Shown: positions 1-64,000 of the stretch, one piece after another | Position numbering within the stretch: the first letter of the stretch is position 1 | How the letters are laid out: each line of letters opens with the position of its first letter | Source of the DNA: Malacoraja senta | Taxonomy: Eukaryota | Assembly: GCA_038087875.1 (NCBI GenBank) | Contig: CM075993.1 | Location: 10,914,001-10,978,000 of the forward strand | Reading direction: 5' to 3' | DNA length: 64,000 nt | Translations under genes and position numbers: made by a program | The notes under the pieces: model-generated | Databases searched by the model: none | Told to the model about the DNA's origin: nothing | Seen by the model: only the letters and a program-made list of their open reading frames with translations

Positions 1-297
1 TCTCAGTTTAAGGATAAAGGAGAAATCTTTTAGGACTGAGATGAGAAAAACATTTTTTACACAGAGAGTGGTGAATCTCTGGAATTCTCTGCCACAGAGG
101 GTAGTTGAGGCCAGTTCATTGGCTATATTTAAGAGGGAGTTAGATGTGGCCCTTGTGGCTAAAGGGATCAAGGAGTATGGAGAGAAGGCAGGTACAGGAT
201 ACTGAGTTGGATGATCAGCCATGATCATATTGAATGGCGGTGCAGGCTCGAATGGGCTGAATGGCCTACTCCTGCACCTATTTTCTATGTTTCTATG
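1..297 (+). mobile_element. CR1 LINE 3' end fragment
   Basis: Encodes SLRIK..FFTQRVVNLWNSLP (CR1 ORF2 C-terminus), then the 3' UTR and a (TTTCTATG)n tail. Confidence 0.9.
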
Positions 298-394
298 TGA
301 TGCCTTTACCTGTGATGCTGCTGCATGCAAGATTTTCCCTAAACCTTTTTACCGAACACATGGCTTGACTTGAATCTACTCATTCCTCTGCCAC

Positions 395-599
395 TGTAGA
401 TTGGTTATTTCATACTAGCCAATTGTAGTGCTTGTTAGTAGTTGCTCCGCCCAATGTCCGTTTTATATTCGCAAGAGTTTGCCGACGACATTCAGTATGA
501 GTAGCTGCCTGGAACTGTAATGTCCTGCAGATCGATACTGTAAGTACATTGAATAAACATGTGTTGTATCCTGATATGTGTTTGACTCAACTCATTACA
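395..599 (+). mobile_element. Short solo LTR (Copia/BEL-like)
   Basis: TGTA...TACA termini, internal AATAAA, flanks gccac/gctac (5-bp TSD, 1 mismatch). Confidence 0.55.
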
Positions 600-611
600 G
601 CTACCTTCCTA

Positions 612-1195
612 CATCAGTGCTATCCCACATCGTTGGGATGCGGGAGGGAACCGGAGCACCCAGAGGAAACCCACGCAGTCACAGGGAGAACATGCAAACC
701 AAAGATCCTACAGCGAGCAAGATAGTCCACTCGACGAAAAAGACGTAGTACGGTCATGGGCAGATTCATGGGTAATTTTCGGCCCCATTTCCATAACCAG
801 CTTCCGTCTCCGCACCAAAGATCCCATAGGATAATAGTGCGGAGACGGAAGCCGGTTACGGAAACATCCTCGTAAAAATAAAAGTTATTTGGTAAAAATC
901 TTCTCCTCATTGTCAGAATTTTAATTTATTAACACAAACTGTTCCCCCCCAACGTTGATTACACTGCGAGTCGGGTCGGGTCGGGTCCGGTTACGGAAAT
1001 GGATGAAAAAAAGGCCCACGTTCCGCTCCGTTGCGTACTACACGTCAGCCCATTGCATTTAGCAGGAGTGGTCTATCTTGCTCCGCTATACGATCTTTGA
1101 TGCAAACTCCACACACACAGAAGTCGAGGTCAGGATTGAACCCAGATCGCTGGCGCTGTGAGGCAGCAGCTCTACCTGCGGGGCATCTGCACTGT
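612..1195 (-). mobile_element. HE1-like V-SINE interrupted by a hAT-like MITE
   Basis: V-domain core and tRNA-like head on the minus strand; split at 700-1099. Confidence 0.8.
700..1099. mobile_element. Non-autonomous hAT-like DNA transposon (MITE)
   Basis: About 32-bp imperfect TIRs starting CAAAGATC; perfect 8-bp TSD atgcaaac (692-699, 1100-1107). Confidence 0.9.
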
Positions 1196-1827
1196 CCTAA
1201 TTTTGTTGTTGCTGTCATTTTGTGTTTTCTAGGTTTCTTTTGCAATCACATATTTTTCTGTGATTTTGTAAAAGAAAAGTACACTTCATTTTTAACAGGT
1301 TTTTGGACCTTTTTGAAGCTTTATGAGAGGAAGGATGCTGGACTACCTCTCCATGTAATAGCTGATCAGGCCCAGAGCCATCAAACGCTCATCAGAGGTT
1401 AACCAGCATTCAGGACAACCAGACAACCAGAGCAAAGTCTGAAACACACATGTATTACTTAAGCAAAGCAAAACTATCTTAAATATTATTTTTAAGTTAA
1501 AAAAAAGTAAAATCACATAATTCTTGACATTTTTCCTGCATAGATATTAGAGTAGAATGTTTTTTAGTCGGGTAGTTTGTGAAGCAAACTATATATCATA
1601 TTTTTTAGAGTATTTTACAGTGGAACTAATTTGCAAGATAATCTCAGTTCAAGCCAGTCCCCCCGATTTATAAATGATAGGAGAAGAATTATGCCATTCG
1701 GCCCATCACACCTACTCTGCCATTCAATCATGGCCGATCTATCTTTCCCTCTGAACCCCATTCTCCTGCCTTCTCCCCATAACCCCTGACACCCGTACTA
1801 TTCAAGAATCTATCAATCTCTGCCTTA

Positions 1828-2147
1828 AAGCCCTGTCCCACGGTACGAGTTCATTCCAAGAGCTCTCCCAAGTTTAAAAAAAATCAAACTCGTGGTAAGC
1901 ACGGAAAATGAACGTAGCAGGTACGTCGGAGCTCGGGGACGTCTCTTAGCGCTAACGGCAGGTACTCGGGAAGACTCGCTAACGGCAGGTAAGCACGGGA
2001 AGACTCGTGAAGATTTTTCAACATGTTGAAAAATGTCCACGAGAGCCCCGAGTACCGACGAGTGGCCATTACCGTAAATCTCCGAGTTCGAATCAGGGCA
2101 AACTCGGGAGAACTCTTGGAATGAACTCGTACCGTCGGACAGGGCTT
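1828..2147. mobile_element. PIF/Harbinger-like MITE
   Basis: About 40-bp TIRs (AAGCCCTGTCCCACGGTACGAGTTCATTCCAAGAG), TTA on both flanks, internal 22-bp palindrome at 2013-2034. Confidence 0.85.
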
Positions 2148-2284
2148 TTAAAAGGGCAGGTTTCCCTGGACTGTAATGACAGCAAACCCTAGCAATGGCC
2201 TAAGACACTGGCATCTGTGAGACCAACCTGAACACTGAGGAAATCTCAATATTACATGAAAATAACTTTCCTTTTAGGCAGGAA

Positions 2285-2510
2285 CAAGGACCAGCAGATG
2301 CTGGTTTACAAAAAGTAGACACAAAGTGCTGAAGTAACTCAAAGGGCCAGGTAGCATCTCTGGAGAACATGGATAGGCAACGTTTTGTGTTGAGACCTTT
2401 CTTCAGACAATTTCTGAAGTCTGAAGATTGGACCCGACCAGACTCATTGCCCACCCACGTTCTCCAGAGATGCTGCCTGACCCGCTGGGTTACTCCAGCA
2501 CTTTGTGTCT
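2285..2510. mobile_element. Inverted pair of Penelope-derived hammerhead-motif units (degenerate)
   Basis: Minus-strand unit ending cttcagac at 2408, followed by a plus-strand unit ctgaagat...gatgctgcctgacccgctg...ccagca. Confidence 0.7.
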
Positions 2511-2659
2511 TCTTTCCTTTTAGCTAACCCAGGTTCGATCCTGACGACGGGTGCAGTCCATGCGGAGTTTGTACGTTCTCCTTGTGACCATGCAGGTTTT
2601 CTCCTGGTGCTCTGGTTTCCTCCCACACGCCAAAGATGTACAGGTTTGTAGGTTAATTA

Positions 2660-4375
2660 GACAGTTCCTCCCACACGGTTGAGTGCATTGGGCAGCAAGC
2701 TTTGTCCATTCTGTTCGGTTATGTGTGACGTCTTCCACCCTCGATAGGTTTGTGTCCCAGGCTTCCAAATCCTTCTGGAATGTTCGCCTCCATGTGAGTT
2801 TTGGTCGGCCTCTTTTCCTTCTTCCGTCAGGTTGCCAGGTCATTGCTATCTTAGATGCACGCTCTGGTGACATTTTGAATGTCAATGCAAATTTCATCCT
2901 GCGTCCCTCTATGTCCTGGCTGAGACGCATTGTTGCAGATTCCCGGTAGATCTCCTCGTTTATAATGTGGTCTCTGTAGCTAGTCTTCAGTATCCTCCTC
3001 AAGCAGCGTTGTTGGGATGCATCCAATTTATTTTTCATCTTCACATTGATTTTCCATGTCTCACTGGCATGTAGGGAGGACTACGGACTGGAAGAGCTTG
3101 ACTTTTAGCATCTTGGATATCCCGCCACTAGACCATATTGGCTGCATTTGTCTGAAGACTGATGCAGCTTTACCAATTCGGGAGTTGATGTCGACCTCTG
3201 CATCTCCATCCACTGTGAACATGCTGCCAAGATAGGTAGATCTTGTGGCGTTTTCCACAGGTTCCCCATTGATTTAAACACCTTTCCAAAGGAAGTTATT
3301 AACAATTATTGTTGGGGTGGCGCAGTGGGTAGAGCTGCTGCCTCACAGCGTCCAGAGACCCGGGTTTGATCCTGACTTTGGGTGCTGTCTGCATGTGGAG
3401 TTTGCACCTTCTCCCTGTGACCAGATGGGTTTCTTCCGGGATACTCCCACATCCTGAAGATGTGGATTTGAGGGTTGATTGGCCCATCTGTAAATAAAGA
3501 AATTGCCCCCGGTGTGTAGGGAGTGGGTGAGAAAGTGAGATAACCTGGAACTGGTGTGAACGGGTGATCGATGGTCAGCATAGGCCCGGTGGGCCAAAGG
3601 GCCTGTTTCTGTGCTGTATCTCTAGACTAAGTTATAACATTATGCTTAGGGGTCACTTAATGTGGAGAAAAAGGCAGGAGTAGTGATCTTTGTGTTTAAT
3701 TTTACGTGTATTTGTTTAGTTGTGACTTATCTGTGGTTTATTCTTGATTAACTCACTGGAGAGGAACTGTGGAAAGTAGATGACTTGTTGGCAGGGATGC
3801 CAGTGACTTGAGTTTAGTTTAATGTCACGTGTACCGAGGTACAGTGAAAAGCTTTTGTTGTGTGCTAACCAGTCAGCAGAAAGACAATACATGATTACAA
3901 TCAAGCCACTGCGGTGCTGGCTCGAAGGGCCGAATGGCCTACTCCTGCACCTATTGTCTATTGTCTATTGATTATCAGTTGGTCTATTGGCTGCTGGTCT
4001 CCAGTCTGCATGGTCTTAGACTTCTGGCAGCTGATCTTTAATGCAACCTTTGATGCATTCTCCTCCAGAACGGTTGTCATCTCTTGAAGGGTGTGTGTCG
4101 ACTCTGCTAGTAGTGCAATGTCATAGGCAAAATCTAGGTCTGTGAGACGTCTTCCTGTTCTCCATGGTATTCCAAAGCCAGGTTGTACATTGTGTTCCAC
4201 ATGACATAGTCGATTGTGACAATAAGCAGTAAAGGGGATAGAAGTCAATCTTGCCTTACCCCTGTGACAATGTCTTACCCCTCGCAAAGGTTCTTGAAGA
4301 TGTTGATGAAAGCCTCTGGGATGCCATACACTTTAAGAATTAGCCACAACGTGTCTCTATGTACACTATCAAAGG
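2660..4375 (-). mobile_element. RTE-clade LINE fragment, interrupted by a SINE and LINE tails
   Basis: ORF pieces LTDLDFAYDIALL (RT), YLGS..DINSRIGKA and KRGRPKLTWRRT in collinear order. Confidence 0.8.
3313..3632 (+). mobile_element. HE1-like V-SINE
   Basis: tRNA-like head GGTGGCGCAG..GGGTTTGATCC, V-domain, CR1-like tail gggcctgtttctgtgctgtatctct. Confidence 0.85.
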
Positions 4376-4589
4376 TTAATTGGCTTGGTAAAAATTTCAC
4401 CAAAAACGAAGTGATTAGGCTAGCGAACTCAGCGGGTCAGGCAACATCTCTGGAGAATAAGGATGGGTGACGTTTCGGGTCGGGACCTTGCTGCTGAAGA
4501 AGGGTTCCGACCCAAAATGTCACCAATCATTTTCCTCCACAGATGCTGCCTGACCCGCTTGCGTTACTCCAGTACTTTGTGTTTTTTTT

Positions 4590-4826
4590 CCTTTTTCACA
4601 CAGAGAGTTGTGAATCTGTGGAATTCTCTGCCTCAGAGGGCGGTGGAGGCCGGTTCTCTGGATATTTTCAAGAGAGAGCTAGATAGGGCTCTTAAAGATA
4701 GCGGAGTCAGGGGAGAAGGCAGGGACGGGGTACTGATTGGGGATGATCAGCCATGATCACATTGAATGGTGGTGCTGGCTCGAAGGGCCGAATGGCCTAC
4801 TCCTGCACTTATTGTCTATTGTCTAT
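4590..4826 (+). mobile_element. CR1 3' end
   Basis: FFTQRVVNLWNSLPQ, 3' UTR, (TATTGTC)n tail. Confidence 0.85.
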
Positions 4827-4932
4827 TAACCAACCCAGCTTGGTGCTTCTGGACAGCTGGACTTGTGAAACATTTATTGTGTAGCCAGCAAAAACAGGTG
4901 GTAACCAACAGTAGGTCTGACTTTCTCTATTA

Positions 4933-5240
4933 AGCCCATATCCTACTTTTCCGAGTTACTCACGAATTCTCCCGAGTTTTCCCCTTGAATCAAACTCGGA
5001 GATGCCAGCCGTAGGTACACGGGGCTATTTTTTTTACTCGTGGACATTTTTCAACATGCTGAAAAAACATCCCGACTTACCTGATGCCCCGAGTACCTAC
5101 GGCTGGCATTACGAGCCGCTACGAAATATCTACGGACTCCTAAGGCCTCCTACGGACTCGCTAGGGACATTCTCCGAGTTTGAATCAAGGGGAAAACTCG
5201 GGAGAATTCGTGAGTAACTCGGGAAAGTGGGACAGGGGTT
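4933..5240. mobile_element. PIF/Harbinger-like MITE (related family)
   Basis: About 70-bp TIRs (ccgagttactcacgaattctcccgagttttccccttg and its complement), TTA-like flanks, internal motif tttttcaacatgctgaaaaa shared with 1828-2147. Confidence 0.8.
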
Positions 5241-6394
5241 TTACTCGGCAATTTTGACAATCCTCGGTACACACGCCAATAAACTCAACTAAACGAATAT
5301 AGCACAGAACGCCACAGGAGATCCTTCTTCCCTGTGGCTATCACACTGTACAACTTCTCCCCCTTCTGTCGTGCGTTAGACTGACTCCCCCCACCCCACC
5401 CCCCCCCACCCCACCTTCCACCCCCCAATCTTTGCTCATCCCCAATCATTTCCACTGGTTACTTTAATTTCATGTTTCATGTATCGTGCGTTTTATGACT
5501 GTTGTCAGACCAATTTCCCCCCTGGAATAAATAACGTTCTATCGTATTGTATCGTATTGCATCGTACAGCCATTAAATATCAATGCGTCATCATGAAATT
5601 TGTACAACCACCAGAATAAGTTTCTGCGGCACAGTGGCGCAGCTGGTAGAGCCGCTGCCTCACAGCTCCAGAGGCCTGGGTTCGACCCTGACCACGGGTG
5701 CTGTCTGTGTGGAGTTTGCACGTTCTCCCTGTGATTGCGTGGTTTGTAGGTTAATTGGCCCTCTGTAACTTGCTCGTGGTAGGTAGGGAGTGGATGAGAA
5801 AATGGGACAATAGACAATAGACATAGGACTACTGTGAACGGGTGATCGATGGTCGGCGTGGACAGACTCAATCGATCAATCGATCGATCAATGTCTGTGC
5901 CGAACATGATGCCAAGACCATTTCTTATCCACCTGCATATAACCCAAAATCCCTCCATTCCCTGAGTGTCCATTTGCCTGTCCGAAGGTCTTTTAAACAC
6001 CACTCTGCTATCTGCTTCAACCACCACTCCCAGTAGCATGTTCCAGGCGCTCACCACCCTCTGTGTAAAAAACTTGCCTTGCACGTCCCCTTTAAACTTT
6101 GCCCCTCTCATCTTAAAGCCATGCCCTCTGGCATTTGATTTTCCATCCTGGGAGAATGAATCTGACTGCCTATCCTCTCCATGGCCTGACTGAGTCTAAC
6201 CCAAGGACATAATCTGAAGAAGGGTCCTGACCCAAAATGTTGCCCATTCCTTCTCTCCACAGATGCTGCCTGTCCCGCTGAGTTACTCCAGCTTTTTGTG
6301 TCTAACAATAAATAATGTTCTTCCTTTGCATACAGCAGGAAGGACTCCAAGCAACAAAAGTTATCTCTTGTCTTTTCTCGGACACTTTAGAGGA

Positions 6395-6990
6395 GTTGGG
6401 AGAGTCATGTTGCAGTTGTATAAGACGTTGGTGAGACCGCATTTAGAATATTGTGTTCAGTTCTGGGCACCATGTGAAAGGAAAGATGTTGTCAAACTGG
6501 AAAGGATTCAGAGAAGATTTACAAGGATGTTGCCAGGACTAGAGGGTCTGAGCTATAGGGAGAGGTTGAGTAGGCTGGGACTCTATTCCTTGGAGCACCG
6601 GAGGATGAGGGGTGATCTTATAGAGGTGTATAAAATCATAAGAGGAACAGATCGGGTAAATACACAGAGTCTCTTGCCCAGAGTAGGTGAATCGAGGACC
6701 AGAGGACATAGATTCAAGGTGAAGGGGAAAAGATTTAATAGAAATCTGAGGGGTAACGTTTTCACACACAGGGTGGTGGGTGTATGGAACAAGCTGCCAA
6801 AGGAGGTAGTTGAGGCTGGGACTATCCCAACGTTTAAGAAATAGTTGGACAGGTACATGGATAGGACAGGTTTGGAGAGTTATGGACCAAATGCAGGCAG
6901 GTGGGACTTGTGTAGCTGGGACATGTTGGTCGGTGTGGGCAAGTTGGGCTGAAGGACCTGTTTCTACACTGTATCACTCTATGACTCTGA
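6395..6990 (+). mobile_element. CR1 ORF2 C-terminus plus 3' UTR
   Basis: LYKTLVRPHLEYCVQFW..RGDLIEVYK..WNKLP; (ATGACTCT)n-like tail. Confidence 0.9.
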
Positions 6991-7949
6991 CTCTATATCA
7001 GTTAGGTCAGAACTCTGGAACAGTCTCCGCTAAGCAACGTATCTGATGACTATTAACTGGCTTCATAAATGACCAACAAATAACCAAAGGGTTACAAGAT
7101 GAAGTCTGATGATAAGGGTGAATTTTAGATGCACGCATAAATGATTGTGTAAACAAGAGGGCAAGGCTCTTTCTACCTGGCACCTGGAGAATGAGAAAAG
7201 ACGTCATCACACCTCGGTGACCCTGGCATAAATGGTGACATAGTTCTTAGTTTAGAGATACAGTGTGGGAACATGCCCTTCAGCCAACCGAGTCCACACC
7301 GACCATCGATCACCCTACACTATACTAGTGCTATCCCACACATTCGGGACAATTTACAGAAGCCAATTAATTTACAATTCCGAACCCCTTTGGAATGTTG
7401 GTGGAAACCGGAGCACCCGGAGAAAACCCACGTGATCACAGGGAGAACGTACAAACTCAAGGCCCATCAAGTCGACTCTGCCATTCAATCATGGATGATC
7501 TATCTCTCCCTCCCAACCCCATTCCCTTGCCTTCTCCCCATAACACCTGACACCCGTACTAATCAAGAATCTATCTATCTCTGCCTTAAAAATATCCATT
7601 AACGGCCTCCACAGCCTTCTGTGGCAATGAATTCCACAGATTCACCACCCTCTGACTAAAGATTTGAGCAGTTATTTATTGTAGATCAATCACTATTGCT
7701 GATTTGATCCATGTCTGGTTTTGCTATTGCTGACCCGATCCGTAATCCATGCATGGTTTCCACTGTGCCATCTTGCGGAATGCAGATATTTATCACTGCT
7801 GATTTGCGATGGTGGGCTTGATATTTGTGTGGGAGTGGGCTTGGAAAGGAAAATAAATCATTAAATTAGAACTTAATGGCCATGTGATAGATGGATTAAA
7901 GGGAAATAAGTGAGTGAATGGGACTGATGGAGTACCGTGGACAGCCAGG

Positions 7950-8830
7950 ATCTTTATCCAGGGTGGAAATGTCAAAGACTGGAGGGCATAGCTTTAGGGT
8001 GAGAGGGGCAAAGTTTAAAGGAGATGTGCGGGGCAGGTTTGTTATGCAGAGGGTGGTGGGTGCCTGGAACGCGCTGCCAGGGGTGGTGGTGGAGGCAGAT
8101 GCGATAGTGGTGTTTAAGTGGCTTTTGGAGAGGCTCATGGATGTGCAGGGAATGGAGGGATATGGATCACGTGCAGGCAGAGGAAATTGGTTTAACCGGG
8201 TCATGTTCAGTACAGACAATGTGGGCCGAAGGGCCTGTTCCTGTGCTGTGCTCCACCTGTGAACGGTACAATAGATGCCCCATTGAAGCAAGTGGGACCT
8301 CAAACAGCAGAAGCGAGAGCTTGCAGATGTCCTTGAATACTACAGCCAGTTGGTTGGCACAGGTCTTTAACGCTGGGCCAGGTACATAGTCTGGGTCAAA
8401 CACTATGCATGGAGTTTAGAAGGGTGAGGAGAGTTTAGAAGGATGAGGGGGTACCTCATAGAAACTTATCGAACAGTGAAAGGCCTGGATAGAGTGGATA
8501 TGGAGAGGATGTTTCCACTAGTGGGAGAGTCTAGGACTGGAGGTCATAGCCTCTGAATTAAAGGACGTTCCTTTAGGAAGAAGATGAGAAGGAATTTCTT
8601 TAGTCAGAGGGTGGTGAATCTGAGGAATTCTTTGCCACAGAAGGCTGTGAAGGTCAAGTGAATGGATATTTTTAAGGCAGAGGTACATAGATTCTTGATT
8701 GATACGGGTGTCAGGGGTTATGGGGGGAAGGCAGTAGAATGGGGTTAGGAGAGATAGATCAGCCATGATTGAATGGCGGAGTAGATTTGATGGGGCGAAT
8801 GGTATAATTCCACCCTTATCACTTACGAAC
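7950..8830 (+). mobile_element. Two CR1 3' fragments
   Basis: TGGHSFRVRGAKFKGD..WNALP (7950-8250); second fragment 8405-8830 with an in-frame stop. Confidence 0.8.
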
Positions 8831-9464
8831 AAGAATTCATCCTCAATAAACATGTATAATCGTTCCATTGAATGGTTAGCATGCAACTGAAGCTTTTGAC
8901 TGTACCTTGGTACACGTGACAATAAACTAAACTAAACTAAACTGCAGGATGGTCTGACCTTAGAGGCTAAGATCAAAGTGTCGTCAGGAGCTGTTTTATA
9001 TTGATTTTCAATATCTGCAGTGTTTTGCTTTGGGCTTAGAGATTTAATATTACAAATTTGCAGAAAGTTACTGATAATTAAGCAAATGTAAAATCCAACA
9101 AGTGTGTTCAACCAGGATGTGATCTGTACATCATTTGGGAAAAAAAAGCATTAAAGTCTTTCCTAATTTAACCATTAGCCCTAATTGGGCAAATTCATTA
9201 ATTAGTGAAAACGTTCTATTGGTTTGCGGCAATTCAAAACTGAAAGCCAAGCCTTTGTCTTGTGTTTGAAGTGCCTCTTCCCAATGTGTGGCCCGTCCAC
9301 TAGCTTGAGTCTTTTAAAGGAAGGTTGCTAAAATCCCACAGAAATATTTACTCATGAACAGCCGACCCCGGGAGATGATTAACGAGCTGCAATTCTGTCG
9401 ACAATTCGGAAGAGGCATTGTTTTTTTAAACATTATTATTGTTTGTTTGTTTGCTCTTAGATAT

Positions 9465-9803
9465 GCATACACACGTACACACGCACACACATACGCAAAC
9501 ACGCACGCACGCACACACATGCACACACGCGCACACAACACACACAAAAACACACATGCACACACGCACGCACACACATGCACACACGCACGCACACACA
9601 TGCACACACGCGCGCACAACACACACAAAAACACACATGCACACACGCACGCACATATATACATACACACACACGCACACACATGCACTCACGCACACAC
9701 ACATGCACACACATATATATACATACACACACACACACATACACATATATATATATACACACACACACGCACACACACACGCACGCACACACGCACGCAC
9801 GCA
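9465..9803. repeat. Compound (CA)n/(CACG)n/(TA)n microsatellite with higher-order duplication
   Basis: Block cacgcgcacaacacacacaaaaacacacatgcacacacgcacgc recurs near 9527 and 9609. Confidence 0.95.
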
Positions 9804-9812
9804 AGCGAAGTA

Positions 9813-10050
9813 ATAGGTGACGTTTCGGGTCGAGACCCTTCTTCAGACTGAGAGTCACGGGAAAGGGAAACAAGAGATAGAGATGGTGATATAGAGAAGT
9901 ATAGAACAAACCAATGAGAGATATGCAAAAAAGTCTGAAGAAGGGTCTTGACCCGAAACTTCACCCATTCCTTCGCTCCATAGATGCTGCCTCACCCGCT
10001 GAGTTTCTCCAGCATTTTTATCTACCTTAGATTTTTCCAGCATCTGTACT
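9813..10050. mobile_element. Inverted Penelope-derived pseudo-LTR pair with hammerhead motifs
   Basis: Intact minus-strand core at 9819-9846; plus-strand copy from 9935. Confidence 0.8.
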
Positions 10051-10639
10051 TCAATCTTAAACAGTGCAGGGTCTATTGGTATGTTAGGGCATTTTGTGAT
10101 CAAGGAGGAGGTGTTGAATCTCTTGCAGAGCATCACGGTGGATTAGAACCCAGGTAGAGGTGACTAAGGTCACTGATGAGAATAGGGTAGTGGATGTTGT
10201 GTACATGGACTTCAGTTGGCTTCTGACAAGGTCCCTCACACTAGGCTAATCCCGATGGACCTTTAGTTTAGTTTAGTTTAGTTTAGAGATACAGTGCGGC
10301 CACAGGCCCTTAGGCCCAATGAGTCTGCGACGACCAGCGATCCCCGTTCACTAACACTATCCTACACACACTGGGGACAATTTTACATTTATACCAAGCC
10401 AACTACCCTACAAACTTGTACGTCTTTGGAGTGTGGGAGGAAACCGAAGATCTCGGAGAAAATCCACGCAGGTCACGGGGAGAACGTACAAACTCTGTAC
10501 AGACAGCACCCGAGGTCAGGATCGAACCCAGGTCTTTGGCGCCAACGTGCTGCATGTGATCAACTGTGACTTTGTTGTTTGAATTCAGAACTGGCTTACC
10601 CAGTCAGAAATGGTGGTGGAAGATTTCATGTTCGTAACT

Positions 10640-11290
10640 TCTAGAAACATAGAAACATAGAAACATAGAAAATAGGTGCAGAAGGAGGCCATTCAGCCCT
10701 TCGAGCCAGCACTGCCATTCATTGTTCTCATGGCTGATCATACCCAATCAATAACTCGTGCCTGCCTTCTCCCCGTATCCCTTGTTTCCACTAGCCCCTA
10801 GAGCTCTATCTAACTCTCTCTTAAATCCAACCAGTGACTTGGCCTCCACTGCCGTCTGTGGCAGGGAATTCCACAAATTCACAACTCTCTGGGTGAAAAA
10901 GTTTTTTCTCACATCAGTCTTAAATGGCCTCCCCTTTATTCTAAGACTGTGGCCCCTGGTTCTGGACTCGCCCAACATTGGGAACATTTTTCCTGCATCT
11001 AGCTTGTCCAGTCCTTTTATAATTGTATATGTTTCTATAAGATCCCCCCTCATCCTTCTAAACTCCAGTGAATACAAGCCTAGTCTTTTCAATCTTTCCT
11101 CATATGACAGTCCCGCCATCCCAGGGATCAATCTTGTGAACCTACGCTGCACTGCCTCAATCACAAGGATGTCCTTCCTCAAATTAGGAGACCAAAACTG
11201 TACGCAATACTCCAGATGTGGTCTTACCAGAACCCTATACAACTGCAGAAGAACCTCTCTATTCCTATACTGAAATCCTCTTGTTATGAA
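10640..11290 (-). mobile_element. CR1 3' fragment
   Basis: ORF 10748-11242 (YRVLVRPHLEYCVQFWSP...WNSLP); tail reads (CATAGAAA)n on the plus strand. Confidence 0.9.
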
Positions 11291-11659
11291 AGAGCAGAAT
11301 TAGGCCATTCAGCCCATCAAATCTACCATTCAATCGTGGCTGACCTATCTTTTCCCCTCAACCCCATTCTCCTCCTTCTCCCCATAACCTCTGACACCTG
11401 TACTAATCAAGAATCTATCTATCTCTGCCTTAAAAAAAAAGATACACCACCCTCTGACTAAAGAAGCTCCTCATCTCCTTCCAAAATGAACGTCCTTTTA
11501 TTCTGAGGCTATGACTTCAGAGGGATCTTGAGGTCCAAGTCCATAACTCCTTGTAAGTAGCAAGTAGAAATATAGAGAGTGGGAAAGAAAGCGTACGGTA
11601 TGCAATGGCCTCCGTTGGTCAGGAAGTTGAGCCTAGAGGACCGAGGATCTGAGGCTCTA

Positions 11660-13510
11660 TGAGGCGATCAGGCCACATTTAGGGTACTGTGAGCAAATAT
11701 GGGCCCCATATCTGAGGAAGGATGTGCTGGCTCTGGAGAGGGTCCTGAGGAGGTTTACAAGAATGATTCCAGGAATGAGTGGGTTGGCACTTGGCACATG
11801 ATGAGTGCTTGACTGCACTGGGCCTGTACTCAATGGAGTTTAGAAGGTTGAGGGGGGACCTCATTGAAACTTACAGAATAATGAAAGGCATAGATAGAGT
11901 GGATGTGGAGAGGATGTTTCCATTGGTGTGTGAGTCTAGGACCAGAGGTCATAGCCTCAGAATTAAAGGGGGCTCTTTTAGAAAGGAGGTGAGTAGGAAC
12001 TTCTTTAGTCAGAGGGTAGTTAATCTGTGGAACTCATTGCCACAGAGGGCTGTGGAGGCCAAGTCAGTGGGTATTTTTAAGGCAGAGATAGACATGTTCT
12101 TGATTGGAACCGGTGTCAAGGTTTATGGGGAGAAGGCAGGTAAATGGGATTAGGAAGCAGAGATCAGCCATGGTGGAGTGGACTCAATAGACAATAGGTG
12201 AAGGAGTAGGCCATTCGGCCCTTCGAGCCAGCACCGCCATTCAATGTGATCGTGGCTGATCATCCACGATCAGTACCCCGTTCCTGCCTTCTCCCCATAT
12301 CCCCTGACTCCGCTACTTTAAGACCCCTATCTAGCTCTCGCTTGAAAGTATCCAGAGAACCGGCCTCCACCGCCCCCTGAGGCAGAGAATTCCACAGACT
12401 CACAACTGTGTGTTTCCTCATCTCCGTTCTAAATGGCTTATCCCTTATTCTTAAACTGTGGCCCCTGGTTCTGGACTCCCCCAACATCGGGAACATGTTT
12501 CCTGCCTCTAGCGTGTCCAAACCCTGAATAATCTTATATGTTCCAATAAGATATCCTCTCATCCTTCTAAATTCCAAAGTATAGAAGCCCACCCATTCTC
12601 TCAGCATATGACAGTCCCACCATCCCGGGAATTAACCTCGTGAACCTACGCTGCACTCCCTCAAATGACTCGATGGACTAATTCTACTCCTACAATTTGT
12701 GAACTTGTACTTGTGAAAGTGTAAGCCCGACTCGCCCACCGCAGGCCCCAAGCCACCGGCGTTAACAGGGCCCGGGCACAAGTGGGTGAGGTACAGGTAT
12801 AATGAAACCTTGCTTGCAGCAGTATCACAGACACATCGTCTCAGGCAACACACAAAACATAAATACCACATAAATTCTGCAAGGCAAATTAACAGATTTT
12901 GCACGTTTTGCGGCAGGGTGCGTCCAAGTGTGAAAGCTTGACAGATCACTCTGTGGAAACAAGGAACTGCAGATGCTGGTTTATACCAAAGATAGATCAT
13001 TTTGGGCCACATATCGAAGGAGGGTCTAGAAGAGGATTACAAGAATGGTCCCAGGAATTAGTAGGTTATCCAATGATGAGCGTTTGGCGGCACTGGGCCT
13101 GCACTTGCTGGAGTTTCGAAGAATGAGGGGGGAACCTAATTGAACGTACAGAATAGTGAAAGGCTTGGATAAAGTGGATATGGAGAGGATGTTTCCACTA
13201 GTGGGAGAGTCTAGGACTAGAGGTTCTAGCCTCAGAATTAAAGGTTCTTTTAGGAAGGAGACGAGGAGAAATTTATTTAGTCAGAGGGTTGTGAATCTAT
13301 GGAATTCTTTGCCACAGAAGGCTGTGAAGGTCAAGTCAGTGGATATTTTTTAAGGCAGAGACAGATAGATTCTTGTTTAGTACAGGTGTCAGGGGTTATG
13401 GGGGAAAGGCAAGAGAATGAGGTTAAGAGGGAGAGATAGATCAGTCATGATTGAATGGCGGAGTAGACTTGATGGGCCGAATGGCCTAATTCTACTCCTG
13501 TCACATGACC
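11660..13510. mobile_element. Cluster of CR1 3' fragments (11660-12190 +, 12190-12663 -, 13000-13510 +)
   Basis: Repeated EFRR.RG.LIETY / RTRGHSL / WNSLP motifs. Confidence 0.85.
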
Positions 13511-14039
13511 TTAAGTGCTGGAGTAACTCAACGGGTCAGGCAGCATCTGTGGAGGAAAAGGATTGGTGACATTTTGGGTCAGGACCCTTCTTCAGCAGGA
13601 AGGTTTAACCCGAAACGTCCCCCATGCTTTTTCTCCAAAGACGCTGCCTGACCCGCTGAGTTATCCAGCCTGATCACTTTGTTATTGTTGACATTTTTAC
13701 CAAAGCCAATTTACCTACAAACCTGTACGTCTTTGGAGTGTGGGAGGAAACAGGAGCACCCGGAGAAAACCTAGGTGGTCCCGAGGAGAACGTACAAACT
13801 CCGCACAGACAGTACCCGTAGTCAGGATCGAATCTGGGTCTCTGGCGCTGTGAGGCAGCAACTCTACCGCTGCCCCACCGTGCCACTGTACGGCCTTTCT
13901 ATAACATTGCAGCAGAGATGGTGGTGGAGGCAGATACGACAGTGGCATTTTAGAGGGTTTTGGACAGGCACATGGATAGGTAGGGAATGGAGGGATATGT
14001 AGGGAATGGATATGCAGGGAATGGTGGGATATTGTAGCC

Positions 14040-14570
14040 ATCGTGGCCATCGTAGAGTCTGTTCTCACCTTCTCCATCATGGTCTGGTTTGGCTCAGCCA
14101 CCAATCACGACACCCGGAGGCTGCAGTGAATCGTCAGGATCAGCAGAGAAGGTTATTGGCTGCAACCTTCCCTCCATTGATGAACTGTACACTGCAAGGG
14201 CCAGGAAGCGAGCGGGCAAGATCATCTCTGACCCCTCTCACCCTGGCCACAAACTCTTTGAATCACTTCCCTCTGGAAGGCGACTCCGGATTGTCAAAGC
14301 TGCCACAGCCAGACATAAAAACAGTTTTTATCCACGAGTAGTTGCTCTACTCAACAGCCAAAAATCTGTAGCCTCCCTTTGATCTGGTATTTTGTTGGTT
14401 CACATGCTTGATCAATGGTGTTTTATCATTAATGTTTTATTATTATTAATGTTTAGTGTTTTCTGAGTCATTCATAACTGTCACTGTATGTTATGTTGTT
14501 ACTTGTGGGCGGAGCACCAAGGCAAATTCCTTGTATGTGAATACTTGGCCAATAAACTTACTTACTTACT
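14040..14570 (+). mobile_element. Rex1/Babar-clade LINE 3' end
   Basis: DPSHPGHKLFESLPSGRRLR..SFYP motif, (CTTA)n tail; near-identical 3' UTR at 42545-42697. Confidence 0.85.
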
Positions 14571-14699
14571 TTTATCATGTGCAGGCGGATGACATTAGTT
14601 TAATTTGGCATTATGTTCAGCATGGACACTGTGGGCCGAAGGGCCTGTTCCTGTGCTGTCCTGTTCTATCTTCACTATATACTCCAGCCTGGACTATCG

Positions 14700-15420
14700 T
14701 AGGCCCCCCTCGGTCATGACTTACCATGTGTGATGAATCCTAGTTGTTGGCTGCTTGCTCCAAACCTCAGCTAGAGCAGCGCCCCTTGTGGCTGAAGAGA
14801 CCAATGCGGGAGTGACAGTCTCTGTGGCAAAGGTCACATTTGTGTGTGTGTGGTCTCTGGTTTGTTGAAGTTGCCGCGCTCCTTTCTGCGCGCCCGCTGC
14901 GTTCAACAGTTTCTCTTCCCCCGTTTTGAGATGTTGGTTCAGGGTACCTCTCCACCTCGTGCGGTCGGCTGCGAGGCTCTCCCAGGACTCCACATCGATG
15001 TCGAGCGCCTTCATATCTCTCTTGCAGACATACCTTGTGACGTAGCTGGGGGCGGCCGATGGTTCTCCTCCCAGATGTCAGCTCTCCATAGAGGATGTCT
15101 CTAGGAATACGGCCATCCTCCATGCGGTGGACATGGCCCAGCCACCGCAGTTGAGTGTACATACTGGGAAGGCCAGCGCGAGACAGGATCTCGGCGTTGG
15201 ACGCTCTGTCTTGCCAGGATATGCCCAGGATCCGGCGGATGCTTCTCAGGTGGAAGGTGTTGAGGCTTCTCTCCTCTCTGGCATATGTAGTCCATGTCTC
15301 ACTGCCGTACAGCGGCGTGCTGTTGACACAGGCGTTGTAGACGGCTGTCTTTGTCTTCACTGTCAGCTTTGGGTTGGTCCACACTCGAGTTGTGAGGTGA
15401 GTGAGAGTTGTAGCTGCCTT
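14700..15420 (-). mobile_element. RTE-clade LINE 3' fragment (frameshifted)
   Basis: LYGSETWT..LRWLGHVHRMEDGRIPRDILYGEL; terminal CDLC..HSRIGLFSH zinc-finger-like motif. Confidence 0.85.
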
Positions 15421-16000
15421 CCCACCTGTACGTCTTTGGAATGTGGGAGAGAACCGAAGATTTTGGGAGAGAACCCACGCAGGTCACGGGGAGAGCGTAC
15501 AAACTCTGTACATACAGCGCCCGTGGACAGGATCGAACCCGGGTCTCTGGCGTTGTGAGGCAGCAACTGTACCGCTGCGCTCTTCATTCATTTCTTAGAT
15601 CAGGGGAGATTAAAAATCGTGTGTATGTGGAGGCTTTGGAGAGGGTGCAGAGGAGGTTTGCCAGAATGATGCCTGGATTAGTGTGTATTCACTACAAGAG
15701 GAGCTTGGACAGACTTGGATTGTTTTCTCTGGAATTTATGTTAGACTTTTGAGATACAACGTGGAAACAGGCCCTTCGGCCCACCGAGTCCCGCTGACCA
15801 GTGATCACCCTGTACACAACACAATACAATACAATACAATACACAATACAATACGGTTTTATTCGTCACATTGCACATAAAGTGCAAGTGAAATGAATTT
15901 GCCAGCAGCGGTACAATAATAAAGAACACACAAAAACACACTTAAAATTTAACACAAACATCCACCACAGCATTCATCACTGTGGTGGAAGGCACAAAAA

Positions 16001-16468
16001 TTTTCCGATCAAGGTGTGACAGTACGAGGTTCAGTGTTGTTGAGACTGCGTCCTCTGTGGATCGGTTGGCTCTGTAGGCGAACTGCAGTGGGTCTAGGTC
16101 GGCAGGTAGACTATTTTTGATATGCTGCATAACCAGTCGCTCAAAACACTTCATTACTATGGGTGTTAGAGCCACTGGTCGAAAGTCATTATGGCAGGCT
16201 GGGTTTGGTTTCTTCGGGACAGGGACGAAGAGTGCCACCATCGTCCCTGTCCCGAAGAAACCAAACCCAGCCTGCCATAATGACTTTCGACCAGTGGCTC
16301 TAACACCCATAGTAATGAAGTGTTTTGAGCGACTGGTTATGCAGCATATCAAAAATAGTCTACCTGCCGACCTAGACCCACTGCAGTTCGCCTACAGAGC
16401 CAACCGATCCACAGAGGACGCAGTCTCAACAACACTGAACCTCGTACTGTCACACCTTGATCGGAAAA
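16001..16468. repeat. 228-bp inverted duplication (fold-back) with a 12-bp spacer
   Basis: 16001-16228 is the reverse complement of 16241-16468; the same 37-aa N-terminus appears in ORFs on both strands. Confidence 0.95.
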
Positions 16469-17711
16469 ATACTTATGCCAGGATCCTCTTCATAGACTTC
16501 AGCTCTGCTTTTAATACAATCATTCCGCAGCAGTTGGTGGAGAAGTTGGAGCTATTGGGAGTTGATGCTGGCACATGTAACTGGGTCCTGAACCTTCTGT
16601 CGCAACGGCAGCAGACAGTCAGGGTGGGCAGTATGACATCAAAAACCATAGCCGTGAGCACTGGCTCGCCCCAAGGCTGTGTCCTAAGCCCCCTGCTGTT
16701 TAGTCTGCTAACACACGACTGTACTGCTAGACTCAACAACAACTTCATCAACAAGTTCGCTGATGACACAACAGTGGTGGGTCTCATCAGTGACAATGAT
16801 GAGTCGGCGTACAGGATGGAGGTGGAGCTGCTCACAGGATGGTGCAAATCCCACAACCTCATTCTCAACGTGGGAAAAACGAAGGAGATGGTGGTTGACT
16901 TCAGGAGGGCGGGAAAACAACACCATACACCTCTGCACATCGATGGAGCTGATGTGGAAAGGGTCAACAGCGTGAAGTTCCTAGGACTCCACCTGTCAGA
17001 TGACCTGACGTCCACGACCAACACCACAGCACTGGTCAAGAGAGCCCAGCAGCGACTACACCCTCTCCGAAGACTGCGTAAAGCAGGTCTCCCCACTACA
17101 CACCTACGAACTTTTTATAGGGGGACAATCGAGAGCACATTAACCTACGGCATCACTTCCTGGTTCGGGAGCTGCAAGGCGTACGAACGGCACCAACTAG
17201 ACAGGATTGTGAAGACCGCCAGCAGGATTATTGGTGCTCCACTCCCTTTCCTGCTGGACATATACAGGAAGAGATGTATCAGCAGAGCCATCTCCATCAT
17301 CAAAGACCCCTACCACCCATCCCATCACATATTCTCCATCCTGCCATCTGGGAAGAGGTACCGGAGCATTAGGTGCAAAACCAGCAGGATGCTCCTCAGC
17401 TTCTTCCCGCAGGTTATAAGACTGATAAACGGACTTTGTCCCCTGCCAAAGTATCGTGCACCAACCACCAACCTGGACACACTGCAGCAGAGCCACTGTC
17501 GTGCCGCTGCCGATCGGAACGCCTGTTGATGTTTACTAGAGTAGAGTGTTAATTTGTTCATGATATATGTATTTTTACTTCTATTTATTTTTTACTGCAC
17601 ACACTGAAATGGACACTGGTTGAGGAACGTTTTTTTGTTTCCTCTGGGTATGCGAATACTCAGGAAATGACAATAAAGATATACAATACAATACAATACA
17701 ATACAATACAA
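16229..17711 (+). mobile_element. 5'-truncated Rex1/Babar LINE with uninterrupted RT-coding frame (within ORF 16117-17529)
   Basis: [41 protein letters not shown]; (CAATA)n tail. Confidence 0.92.
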
Positions 17712-19052
17712 TTCCCCCCGTGGTCGGGACCTCAACCCTCCGCAGCCGTCGCTGCAGGCGTCCAGATGTACAGACAGGTAAAAAGTCCAGGTAAGTCCTG
17801 AATCGGTGCCTCCCCACTGGAGACCGCGGCTTCAGGTTGGTGTAGGCCGCAGGCGGACGGTCGAAGATCCCCTCCAGGGGTCCCCGGCGAGGGACCCCGC
17901 TCCTGATGGTAAGTCCACGCCGCGCCCGCGGTAGAAGTTAGCCGAGAGCCGGCGATGGGAGCTTCTTCTTCTCCCGGGTCCCCCACGAGGGATCCCAGTC
18001 TGCGGCCGCCGCGCCAGCTGGAGCTCCGCAGACCGCAACTTCAGGCGGCCGGCTGCCGCGGGCCAGCGAAATGGAGCGCTCCGCTCCTGCGAGCCCCTGT
18101 GAGGGCTCGCCCGCTCCGCGCTGAAGCCCCGTGCGCGTCTCCGGGAAAGGCCGCCCGATCCTTGCTGTTAGGCCACGGGGGAGGCGACGTGGAAAAAGTC
18201 GCCTCTCCGTGGAGGAGGCGACTGAAACGGTTCCCCCCTTACCCCCCCACACCACCCCCCACACAAAACACACCAAGAAACATTAAAAACATACTTTAAA
18301 ACACACTAAAAAAATTTAAAAAGTTTAAAAGACAAACAGGCTGCTGACAGGGCTGCCGGCTTGCAGTGCCCCCACCGACCGATACACTAGTACTGTCTTA
18401 CATACAAGGGTCAATTTACAATTTTACTGAAGCCAATTAACCTACAAACCTGTACGTCTTTGAAGTGTGGGAGGAAAGGAAAACCCGGAGAAAACCCACG
18501 TGGTCCCAGTGAGAACGTACAAACTCCATACACACACCACCCATAGTCAGGATGGAACCCGGTCTGTGGTGTTGTGAGGCAGCAACACTACCGCTACGCC
18601 ACCGTGCAGTTTGTAGTTTATCTATCGCTGCAACACTATATTCAGCACTCTGGCGTTTTTCTCTTTGCACGACCTGTGGTACTTGTATATGGTTTGATTG
18701 TTCTCATGTACAGTATAATTTGAATGGACCAGTTTAGTTTACCGTCACGTGTACCGAGGTTACAGTGCAAAGCTTTTGTGTCTGCTAACCAGTCAGCAGA
18801 AAGACAATACATGATTACAATCGAGCCATTAACAGTGTATAGATACATGATAAGGGAATAGCGTTTAGTGCAAGGTAAAGCCAGGAAGGTCCGATCAAGG
18901 ATAGTCCGAGGGTCACCAATGAGGTAAATAGTAGTTGAGCCCTGCTCTCTGGTTGTGGTAGGATGGTTCAGTTGCCTGATAACAGCTGGGAAGAAACTGT
19001 CTCCGAATCTGGTGGTGTGTAATAGCACGTGAGCAAAGTGTTTCACTGCAGG

Positions 19053-19480
19053 CATGGGCGAAAATCCTGGGGGTACGGGGGGAACACGCCCCCCCCCGTG
19101 CTTTGAGAGGCGGGTGACAATCCCCCCCATGTTTTGTAATCTGGACTTTATCAGGCGCCTTCTAAGGGCTGAATCGGCCCGTTCAGGGGGCCTTTCAGCA
19201 CCCGGCGCGGCTTAAAATCAAACTGCTGCATCGAGGCTCCCGATGTTGAAGCCCTCGCCGGCCGATGAAAATCCCCACCAACGGCCCGATTCAAGCCCCA
19301 CGATTCGGGTCGGACGAAGCTGCTGTTGCTGGAGTTCGGAGTCGGTCACCAACCCGGTCAGCTCCCAATGTTACCGTCCACAAAGCCCACGGCCGAAGCC
19401 TCACGTGTGCGCCCATGCGCGCGCGCGGCCGGCAAGAAATCGTGTCCCCCCCATGTTTTGATAGCGATTTCCGTGCCAGG
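19053..19480. mobile_element. Possible hAT-like MITE
   Basis: Loose TIRs (catgggcgaaaatc / gatttccgtgccagg), repeated subterminal tcccccccatgttttg, flanks ctgcagg/ctacagg. Confidence 0.45.
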
Positions 19481-19667
19481 CTACAGGTGATGAAGACAGA
19501 AGCCAACAGCGAGCTACATCGTCTGACACACAAGCGAACAAACCAATTACAGGTGACCATCTCCAACACTCCACTACATGTCGCCAAACCAGACTGATTC
19601 TTAGAGAGTTTGAAAGTATGAATCTCCTGTCCCAGTCTGGGACTGGGGGGGCAGAGTCTCCGAATGT

Positions 19668-19795
19668 GCTGACGTATAGTATGCAATGGAGCGGAACGTG
19701 GGCCTTTTTTTCATCCATTTCCGTATCCCGACCCGACCCGACCCGACCCGACCCGACTTGACTCGCAGTGTAATCAACGTTGCGGGGGAACAGTT
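19668..19795. mobile_element. Fragment of the CAAAGATC hAT-like MITE family
   Basis: Matches about 21915-22020, including the (CCCGA)n run. Confidence 0.8.
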
Positions 19796-21620
19796 TTTTA
19801 AATTATATATATATATATTTTTTTAATTATAATAAAGAAGAATAAGAAAAATAAATTAGATAATAAAGTATAGAAAAACGTGAGATATATAGTGTGTGAA
19901 GAAGTAGAAGAAAAGAGAATGAAAGAAGAAAGTTATAGAGAAGAAAATAGGGAAAAGAGAGTAAAAAAAATAAAAAAAAGAAGTAAGGAGATCATTATTT
20001 ATACTCTTGACCATCTCTCACCCAGTCACGACACAGTTAGCTTCTACAATTGTGTTGCACCATATGATTCCAAAAAGACGACAAATGGAGACCAACTCGT
20101 TATGAATTGGTCTGATTTATCTATTAGGAGGAATCGCATTTCCTCAAGATGTGCGGTGTCCAACATGCTTGAAATCCACATTTTAAGCGTTGGTATTGGT
20201 GTATTTTTTCCAAAATTTAAGTATTCATTTTTTTGCTATTATTAAACCATAATTAAAAAATAAATTTTGAGATGAATTCAATTTATTCCCATCTTCCATT
20301 ACTCCAAATATAATCAATTCAGTATTAGGTTCCATTCTTATCTTAAATAATTTTGTAAATATTTCAAAAATATCACTCCAAAATCTATAAAGTTTTATGC
20401 AGGAAACAAAAGAGTGTTATAGTTGCGTTTTGGGTTAAACATTTATCGCAAGTGGGGGATATATTTGGATAGAATTTATTCAATCTTGTTTTTGAATAAT
20501 ATAATCTATGTAAAATTTTAAATTGAATTAGATTATGTCTTGCATTAATCGAACATTTGTGAATGTATATCAAATACTTTTCCCATGTAACCTTCATAAT
20601 TTTTATCATTAATTCCCGTTCCCACTCTTCTCTAAGTACCTCTGTCGCTGGTAGGTCTATATTTAAAATACTATTATATAAATATGATATTAATTTTTGT
20701 GTCAGCTTTAATATTCATTGCTTCTTCCAATAAATCAGGAGTTATTTTTTTGATATCCTTGTATGTATTTCTTCATGAAATCGCAAACTGAAGATATTTA
20801 AAATAATGGTTGTTTTTCAATTTAAATTTTAATTGTAATTGTTGAAATGATAATAGATTTCCCTTTTCATACATGTCCCCGATTCTTTCAATTCCTAAAC
20901 TTTCCCATTGATTATATTTATCAATAAGAGATGGGTTTAAATAAAGGATTATTCGCTATTGGCATTAACAATGATAAATTTCTTAATTTTAAGGATAATT
21001 TTATTTGTTCCATATTCTTATTGTATCATGTATAATTGGGTTCTTCTTATATATTGTATTGTTCCGTTTTTTCGGGGAGAAGAGGATCGTTCCTATATTA
21101 CAAGGGAAACAATCCTCTTTCTCCATTTTTATCCATTCTGTCTGTTGGGTAGAACTGTCCAACCAATAAATTATATTCTTAATATGCACTGCCCAATAAT
21201 AATACAAAAAATTGTGAAAGTCCCCTGCCATCTTTTGGTTTACATAAGTGTTTTTTTTTAATTCTATGTGATTTATAATCCCAAATAAAATTAGTAATAT
21301 TAGAGTCTAATTTAAAAAAAAAGTATTTTGGTATATATACTGGTATAGACTGAAATAGGTATAATAATTGTGGTAGAAAGATAATTTTTATAGCATTTAT
21401 TCTACCTATTAATGTTAAAGGGAGTGCTTTCCAAAATTTAATCAGTATATTAAGTTTGTTTAATAAAGGTATAAAATTAGCATTGAATTAAAGCTTTATA
21501 TTTTCTAGTAATCTGAATACCCAAATATTTAAATTTTTCTGTTGCTATTTTAAAGGGGAACTTCAGTAAGTGTGTAGAATCTTGAGATTTTAACGTCATG
21601 ATTTCACTTTTTATTCCAAT
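19796..21620 (-). mobile_element. L1 ORF2 3' fragment (degraded, AT-rich)
   Basis: IQFKILHRLYYSKTRL..CDKC; similar to the L1 ORF at 59083-60195. Confidence 0.85.
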
Positions 21621-21864
21621 ACAGGCGGATTCAGTTAGATACACAATTTGTTTAGTTTATTGTCACGTGTACAGAGGTATGGTGAAAAGGTTTTGTTGCG
21701 TGTTAACTGGTCAGCGGAAAGACAATACATGATTACAATCTAGGCCTCCACGGTGTCCAGACACATGAAGATAGACACAGAAAACTGGAGAAACTCAGCG
21801 GGTCAGATAGCATCTCTGGAGAAAAGGAATGGATGACGTTATGGGCCGAGACCCTTCTTCAGAC

Positions 21865-22292
21865 CAAAGATCCTATAGCGGAGCAAGATAGACCACTCCT
21901 GCTAAATGCAATGGGCTGACGTGTAGTACGCAACGGAGCGGAACGTGGGCCTTTTTTTCATCCATTTCCGTAACCCGACCCGACCCGACCCGACTCGCGG
22001 TGTAATCAACGTTGCGGGGAATAAATTTAATAAATAAACACAGTTCGTGTTAATAAATTTAAATTCTGAAAATGAGGAGAAGATTTTTCCCAAATAACTT
22101 TTATTTTTACGAGGATGTTTCCGTAACCGGCTTCCGTCTCCGCACTAGTTATCTTTGCTCCGCTATGGGATCTTTGGTGCGGAGACGGAAGCCGGTTACA
22201 GAAATGGGGTCGAAAATTACCCATGAATCTGCCCATGACCGTACTACGTCTTTTCCGTCGAGTGGACTATCTTGCTCGCTATAGGATCTTTG
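21865..22292. mobile_element. hAT-like MITE, same family as 700-1099, opposite orientation
   Basis: CAAAGATCCTATAGCG TIRs; perfect 8-bp TSD cttcagac (21857-21864, 22293-22300). Confidence 0.92.
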
Positions 22293-22980
22293 CTTCAGAC
22301 TAGAAACGTCACCTATTCCTTCTCTCCAGAGATGCTGCCTGACCCACTGAGATACTCCAGCGCTTTTGGTCTATCTTCGGTTTGAACCAGCACCTGCAGT
22401 TCCTTCCTACACATCCTGTGTACATGATATAGGGAATAATGTTTAGTGCAAGATACAATCCACTAAAGCCCCGATTAAAGATAGTCCGAGGGTCTCCAGT
22501 GAGGGAGTGTAAAAGGTACACTGCAGAGTCTGTGTTCATATTGAAGGTTTTCCAAATGACAGCAACCCTCCTTGCAGCTCGTTGATCCTTATTGCCAGTT
22601 TAATCTGTGAATCCTTGACATGCATGATTAATTAGGCACACTGGTTGCTACACAATGTAAACATGGCAGCTCCCACTGCAACACAGCCGGGATGCTGTGC
22701 CTGCTTGGTTCTGAAGCAGAAACACACACGCAGCAGTATAAAGCAAAGTTCACCCCTCTCGCTTTTTCAGTTCTTAGAAAATGAGTCGCAGTGCTACCGC
22801 CGCCCAAATCCACGCGTCCCTGGGAGTGTGGGCGGAAACCGGAGCACCCGGGGGAAACCCACCTGGTCACGGGGAGAACGTGCAAACTCGCACGGACAGC
22901 AGCCGAGGTCAGGATCGAACCCGGGTCTCTGGCGCTGTGAGGGTGGGTGGGAGGGTTTAGTCCGTGTGATCATTCCCGAG

Positions 22981-23146
22981 TGCAGCTGACCAGTGCAGTG
23001 CAGCTGACCAGGTGAATGCAGCTGACCAGTGCAGTGCAGCTGACCAGTGCAATGTAGCTGACTGGTGCAGTGCAGCTGACCAGTGCAGTGCAGCTGACCA
23101 GTGAAATGCAGCTGACCAGTGCAGTGCAGCTGACCAGTGCAGTGCA
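22981..23146. repeat. 18-bp minisatellite, about 9 copies
   Basis: Unit tgcagctgaccagtgcag. Confidence 0.95.
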
Positions 23147-23596
23147 CACAACTACCCCCCTCTCTGCTCAGTCGGAAAGGGAACTGGCTTTCACTAGCAC
23201 CTCTCTTTGTCAACTGCCTCCGAGCACCAGAGACCCGGGTTCGATCCTGCCCTCGGGGTGCTGTCCGTGTGGAGTTTGCACGTTCTCCCTGTGACCACAT
23301 GGGTTTTCCCCCGGGTGATCTGGTTTCCCCCTCACATCCCAAGGACATGTGTATTTGAAGGTTAATTAGCCTCTGTATATTGCCTCGAGTGTGTCGGAAG
23401 TGGATGAGAAAACGGGATAGAATATAGCTAGTGTGAATGGGGGAAGAAAGGACACAACCTGAAACATGACCCATTCCTTCCAGAGATGCTGCCTCTCCCG
23501 CTGAGTTACTCCAGCTTTTTGTGTCTGTCTGATTGTTGGTCAGCATGGACTCTGTGGGCCGAAGGGCCTGTATCTCAAATTAAATAAAACTAAACA

Positions 23597-23893
23597 CCAC
23601 CGGAAATTGGAGGAGCAGCACCTCATATTCCGCTTGGGCAGTCTGCACCCTAGCGGCATAAACATGGACTTCTCCAATTTCCGGTAGCCCCTTGCTGTCT
23701 CCTCCCCTTCTCAGCTCTCCCTCAGCCCTCGGGCTCCTCCTCTTCCTATCTCCTTTCTCCTTTCTTCTTCCTGCCCCCCCCTCCCCCCCACCCTACATAA
23801 GTCTGAAGAAGGGTTTTGGCCTAAAACGTTGCCTATTTCCTTCGCTCCATAGATGCTGCTGCACCCGCTGAGTTTCTCCAGCACTTTTGTCTA
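23597..23893 (+). mobile_element. Penelope-like element 3' end (family B)
   Basis: HRKLEEQHLIFRLGSLHPSGINMDFSNFR* (end of the GIY-YIG domain), pyrimidine-rich UTR, then a degenerate hammerhead motif at 23803. Confidence 0.85.
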
Positions 23894-24288
23894 ATCCCTT
23901 GGACGTTCACTTCAGTGGGTTAATTCTCTCAACCCCCACCATTTGAAGATAATCGTCAACAACACACAACTTGCCTTTAACCAATCTGTACTAATTTCAG
24001 TTTATTAAGGTGTGGTTTTTAAATGTCAATTAATTTTGTTCAACATGTTGAGTTTCCTGGATTGTTATGGCCTCAAAATGTTTCCGTTTCGGCTGACAGC
24101 GTAGTTATTGCCAGATTTGACCCCCTCAACTTTTTATATAAAATCGAGTCTACATTTTGCAATTTACTGCTCTGGCATCATTCCCAGATTTAAAGAGGGT
24201 TCAGCGTTGGGGTGAGCCTTTGCAGCAAGCAGCCTTGCTCAGAGGCTAAGGCCGGCTCTTGGGCTCCACAGTGGGAACTTTAGTTTAG

Positions 24289-25141
24289 TAAAGTAGTAAA
24301 GTAAAGTAAGTTTATTTATATAGCGCCTTTCAATCAGATTACTGAAACCAAAGCGCTTTACAGACAATTAACCATATAAATAAAAATAAAAAGGTAGAAT
24401 AAAAAAGACACGACACACTATTTAGAGAATTCAACATGAACATCCCCCCACAGCAGAGTCGACAATCTCCACCGTGAGGGAAAGGCACCAAAGTGTCCCA
24501 GTCCTCCTCCTAGTCCACCCGAGATCGGGGCCAGTCTGAGGCCTCCGCAGCCAGTCGCCGCAACGGCAGCCCGATGTTGTAGACTCACCCGCCGGGAAGC
24601 TGGAACACCGGCATCGGGTGGGAAGTCCTCAACGGCTTGGAAGTGTCTGGAGCGGCCGCTCCTTCCCCGGAGACTGCGACGCCCGCGGACTTCAGGCCGC
24701 GCCGGTTGGAGTTTCGACTCTGCGGTGTTTTTGATCCAGCGCCGCCCGCCCGTGGCGGGATGCCCTCAAACCGCAGACCGCAGACCACGGCTGCTCGATG
24801 TTGGTGGTCGGCGGTCACAGCACTCCGGAGCGGCGACCCGACAAGGCATCGCCCGCTCCCCGTTGGTGTCCCAGCGCTGTGCCGCCGAAGCTGTGGTCCC
24901 CGGCAGGAAACGCCGCTCCAGCCCGATGGAAGGCCGCATGGGAGACCGGAGACGCGATTCGGAGGAAAACCGCATCTCCGACCAGGTAGGACTGGGGTTA
25001 AAACAGTTCCCCCCCCCCCCCACATAAAAAGAATAGACTCCAAATAATAAAAAAATAAAAATATTCAAACAATAAAAGAGTTAGACGACGGACTGCAGGC
25101 AGGCTGCCATACAACGGCGCCCACTCCTGCACATCCGCCAT
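24289..25141 (-). mobile_element. GC-rich non-autonomous retroelement with an L2-type 3' tail
   Basis: 3' end TGAAAGGCGCTATATAAATAAA-(CTTTA)n; ctttagtttag repeated at 24278-24288 and 25142-25152. Confidence 0.7.
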
Positions 25142-25827
25142 CTTTAGTTTAGATACAGCGAGGAAACAGTCCCTTCGCCCACCGAGTCTGCGCCGACCAG
25201 CGATCCCCGCACACCAACACTATCCTACACACACTAGGATCAGTTTACACATACACCAGGCCAATTTACCGACATACCTGTACGTCTTTGAAGAGTGGGA
25301 GGAAACAGAAGATCTCAGAGAAACCCACGGGTAGAACATACACACTCCGTACAGACAGCATCCGTAGTTGGGATCGAACCTGGGGCTCCAGCGCTGCAAG
25401 CGCTGTGAGGCAGCAACTCTACCAATGCGCCACCGTACTGCCTTTTAAGCCACATCTTTATCTGGTTTTATGCCAGCCACGTAGTTCTGCCCGCACCTTT
25501 GCTGGTAAAGTTCAGTTTCTGTTTTCACTGCACCGAGGTACAGTGAAAAGCTTTTGATGCGTGCTATCCAGTCAGCAGAAAGACAATTATGACAATCGAG
25601 CCATTTACAGCGTACAGATACGTAGGGAATAATGTTTAGTGCAAGGTAAAGCCAGCAAGGAGTTCAAGTTCAAGAGAGTTTATTGTCATGTGTCCCTGAT
25701 AGGACAATGAAATTCTTGCTTTGCTTCAGCACAACAGAACATAGTAGGCATTGACTACAAAACAGATCAGTGTGTCCATATACCATTGTATAAATATATA
25801 CACACATGAATAAATAAACTGATGAAG

Positions 25828-26495
25828 TCCAGGGTCCTCGACAGTCCCTTCAGGTTAGGCAGAGGTTCACTTGCACGTCCTCCAACCTCATCTACTGCTC
25901 AAGATGTGGATTCTTAAACATCGGCGAGACCAAACGCAGACTGGGTGAGCGTTTTTGCTAAACACCTCTGTCGCTCAGTCAGCTGGACCTACCTGATTCC
26001 CAGTTGCTGGACACTTTAATTCTCCTTCCCATTCCCACACAGACCTTTCTGTCCTCGGTCTCCTCCATTGTCAGAGTGAGGCTAAACGCAAATTGGAGGA
26101 ACAGCATCTCATATTTCACGGGCAGTTTACAGCCCAGTGGTATGAACATTGATTTCTCTCACTTCAGGTAGCCCCGGCATTCCCTTTCTCTCTCTATCCC
26201 TCCCCCACCCAAGTCACACCAGCTTCTCATCTTCCCCCAACAAACAGTTTACAATGGCCTGTTTCCTTTATCATCGTTACATTTTTGCATATCTTTCATT
26301 CATTGTTCTTTATCTCTCCACATCACCGTCTATATCTCTTGTTTCCCTTATCCCTAACCAGTCTGAAGAAGGGTCTCGACCCGAAACGTCACCCATTCCC
26401 TCTCTCCAGAGATGCTGCCTGTCCCGCTGAGTTACTCCAGCATTTTGTGTCTATCTTCGATTTAAACCAGCATCTGCAGTTCTTTCCTACACGGT
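25828..26495 (+). mobile_element. Penelope-like element 3' end (family A): degraded GIY-YIG plus pseudo-LTR
   Basis: Reads as FQVRQRFTCTSSNLIYC..IGETKRRLG..HFNSPSHSH..RKLEEQHLIF; intact hammerhead core at 26363-26390. Confidence 0.88.
26363..26390 (+). ncRNA. Minimal type-I hammerhead ribozyme motif (family A, representative copy)
   Basis: CTGAAGA-A-GGGT[CTCG]ACCC-GAAAC-GTC; located in a Penelope pseudo-LTR, the established site of these motifs. Confidence 0.7.
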
Positions 26496-26659
26496 AGACA
26501 GAGTCGCCAGTTTGGTGCCATCTCCAAGTCCCGGTTGTTGTAAGTGTAGGGATCGTGACCTGACCATGAAGGCCCGTTGTCATGGCGACGTTGTTCAGGG
26601 TCAGCCTGGCCAAGCATAGCCGTGGTGTCCTCCACCATTGTAGGCTGCGTCCGATCAGT

Positions 26660-27880
26660 TTTGTATATTGTCACGTGTACCAAGGTACAGTGAAAGATTT
26701 TGTTGCGTGCTATCCAGTCAACAGAAAGACAATACATGATTACAATCGAGCCATTTACAGTTTACATGATAAGGGAATAACGTTTAGTGCAAGGTAAAGG
26801 ATGACCAATGAGGTAGATAGTAGTTCAGCGCTGCTCTCTGGTTGTGGTAGGATGGTTCAGTTGCCTGATAACAGCTGGGAAGAAACCGTCCCTGAATCTG
26901 GAGGTGTGCGTTTTCACACTTCTGTACCTTTTGCCCGATGGGAGAGGGGAGCAGAGGGAGTATCCAGGGTGCGACTCGTCCTTGATTATGCTGCTGGCCT
27001 TGCCGAGGCAGAGTGAGATATAAATGGAAGGGAGGTTGGTTTGTGTGGTGGTCTGGGCTGCGTCCACAATTCACTGCAACTTCTTGCGGTCTTGGATGGA
27101 GCCGTTCCCAAACCAAGCTGTGATGCATTCCGATAAAATGCTTTCTATGGCGCATCTGTAGAAGTTGGTGAGAGTTGTTAGGAGACATGTCAATCTTCCT
27201 AAGCCATAGGAAGTCGAGGTGTTGGTGTGCTTTCTTGGTTGTAGCCTCAATGTGGGTGATCCAGGAGAAGTTGTTGGTGATATTTACACCAAGGAATTTG
27301 AAGCTTTCAACCATCTCCACTTCGGCACCGTCAATGCAAACTGGGGTATGAGTACCACTTCACTTCCTGAAGTCGATCACTATCTCCTTTGTGTTGCTGA
27401 CATTGAGAGAAACGTTGTTGTCTCGACACCAGGACACGAGGTTCTCGATCTCCTTCCTGTACTCCGTCTCATCATTATTTGATATCCGGCCCACAATGGT
27501 GGTGTTGTCTGCAAATTTGAAAATGGAATCAGATTTGTACCTGGCTGCACAGTGGTGGGTGTACAAAGAGTAAAGAAGGGGGGTTATTGGAGAGGATGAT
27601 TTGTCCCTATCCTCAGTGATTGGGGTCTGTTGGTCATGATGTTGAGGATCCAGTTGCAGAAATGAGTGCTGACACCAACTCCCGTTAGTTTGGTGATAAG
27701 TTGGATGGTGTAATGGTATTAAAGGCAGAGCTGTAGTCTATGAATAGGAGTCTGATATAGGTGTCTCTCTTATCCAGGTGTTCCAGGGATGAGTGTAGGG
27801 CCAGGGCGATGGCATTGACTGTGGACCTGTTGTGGAGGTGGACGAACTGCAGTGGGTTGTGGCCGTTGGGTAGACTGGAT
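26660..27880 (-). mobile_element. Rex1/Babar LINE fragment (degraded)
   Basis: [36 protein letters not shown]. Confidence 0.88.
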
Positions 27881-28007
27881 TTAAGGTCATAAGTAAGTGA
27901 TAGGAGTAGAATTAGGTCAGTCAGCCCATCGTCTACTCCGCCATTCAATCATGGCTGGTCTATCTCTCCCTCCCAACCCCATTCTCCTGCCTTCTCCCCA
28001 TGACCTT

Positions 28008-28598
28008 CTGCAGTTGTACAGAGCCCTAGTGAGACTACACCTGGAGTATTGTGTGCAGTTTTGGTCCCCTAATTTGAGGAAGGACATTCTTGCTATTGAG
28101 GGAGTGCAGCGTAGGTTTACAAGGTTAATTCCCGGGATGGCGGGACTGTCATATGCTGAGAGAATGGAGCAGCTGGGCTTGTACACTCTGGAGTTTAGAA
28201 GGATGAGAGGGAATCTCATTGAAATATAAGATTGTTAAGGGCTTGGACACGCTAGAGGCAGGAAACATGTTCCCGATGTTGGGGGAGTCCAGAACCAGGG
28301 GCCACAGTTTAAGAATAAGGGGTAAGCCATTTAGAACGAAGACGAGGAAACACTTTTTCTCACAGAGAGTGGTGAGTCTGTGGAATTCTCTGCCTCAGAG
28401 GGCGATGGAGGCAGGTTCTCTGGATGCTTTCAAGAGAGAGCTAGATAGGGCTCTTAAAAATAGCAGAGTCAGGGGATATGGGGAGAAGGCAGGAACGGGG
28501 TACTGATTGGGGATGATCAGCCATGATCACATTGAATGGCGGTGCTGGCTCGAAGGGCCGGATGGCCTACTCCTGCATGTATTGTCTGTTGTCTATTG
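28008..28598 (+). mobile_element. CR1 3' fragment
   Basis: LYRALVRLHLEYCVQFWSP..WNSLP with one frameshift. Confidence 0.9.
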
Positions 28599-29990
28599 TA
28601 CCTTTGACACCCGTACTAACCCAGATTTAATGCGTTCTATAACTAGCCTCCCAGAACTTTTTCTTGATGGTGGATGTCAAGGCCACAGGATGGTAGTTCA
28701 TGCTTGGCCTCTTGGAGTGGCGCCCATCCCGGCTGAGCCCCCAGGCTGCCATGACATGGACATGGACTCCAATGGACTCCATTGGACACCATCCATGTTC
28801 CAATTCCTATCCTTCTCGTTACAATTTGGTTTCAATAGTGGGGTTGATGGCCCCCCTCTGTCCTGACCATCTCTCCTCTCTGTTGGGTGAGCCCAGACTG
28901 ACGCCGGCACTTGGGTCATAAGGTCACAGGGAATAGGAGTAGAATTAGGCCATTCGGCCCATGAAGTCTACTCTGCCATTCAATCATGACTGATCTATCT
29001 CTCCTCCTAACCCCATTCTCCTGCCTTCTCCCCATAACCTCTGACACCCGTGCTGATCAAGACTTCCCGCTTCAGCCCGAAAAACATCCGGCAGACGTTC
29101 TTTATTTGTCGCTCCTAATGGTGTAGATGGAGGCAATTCGGCCCGTTGAGTCTAGGCTAGCTCCCAGAGCAATATGCCATTCCCCACCAATTCTCTCTCA
29201 TGGATAAGTTGGGCCGAAGGGACAGTTTCCATGCTCTATGACCCTATGGCTGTATATACACATTGACTCCCCTGACCTTTCATACATCCCACCTGTACTG
29301 GGGCTAATCAATGGCTGCCAACTAACCGATGAACAATTTGATCTAATTAATTACCTTTTTATTGTTTAGGATCGATTACTCAGAACCTCCTTCCTTTCTG
29401 CTCCAAGTTCCTTCTCTTGGTCTCAGTGCATGTTACAAGAATGACTCCGACATAGGAAATGTCCACATTTGGTGGAGGTTCAATCTGTCCTCACAGGACA
29501 AACCTACCATCCTAGGAATCAATTTAGTTTAGTTTTGAGTTTAGAGATACAGCGTGGAAACAGGCCCTTTGGCCCACCGAGTCCGCGCCACTGTACACTA
29601 TACAATACAGGTTAGGGACAATTTACAGAAGGCAACTAACCTACAAACTCGCACGTTTTTGGAATGTGGGAGGAAACCGGAGCACCCGGAGAAAACCCAA
29701 GTGGTCACGGGTAGAACGTGCAAACTCCGTACAGACAGCATCTGTAGTCAGGATCGAACCCGGGTCTCTGGCGCTGTGTGGCAACAACTCTACCGCTGCG
29801 CCACCGTGCCGCCCTGTCTGAAAAGTATACCATACACGAGTACAATCCAGTCTGGCTCAAGTACAAAAGGTAGTGCAAAGAGAAAAATACGAGTGTAGAA
29901 TATTGTGTTTCTGCATTGTAGCATTAGAATTACAGAGAAAAAGTGCAAGGTCTGTAATGAGGTAGGTTGGAAGATTGGAGATGCACTTTT

Positions 29991-31032
29991 TAGGTATGTT
30001 ACAAAACTTACCTTCAGTCGCGCTGTAATTCTGCCACTGGACGTGTGCGCGATTTTGGCGCCTTTAAGGGGGGGGGCGGGGTTAAAACGTGGTTTCTCCT
30101 CCCTTGTCCTGAATTATATTTCGTTGGAGTACAAGCGTTTGCTGACAAATCGTTCCTAGCAGCGTTTTGTGAATTTTTAATTTTTATTAAATCGTCAATG
30201 TCAGCGCTGGAGTAATTTTAAAAGCAGCTCCTGAAGCGTCAACGCCGATAACGGGGACGGATTTCACACAATGGACAGGTAAACGAAAGTGGTTTTTTTA
30301 AATGTATAAAAGTGCTTCTTAAGAAGCCTTTAATTCACATTTTTTCATGCGACACGGTGATTTTATTCCCCGAACTAACGGCAGTATTTTTCATGCCAAT
30401 ATGGGGTTAAATTCACTGCAAATGAACGTTCCAAAAGATCGCGTTACAGAAATCCTCACTCACAAGATGATTTAAATGCCCATTAATTTATAGGTATTAA
30501 ACATTCAATTCCTTCCATTTGGCCTGTAAAATCATGAAAATGAGATTTAAAAATGATGTTATATTGTGAATTATTGTGTGAATGTTATTTGGACACTTAG
30601 GCTATTTAAAAATGTTAATCTATTCTTAAGAAATTGATAGATGTTTAGATCTAGTAATTGAATTTTGTAATTAGCTACAATTAGGTAACTAACTAATTAT
30701 ATGCTTTACTTTCATGTATTCTAAGTAAGATTGTTTCATATTTGTTTCAGAATGCTTCAATCTATAATAACTGAAAATTTCTTTCAGTTATCTTAATTTT
30801 TAAGAAAGTTATGGGCTTTTAACTGTCCTCGATCACAGCTTTTGTGTTAAGTCAATGGAAAAGCAATAGGGAACAAGATGCTAATTTCCCAGTATGAAAA
30901 TGGCCATAACTTCTTTAATACTGAAGATATGAAAGTGAATTAGGTGTCAAATTAAACTTCCTTTTATGCTTTATCTGATGGGATAAATTGCAGACTTTAT
31001 GTTTAAAATCTCAAAATTTTGTAACATTGCTA
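29991..31032. mobile_element. About 1-kb non-autonomous DNA transposon
   Basis: 16-bp TIR TAGGTATGTTACAAAA / TTTTGTAACATTGCTA; cactttt on both flanks (29984-29990, 31033-31039). Confidence 0.75.
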
Positions 31033-31299
31033 CACTTTTGTTTATGGGAGGACTGTCCATAATAGTGGGGAAGAGCTGTTCCTGAATCTAGTGGTCCTTG
31101 CTTCTGTATCCTCAAGCTTCTGTATCTTCTGCCTGACAGGAATGGGAAGAAGAGGGATGACCTCTTGATCATTCTTCATTCTTGAGGGAATGACTAGGGT
31201 GTAAATGGTCCTTGATTATGTTGCCTATTTTCTCTGTCCTGATACCGCATGACGTGTAGATGGAGTCAATGGGACCAAAGGAGTCAAAATGGAATCCTT

Positions 31300-33030
31300 A
31301 AGAGTAAAGGCGTAGACTATTTCCTAAATGGGGAGCAACTTCACAAATCGGAGGTGCAAAGGGACTTGGGAGTGCTGGTGCAGGATTCCCAAAAAGTTAA
31401 TCTGATAGTCGAATCGGTATTAAAGAAAGCAAAATCAATGCTAGCATTTCTTTCAAGAGGGCTTATATACAAAAACAGGGATGTAATGCTGATGCTCTAT
31501 AAGGCGCTGGTCAGACCGCATTTGGAATATTGTGAGGAATTTTGGGCACCATATCTGAGGAAGGATGTGCTGGCTCTGGAGTGGGTCCAGAGGAGGTTTA
31601 CAAGGATTATCCAAGGAATGAGTGGGTTAATGAATGATGAGCGTTTGTCGGCACTGGGCCTGTACTTGTGGAGTTTAGAAGAACGAGGGGGGAACCTCAT
31701 TGAAACATACAGAATAGTGAAAGGCTTGGATAGAGGGGATGTGGAGAGGATGTTTCCACTAGCGGGAGAGTCTAGGACTAGAGGTCATAGCCTCAGAATT
31801 TAAGGACGTTCTTTTGGTAAGGAGATGAGGAGAAATTTCTTTAGTCAGAGGGTGGTGAATCTGTGGAATTCTTTGCCACTGAAGGCTGTGGATATCTTTA
31901 AGGCACAGATGGATAGATCTTTGATTAGTACAGGTGTCAGAGGTTATGGGGAGAAGGCAGAAGAATGGGGTTGGGAGTGAGTGATAGATCAGCCATGATT
32001 GAATGGCGGAGTAGACATGATGGGCTGAATGGTCTTATTCTACTCCTATCACATGATCTTTCGACCTAATGGTGGGAGACTGGTTTGTGCGATGGATTGG
32101 GCCAAACCTAGCTTGGTATTTGGATAGGTTGCTTTCAATGGAAAGCATGGAAACAGGCCCTTCAGCCCAACTTGCCCATGCCAACCAAGATGCCCCATCT
32201 ACACCAGTCCCACCTGTCTGCATTTGGCCCCACACACCTTTAAACCTTTCCTATCCATGTACCTGTCCAAATGTTTTTTAAATGACATGCCAACCTTCCT
32301 TAGTGTTGTAAGGAAGTGGATGTGTTGATGTGCTTTCTTCTCCGTTGGTTCAATGAGGATGGTTCAGGAAAAAATTGTTGGTGATATAGATAGAAGCAAA
32401 TCAATAGAGGTATATAGATTTTTGATTAGTACAGGTGTCAGGGGTTACGGGATGAAGGCAGGAGAATGGGGTTAGGAGAGAGCAATGGACAATAGACAAT
32501 AGACAATAGGTGCAGGAATAGGCCATTTGGCCCTTCGAGCCAGCATTAAATGTGAGCATGGCTGATAATCCCCAATCAGTACCCCATTCCTGCCTTCTCC
32601 CCATATCCCCTGACTCCACTATCTTTAAGAGCCCTATCTAGCTCTCTCTTGAAAGTATCCAGAGAACTGAGGCAGAGAATTCCACAGACTCACAACTCTC
32701 TGGGTGAAAACGTGTTTCCTCGTCTCTGTTCTAAATGGCTTACCCCTTATTCTTAAACTGTGGCCCCTGGTTCTGGACTCCCCCAACATCGGGAACATGT
32801 TTCCTGCCTCGATTGTGTCCAAACCCTTAACAATCTTATATGTTTCAATAAGATATCCTCTCATCCTTCTAAACTCCAGAGTGTACAAGCCCAGCCGCTC
32901 CATTCTCTCAGCAGGATCAGCCATGATTTAATGGCGGAGTAGATTCGATGGGCCGAATGGCGGAGTAGATTCGATGGGCCCGAATGGCGGAGTAGATTCG
33001 ATGGGCCGAATGGCCTAATTCTGCTGTGTC
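31300..33030. mobile_element. Nested CR1 fragments
   Basis: ORF 31249-31803 (+) QRDLGVLV..LYKALVRPHLEYC; ORF 32634-32924 (-). Confidence 0.85.
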
Positions 33031-33613
33031 ACATGAAGATATTTACACTGAGGAACTTGACGCTCTCAAACAACTTCACAGGCATCTTCCTGAAGATTCT
33101 CGTTTCAATAACTTTTCAATAAGTTAACATTGTTAAGTCAATAACTAGCCTTTGCTGGTTGGTGGGGCTGGTGGAGCAACTCAGTTACTCCAAGCACTGG
33201 GCTTCACATCACAGGAACGCGCACAAAATACTGGCGACACGTGTCAGCGTCTGGGCGGGAACTGCCATGGGTGAGGCTGCCGGAGGAGACAATACTGAGG
33301 GTGGCACAGTGGCACCACGGGTAGAGCCACGGCCTCACAGCGCCAGAGACCCGGGTTCGATCCTGACTTCAGAGTTTGCACGTTCTCCCCGTGAACTGCG
33401 TGGGTTTTTCTCCGGGAGCTCCAGTTTCCTCCCACACTTCAAAGACGTGTAGGTTTGTAGGTTAATTGGCCCTGTGTAGGGAGTGGATGAGACAGTGGGA
33501 TAACAAAGAACTATACCTACGGGGTGATCGGTGGGCGGCATGGACACGATGGGCCGAAGGGCCTGTTTCCACGCTGTATCTCGAAACTTTGCCGAGTGCA
33601 ACTGCATCGAGTT

Positions 33614-34040
33614 CTTTCTCCCCCCTCATTCCCCTCTCCTATTTCCCCCATCCCTCTTTCCCTTTCCCTTCCCCCCCTCTCTTCCCCCCCTTCCCGCTCC
33701 CTTCCCCCTCTCTATCCACACCCCCTTCCTCTCTCTTCGCCCCTCTCTATCCCCTCCACCTCCCTCCCTCTCTCCCACTCTCTCCCACTCTCTCTCCCCT
33801 CTCCCTCCCCTCTCCCCTACACCCCTCTTCCCCCATCTTTCTCTCCCCCCTCCTTCCCCCCTCTCCACTTCTCTCCATCCACTCTCCCCCCTCTCTCCCC
33901 CTTCACCCCTCTCCCTGTCTCTCCCCCTCTCCCCCTCCCTCCTCTCTCCTCTCTCTCCCCTCCCCCCCTCTCCCCCCTCTCCCCCCCCTCTCCCCCCCCT
34001 CTCCCCCCCTCCTCCATCCTCTCTCTCTCCCCCTCACCCC
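33614..34040. repeat. Polypyrimidine/polypurine (C/T-rich) tract
   Basis: About 425 bp of almost exclusively C and T on the plus strand. Confidence 0.95.
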
Positions 34041-34452
34041 ATGGAGTATGTCCACACTGTCCCAGTGCACCATTGCCGGCAGTGTACACAGCACTCTTTA
34101 TAGCCTCTCGAGTAATTAGTGCATTTACAGAATGAACACACTCAGTTTGCTATCATCTGGTTAATCGCCAGTTTAATTAATCTAATTAAATCAATTTGCG
34201 AATCTATTCAAGTGTAAATGTTGGTTGGTAAACAGAGTTCTGCCTGTCAACTCAGCCAGCAGAAACCTCCTTTTGTTACCATATGGCAGGCGTCACAATG
34301 TATGTAAGTTTCGTTTAGCGATACAGCACGGAAACAGGCCCTTCGGCCCACCGGGTCCGCGCCGACCAGCAATCCCCGCACATTAACACTATCTTACATG
34401 CACTAGGGACAATTTACATTTTTTATTCCAAGCCAATTAACCTACAAACCTG

Positions 34453-34640
34453 GAGAAACTCAGCGGGTGCAGCAGCATCTATGGAGCGACCATCAGACTG
34501 ACCATCAGTCTGAAGCAGGGTTTCGGCCCGAAACGTTGCCTATTTCCTTCGCTCCATAGATTGCTGCTGCACCCGCTGAGTTTCTCCAGCATTTTTGTGT
34601 ACCTTCGATTTTCCTGCATCTGCAGTTCCTTCTTTAACAC
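34453..34640 (+). mobile_element. Family-B hammerhead mini-element inserted in a SINE
   Basis: 14-bp TSD aacctacaaacctg (34439-34452, 34641-34654); short inverted 5' segment. Confidence 0.85.
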
Positions 34641-36303
34641 AACCTACAAACCTGTACGTCTTTGGAGTGTGGGAGGAAACCGAAGCACCCGGAGAAAACC
34701 CATGCGGTCACGGGGAGAACGTACAAACTCCGTACAGACAGCACCTGTAGTCAGGATCGAACCCTGGTCTGTGGCGCTGTAAGGCAGCAACTGTACTGCT
34801 GTGCCACCGTGCCACCCTGTGGTGTACGTTCCCAGGGTGGTATCTCGCCTTCCTGATTCTCTCCTCCCCGACTGACGATTCTTCCCCAATCTGCCTCCCT
34901 CCCTCCATCCCAGTTCTCCTCCCTCCGCTGAATCATGGTTGTTCTTCGCTCGTTCTCTCCCTTGACTCTTCCCCCTCACTCTCTCCTCACCTTGTGGCCG
35001 GCACGGCGCCAGAGACCCAGGTTCGATCCTGACTACGGGTGCTGTCTGTACGGAGTTTGCACGTTCTCCCCGTGACCTGCGTGGGTTTTCTCCGGATGCT
35101 CCGGTTTCCTCTCACACTCCAAAGACGAGCAGGTTTTCTGGTTAATTGGCTTCAGTAAAATTGTAAATTGTTGCTAGTGTGTGTAGGATAGTGTTAATGT
35201 GCGGGGATCGCAGGTCAGCAGGGACTAGGTGGGCCGAAGGGCCTGTTTCTGCGCTGCATCTCTAAACTAAACTAAACGAATCCACAGCTCCACTGCCTGT
35301 TCTACCACATTGGAGGCACTCACAACAAACTGTTCACTCCCTTCGAGGAACAAGCTGGCTCCAATGAATTCTCAGGATGTGTTTCTATGGTCTTGGTGCA
35401 GGTGCAGAGTGAGACACCAACACCTATCAAAGCGTGATGGATTATTGTGTAGGAAGGAATGGCAGATGCTGGTTTACACTGAAGATAGACACAAAATGCT
35501 GGAGTAACTCAGTGGGACAGGCAGTATCATGGGAGAAAATGAACTGGTGACATTTCGGGTCGAGACCCTTCCTCAGACCCCACTTCATTCTGCTCCATCC
35601 AGACTGCAGTGTAAATCGACCAATATTCAGAATAAAATTTTATGACAATGATTTGACAGTAACAGCCAGTGCGAATACCCAGGCAAGTCAACACAAGTAG
35701 ACAGAAGCAGGGCTGCAAGAAAAAAAAATTTGAGAGGATTGAGCTGCTTGGACAAGTTACAAACATTCATCTTTAATTATTCTAGTTTAGTTTAGTCTAG
35801 AGATGCAGGGCGGAAACGGGTCCTTGATCAGGGGCCAATTAACCGACAAACCCGCACGCCTTTGGGACGCAGGAGGAAACCGGAGCACCCGGAGGTCACA
35901 GGGAGCACGTGCAAACTCCACACAGGGAGCACCCGAGGTCAGGATCGAATTCTGGTCTCTGGCGATGTGAGGCAGCAGCTCTACCCGCTGCAGCGTTGTG
36001 CCACCCACCCTGGTCTATTACTCTTCCATACTAGCCAATGGCCACGATATTTACAGTTAGAACCATTTTGGGTTGGATAGCATTGGGGTGGGGGGGGGAT
36101 GGGGGTCACAAGCTGGGGGTCAACAGTTAAGAAAGTTATTTGTCATATGTACTGAAACAGAACTGTGAAGTTCTTACTTGTAGCACCACCACAGGTCTAT
36201 AGACACACTACACATAATACACATAATAATATATATTTAAGAAATAATGAACCCCAATATTGGTGCAATAACAAAATAAAAAAATGACAAAATAAAAGCC
36301 TGA

Positions 36304-36730
36304 AGGAGCTGTCTCACTTGGGCGACCTAATTGGCGAGTTTAGAAGAGTTTGTCCTCGACTCATACTCGCAGCATGGTCGACACGAGGTCCTAGGAGGTC
36401 TTTGTAACTCTCCTTCATGCTCGAGAGTAGTCCCCGCGTACGCGAGGCCCCAGCTAGGTCGCGGCGTTGAAAAATGCCTGCGAGTAAAAAAAGGTCGCCA
36501 TGGAGAAAATTGATATTTTTTTTACTTGTATGTTTAGTCGTAGTAGGTCGTAGTAGGTCGGCATGTTAGTCGTAGGTAATCGAGGGTAGTCAAAGGTAAT
36601 CGAAGCTAGTCGAAGGTAGTTGTAGATAGTCTTCAACATAGTCGAAGGAGGTTGAAGGAGGTCTTCAACATGACACTTTTTCAAACTCTCCTAAACTCAC
36701 GGATTAGGTCGCCACAGTGGGACAGCCCCT
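36304..36730. mobile_element. PIF/Harbinger-like MITE
   Basis: TIRs aggagctgtctcact / agtgggacagcccct extending about 45 bp; 3-bp TSD TGA. Confidence 0.85.
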
Positions 36731-37869
36731 TGAAGTTCCTAATGCAACCAAGACAGTCTCTAGTTTGGTGTTTAATTGGTGTGCATAGTGTTTAATAGCT
36801 TGATATCAGTGGGGAAGTAGCTGTTCCTGAACCTACAGTTTTCAGGCTCCTGTACCTTCTTCCTGATGGCAGGGGTGAAATGAGTGTGTGGCCAGGGTGG
36901 TGTGGGTCTCAGATGATGCCGGCTGCCTTTTTGAGGCAGCGACTCCTGTAGATCCCTTCGATGGTGGGGAGGTCAGTACCCATGATGGACTGGGCAGTGT
37001 TCACCATGTGTTGCAGTCTTCTTCATTCCTGGGTGTTTGAGTTGTTGACCCGGTCCGTGATGCAACCAGTCACTAATCTCCTCAATCTTTTAAGGAAGTA
37101 GAGGCATTGATTAGTGGGGTCATTGGCTGGAGGCCCTCGGACTATCCTTGACCGGACTTTGCTGGCTTTACCTTGCACTAAACGTTATTCCCTTATTAAT
37201 GTATCCATACACGGTAAATGGATTGATTGGAATCATGTATTGTCTTTCCGCTGACTGGATAGCCTTTCACTGTACCTCGGTACACGTGACAATAAACTGA
37301 ACTGAGGGGTGGGGGGTCACTGGCTTGGGAGGGGTGGGGTCTGTCTGGGTGGGGGAACATTGTCAGACTTGACCCGAAATGTCACCTATCCATGTCCTCC
37401 AGAGATGCTGCCTGACCCGCTGAGTTACCCCAGCACTTTGTGTCCTGTGCGTTAACCAGCATCTGCAGTTCCTTGGTTTTCCCTAACTCTAGGCTTCTGC
37501 TCTGCACATTTGCTGGGACGTAGCGGTTGACGGTAAGTCTGAAGAAGGGTCCCGACCCGAAACATCACCCATTCCTTCTCTCCAGAGATGCTGCCTGTCC
37601 CGCTGAGTTACTCCAGCACTTTGTGTCTACCTTCGGTTTAAACCAGCATCTGCAGTTCCTTCCGATGCCTGACGGTAATTCTTGCTCTGCACACTGCGTG
37701 ACGCTCATACGACACTGCTGCAACCCCAAGCAAAACACAAAGTGCTGGAGTATTAGTAACAGCGGGTCAGGCAGCATCTGTGGAGAACATGGATAGGCGA
37801 CCTTTCGGGTCGGGACCCTTCTTCAGACTGATTGTTGTAGGTGGGCTGTTTTGGATCAAGAATCCATGT

Positions 37870-37995
37870 GTTTAAGAAGGAACTGCAGATGCTGGAAAAT
37901 CGAAGGTAGACAAAAATGCTGGAGAAACACAGCGGGTGCAGCAGCATCTATGGAGCGAAGGAAATAGGCAACGTTTCAGGCCTATCTCGGGCCTG
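37870..37995 (-). mobile_element. Family-B mini-element truncated within the hammerhead
   Basis: 13-bp TSD caagaatccatgt (37857-37869, 37996-38008). Confidence 0.8.
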
Positions 37996-39065
37996 CAAGA
38001 ATCCATGTAACTGTCCAAATGTATTTTATCAGTTGTTCTTGTCCCTGCCGCAACTACCTCCTCTGGCAGCTCGTTCCATACACCCACCACCCTCTGTGTG
38101 GAAAACGTTGCCCTTGTGTTTCTATTAAATCTTTCCCCTTTCAGCCCAATCATATGTCCTCTGGTTCTTGATTCCCCTCCTCTGGGTAAAAGACTGTGCA
38201 TTCATTCTATCTATTCCCCTCATGATTTTATACACCTCCACAAGATCATCCCTCACCCGCCTGCACTCCAACCTCTCCCTATAACTCAGGCCCCTCAACT
38301 CCTGGCAATATCTGTACACTGTGGACGACTCGACTGTAATCATGTATTGTCTTTCCACTGACTGGATAGCATGCAACAAAAAAGCTTTTCACAGTACCTC
38401 GACAATACACTAAACGAAACTAGACCGAAGTAAATTCAACTAAACTCAACTAAATTAAACTAAACTAAATTAAACAAAACTGAATTAAACTAAACATTCT
38501 TGTAAATCTTCTCTACGCACTTTCCAGCTAGGAGTTGACCTTTGTATTGGCATAACCGAACACAGACACTGGTGTAACTCAGCGGGTCAGGCAGCATCTC
38601 TGGAGAGAAGGAATGGGTGACGTTTCGGGTCGAGACCCTTCTTCGTGTTTGTGCGGTGTGGTAGTTTGGTCACTGGTGGGTCTGGGGAACTGGGTCTGTG
38701 ACTGGGAGAGGGAACACTGCATGCGCCACTTTCTACTCTGCGAAGAGATTGGGCTGTGGCTGGTAGCGCTCCTTCTGTGCACTGGGTGGCGCTCACACAA
38801 CACTGCTACATTCCCAGCCAGTTCCCAGCATACGGAAATCCCCGAGATTGATCGGAATTCAGGAGTCAAGAGTGTTTTATCGTCAGATGTCCCAGACAGA
38901 ACAATGAAATTCTTGCAGCAGCAACAGAATATGTAATCGTAGTGCTCTGTAAACAGGATAATAAATGGAAACAAAATCCAGTTTATGAATGACCTATCAT
39001 CTACCTCATTGGAGATCTTCAGACTATTTTTAATCAGACTTTACTAGACTGCGTATGGATAGGAT

Positions 39066-39297
<232 letters not shown>

Positions 39298-39606
39298 TCA
39301 ACAGAATAAAATAAGATGAAGTGCTGAAGTAACTCAGAGGGTCAGGTAGCACCCTGTTGAACATAGATGAGTGATATTTCATCTGTATACTGAAGAATCC
39401 TGACCTGAAATATAACCAATGCATGTTCTCCTGAGATGCTGCCGGACCTGCCAGCATATTGTGTCTTTTCTTGTAAACGAGCGTCTGCGGTGCTTATCCA
39501 AGACCGCTAGCAATTGCAGACAATTGTGGATGCTGCCCAATCCACGTGCCACACGTGAGGCTGCAGAGGAAGATGAGAGCCCATGGTATCAAAGGGCAGA
39601 TACTAA

Positions 39607-40382
39607 AGGTGTTAATTCTGGCCAAATTGGAGAGGCCAGGACACTAAAATTGAGTAAAGGCTTCTGGGCTGCTAGGCCATTTGGTCAATTTAAATGTGCC
39701 TTCTGCAGAAATGGGACAAGCTGCAGAATGGTGCCAGCTTGTCTAGAGCCTAGATAAGAGTTGCAGGAAGAGGATGGAACATCTGCAGATGCTGACAATT
39801 AGGTGTAAATTGCATGAAACGGATTGGATGAATGCAAACCAGACATACACATTGTAAATATTGTTGCAAAGCTTTACTATGCTAGATGTTGATTGGGTCA
39901 AGTGTTGAGCCTTGTCTAGGTTTCTTGAATATCAAGGCACATGTTGCATAATTCATCTCTGTTAAACTGCATCTAGAAACTTTGTCAGATACATTGTATT
40001 AGTCACTGTATTATTGGGTTGGGGAACTGTCTATCATGTACTGTGTTAATCGATATCTGTTATTGGACTGTATAGAGACTATCCCCATGTGGTTCAGCCC
40101 TCAAGGTTCGGGGACCTATAAAAGGCCGCTCCCACGAGGTTCTGTGTCGATCTTCTGGGAGAGCGCTTAGGACTGCGTGACCTTCTGGAGTGTCTCTGCT
40201 TGAACGAGGCTTAGAGGGCTTGGCCAGGCAGATACAAGGATCAAACCCGTGATGGTTCGGTATAGTAGTGGGGAACTGTTATTGTGTTTTTCCAAAATAA
40301 AGGTTAGATGCGCAAGTGCTTGACTCAGTGGTTTTTGACTGAAACTAGACGGGGGGGGAAAGCTTAGAACGAGCTATTTACA
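39607..40382 (+). mobile_element. Solo LTR (Gypsy-like) inserted in a CR1
   Basis: CR1 coding sequence (RAHGIKGQIL|TWI) breaks at 39606 and resumes at 40383 with 4-bp TSD ctaa; TATAAAA near 40117, AATAAA near 40295, ends in TACA; 5' TG offset by 3 nt. Confidence 0.7.
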
Positions 40383-41320
40383 CTAACATGGATAGCAGGT
40401 TGGCTGGATGGCAGAAGGCAAAGAGTGGCAATAAAGGGGTCATTTTCTGCTTGGGTGCCAGTGACTAGAGGAGTCACTGTTCTTCTCCTTCTATACTAAT
40501 GATTTGGACGAGGGGATTGAAGGCCTTGTGGCCAAGTTTGCGGATGATACGAAAATAGGTGGAGGGACAGGTAGTGTAGAGAAAGCAGGGACTCTGCAGA
40601 AGGACTTGGACAGGTTGGGAGAGTGGGCTGGGAAGTTGCAGATGGAATTTAGTGTAGCAAGGTTGGAGTCGTGCATTTTGGTAATAGGAATAAAGGCTTA
40701 GACTATTTTCTAAATGGGAGGAGAATCCAGAAATCAGAGGTGCAAAGGGACTTGGGAGTGCTGGTGCAGGATTCCCAAAAAGTGAATCTGCAAGTCGAAT
40801 CGGTAGTAAAGATAGCAAACTCAATGCTAGCATTTATTTCAAGAGGGCTTGTATACAAATACAAGGATGTAATGCTGAGGCTCTATAAGGCGCTGGTCAG
40901 GCTGCATTTGGAGTATTGCGAAAAAAATTTGGGCACCATATCTGAGGAAGGATGTGCTGGCTCTGGAGAGGGTCCAGAGGAGGTTTACAAGAATGATCCC
41001 AGGAATGAGTGGGTTAACCTATGATGAGCGTTTGAGTGCACTGGGCCTGTACTCGCTGGAGTTTACAAGAATGAGGGGGGACCTCATTGAAATGTACCGA
41101 ATAGAGAAAGGCTTGGATAGAGTGGATGTGGAGAGGATGTTTCCTCTAGTGGGAGAGTCTAGGACTAGAGGTCATAGCCTCAGAATTAAAGCACGCTCCT
41201 TTAGGAAGGAGATTAGAAGGAATTTCTTTAGTCAGAGGGTGGTGAATCTGAGGAATTCTTGGCCACAGAAGCTGTGGAAGCCAAGTCAATGGATATGTTT
41301 TAAAGCAGAGATGGATAGAT
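40383..41320 (+). mobile_element. CR1 ORF2 RT fragment
   Basis: AKFADDTKIGG, QRDLGVLV, RTRGHSL; frameshifted. Confidence 0.9.
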
Positions 41321-43905
41321 TATAGATTGTTTCTTAATCTATCACACAAACCAACCTCCCTTCCATTGACTCCATTTACACCTCACGCTGCCTCGGCAAG
41401 GCCAGCAGCATAATCAAAGACCAATCTCACCCCGGTCACTCCCTCTTAGTTACCCCAGCGCTTTGTGGCGTTTCACTTTAAACATGGGCGCTGATGCCGC
41501 CGGTCTGCACCAGCAAGCCCTTCTTCACTGGTTCACACGGCTGTTGTAGCGGCTAACATTGTAGCTCTTCAGTGTGCCCCCTCAGTCACCCTCGGGCTCC
41601 TTCCCCTCTCACCTGCTGTGACGCTTCCAAGGCGAGTCTGGGGGAGGGGGGGGAGGGGTTGGAGGAGGTGACGGCGGTGGTGGGAGGAGAGAGCAGGAAG
41701 AGGAGGAAGGTGCAGGTAAAAGCAGAAACATGCTACTGATTTTGGATGATCAGCCGTGACCATATTGAATGGCGGTGCTGGCTCGAAGGACCGAATGGCC
41801 TTCTCCTGCACCTATTTTCTTTGTTCCCCCCCCCCCAGGTCTCACCTCCATCCCAGCCAATATCCTGGTGAATCCTGAAAATAGGCGCAAAATGCTGGAG
41901 TAACTCAGCGGGACAGGCAGCATCTCTGGTGAGAAGGAATGGGTGACATTTCGGGTCGAGACACTTCTTCAGACTGAGAGGCAGGGGAGAGGGAAACACA
42001 GAGATATGGAAAGGTCAGGTGTGAAAATGAGACATCAAAGGGGATGAAGTTCAAGGATCATGGTGAGCTAGGGGAAGGTGACAACGAACTACTCCAAATG
42101 CGGCCAAACCAAAGTCCTTAAGAGCAGCATCATTGCATCCTAACTCTTACACTAAATGCCCGTGTTGTGCTCCATGTTCCCCAGGTTGGGGTCCGTGTTC
42201 TCGAGATTCACCTGGGCCTCGACAGGTTCAGGTGATCAGCCTTTCCCGTGTGTGCCACACCTGCCCACCTCGCACTTGAGATCAGCCACCAGCTCGCCCG
42301 GACGTTTGTCTTCTGCTTGGAACAGAAGTGCTGGAAACACCTAGCAGATCGGGCAGCGTCTGTGGGGAAGAAAGGAGTGAATGATCATGTGGCTGCAGGG
42401 AGGGAGGAGGCTGGAGAGAACAGTATGTGATTGGGTGAAAGATCAAGTCTGCCTATATACGTGTAAGTGTATTCAGCTCCAGATTCCAATCAAAGGGAGT
42501 TCTGTTGCTTGAAAACTATTCTCAGTGTGACATTCCATAACGTAATGGTGTTTTATCATTAATGTCTTATTATTATTAATGTTTAGTGTTTTCTGAGTCA
42601 TTCGTAACTGTCACTGTATGTCATGTTGTTACTTGTGGGCGGAGCACCAAGGCAAATTCCTTGTATGTGAATACTTGGCCAATAAACGTACTTACTTAAA
42701 GGTGCATCATCTGCACAAGCTTCACAAAATGCGAGTTGTAAGTGAAATGGAAATTGATCCATACATATTTTAGTTTAGTTTAGTTTAGTTTAGAGATACA
42801 GCGTGGAAACAGGCCCTTCAGCCCAAAAACTACGCACTGACCAAAGATCCCCGCACATTAACTCTATCCGACACACACTAGGGACAATTTACACATAGCA
42901 AGCCAATTAACCTACAAACCTGTACGTCTTTGGAGTGTGGGAGGAAACTGAAGATCTCAGAGAAAACCCACGCGGTCACGGGGAGAACGTACAAACTCCG
43001 TACAGTCAGCACCCGTTGTCGGGATCGAACCCAAGTCTCTGGCACTGCAAGCGCTGTTAGGTAGCGACTCTACTGCTGTGCCACCTTGCTGCCATTTCTA
43101 CACAGAAGGTGGCGAGTGCCTGGAACGCACTGGTGTAGATGCAATAGTGGCGTTCAAAACATTCTTAGACAGGCAGGGAATGGAGGGATATGAGTTATGC
43201 GTAAGTAGATAAGTGATGGTCTTGGCATTATGTTCGGCACAGACATTGTGGGCTGAAGGGACTGTCCCTGTGCTGTACGGTTCTATGTTCTATATACATT
43301 TCATGAGAGCGAATTTAAATTTTTATTCCATAGCTCAGATTGTGAATTCAGTAAGTGTGAACTTCCATCCCCCAGCCCACAGTAACATGGCACGTATGTA
43401 TAGTACATGCACTGAACCCCCAGCATCCATACTAGTATAACATAAAACTAGCATGAAACGGGTGCTCAATGGTTGGTCTAGATTCAGTGGCCGAAGGGCC
43501 TGTTTCTCTGCTGTATATTTCATACCTCAACCCTTGACCTTGGGTGCATTCTGAGCCAACATTTTTTTTTAAAGTTTAGTTTAGAGATACAGCACAGAAA
43601 CAGGCCCTTCGGCCCACCGGGTCCGTACCGACCAGCGATCCCCGCTCATTAACACCATCCTACACCCACTAGGGACAATTTTTTAAAAACAATCACCTAA
43701 CCAATTAACCTACAAACCTGTACATCTATGGAGTGTAGGGGGAAACTGAAGATCTTGGAGAAAACCCACGCAGGTCACGGGGAGAACGTACAAACTCCGT
43801 ACAGACAGCACCCGTAGTCGGGATCGAACCCGGGTCTCTGGCTCTGTAAGCGCTGTAAGGCAGCAACTCTACCGCTGCGCCACCATGACCGTGAACATGG
43901 GGTAT

Positions 43906-44503
43906 GTTGGTCAATGTGCGCAAGTTGGTCAAAGTGGGCAAGTTGGTCAATGTGGGCAAGTTGGTCAAAGTGGGCAAGTTGGTCAATGTGGGCAAGTTGG
44001 TCAATGTGGGCAAGTTGGTCAATGTGGGCAAGTTGGTCAATGTGGGCAAGTTGGTCAATGTGGGCAAGTTGGTCAATGTGGGCAAGTTGGTCAATGTAGG
44101 CAAGTTGGTCAATGTGGGCAAATTGGTCAATGTGGGCAAGTTGGTCAATGTGGGTAAGTTGGTCAATGTGGGCAAGTTGGTCAATGTGGGCAAGTTGGTC
44201 AAAGTGGGCAAGTTGGTCAATGTGGGCAAGTTGGTCAATGTGGGCAAGTTGGTCAATGTGGGCAAGTTGGTCAATGTGGGCAAGTTGGTCAATGTGGCAA
44301 GTTGGTCAATGTGGGCAAGTTGGTCAATGTGGGCAAGTTGGTCAATGTGGGCAAGTTGGTCAATGTGGGCAAGTTGGTCAATGTGGGCAAGTTGGTCAAT
44401 GTGGGCAAGTTGGTCAATGTGGGCAAGTTGGTCAAAGTGGGCAAGTTGGTCAATGTGGGCAAGTTGGTCAAAGTGGGCAAGTTGGTCAATGTGGGCAAGT
44501 TGG
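43906..44503 (+). repeat. 18-bp minisatellite, about 33 copies, derived from a CR1 3' UTR
   Basis: Unit gttggtcaatgtgggcaa, running into gttgggccgaa..cctgtttcc; single-copy counterpart near 6926-6965. Confidence 0.95.
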
Positions 44504-46450
44504 GCCGAAATGCCTGTTTCCACGCTGTCAGCACGGTGGCACAGCGGAAGAGTTGCTGCCTCACAACGCCAGAGTCCCGGGTTCAATCCTGCCGATGGGT
44601 GCTGTCTGTATGGAGTTTGTACGTTCTCCCTGTGACTGCGTGGGTTTTCTCCGGGTGCTCCGGTTTCTTCCCATACTCCAAAGACGAACAAGTGTGTAGA
44701 TTAAATTGCCTTCGGTAAAAATGGTAAATTGGCCCTAGTCTGTAGGATAGTGCGGGGATCGCTGGTCGGCGCGTACTCGGTGGGCCGAAGGGCCTGTTTC
44801 CACACTGTATCTCTAAACTAAACTAAAGATCCATGAGGTATCTGATGCACAAGACCTGCATGGGACTCTGATCGGAGTGGATGCTGTTGTTACACATCTG
44901 TATCGAGGCATAGAGTGTGGGTACAGTGTGGAGCATCTACCAGCATGGTGGAACCAGGGCACTCTTGGGTTGCTGAGATATACCTGATGTATCTTCCACC
45001 ACCAATGGCCACAGGGTGAGTTGTTACAAGCAGCAGCCCTGTAGAATTGGTCCCTGCAATGTGAAGAGACAGCTCAATAATGCAAGCACTGAACTTTGGT
45101 ATCAAGTCTCTGATGAACTTTGATTCAAATAAACTCACCTGTGTCAACCTACGCTCTGCCAGGCTTTGTCCTGCCCCTCCTCATTCCAGCTTTCATAACC
45201 CCCTCCCCCCTCCCCCCCCATCTATAATCAGTCTGAAAAAGGGTCTTGACCTGAAATGCCACCTAGCCAAGTTCTCCAGAGATGCTGCCTGTCCCGCTGA
45301 GTTACTCCAGCTTTTTGTGTCTATCTTCTGTTTAAACCAGCATCTGCAGTTCCTTCCTACACATATCCAAACATTAACCCTGTATCCCTTTCTGCAGACT
45401 TACTGTGTGTTTCTGATATTTGTCATGTGGAGTCGGTACACTCATCCCAGGTGCATTTTTTCAGGTGCAGAATACCTGATTGCACCTGGCACTAATGAAT
45501 GAAACAACACTTAAAGAGAGAAAGAGACATGAGCATAATTAATGTGGCATGGTGGTGCACCGGTAGAGTTGCTGCCCTACAGCGCCAGAGACCTGGGTTT
45601 GTTCCTGACCAAGGGTGCTGTCTGTTCAGAGTTTGCATGTTCTCCCCGTGACGTGGGTGGGTTTTCTCCGGGATCTCCGGTTTCCTCCCACACTCAAAGA
45701 CATACAGGTTTGTAGATTCATTGGCGTGGTATATGTGTAAATTGTGCCTAGTGTGTGTAGGATTGTGTTAATGTGCGGGGATCGCTGGTCGGTGCGGACT
45801 CGTTGGGCCGAGGGGCCTGTTTCTGCACTGTATCTCTAAACTAAACTAAAAGTATAGATAGACACAAAATGCTGGAGTAACTCAGCGGGACAGGCAGCAT
45901 CTCTGGGGAGAAGGAATGGATGACATTTTGGGTCGAGACCCTTCCTCAGGCGTAAAAGCATAATCAAGAAATCTCACAAGTGTTTCTGTGGTTGAAAATT
46001 CAGCTTGTTGACAGATTACAACCCTCTTTTATACAGTCACAAAATGGAAACAGGCCATTTGTCCCACCACATCCATGCAGACCAGTGGGGGCATCCATTC
46101 AAGTTAATACCATCTTCCAGTCATTGGTCTGCAATAATCATACAGCATGGAAACAGGCCCTTCGGCCCAACTTACCCATTCCGGCAAAGATGACCCCATC
46201 TAGCCCCACCTGGCTGTGTTTGGCCCACATCTTGATTAATACAGGTGTCAGAGGTTATGGGGAGAAGTATGGGGAGAAGGCAGGACAATGGGGTTAGGAG
46301 GGAGAGATAGATCAGCCATGATTGAATGGTGGAGTAGACATGATGGGCCAAATGGCCTAATTCTACTTCTATCACTTATGACCCCTCTAAACCTTTCCTA
46401 TTGATTAAAAATGTCTTTTAAATGTCATTATAAAATATATGATCTTCCAT

Positions 46451-46523
46451 TGGCGAAACCCAGGATTGAACTAGGGACTGTTAGATCTTCAGTCTAACGT
46501 TCTCCCATCTGAGCTATTTTGGC
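46451..46523 (-). pseudogene. tRNA-Phe(GAA)-like gene, probably a pseudogene
   Basis: 73 nt GCCAAAATAGCTCAGATGGGAGAACGTTAGACTGAAGATCTAACAGTCCCTAGTTCAATCCTGGGTTTCGCCA; about 9 differences from the vertebrate tRNA-Phe sequence as recalled. Confidence 0.85.
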
Positions 46524-48426
46524 AGACAGTCTTCTATCCCTGGATGATGGATTCAAGTACTTGTGGAGACACTTCTCAAACACCTGCTTCCACCACTCTC
46601 TACAATGCATGTCAGGTAGTCCCACTCTCTGGGTGAAGATCATTCCCCTTGAATCCCCTCGCTTTTCAAGAGAGAGTTAGATTTAGCTCTTAGGACTAAA
46701 GGAATCAAGCGATATGGGGAGAGAGCAGGAATGGGGAACTGGTTTTAGATGATCATATTGAATGGCGGTGCTGGCTTGAAGGGCCGAATGGTCTACTCCT
46801 GCACCTATTTTCTATGTTTTCATATTTCTATGTTTCTATGAAATCTCTTACTCAAAATTGTCCTCAAGTTTCCTTCATCGCTGATATGGAGTAAAAAAAA
46901 TCTTCAGTGTACCCTCACTCGTAATTTTATGTACAGTACCTCAATGAAGTTTAGTTTAGTTTAGAGATACCGTCCGTGCTAACCAATAATCACCTACTTT
47001 ATACACTAGCTCTATCCTACGCACTAATTTGCATAAACCAATTAACCTACAAACCTGCACGTCTTTGGAGTGTGGGACGAAACCGAAGCACCCGGAGAAA
47101 ACCCATGTGCCCACAGAGAGAACGCACACACACTGTACAGACAGCACCCGTAGTCAGGATCGAACCGGGTCTTTTGGGCTGTGAGGCAGCAACTCTACCA
47201 CTGCGCCGCCGTGCAACAAAGTCTGAACCTCCATCGCTTCAAGGAAAATAAACCCAGCCTCTCCGGTTTCTGCTCATAACTAAAATGTTCCTTTCCTATA
47301 GAGAATGAATGAATGATACTTTATTGTCATACGTGACAAGTCACAGCGATATTCTTTTCTTGCATTCCAAAGGTATGCAAAGAGTCGCCACATAAAGGAC
47401 GCTGATAAAGTTACAAAATATCCCGCGCCAGGTCCTCCTTTGTTGTTTAGTGTGGTGTCCAGAACTGCAGAACCAGGGGCCACAGTTTAAGAATAAGGGG
47501 TAAGCCATTTAGAACGGAGACGAGGAAACACTTTTTCTCACAGAGAGTGGTGAGTCTGTGGAATTCTCTGCCTCAGAGGGCGGTGGAGGCAGGTTCTCTG
47601 GATGCTTTCAAGACAGAGCTAGATAGGGCTCTTAAAAATAGCGGAGTCAGGGGATATGGGGAGAAGGCAGGAACGGGGTACTGATTGCGGATGATCAGCC
47701 ATGATCACATTGAATGGCGGTGCTGGCTCGAAGGGCTGAATGGCCTACTCCTGCACCTATTGTCTATTGTCTATTGTCTATTGTCTATTGCATGCAGTAC
47801 TTCCGTTGAGGCCTATCAAGACTTAATAAAAGTAGAGCATAACCTCCCTGTTATTGTACACAGAGTTCGAGACTGATGACGGCCAGAATATCACATGCCT
47901 GCTTAACCATGTTGTCTATCTCCATGGCCATTTTGAAAGTTCTTTGGACTTGAACACCAAGGTACGTCTGTTTCCACGTACTCCCAGGAATGCGACTAGT
48001 CCTGGTGTAGGTAGTCTCATTTGTATTCAGAAAAATTCATCACCTCACCTCATATTCATCGGGATTAAACTCCACCTGCCATTTCTCGGCCCACTGCACC
48101 AACACGTCAACATATTACCCTGGAGCTTAAGACCACGGCTCATGATGAGTGTTTGACGGCACTGGGCCTGCACTCCCTGGAGGTTAGAAGAGTGAAGGGG
48201 GACTTGCTTGAAACTTACCGAATGGTGAAAGGCTTGGATAGAGTGAATGTGGAGAGGATGTTTCCACTAGGGGGAGAGTCTCGGACTTGAGCTAATAGCC
48301 TCAGAATTAAAGGACATTCTTTGAAGAAGGAGAAGAGGAGGAATTTCTTTAGTCAGAAAGTGTTGAATCTGTGGAATTCTTTGCCACAGAAGGCTGTAGT
48401 GACCAAGTCAACAGATGGAGATAGAA

Positions 48427-48596
48427 GGTACACAAAAATGCTGGAGAAACTCAGCGGGTGCAGCAGGTCTGAAGAAGGGTTTCGGCCCGAAACGTTACCT
48501 ATTTCCTTCGCTCCATAGATGCTGCTGCACCCGCTGAGTTTCTCCAGCATTTTTGTGTACCTTCGATTTTCCAGCATCTGCAGTTCCTTCTTTAAC
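48427..48596 (+). mobile_element. Family-B hammerhead mini-element inserted in a CR1
   Basis: 16-bp TSD acagatggagatagaa (48411-48426, 48597-48612); intact core at 48469-48496. Confidence 0.88.
48469..48496 (+). ncRNA. Minimal hammerhead ribozyme motif (family B, representative copy)
   Basis: aggt-CTGAAGA-A-GGGT[TTCG]GCCC-GAAAC-GTT-acct; the aggt/acct flanks can form helix I. Confidence 0.7.
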
Positions 48597-48789
48597 ACAG
48601 ATGGAGATAGAATCTTGATTAGTATGGGTGTCAGGGTTTATGGAGAGAAGGCAGGAGAATGAGGTTAAGAGGAAGAGATCGATCAGCCATGATTGAATGG
48701 CAGAATGGCCTAATTCTGCTCCAATCACTTATGACCTTATGACCACTCCCTCACTGTCAACTCACATCACCAGCCATCGGTGAATGCTA

Positions 48790-50152
48790 ATTGTGCCTCG
48801 TTCATCAAAACCGAAAAATGAATAAGAAGACAAAAACGAAAAATATTTTTTTTAAAAGGGGACCATAACGTGTTGATATACCTGCTTCATTTCTCACCGC
48901 ACCCATCACCCTGTCCGTGAATCGGTTTACTTCCAGCGTTGAGTTGCACCATACTATAGTTGTAATGAATCAATGAAAGGAGACCATATCTTTGAAAATT
49001 GCTCTGATTTTTCTGCTAAGACGAGTCTCATATCTTCAAGATGTGACGTCTCAGACATGCTTGTGATCCACATTTTAAGAGTTGGGGTAGAAGCATTTTT
49101 CCAAAATTTAAGTATGATTTTTTTGCCATTATCAGGCCGTAATTAAGGAAACATCTTTGAAATATATATATATATATTTATTTTTAATTTTTAATTTATT
49201 AGAAGTACATTACATTACAACCACATACATTAGTACTCGTCACATATATCTTCTTACAATTAATGTACTCCGTTTGTTTTTTACACTAATAAAGGGAAAG
49301 GATGAGATTGAGAGAAAGAAGAAAGTGAAGGAAAAGGTGAAAGTGTAAAAAATGTGACAAAAAGAAAGAACGAAGATCCTATAAGAACAAAATTAAAAAC
49401 AAAAGAAAAAGAGTTAAGAAATAGCCCTAGAAAAGAAGAAGAAAGAGAAAGAGGGAAAAGAGAAAAACAAATAGTTTTTGCAAGCATCACGCAAATGGGA
49501 CATACCAACTCTCCAACTTTCATCCCCCCTGTCTTTGAAATATTGATAGCTCAGAGCAGGCTCCTGCTATTCCGAAAATAATCAATTCTGTATAGGGGTC
49601 CAGTTTTGTTTTTAATAATTTGGAGAAAATTTCAAAAATTCCTTTCCAAAATTTATGGAGTTTTATGCAAGAGGCAAAGGAGTATGTTATAGTTGCTTCT
49701 TGAGAAAGACATTTGTCGCAGATAGGAGATACATTTGGAAAAATCTTATTCAGTTTAGTTTTTGAGTAATATAGCCTGTGTAGTATTTTGAATTGGATTA
49801 GAATATGTCTAGCATTAATCGAACAATTATGTATATATAGGAGATATTTTTCCTATCTGTTTATGGAAATTTTTAGGCCTAATTCCTCTTCCCATTCTCT
49901 TCTAATTATGTCTGATAATGGAATTTCTATATTTAGAAGGATATTGTACAAGTATGATATTAGATTATTTGATTCTGCGTTTCTATTCATACCTTCATCT
50001 AATATATCTGGCAACAGAGTTTGGTACTCGTGGGTATATGTTTTCAAATAATCTCGAATTTGAAGATATCTGAAATATTGATTACCTTTCAGATTGTATT
50101 TCGACTGTAATTTCTGGAATGATAGTAGGTTTCCCATTTCATACAAGTCTCC
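48790..50152 (-). mobile_element. Two adjacent or nested L1 3' fragments
   Basis: LLSFQKLQSKYNLKGNQYFRYLQIRDYLK; similar to the L1 ORF at 59083-60195. Confidence 0.8.
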
Positions 50153-51354
50153 AGAAGCAGAACACCCCACTACAGTTGGAGTGTACAGGTTTAAGGTGGG
50201 AGGGGAAGGTTATAATGGGCTCCTGAGGAGCAACTTTTCACACAGAAGGCAATGGGAACGTGGAACGAGCTGCCAGAGGATAATCTAGAGGCAGGTCCAA
50301 TTACAACATCTATGGACATTTGCGCTGGTTCATGGGTAGGAGCGGTTTGGAGGGAGATGGGCAAAATGCAGGCAAACAGGACTAGCTTAGATAGTAGAAG
50401 GATCTCGACCCTCAACGTCACCCATTCTCTCTCTCCCAATATGCTGACTGTCCCGCTGAGTTACTCCAGCATTTTGTGTCTATCTTTGGCTTAGATAGAC
50501 ATCTTGGTCATCACGGAGCAGTTGGGACAAATGGCCTGTTTGTGTGCTGTATGACTCTATGACTGGTGACAGTTTGCCATGCTGAGACAGATCCTTTATT
50601 CCTACTCTGTGTTTCAATTGATGAAGGAATACTCAGTCTAAGCTGGTACTTCATCCCCAAATCCACTTGCATTAAATTTTGAGAAGGCAGGAACGGGGTA
50701 CTGATTGGGGATGATCAGCCATGATCACATTGAATGGCGATGCTGGCTCGAAGGGCCGCTTGGCCTTCTCCTGCACCTATTGTCTATTGTCTATTGTTCA
50801 GGAATCTTCTGTTTGTGATTTTATCCAAAACCTGAAAATCCAGATATGGGTGGCATCGTGGTGCAGCGGTAAACTTGTCCTGCACATCTAATTTAAGCTT
50901 TGACCAGCTGACCTTAGCTACGCCCTCTAGTATTAGATTTTTCCTTCCTGGGACATAAAAGGTTCTGACTGTGTACCCCCGAGTTGACTCTCACAATTTT
51001 ATATACTGTAGTCCCAGCAGGTCTCTTATGGGCAGCATGGTGGCGCAGCAGTAGAGTTGCTACCTTACAGTGCCAGAGACCCGGGTTCGATCCTGACAAT
51101 GGGTGCTGTCTGTACGGAGTTTGTACGTTCTCCCCGTGATGGCGTGGGTTTTCTCCAGGTGCACCCGTTTCCTCCCACACTCCGAAGACGTACAGGTTTG
51201 TAGGTTAATTGGCTTTGGTAAAAAAAATTAAATTGACTCTAGTGTAAGATAGTGCTAGTGTGCGGGACGATCGCTGGTTGACACGGAATCGGTGGGCCGA
51301 AGGGCCTGTTTCTGCGCTGTATCTCTAAACTAATATATCATGTATTCTCAATTC

Positions 51355-52810
51355 TACAAAAAGCTGGAGTAACTCAGCGGGACAGGCAGCATGTCTGGAG
51401 AGAAGGAATGGGTGATGTTTTGGGTCGAGACCCTTCTTCGGACTGGTTAGGGATAAGGGAAACGAGAGATATAGACGGTGATGTGGAGAGATAAAGAACA
51501 ATGAATGAAAGATATGCAAAAAGGTAATGATGATAAAGGAAACAGGCCATTGTTAGCTGTTTGTTGGGTGAAAATGAGAAGCTGGTGCAACTTGGGTGGG
51601 GGAGTGATAGAGAGAGAAGGAATGCCGGGGCTACCTGAAGTGAGAGAAATCAATATCCGAGCGAAATATGAGATGCTGTTCCTCCAATTTGTGTTTAGCC
51701 TCACTCTGACAATGGAGAAGACTGAGGACAGAAAGGTCAGTGTAGGTACACAAAAATGCTGGAGAAACTCAGCGGGTGCAGCAGCATCTATGGAGCGAAG
51801 GAAATAGGCAACGTTTCGGGCCGAAACCCTTCTTCAGACAAGGTCAGTGTAGGAATGGGAAGAGGAACTAAAGTGTCCAGAAACCGGGAGATCAGGTTGG
51901 GTCATGCGGGCTGAGCAAAGGTGTTCAGCAAAAAGATCGCCCAGTCCACATTGTGAACAACAGATACAGTAGATGAGGTTGGAGGAGATGCAAGTGAACC
52001 TGAAAGTACCTGTGGAGGGGGTGGTTTAGTTGGGAAGGTCCCGTTGGAGGTGGCAGAAATTTCGGAGGATTTTGCGTTTTACGCGACGGCTGATGGGGTG
52101 GAAGGTAAGGACTAGGGGGACTCTGTCTCCATTGCAACTAGAGGGAGGAGGAGCAAGAGCAAGGCTGTGGGGTACCGAGGAGACACGAGTGAGGGCCTCA
52201 TCTAAGATGGGAGAGGTGAACCCCCGTTCCATAAAGAATGAGGACATCTTGGATGTTCTGGTATGGAACACCTCATCGTGGGCGCAGATGCGGCGTAGAC
52301 GGAGGAATTGGGAGTAGGGGATAGTCTTTGCAGGAACACTACCCTACACACACACTGGCATTATGTCCTCGGTCCCCTCCATTGTCAGAGTGAGGCAAAA
52401 CACAAATTGGAGGAACAGCATCTCATTTTTCGCGTGGGCAGCTTACATCCCAGTGGTATGAATATTGATTTCTCTCACTAGAGATAGCCCCGGCATTCCC
52501 TCTCTCTCTCTATCCCTCCCCCACCCAAGTCACACCAGCTTCTCATTTTCATCCTACAAACAGCTTACAATGGCCTGTTTCCTTTATCATCGTTAATTTT
52601 GTTGCATATCTTTCATTCATTGTTCTTTATCTCTCCACATCACCGTCTATATCTCTCGTTTCCCTTATCCCTAACCAGTCTGAAGAAGGGTTCCAACCCG
52701 AAACGTCACCCATTCCTTCTCTCCAGAGATGCTGCCTGTCCCGTTGAATTACTTCAGCTTTTTGTGTCTATCTTCAGTTTAAATCAGCATCTGCAGTTCT
52801 TACTTACACG
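51355..52810 (-). mobile_element. 5'-truncated Penelope-like element (family A) with inverted pseudo-LTR
   Basis: Minus-strand FFMERGF..RVPLVLTFHP..ILRNF..LQRD plus GIY-YIG remnants; 51355-51730 is mirrored by 52365-52770. Confidence 0.85.
51747..51839 (-). mobile_element. 93-bp family-B hammerhead mini-element
   Basis: 14-bp TSD aaggtcagtgtagg (51733-51746, 51840-51853); begins at gtCTGAAGA. Confidence 0.88.
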
Positions 52811-54749
52811 CTTAATTCTACCTCATTCGGTTCTTCTAGTTTAGTTTAGTTTACTTTCGAGATTTAGAGATACAGCGCAGAAACAGGCCATTGGGCCCAC
52901 CGAGTCATCACCGACCAGCGATCCCCGCACACTGACACAACCCTACACACACACTAGGGACAATTTACAATCTTTACCGAAGCCAATTAACCTACAAATC
53001 TGTACGTCTTTTGAGTATGGGCGGAAACCGGAGCACACGGGGAAAAGCCACGCAGTCACGGGGAGAACGTACAAACTCCGTACAGACAGCACCGTAGTCA
53101 GGATCAATCCTGGGTCTCTGACACTGTATGGCAGCAACCCTACTGCTGCGCCACCTTCTACTGCTGTACTGCAATATTTTTTGCACTTCATATTGCACTA
53201 TGGTCTTGCACCATTCTGCTGTTTCGCATTCCTCAATGCATTTATTATTGCACTGTGTATACTGTTTGTTCTCTGAGATTCATTCAAACAAGGAATTTTA
53301 TTGCACCTTGGTGAATATGACAATAAACTAATTTGAATGCATGAGTTGCCCTCATCTACTCCGAGGCTACATCCTTATTGAACTGCAAACACAATATCCT
53401 TTTCATATGTTGAATCTGCTCACTCTTATAATTTTCCAAGTGTTAGATATGACATTCAGTATTATAGACCAGCATTTTCTCAGGTATTGATCTGTCTAAA
53501 AGGTCGGCAGTGCATGGTTTTATTTTTAGACTTTGGCCGTCAGTGATACTGCGTGGAAACAGGCCCTTCGGCCCACCGCATACCATTGGAGTGTGGGAGG
53601 AAACTGGAGCACCCGGAGAAAACGTCATGGTCACTGGGAGAACGTAAAACTCCGTAGAGACAGCAGCCGTCGCTAGGATTGAACCTGGGCCTCCAACGCT
53701 GTGAGGCAGCAACTGTACCGCTGTGCTTCAATCTCCAAGAGCCATTCCATAATCTTTCGAATTTCATAAGACAGGAACGTAAGCATTTTGTCTGTGGCTA
53801 CCTCTTCCAAATCTCTGGTGAGTGGCTCATCATCTCTTTGGGATCAATTTCCAGCCTCATTCAGTAGTAGAAACAAGGAACTGCAGATGTGCAGAAAAAA
53901 TAACTAGATGCTGGTTTAAACCGAAGGTAGACACAAAATGCTGGAGTAACTCAGCGGGACAGGCAGCGTCTCTGGAGAGAGGGAATGGATGACGTTTCGG
54001 GTCGAGACCCTTCTTCAGACTCAGAACTGCAGATGTTGGTTTACACAAAAGCCCCAAATACAGATTAACTCAGTAAGTTAGGCAGCACAGATAGGTGACA
54101 ATTTGGGTCGGGCCACTTCTTCAGATAGGAATCATCTCCAGTCCGAAGAAGGGTACGGTCCTGAAACGGTACCTATCCATGTCCTTCAGAGATGCTGCCT
54201 GGCCCGCTGAGTTACTCCAGCACTTTGTGTCCTTTCAGGCTCATTAACCTCCATAAGCATTTCTTTACTAATGCTTATTTATTGTCCCTTCTCATTTCCA
54301 CTGGAGGAAGCTGGGAGTTCATGGGGAGCCCAGGTGGAACGGCAAGATGAAGATTAGCAGGGTGAGGTGTACGTTACCAATGTCAGTCCCTCAGTGTAGG
54401 AGACAATTCCCAGAGTTAACAAAGGGCGTGTACTTCAGAAAGGTGAACATGGTGCCAGAGAATTTCAGCACACACAGTTCAAGAGTCAAGAGTGTTTTCT
54501 TGTCAGATGCCCCAAACAGAACAATGACAACAGAATATGTAAACATAGTAATCTGTCGCGCACGCGCACACGCACGCACACGCACACGCACACGCACATA
54601 TTTATTTAATAGCCCGATGGCTGCAGGGAAGAAACAGCTCCTGATCCTGGACATTAGAACATAGGTGCAGGAGTAGGCCATTCGGCCCTTCGAGCCTGCA
54701 CCGCCATTCAATATGATCATGGCTGATCATCCAACTCAGTATCCTGTAC

Positions 54750-57700
54750 CTGCCTTCTCTCCATACCCCCTGATCCCTTTAGCCACAAGGGCCACATCTA
54801 ACTCCCTCTTAAATACAGCCAATGAACTGGCCTCAACTACCTTCTGTAGCAGAGAATTCCAGAGATTCACCACTCTGTGTGAAAAATGTTTTCCTCATCT
54901 CAGTCCTAAAAGATTTCCCCCTCATCCTTAAACTGTGACCCCTTGTTCTGGACTTCCCCAACATCGGGAACAATCTTCCTGCATCTAGCCTGTGCAACCC
55001 CTTAAGAATTTTGTATGTTTCTATAAGATCCCCCCTCAATCTTCTAAATTCTAGCGAGTACAAGCCGAGTCTATCCAGCCTTTCTTCATATGAAAGTCCT
55101 GACATCCCAGGAATCAGTCTGGTGAACCTTCTCTGTACTCCCTCTGTGGCAAGAATGTCTCTCCTCAGATTAGGAGACCAAAACTGTACGCAATACTCCA
55201 GGTGTGGTCTCACCAAGACCCTGTACAACTGCAGTAGAACCTCCCTGCTCCTATACTCAAATCCTTTTGCTATGAATGCTAACATACCATTCGCTTTCTT
55301 CACTGCCTGCTGCACCTGCATGCCTACTTTTAATGACTGGTGTACCATGACACCCAGGTCTCGTTGCATCTCCCCTTTTCCTAATCGGCCACCATTGAGA
55401 TAATAGTCTACTTTCCTTTTTTTTGCCACCAAAGTGGATAACCTCACATTTATCCACATTATACTGGATCTGCCATACATTTGCCCACTCACCCAGCCTA
55501 TCCAAGTCACCTTGCAGCCTCCGAGCATCCTCCTCACAGCTAACACTGCCCCCCAGCTTCGTGTCATCCGCAAACTTGGAGATGTTGCATTCAATTCCCT
55601 CGTCCAAATCATTAATATATATCGTAAATAGCTGGGGTCCCAGCACTGAGCCTTGCGGTACCCCACTAGTCACTGCCTGCCATTGTGAAAAGGACCCGTT
55701 TACTCCTACTCTTTGCTTCCTGTCTGCCAGCCAGTTCTCTATCCACATCAATACTGAACCCCCAATACTGTGTGCTTTAAGTTTGTATACTAATCTCTTA
55801 TGTGGGACCTTGTCGAAAGCCTTCTGAAAGTCCAGATATAACACATCCACTGGTTCTCCCTTATCCACTCGACTAGTTACATCCTCGAAAAATTCTATAA
55901 GATTCATCAGACATGATTTACCTTTCATAAATCCATGCTGACTTTGCCCAATGATTTCACCACTTTCCAAATGTGCTGGTATCCCATCTTTAATAACTGA
56001 TTCTAGCAGTTTCCCCATTACCGACGTTAGACTAACTGGTCTGTAATTCCCCGTTTTCTCTCTCCCTCCCTTTTTAAAAAGTGGGGTTACATTAGCTACC
56101 CATCCAATCCTCAGGAACTACTCCAGAATCTAAAGAGTTTTGAAAAATTATCACTAATGCATCCACTATTTCTGGGGCTACTTCCTTAAGTACTCTGGGA
56201 TGCAGCCTATCTGGCCCTGGGGATTTATCGGCCTTTAATCCATTCAATTTACCTAACACCACTTCCCGGCTAACCTGGATTTCACTCAGTTCCTCCATCT
56301 CATTTGACCCCCGGTCCCCTGCTATTTCCGGCAGGTTATTTATGTCTTCCTTAGTGAACACAGAACCAAAGTAGTTATTCAATTGGTCTGCCATGTCCTT
56401 GTTCCCCATGATCAATTCACCTGTTTCTGTCTGCAAGGGACCTACATTTGTTTTAACTAATCTTTTTCTCTTCACATATCTATAAAAGCTTTTGCAGTCA
56501 GTTTTTATGTTCCCTGCCAGTTTTCTTTCATAATCTATTTTCCCTTTCCTAATTAAGCCCTTTGTCCTCCTCTGCTGGACTCTGAATTTCTCCCAGTCCT
56601 CTGGTAGGCTGCTTTTTCTGGCTAATTTGTACACTTCATCTTTTGTTTTGATACTATCCCTGATTTCCCTTGTTATCCATGGATGTACTACCTTCCCTGA
56701 TTTATTTTTTTGCCAAACTGGGATGAACAATTGTTGTAGTTCATCCATGCAGTCTTTAAATGCCTTCCATTGCATATCTACCGTCAACCCATTAAGAATC
56801 AATTGCCAGTCTATCTTGGCCAATTTACTTCTCATACCCTCAAAGTTACCTTAAGTTCAGGACCCTTGTTTCTGAATTAACAATGTCACTCTCTATCGTA
56901 ATGAAGAACTCAACCATATTATGGTCACTCTTGCCCAAGGGGCCACGCACAACAAGACTGCTAACTAACCCTTCCTCATTACTCAATACCCAATCTAGAA
57001 TAGCCTGCTCTTTCGTTGGTTCCTCTACATGTTGGTTTAGAAAACTATCCCGCATACATTCCAAGAAATCCTCTTCCTCAGCACCCTTGCCAATTTGATT
57101 CACCAAATCTATATGTAGATTGAAGTCACCCATTATAACTGTTTTACCTTTGTTGCACGCATTTCTAATTTCCTGTTTGATGCCATCCCCAACTCCACTA
57201 CTACTGTAGGTGGCCTGTACACAACTCCCACTAGCTTTTTCTGCCCCTTAGTGTTTCGCAGCTCTACCCATATCGATTCCACATCCTCCAAGCTAATGTC
57301 CTTCCTTTCTATTGCGTTAATCTGCTCTCTAACCAGCAAAGCTACCCCACCTCCTTTCCCTTTCTGTCTATCGCTCCTGAATATTGAATATTCCTGGATG
57401 TTCAGCTCGCAGCCTTGGTTACCCTGGAGCCATGTCTCCGTGATCCCAACTATATCATAGTCATTAATAGCTATTTGCACATTCAACTCATCCACCTTAT
57501 TACGAATGCTCCTTGCATTGAGACACAAAACCTTTCGGCTTGTTTTTACAACACTCTTACCCCTTATACAATTATGTTGAAAAGTGGCCCTTTTTGATTT
57601 TTGCCCTGGATTTGTCTGCCTGACACTTTTACTTTTCACCCTGCTACCTATTGCTTCTACCCTCATTTTACACCCCTCTGTCTGTACGCTCACACATTTA

Positions 57701-57822
57701 AGAAACCCTTTCCCTTTAACTCCATCCTCAACTATCCCATTCGACACCCCACCCCCCTTAATCAGTTTAAAACCACCCGTGTAGCAGTGGCAAACCTGCC
57801 TGCCAGAATGCTGGTCCCCCAC
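54750..57822 (-). pseudogene. CR1 ORF2 (APE endonuclease plus reverse transcriptase), frameshifted
   Basis: CLNARSIRNK, VGITETWL, GDFN, SDH; KSPGPD, DFQKAFDKV, PQGSVLGP, KFADD. Confidence 0.92.
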
Positions 57823-58445
57823 CTGTTAAGATGCAATCCGTCCCTTTTGTACAGTTCCCCCTTACTCCAAAACATATCACAGTGATCTAAGAATCTAAAT
57901 CCCTGCCCCATGCACCAGTTCCTCAGCCACACATTCAGGTCCCGTATCTCCCTGTTCCTGCTCTCGCCAGCACGAGGAACTGGAAGCAAACCGGAGATAA
58001 CAACCCTGGAGGTCCTGCTTTTCAGCATTTTTCCGAGCTCTCTAAAGTCACGCTGCAGAATATTCATCCCCTTCTTTCCGACATCGTTTGTGCCGACATG
58101 CACTACCACTTCCGTCTGTTCACCTTCGCCCTTGAGGATTTTCTGCACTCTGTCTGTGACATCCTGGATCCTAGCACCAGGAAGGCAGCACACCATCCTC
58201 GAATCCCGTCTGTTGCCGCAGAAACCCCTGTCCGTACCTCTCACAATGGAGTATCCCACTACAATGGCATTGCCTGACTTTGGCCTTTTTGGTTTTGGCT
58301 CAACAGCCCTATTCGCATCGCAAGCCTGTCTGCCGCTCAGTGTTAAAACATCTTCTGTCCCGACAGCTTCTAAGTGGGTGAACCTGTTCACAAGAGGTAC
58401 AACACCCGGGGACGTTTGCATTCCATGCTTCTCTCCCTTTCTCAC
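57762..58445 (-). CDS. CR1 ORF1, SGNH/GDSL esterase-like
   Basis: VVGYSIVRG (normally GDS), LPGA, HVGTND and DGLHLN blocks. Confidence 0.85.
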   Translation of the reverse strand: MRKGEKHGMQTSPGVVPLVNRFTHLEAVGTEDVLTLSGRQACDANRAVEPKPKRPKSGNAIVVGYSIVRGTDRGFCGNRRDSRMVCCLPGARIQDVTDRVQKILKGEGEQTEVVVHVGTNDVGKKGMNILQRDFRELGKMLKSRTSRVVISGLLPVPRAGESRNREIRDLNVWLRNWCMGQGFRFLDHCDMFWSKGELYKRDGLHLNRWGTSILAGRFATATRVVLN

Positions 58446-58634
58446 CGTCTCCCACCTTCTCTCTCCCTCTGCAGTGTTTTGCGTAGCCTCCTCTCCTCAG
58501 CCTCTCGAGCCAAAGACTCACACTTCCCTCACTGCCGCTCCCTAAGAGCAGTCTTGCTTATATTGACTGATAAATTGCCTAATTTACCAATTTACAATCC
58601 AAATTCCTCAGTTTTCAACTGTTTTCCCCACTTT

Positions 58635-60176
58635 TTTTTTTTATTTTTTTTTATTTTTTTTTTATTTATTTTTTTTTTAATTTTTTTTTATTTTTTTTAT
58701 TTTTTAGAAGTACGGTAGATTACAGTAATGTACAACACGTATATATTAATACATTTTTTGTACCGCTTCACTTTTTTAAACTTTAAGAAAGAAAAAGAAA
58801 GAAGTAAGAAAAGTGAAGAAAGTGCACAAAGGTTGTGAAGTGCAAAAGAGTGTTGGGAAAAGAAAGCCCCTTAGAAAAGAAGTTAGAGAAGGAAGTAAAG
58901 TTAGAAAATAGACCCTAGAGAAAAAAAGAGAAAGAAAGAAGGAACAATCGCTCTATTATAATTCTTATACCATACTTCATAGAGAAGGAACTACCAACCA
59001 AGTCTGTTTTTATTTTACCTCCCATTACCAGGTCCAGATACCTTTTATTTATTTATTTGTTTTTCTAAATTACTATTGCACCTCATGCTTGTAATAGGTC
59101 CAAAAACGTAGACCACGTCTTTTGAAATTGATCTACTTTGCCTACTAGGAGGAATCTCATCTCTTCCAGATGTAATGTTTCCAACATATTTGATGTCCAC
59201 ATTTTTATTGTTGGTGTGGGCGCATTTTTCCAGAATTTAAGTATAAGCTTTTTTCCCATTATTAGCCCATAATTGAGTAAATTCTTCTGATACACGTTTA
59301 ATTCAGGAATACCTTCCGATATTCCAAAAATAATCCATTCTGGTTTTGGTACCAGTTTTATTTTGATTAATTTTGAAAAAATATCAAATATTTCAAACCA
59401 GAATTTTTGGATTTTTGTACAAAAAACAAAAGAATGTGCTATGGTAGCTTCTTGACATATACATTTATCACAGATTGGTGAGACGTTAGGAAAGATTTTA
59501 TTTAGTTTGGTTTTTGAATAATATAATCTATGTAATGTTTTAAATTGGATAAGCGTATGTCGTACGTTGATCGAGCATTTATGCACCTGTAATAAATGAT
59601 TATCCCAACTCTCTTTTGAAATTTTTATACCTAGATCTTGTTCCCAATCTCTTCTAATTCCATCTGTTGTGGGTATTTCTATATTTAAGATGATATTATA
59701 TAAGTATGATATTAAATTAACTGATTCCGCCTTTGTCTTCATTGCTTCATCTAGTAAGTCGGAAGGCATATTATAATAATCTTTTGTGTGTGTTTTCAAA
59801 TAGTCACAGATTTGTAGATATTTAAAATATTGATTATTTTTCAAATTATATTTCAGTTGTAGTTGTTGGAATGATAGTAATTTTTCTAATTCATACAGAT
59901 CTGCGAGCGTTTTAATTCCCATTCTTTCCCATTGTATAAATGCTTTATCTATGATTGAAGGTTTAAACGATGGGTTATTGACTATTGGTATTAAGAGAGA
60001 TAGGTTTCTTAATTTTAGATTCTGTTTTATTTGCTTCCATGTTCTAATAGTGCTATATATAATTGGATTTTTATTATAATTTTTATTATTCAAATTTATT
60101 GGAGAGAGAATAATCGCTCCTATATTATTCGGGGAGCAATCCCCTTTTTCCATTATAATCCAGTCCACCTGCTGGG
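58635..60176 (-). mobile_element. 5'-truncated L1 with an open ORF2 C-terminus (ORF 59083-60195)
   Basis: Poly-A tail, CDKC..H..C motif, 14-bp TSD gttttccccacttt (58621-58634, 60177-60190). Confidence 0.92.
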
Positions 60177-60668
60177 GTTTTCCCCACTTTGACACTTCTC
60201 TCCTCCCTCTTGAGCTAGAGCTAATCAGTGTTTTCTCTTGCTAATCTTCTCCTGCTGTTGCTTCCAAATCTACAGCAGCTCTGAGTAAAGTCTGCCTGTG
60301 CTTTGCCTCTCCTTTCCAACTGTTTTCCCCCCTCTGACTCACTTCTCTCCTCCCTCTTGGGCTAGAGCCAATCAGTGTTTTCTCTTGCTAATCTTCTCCT
60401 GCTGTTGCTTCCAAATCTACAGCATCTCTGAGTTTTCAGGCTCTTGTACCTTCTTCCTGATTGCAGGAGTGAAATGAGTGTGTGGCCAGGGTGGTGGGGG
60501 TCTCTGATGATGCCGGCTGCCTTTATGAGGCAGTGTGTCCGGCAAATCCCTTCGATGGTGCGGAGGTCAGAACCCATGAAGGACTGGTCAGTGTTCACAA
60601 CTTTTTGTAGTCTTCTTTGCTCCTGGGCGTTCAAGTTGCCGAACCAGGCCATGATGCAACCAGTCAAT

Positions 60669-61301
60669 TCCCTCTCTACATTGGGGACCTGGGGTGGAGG
60701 GTATTGCACCGAGGAGTCCCCTGCAACCTGTTTCTCTCACGGTTCACAGACTCGCCAGCCGCCTGCCACTTTTGCGGGCTAGAAGAGTCTGTGTACCACA
60801 TGTACATGGAGTGCGTGAGGCTGCAGCCACTGTTTGAATACCTAAAGGGGCTGCTCCTTGCCTTCTGGCTGCACTTCACACCCACCATCCTCATCTTTGG
60901 ACACCCTGTGCGTAGGGGAGGGGGTAGGGCTGAAGATGTCCTGGTTGGGTTGCTCAGGGGCCTGGCCAAGCTGGCCATCCATGAGTCATGGCGCCGGGCG
61001 TTGGAGGACTTTACCCGAGCCGGCTGCCTGCCCCTTTTCCGGGGTTTTGTCCGTGCCCGGGTGGGGTTAGAAAGGGAATACACCCTGTCCACGGGTACCC
61101 TGGGGGAGTTCCGGGACCGCTGGGCTCCGCAGGGTGTTGAATGTATCCTCAATAAGGATTGTATCATAGTTGTACAGTAGGTTATTAAGGATATTTGTTT
61201 GTATTGTATTATGGTGGTGGGTTCTGGCTTGTTTTATTGTAGTGTCATATTGTTTTTTTAATAATTGAATACATTTTTTGAATTTAAAAAATTTAAAAAA
61301 A
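60669..61301 (+). mobile_element. Tx1-like L1-clade 3' fragment inserted in a Rex1 remnant
   Basis: GDLGWRVLH..CHFCGLEESVYHMYMEC; A-rich tail; 16-bp TSD gatgcaaccaStcaat (60653-60668, 61302-61317). Confidence 0.85.
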
Positions 61302-61394
61302 GATGCAACCACTCAATATGCTCTCTACTGTGCACCTGTAGAAATTCAAGAGAATCCACTCTGACGTACCGAATCTACAACAATATTCTCATTG

Positions 61395-61932
61395 CGTACA
61401 GTTTTGGTCTCCTAATCTGAGGAAAGACGTTCTTGCCATAGAGGGAGTACAGAGAAGGTTCACCAGACTGTTTCCTGGGATGGCAGGACTTTCATATGAA
61501 GAAAGACTGGATAGACTCGGCTTGCACTCGCTAGAATTTAGAAGATTGAGGGGGGATCTTATAGAAACTTACAAAATTCTTAAGGGGTTGGACAGGCTAG
61601 ATGCAGGAAGATTGTTCCCGATGTTGGGGAAGTCCAGAACAAGGGGTCACAGTTTAAGGATAAGGGGGAAGTCTTTTAGGACCGAGATGAGAATTTGTTT
61701 TTTCACACAGAGAGTGGTGAATCTGTGGAATTCTCTGCCACAGTAAGTAGTTGAGGCCAGTTCATTGGCTATATTTAAGAGGGAGTTAGATGTGGTCTTT
61801 GTGGCTAAAGGGATCAGGGGGTATGGAGAGAACAGGTACAGGACACTGAGTTGGACGATCAGCCATGATCATATTGAATGGCGATGCAGGCTCGAAGGGC
61901 TGAATGGCCTACTCCTGCACCTATTTTCTATG
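61395..61932 (+). mobile_element. CR1 3' fragment
   Basis: Same family as 1-297 and the 3' end of the long CR1. Confidence 0.9.
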
Positions 61933-62796
61933 TATCTTAGAGATGCTGATGGGCTATCATTATAATTGCATCATATTCAGCACTTGGATTGAGTGGAATG
62001 GTGTATTTTGGTGAGCTGTGGATTAACAGTGAGATTGCGTATATTAGAAAACCAAGGGATAATGTTGAGATAGTGTCTCAGAAATCCCAGATTTAACAGG
62101 GAGTCAGGGAAAGTTAGGAAGGCTTGGGATAGCAGTGAGCCAGTGTGCGGCATTCAGCCCGATTGCTGAGTGATGGAGGTATTATAGGACACTGGTCCTA
62201 CATTACAGGACACAGACCCTATTGACGTCATTAACAAAGTGCAAATCGAGAGAGGTTGGTGCTGAATGTATTGGAATCGTTAAGTTGGGTGGCACGGTGG
62301 AATTGCTGCCTTACGACGCCAGAGATCCTGGTTCAATTCTGACTAATTCTGCTGTCTGTACGAAGTTTGTACATTCTCGCTGTGACTGCGTTGGTTTTCT
62401 CCAGGTGCTCCGGTTTCCTCCAACACTTCAAAGACATGCAGCTTCGTAGGTTAATTGGCTTTGGTAAAATTGTAAATCGTCCCCAGTGTGTAAGGTAGTG
62501 AGTGCTAGCGTATGGGGCGATTGCTGGTCGGCGCGGACTCAGTGGGCCTGTTTCCGTAAAGTCTCTAAAGTCTAAAATCTTAAACTTAACAATGGTGCAG
62601 ATGAGGAACGGTGTGAGAAAGGATGGAGCCAGGTGTTGTTGCAGTGGATGTAAACAGTCATCATGGGAATGAGGTCCACAGGTCGCTCAGGGCTCAAGTC
62701 TGACACCACTTGGTTTGTTTTCAACAGGTTGGCATGAGGAGTCTATGAGATATTGGCTTGGGGATTGAGTATTGATAAAACTGATGACTTCACATT

Positions 62797-63113
62797 AGCC
62801 CTGTCCTACTGTATGAGTTCATTCAAGAGCTCTCCCGAGTTTAAAGAAAAAATCAAACTCGTGGTAAGCACGGAGAATGTACGTAGCGGGTACATCGGAG
62901 CTCGAGGACGTCTCTTAGCAGCTCGTAACGCTAACGGCAGGTACTCTGGAAACGCGGTAAGCTTGGGAAGACTCATGAAGATTTTTCAACATGTTGAAAA
63001 ATGTCCACGCGAGCCCCGAGTACTTACGAGCGGCCATTACCATAAATCTCCAAGCTCGAATCGGGCCAACCTCCGGAGAATTCTTGAATGAACTCGTACA
63101 GTGGGACAGGGCT
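62797..63113. mobile_element. PIF/Harbinger-like MITE, same family as 1828-2147
   Basis: AGCCCTGTCC...GGACAGGGCT termini; same internal 22-bp palindrome. Confidence 0.85.
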
Positions 63114-63260
63114 TTAGTTTGGAGGAATGTCAACACATTCTTTGCTGGATTTAGACATTCTGTCAATTGACACATTTTTAACATAATGATGCAGTAGCCC
63201 AGAGGCCTGAACTACTGTCTGCCTCATTGGAGACTCGCAGACTATCTTTGATCAGATTTT

Positions 63261-63654
63261 TTTTTTTTTTTTAAATTTTATTAGAAGTAAGTACAATTGT
63301 ATACAATCATATTTTCATAATACCTTTTATGTACAGCCTCTTATTTAAAATTTTTTTTGAAATAAAGAAGAAAAAGAAAAAAGTTAGATAATGAAAAATA
63401 GAAAAATGTGAGATATATAGTGTGTGAAAAAGAAAAATAAAGAATGAAAAAAGAAAGTTGAGACATAGAAAATAGAAGAAAGAGAATAAAAGAAAAGAAG
63501 AGAAGAAAAGAAAATAGAAGGAGATCATTTATAATCTTGACCATCCGCAGTCACGGATTAGCTTTTACACCTGTTTTGCACCATACGTTTCCAAAAAGAT
63601 GACAAATGGAGACCAACTCGTTATGAATTGGTCAAATTTATCTATTAGGAGGAA
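63261..63654 (-). mobile_element. Short L1 3' insertion
   Basis: Poly-T on the plus strand; 17-bp TSD atctttgatcagatttt (63244-63260, 63655-63671). Confidence 0.88.
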
Positions 63655-64000
63655 ATCTTTGATCAGATTTTATTGGCAGTATCTCGCACTAAACATTATT
63701 CATAGAAAACATAGAAACATAGAAAATAGGTGCCGGAGGAGGCCATTCGGCCCTTCGAGCCAGCACCGCCATTCATTGTGATCGTGGCTGATCGTCCCCG
63801 ATCAATAACCCGTGCCTGCCTTCTCCCCATATCCCTTGATTCCACCAGCCCCTAGAGCTCTAGCATTATTCGCATTATTCCCTTTATCATGTATCTGCAC
63901 ACTGTGGAGGGCTCGATTGTAATCATGTATTGTCTTTCTGCTGACTGGTTAGCTCGCAACAAATGTTTTTCACTGTACCTCGGTACACGTGATAATAATC

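Follow-up and report, generated by a model that had tools for sequence, protein, structure and literature searches.

The 64-kb stretch of the Malacoraja senta genome analysed here (the window) carries 36 remnants of hammerhead-bearing ends of Penelope-like elements (PLEs), each a pseudo-LTR with an optional tail, which nhmmer and clustering placed on both strands between positions 2312 and 54234 and in about eight subfamilies. Six remnants hold an intact minimal hammerhead motif, all fitting CTGAAGAAGGGT-N4-RCCC-GAAAC-GTY and all where a preliminary description of this DNA had located them. The motif at 26363..26390 (+), identified with a descriptor, is of the A type (GUC) with a predicted cut 3' of 26390, and lies in a 5'-truncated PLE 3' end (25827..26495, +) in which tblastn with an intact frame found a broken GIY-YIG frame (25827-26165), followed by a pyrimidine-rich 3' UTR, the hammerhead, and a long end with tail. 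A broken PLE 3' part on the minus strand (51355..52328), comprising the C-terminal region of the reverse transcriptase (RT), GIY-YIG, UTR, and a hammerhead whose core is altered (CCGAAGA at 51441), faces head-to-head an inverted 5'-truncated copy (52365..52810, +; GIY-YIG end, UTR, hammerhead, and tail), and this inverted arm contains another intact A-type motif (52680..52707, +). Inserted into the same broken PLE is a B-type mini-copy of ~93 bp (51747..51839, -) that starts 2 nt before the core, encloses an intact motif (51810-51837, -), and is flanked by a 14-bp target-site duplication. A B-type copy with tail at 48424..48600 (+; intact motif 48469-48496) has a short inverted arm in front and a 16-bp duplication. 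The remaining intact motifs are at 53991..54018 (-, A type) and 9819..9846 (-), the latter with a microsatellite in place of its downstream part and head-to-head with a copy at 9935..9962 (+) whose core is intact and whose palindrome is broken (ACTT). Broken palindromes also mark the motifs at 37539..37566 (+; ACAT, in a tailed mini-copy that has a 9-bp duplication), 37799..37826 (-; AGGT, older subfamily), and 35549..35576 (-; ATGT, with CTGAGGA). A B-type PLE 3' end at 23589..23894 (+) retains the GIY-YIG C-terminus and UTR with a decayed hammerhead at 23803, and decayed ends form head-to-head pairs at 2312..2515 (both strands), 4426-4589, 13503-13669, 34437-34607, 39318-39470, and 54043-54234.

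The earlier count of more than 20 copies holds for decayed copies and fails for intact ones, with 6 of the 36 remnants matching exactly and 10 of 36 passing a relaxed descriptor; likewise, the two families first described are too few, the 28 clustered window copies falling in eight clusters. Allowing up to six mismatches, the 27-nt motif occurs at 28 places in the window. Shuffles of the window gave no motif matches, reversed sequence gave no HMM matches, and the reversed pattern gave none genome-wide, indicating that the motif does not occur by chance. Remnant density in the window is typical for this genome, and repeats make up 76% of the window. No copy has a tRNA-like head, the single tRNA that Rfam and ARAGORN give in the window lying outside the copies. 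Within the window, no Rfam hammerhead family matched at gathering thresholds, no head-to-tail array of hammerhead units occurred among 38 tandem-repeat rows, and no host-gene Pfam family was found in the 92 of 97 frames checked, mostly from unmasked DNA.

CUGANGA ... GAAA N N U H, the core of this class, is present in the motif. All larger subfamily consensi read CUGAAGA-A-GGGU..RCCC, in which one base between A9 and G10.1 is left unpaired and G10.1 pairs with C11.1, and a palindromic 15.1-16.1 segment, ACGU, replaces helix III in seven of eight consensi (the oldest subfamily shows CpG decay) and in 54 of 77 descriptor matches, as the preliminary description had proposed. Its statement that helix II is kept while the loop varies stands in part: only CTCG, TTCG, and CCCG exist as subfamily-level loops, CTTG and TCCA being best read as CpG decay. 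The motif agrees with the published consensus CUGANGAH-G..C-GAAAN-NUH plus ACGU palindrome (PMC4209133, supplement Fig. S3), and in core, helix II, palindrome, and location it fits the minimal type-I hammerheads of Penelope pseudo-LTRs with which it was first identified. It shares with the minimal hammerheads of metazoan PLEs (Cervera and De la Pena 2014, PMC4209133) the CUGANGA core, the extra base before helix II, the G10.1-C11.1 pair, and GAAA-CG-UH without helix III, as well as its presence in both end repeats and, mostly, in solo truncated copies. By eye, the rows of that Fig. S3 most like the skate motif are those of Culex quinquefasciatus, whose helix I is 2 bp, and of Crassostrea gigas; the species in the figure include no cartilaginous fish. 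A short helix I, a feature absent from the preliminary description, also characterizes the skate motifs: it is 2 bp (GU with AC or GC) in 54 of 77 descriptor matches and at least 3 bp in 4 of 77. Published PLE minimal hammerheads have a helix I of 2-5 bp, including the 2-bp members of Fig. S3, whereas the published RNAMotif descriptor (Fig. S7), a search filter rather than a definition of the family, requires 3-7 bp in stem I and for this reason misses 73 of the 77 sampled motifs.

Conservation across the eight consensi depends on the flank chosen for comparison: 12 of 13 core columns are invariant versus 4 of 13 in the adjacent 3' linker (p 0.004), but the core is no better kept than the downstream block +41..+82 (33 of 42, p 0.42), which makes the outcome mixed for the expected advantage of the core over its flanks. 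Helix changes among these consensi are all one-sided and pair-keeping (U-A to U-G), with no compensatory changes seen, so that covariation does not show selection for catalysis. For the isolated motif, ViennaRNA gives helix II pair probabilities of at most 0.06 and does not predict the hammerhead fold, preferring a hairpin formed between GGGU and an RCCY directly after the cut site; this RCCY is kept in seven of eight larger subfamily consensi. Such a hairpin and the 2-bp helix I would suit a motif that no longer cuts and is kept for a noncatalytic job, as a start-site element or a protein-binding or dimerisation signal. The rarity of 5' ends at the cut site (below) points the same way, as do the ribozyme mutants of the anole element, with which in vitro insertion was unaffected (PMC11167929), and the failure of eight of nine frog dimers to cleave (bioRxiv 2026). 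We nevertheless consider this explanation unlikely, if worth keeping in view: the core is nearly invariant next to a varying linker and downstream of 3' UTRs that differ in length and sequence, the anole hammerhead did cut upon protein addition (PMC11167929), and the D. virilis motif, likewise with a 2-bp helix I, cuts weakly when helix III is extended.

Minimal hammerheads of PLEs have been known since 2014, so finding them here is no surprise; what stands out is their scale in one vertebrate genome. We counted 54,342 exact motifs (28 per Mb), and extrapolation gives 0.7-1.1 million remnants. The published counts of ~4,000 in coelacanth and ~9,000 in Xenopus (PMC4209133) come from a different search method. 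The suspicion of a very large and usually unannotated family is thereby upheld, with Rfam silent and the published descriptor set to miss most of it. In a sample of 451 HMM-detected remnants, 33 (~7%) carried the exact motif and 77 (17%) passed the relaxed descriptor; 435 copies formed eight clusters of at least 10, the number of clusters being the analyst's choice. Identity to the copy's own consensus is ~0.91-0.97 in core and flank alike and ~0.8 at CpG sites: inserted copies decay neutrally, with no sign of selection on them. Among pairs within 150 bp, 100 are head-to-head on opposite strands versus 49 on the same strand, which excludes dimerisation within one RNA for these opposite-strand neighbours. 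The density thus gives no support to the idea of a dense population of working ribozymes, since most copies are decayed, the isolated fold is disfavoured, and close neighbours are mostly antisense. The sheer number of exact motifs could still suggest that ribozymes in the tens of thousands cleave themselves efficiently and shape host transcripts. Given the absence of selection on inserted copies, the unpredicted monomer fold, the antisense orientation of most nearest partners, and the inactivity of published minimal motifs as monomers and their weakness as dimers, we find this very hard to credit.

Intact elements have the order hammerhead, 1,224-aa RT/GIY-YIG frame, hammerhead. In the 11 loci compared (of 20 retrieved), hammerheads flank a frame 1,224-1,250 codons long; the length of the 5' repeat varies, and loci L091 and L092 contain tandem arrays. 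Frames of at least 1,150 aa hold 25 of the 150 matches listed, and a motif follows within 800 nt of 89 unique frame ends of 126. Among 13 intact frames the median difference is 0.7%, and these young elements offer a vertebrate Neptune-type system usable in biochemistry. RVT_1 (E 1.3e-6) and GIY-YIG (E 0.0025) were both detected below the Pfam cut-off, 2,806 homologues were found, the highest-ranking of those with a name coming from sharks and rays, and a PDB sequence search with a 792-aa frame returned no matches. Between RT and endonuclease, the translation contains a cysteine linker, C-X4-C-X2-C (CNRKRCNTC); a CX2-5CxxC linker at this position is described as a feature that Neptune shares with Nematis (PMC8557442). 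On such motifs, the element likely belongs to the Neptune clade. Endonuclease-bearing (EN+) PLEs of this clade (Craig et al. 2021, PMC8557442; Arkhipova et al. 2013, PMC3846280) similarly have a single RT frame with C-terminal GIY-YIG and cysteine linker, partial tandems, an inverted 5' copy, a 30-40-bp tail on one end, and short target-site duplications; partial tandems, inverted 5' copies, duplications, and an optional tail of ~35 bp are all present here. The skate frame, which has an N-terminal insert rich in proline and spans 1,212 aa counted from its first Met, is longer than the rotifer examples (~840 aa) and the database homologues (~900 aa), and the extrapolated number of end remnants also sets this genome apart. 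Among 30 metagenome loci of distant relatives, mostly too short for end repeats, L271 showed one clear hammerhead-like motif, not linked to the element.

The transposition cycle is poorly understood, and the ends of inserted copies offer a natural record of it, making the role of PLE hammerheads more directly testable. Two fixed 3' ends lie ~93 and ~128 nt from the core, the short end being used by 271 and the long end by 199 of 595 copies, and head-to-head pairs combine a short with a long end in 51 of 66 classifiable cases versus 33 expected (p 5e-6). Target-site duplications of 9-21 bp flank 44 of 236 copies, whereas swapped controls gave 15 in 600; of the 44 copies, 23 terminate no more than 7 nt from the core. 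At the 5' side, 107 of 175 at-risk short copies stop at -5..+1, whereas none of 21 long copies crossing the same sequence do (these are mostly from one young subfamily and include tandem neighbours within one locus); within family B alone, 15 of 35 first-pass copies stop versus 0 of 21 long ones (p 3e-4). That short copies stop before the core and long copies do not suggests a separate short template RNA starting at the hammerhead, a pattern we have not found in print. By contrast, only 7 of 312 5' ends (7 of 257 at risk) fall near the cut site (+25..+31), ruling out cut RNA as the main template. We also considered a cap-derived G at the 5' junction; its overall enrichment was gone once inverted copies were removed, and the non-templated base before AGT in non-inverted copies (A 10, G 8, T 1) did not follow the cap prediction.

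Alternatively, the hammerhead hairpin or the C-rich tract could make the RT pause whatever the template, mini-copies then being ordinary abortive products. In favour of this, heavy 5' truncation is general among PLE insertions (PMC8557442), and the stops are spread over 0 to -5 rather than placed at one base. Some apparent -4 stops may come from subfamilies without a matching 3' UTR reference. The absence of stops at the second crossing argues against such pausing unless only a newly started enzyme feels the pause, which may be so, and we judge this account rather improbable. A third possibility is that RNA processing, rather than a transcription start, produces the clustered 5' ends: the pyrimidine tract and CAG in front of the core would act as a splice acceptor, like the one in D. 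virilis Penelope, whose intron ends at helix I (PMC2377424). In every subfamily the 3' UTR, otherwise divergent in length and sequence upstream of the core, is almost all C/T and ends in CAG|T, and in several a GT overlaps the stop codon. The youngest subfamily, however, has GC rather than GT at the stop, AG|T splicing with that donor would not lengthen helix I, and a spliced first exon ahead of the mini-copies was rejected, no shared sequence lying between duplication and core; splicing is in our view an improbable explanation. At the end-repeat junction, contigs from four runs have loose ends around -3 to -5 as well as at the two 3' sites, and none of the 15 joints listed, of 32, is a GT..AG joint ending at CAG; as contigs cannot show RNA starts or the absence of splicing, we let this count neither way.

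We consider it highly probable that the motifs are minimal type-I hammerheads in the end repeats of endonuclease-bearing PLEs, likely Neptune, and that nearly all copies are 5'-truncated, decaying, and likely derived from uncut RNA. By analogy with the anole element (PMC11167929), the element protein would nick DNA and start reverse transcription inside the RNA at the two 3' sites. The 95- and 130-bp mini-copies would then come from a template RNA with its 5' end 0-5 nt before the core, most plausibly a transcript starting at the invariant TCAGT, and long copies from tandem or circular templates that read through, a scheme for and against which we see about equal grounds. The hammerhead is predicted to self-cut weakly and would probably do so rarely, only as a protein-assisted dimer formed via ACGU, with cut products seldom serving as templates. 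Poseidon of Anolis carolinensis (Frangieh et al. 2024, PMC11167929) similarly has two internal 3' end points that bound the tail and a hammerhead at the pLTR-ORF junction, and uncut RNA is the template there as it likely is here; its ORF starts inside helix II, whereas the first Met of the skate frame lies past the tail, ~163 nt downstream of the core.

More speculatively, and with less than even confidence, we propose that the 95-/130-bp hammerhead and tail unit may be a self-propagating, SINE-like satellite of Neptune elements, its RNA starting at TCAGT and being copied from two internal starts by the element protein, much like an integrated strong-stop cDNA. With about a million copies, it would be the densest minimal-hammerhead family among those we found reported for a vertebrate, and current descriptors would miss it because an RNA beginning at that point can form no more than 2 bp of helix I. 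Unlike non-LTR retrozymes, it has no head-to-tail hammerhead units in the window, close neighbours being mostly head-to-head; it resembles them (Cervera and De la Pena 2020, PMC7229834; Li et al. 2026 bioRxiv) in being made up of non-coding hammerhead repeats that are very numerous and descend from PLE ends, for which the same two sources give 126,247 hammerhead motifs in the axolotl.

All six motif copies that the preliminary description had named as intact (window 9819 (-), 26363 (+), 48469 (+), 51810 (-), 52680 (+) and 53991 (-)) match the descriptor CTGAAGA-A-GGGT-N4-RCCC-GAAAC-GTY exactly. Allowing for decay, 28 sites in the window fit the motif with at most 6 mismatches, and a profile built on 19 window copies found 36 remnants, with 0 matches for these searches in shuffled and reversed controls. 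A genome-wide count (1.94 Gb) gave 54,342 exact matches to the pattern, versus 0 for the reversed pattern. We sampled 80 segments, each 10 kb long and at a fixed position, from 19 contigs that are among the largest (unweighted by length, unplaced contigs left out); they held 451 remnants and 33 exact motifs, a density indicating that the window is ordinary for the Malacoraja senta genome. By extrapolation, we estimate 0.74 to 1.1 million remnants and ~89,000 to 127,000 copies fitting a relaxed descriptor; remnants are sparsest on the largest contig (55 per 200 kb) and densest on small contigs (150 per 200 kb). The motif family is real and very abundant, consisting of mostly dead Penelope end fragments with a known ribozyme motif.

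Broken GIY-YIG and RT frames lie upstream of several window copies, and a genome search with these frames reached intact elements, 25 of the 150 matches listed lying in frames of at least 1,150 aa. We fetched 20 loci around such frames and compared 11 with a hammerhead on either side of the frame; two loci (L091 and L092) hold tandem arrays of the element. Median divergence among 13 intact frames is 0.7%, indicating that one subfamily is young. The element protein gives weak Pfam matches to RT and GIY-YIG, carries the linker CNRKRCNTC and has 2,806 homologues, the best named ones being from sharks and rays. Judged by linker motif and vertebrate host rather than by a tree, the element likely belongs to the Neptune clade. 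Its layout is that described for EN+ Penelope-like elements (PLEs) in PMC8557442 and PMC3846280, with partial tandem end repeats, an inverted 5' copy, an optional tail and short duplications. Among the listed homologues, P0108 is a ray protein whose annotation makes it a kinase-domain isoform; it includes ~450 aa of the PLE frame, which probably reflects exonisation or faulty annotation. A metagenome contig (L271) bears, at 1806 (-), a hammerhead-like motif whose helix II has 7 bp, together with a distant PLE fragment.

The skate motif agrees with the minimal-hammerhead consensus of Cervera and De la Pena (PMC4209133). Of 77 descriptor matches, 54 have a 2-bp helix I and four a helix I of at least 3 bp; the published descriptor requires 3 bp, which would explain why this family is missed, and hand-found examples with 2 bp are listed alongside it (same source). 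Across 8 cluster consensi covering 425 of 435 copies, the expectation named beforehand, that the core is conserved beyond its flanks, stood against the linker past the cut site (invariant columns 12/13 versus 4/13, p 0.004) and failed against the next block (33/42, p 0.42). Helix changes among the consensi keep pairing but are one-sided. Within single copies decay is even, with the highest rates at two CpG sites, one in C11.1-G12 and the other in the palindrome; the copies measured were those that reach the core, a choice biased towards intact cores. ViennaRNA predicted no hammerhead fold for monomers of A or B type, instead pairing GGGU with RCCY past the cut site.

Among close neighbours, 100 pairs face each other head-to-head from opposite strands and 49 share a strand, and full-length elements carry two motifs 3.9 kb apart; given the head-to-head excess, a dimer within one RNA is possible mainly in full-length elements. 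The dimer model, minimal hammerheads in Penelope end repeats and abundant solo truncated copies have all been on record since 2014 (PMC4209133). In some head-to-head pairs (L042 8681-8683, L049 7917-7919, window 4494-4496), the overlap at the junction falls exactly at the near-palindrome CAG(T/A)CTG that precedes the core, which suggests fold-back or microhomology joining there.

The 3' ends of 595 copies fall at ~+93 (271), ~+128 (199) or elsewhere (125), and head-to-head pairs combine a short and a long copy in 51 of 66 classifiable cases, with 43 more pairs unclassified. The two end points agree with the pair of internal start sites demonstrated in an anole element, and the short-long pairs with the tail present on one inverted end of rotifer PLEs (PMC11167929 and PMC3846280). 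CCAGCAT precedes both end points (L091 5766-5900; in all subfamilies, at +47..+80 and in the tail) and is complementary to a conserved ATGCTG at ~+49; two alternative hairpins of these motifs could mark the two start sites.

We anchored 312 copies on their 3' portion; of these, 107 have 5' ends at -5..+1 from the core (0.087 per base, versus 0.003-0.05 in the remaining bins) and 7 around the predicted cut site. Of the 44 copies bearing a target-site duplication, 23 show it no more than 7 nt from the core (controls, 15/600 false positives), so these are real ends. One mini-copy recurs on three contigs (L134, L187, L226), each time with an identical 13-bp duplication and an identical leader of 40 nt, and was evidently carried along within another repeat or spread by transduction. 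At L198, L216 and L218, mini-copy 5' junctions bear short re-copied core pieces (GAAGAAGGG), as if synthesis had restarted at the end.

A plain sequence pause before the core fails to explain these ends, because 0 of 21 long copies crossing the 5' hammerhead (script-flagged duplicates dropped, a few locus-edge rows among them) stop there, whereas among 35 family-B copies picked consecutively along a single contig 15 do (p 3e-4). A literature search, with Repbase and Dfam outside its scope, found no published description of this first-pass stop, or of the family in cartilaginous fishes; bioRxiv 10.64898/2026.07.22.740005, which samples one chondrichthyan genome, has supplements that may bear on both points. 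Our preferred reading, and the sole lead worth following, is a short template RNA that would begin at the invariant TCAGT, which agrees with the initiator consensus YYANWYY. A rotifer end repeat has an initiator-like TCACT (PMC3846280) and D. virilis Penelope an internal promoter (PMC2377424). Counting against such a template, 5' ends spread across several bases, and the cap-derived G that it predicts was not found at copy 5' junctions. A fair rival is a splice acceptor located at this CAG, before the core. The strong form of the proposal of a template beginning at the hammerhead we hold to be tentative and somewhat doubtful.

The window also holds one tRNA-Phe(GAA) locus, either a gene or a pseudogene (46450-46524 (-); an ARAGORN call, Rfam 41.9 bits, mismatched acceptor pairs), and a near-complete, broken CR1-like LINE (54833-58496 (-)) in three frames: GDSL/SGNH esterase-like (57765-58496 (-)), AP endonuclease (57136-57825 (-)) and RT (55260-56850 (-)). 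An RT frame of 483 aa (16078-17529 (+)), which includes an ALKBH8_N-like domain, presumably belongs to a Rex1/Babar-type LINE. Two 18-bp minisatellites (43906-44503, 33 copies; 22979-23146, 9 copies) have long open frames on both strands, and each adjoins a common short repeat.

Follow-up and report, generated by a model that had tools for sequence, protein, structure and literature searches.

Short Penelope-like insertions with a sharp 5' boundary just ahead of a putative hammerhead ribozyme

In the sampled parts of the Malacoraja senta genome, short copies of the end module of a Penelope-like element that extend as far as its ribozyme motif mostly show an abrupt 5' end immediately ahead of it. 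Within the 64,000-nt stretch analyzed here (the window), four short insertions are, as judged from sequence comparison, 3'-end (pLTR) pieces of a ~3.9-kb reverse transcriptase (RT) plus GIY-YIG Penelope-like element of the same genome. A first-pass annotation had named these units the best candidate for an undescribed system; they instead represent by-products of a known element class, and no new autonomous system emerged. No description of the sharp 5' boundary was found in the papers searched, a set that excluded most subscription journals and Repbase/Dfam.

Element positions are numbered with the C of CTGAAGA as 0, placing the predicted hammerhead cut after +27 (between +27 and +28). The features of the window are as follows.

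34439..34452: left target-site duplication (TSD) of insertion 1, 14 bp, an exact match to the right copy at 34641-34654
34453..34489, minus strand: inverted second arm of insertion 1, element +39 to ~+75, assigned by sequence
34490..34502: 13-nt linker of insertion 1, read from the sequence as a re-copied piece around a TCAG-T-CTGA quasi-palindrome
34503..34640, plus strand: sense arm of insertion 1, -7 to +129, with hammerhead motif, hairpin region and tail
37870..37995, minus strand: insertion 2, a single arm that spans +15 through the end of the tail, 13-bp TSD
48427..48466, minus strand: insertion 3, second arm in inverted orientation, +53 to ~+92
48467..48596, plus strand: insertion 3, sense arm running from -2 through the end of the tail; the 16-bp TSD encloses both arms
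51747..51839, minus strand: insertion 4, -2 to ~+91, tail absent, 14-bp TSD
23595..23893, plus strand: longer 5'-truncated copy with GIY-YIG C-terminus, pyrimidine tract and hammerhead motif, ending at +90
9932-10064, 26264-26492, 37536-37663, 52579-52809 and 53906-54021: examples from ~35 further arms of older hammerhead-bearing subfamilies in the window, many starting at -3 to 0

The four exact TSDs reported earlier (14, 13, 16 and 14 bp) were all verified, as were the start of the 93-bp copy 2 nt ahead of CTGAAGA and the 3' terminus common to three copies, ..CTTCTTWAAC(AC), the last AC of which is shared with the TSD in two of them. Each insertion had been described as holding only the hammerhead and hairpin, which does not apply to 34453-34640 and 48427-48596, as each opens with an inverted arm of ~40 bp that had been missed. 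Insertion 2 carries 13 extra nt at its 5' end and lacks the hammerhead core. The proposed location inside an older repeat was borne out for insertions 1 and 4, for which exact empty sites (gap equal to minus the TSD) were present in 223 and 38 flank pairs, respectively, of other host-repeat copies; insertions 2 and 3 gave no exact empty pair among host-repeat copies. One RNA sequencing run over 34000-39000, dominated by repeat copies and not known to come from M. senta, contained host-repeat copies without insertion 1 and displayed neither a locus-specific empty allele nor a read-end pile-up; it therefore informs neither expression nor polymorphism.

The hammerhead motif (CUGANGA, helix II, GAAA, palindromic CG, NUH and a short helix I) can be read in three of the four insertions and corresponds to the minimal type I hammerhead of Penelope-like elements (PMC4209133). 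Helix I of this putative ribozyme comprises 2 bp, and the triplet is GUU. Because an Rfam search returned no hammerhead match at E<=1, the assignment was made by motif alone. A tRNA-derived SINE identity was rejected, given no tRNA match at the insertion coordinates and alignment of the whole unit to the pLTR. Elsewhere in the window, a tRNA-like match at 46451-46523 (minus strand; Rfam, 41.9 bits) may be a gene or a SINE head, and a perfect inverted repeat with ~80-bp arms at 16150-16317, located where an RT-like frame (16078-17529) begins, is likely a LINE 5'-end fold-back.

The search for an autonomous family-B Penelope, suggested by the first-pass annotation, yielded a ~3.9-kb parent unit, assembled from searches of the same genome and from translation. 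From 5' to 3', the unit contains an ATG at +163, RT, a CX4CxxC linker, GIY-YIG, a pyrimidine tract, the hammerhead motif and the tail. Its motifs outline a single ORF with RT followed by a C-terminal GIY-YIG domain with two cysteines in the core; the Pfam matches (RVT_1, E=3.7e-6; GIY-YIG, E=0.021) were both below the curated cut-offs. The copies seen were all broken, none with an intact ORF. The RT-EN linker motif, CNRKRCYTC, fits the CX2-5CxxC that defines the Neptune/Nematis clade according to the accessible text of PMC8557442, making the parent likely Neptune-type. Within the ORF, a tandem repeat with a 27-bp unit, present in differing numbers of copies, occupies a proline/alanine-rich stretch before the RT. 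The unit noted after a GIY-YIG stop codon at 23597-23893 was confirmed by translation, with the GIY-YIG C-terminus encoded by 23598-23687 and the stop codon at 23685-23687; no TSD was seen when looked for around the copy at 23595..23893. A ~3.3-kb copy carries a 14-bp TSD (read from the printed sequence), and long TSDs are therefore a family trait. The optional tail, inverted 5' copy and TSD that mark EN+ Penelope-like elements are all present, along with the head-to-tail or partial-tandem organization that gives pLTRs (509 tail-to-body junction matches; control, 0). One element-containing locus occurs on six contigs at 98-99% identity, reflecting segmental repeat or assembly redundancy.

Insertion structure was examined in a 1.6-Mb sample composed of the window, 400 kb of adjoining sequence and six other blocks, with arms placed against 27 long natural copies and one script-built majority reference. 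TSDs of at least 10 bp flanked 83 of 478 young short clusters versus 3 of 951 shuffled flank pairs; they spanned 10-19 bp with a median of 13, and 391 of the 478 clusters had no TSD under strict rules. The 3' ends of 468 young arms were found at +84..102 (258), +103..117 (15) and at least +118 (150), with 45 ending earlier, on a reference that stops at +129. These two 3' ends, at ~+92 and ~+129, fit the two RT starts and tail described in the accessible text of PMC11167929. Among 976 arms, 138 neighbors were arranged head to head and 16 tail to tail. Among TSD-flanked copies with two arms, 37/39 joined a short to a long 3' end, suggesting that the two target strands are primed at the two sites. 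Joining through the quasi-palindrome accounts for some inverted junctions but not for single-arm copies. Two 3' ends, inversions and TSDs are known Penelope features, and the TSDs together with the 5' and 3' end maps support the earlier proposal that Penelope enzymes produced the short insertions.

The 5' ends are distributed differently from a smooth spread along the parent, the pattern that the first-pass annotation had said would indicate ordinary truncation. For 607 young arms, the stop rate per nt was 0.008 at +31..50, 0.011 at +26..30 (18 stops/1707 nt at risk), 0.013 at +11..25 and 0.026 at +2..10, then 0.150 at -6..+1 (168/1119), followed by 0.012 at -30..-7 and 0.004 at -90..-31. The mode lies at -3/-2, and the stop-rate excess in this 8-nt window is ~15-fold (p=1e-50). 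Subfamily groups B, C and A, with unlike upstream sequences, gave cliff stop rates of 0.135, 0.101 and 0.165 per nt. Stops at the cliff were found in both 3' classes (103/133 and 59/75 arms) and in 31/44 single-arm, TSD-flanked copies; for ~12-15 of the 240 arms in the peak, the stop is a break in homology to an unsampled subfamily. A poly-C stall was rejected, as the cliff is unchanged in group A. The data thus support a 5' peak of the kind that the first-pass annotation expected. The cliff, however, precedes the predicted cut (+27/+28) by ~30 nt, and ribozyme cleavage is therefore not its source.

The stubs are short copies of the parent's end module. We consider it probable that they arise when the enzyme primes at either of two internal positions and copies to the end of an RNA whose start lies 3-4 nt before the hammerhead core. 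The endonuclease would make a staggered cut to give the 10-19 bp TSDs, and RT would start at ~+92 or ~+129, sites extrapolated from in vitro results on an anole element of another clade. With a template that is linear, probably capped, and begins at the Inr-like TCAGT, cDNA synthesis would end after ~95 or ~132 nt. The run-off cDNA would then gain a few untemplated bases and join the other target end, while priming of both target strands would produce two cDNAs that join head to head. Long copies would derive mainly from another RNA pool that has no end at -3, consisting of multimeric read-through transcripts or circles. The stubs, which lack sequence past +130, are probably dead on arrival.

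Junctions elsewhere in the genome bear on whether the RNA ends at -3. Eleven matches at 10 loci run from body position +280, through a variable spacer, into (C)AGTCTGAAG (control, 0). An A-run of 6-11 was present in 7/11 and a G preceded the restart in 6/11; two junctions within one locus differ from each other. Copying from -4/-3 on into A-runs at +280, often via an extra G, speaks for a 5' terminus of the RNA at that position. R2 RT is known to jump between templates once it has added untemplated nucleotides (accessible text of PMC8857657). In the first 100 of 1571 matches, scored by eye, G preceded A(-3) in 42, compared with 29% expected (p=0.004), and in 39/88 once 8 intact copies with mutations and 4 matches that looked duplicated were set aside; the 1.6-Mb sample gave 18/43 and 16/36 (p=0.05-0.06). 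This excess is modest (~1.5x) and may stem from ordinary untemplated addition. Since AAA is templated at +281 in 20/68 parent copies, the A-runs may reflect slippage rather than a poly(A) tail, and no AATAAA was found ahead of the +280 site. TCAGT is kept in long subfamily copies, and we take it to fit the Initiator (Inr) consensus. By sequence, TCAG(T) after a pyrimidine tract would equally fit the 3' splice-site consensus, and it also fits helix I.

Copies that contain the element body, selected by similarity or pattern, behaved differently from the other arms: 6/35 stopped at the cliff versus 162/208, and 29/35 passed -3. By set, 3/15 stopped in set 1 (of 27 distinct loci, 2 were removed as duplicates and 10 ended earlier) and 3/20 in set 2 (31 loci, 11 ending earlier). 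That body-containing copies mostly pass -3 suggests a second template, circular or multimeric. Separately, the 5' ends of 5/25 body-containing copies fall at +90..+99, which coincides with the first priming site and may reflect a block by bound enzyme. More tentatively, and with the balance of our judgment against it, an additional ~285-nt capped, A-tailed RNA (-4 to +280) may exist beside the full transcript, so that Penelope replication would draw on two template pools. If true, linear capped RNA would yield strong-stop-like stubs and end-to-end jumps, hammerhead-cut circularized RNA would yield long copies, partial tandems and retrozyme arrays, and genomic junctions would record the RNA start, the tail site, the in vivo ribozyme cut and the birth of non-LTR retrozymes.

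An alternative that we regard as unlikely is that the template extends further 5' and a bound complex or a structure stalls RT at -3, for example splicing factors that occupy the pyrimidine tract and AG, or else the C-rich tract. Retention of the pyrimidine tract and TCAG in long subfamily copies is in keeping with such a roadblock. So is D. virilis, where, in the accessible text of PMC4209133 and PMC2377424, the hammerhead is bordered on this side by the end of an intron, which falls at the 5' boundary of helix I (PMC4209133), and the start site is ~120 nt upstream. However, the same cliff appears in groups with and without poly-C, the A-run and G jumps start at -4/-3, and a fixed sequence block would not predict that most body-containing copies read through while other arms stop. 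A spliced template was also rejected as the origin, as none of the 240 peak flanks carried a spliced upstream exon.

Less probable still is the view that the stubs constitute a self-propagating, non-autonomous, retrozyme-like RNA family mobilized in trans, as the first-pass annotation had entertained for the four copies. Retrozyme-like arrays of the Penelope-like family, by sequence fitting the tandem definition, do exist elsewhere in the genome. Tandem arrays among the 509 junction matches have periods of 138, 165, 254, 260, 275, 299 and 384 bp; of the seven examined, five keep the hammerhead core in each unit and two have units starting at +28. Identical array units could result from later unequal crossover. 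The following lie on contig 1 (C1).

C1:27817312-27818850 and C1:381271245-381271905: near-perfect 138- and 165-bp arrays, units starting from the predicted cut, without the core
C1:256828850-256832200: 275-bp array, 10 pattern matches, 12-bp TSD, hammerhead motif in each unit
C1:28902250-28907900: 384-bp array, 13 matches, hammerhead motif in each unit

A retrozyme family would also be compatible with a possible short -4..+280 RNA and with 81A, which occurs in 11/58 short arms and 0/65 long copies, the long set being search-selected. The proposed check for diagnostic mutations nonetheless identified no variant fixed in short copies when 62 short arms of family B were set against 65 long copies, and the candidate markers 81T and 88G both occur in long copies. 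The four insertions are monomers or inverted pairs with no head-to-tail tandem hammerhead units, and they carry differing variant sets, each common to long copies. Tandem arrays keep sequence past +130, which is absent from the four stubs. These features together indicate that the four insertions are not a retrozyme lineage. Raggedness of the 5' ends and the presence of the cliff in three subfamily groups also speak against such a family.

Ribozyme cleavage at the predicted cut is refuted as the main cause of the 5' ends and very improbable overall, with a minor share possible. Beyond the two arrays with units from +28, raw end counts were 374 at +28, 166 at +27, 140 at +29 (with a stricter pattern) and 187 at +32; after hand filtering, contig 1 retained 32/44, 10/36, 12/20 and 22/34 rows, respectively, the 12 at +29 equating to 18 after scaling for the stricter pattern. 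The ends thus show, at most, a small step at the predicted cut (a drop just 5' of it). Against cleavage, the stop rate at +26..30 equals background, three of the four insertions keep sequence 5' of the cut, helix I spans just 2 bp, the triplet is GUU, and cleavage was dispensable in vitro (accessible text of PMC11167929). Ordinary smooth 5' truncation has almost no chance of explaining the data and is refuted in the 1.6-Mb sample by the excess at the cliff, even though stops within +2..+60 and 5' of -7 are scattered at ~0.004-0.026 per nt.

How Penelope-like pLTRs and tandems form, and what role the hammerhead plays, are standing questions. A stub-rich genome provides base-level predictions, namely an RNA start at -4/-3, priming at +92/+129, a jump target at +280 and a minor cut at +28, and the sharp 5' boundary makes the Penelope RNA cycle testable. 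In retroviruses, synthesis primed close to the 5' end of the RNA soon runs off the template and yields the minus-strand strong-stop DNA, using a tRNA primer in a system that has an integrase. We propose that the stubs work like strong-stop DNA, but would be target-DNA-primed and integrated directly, with neither tRNA primer nor integrase.

For the Anolis Poseidon element PAc, the accessible text of PMC11167929 traces the tail to a pair of internal RT start sites, describes cutting and extension on both strands of the target, and finds ribozyme cleavage dispensable. The ORF of PAc starts inside the hammerhead, whereas the ATG is at +163 here, and PAc is a Poseidon element whereas the CX4CxxC linker here is of Neptune/Nematis type. 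The main text of PMC11167929 contained no treatment of 5' ends of genomic copies that we could find. Non-LTR retrozymes, as portrayed in the accessible text of PMC7229834 and 10.64898/2026.07.22.740005, are likewise pLTR-derived and non-coding, with a type I hammerhead motif and TSDs >4 bp. They differ in forming cut-to-cut tandem units, while the four insertions of the window are monomers or inverted pairs, known from DNA. For EN+ Penelope-like insertions, the accessible text of PMC8557442 and PMC3846280 yielded no description of a 5' cliff at the upstream edge of the hammerhead or of A-run jumps, both of which are observed here. The same sources describe a pLTR, an optional 30-40 bp tail, an adjacent inverted 5'-truncated copy and a TSD, and the present insertions share with them two 3' ends separated by ~37 nt, inverted arms that meet head to head, TSDs, partial tandems, a pLTR hammerhead motif, and RT followed by GIY-YIG.
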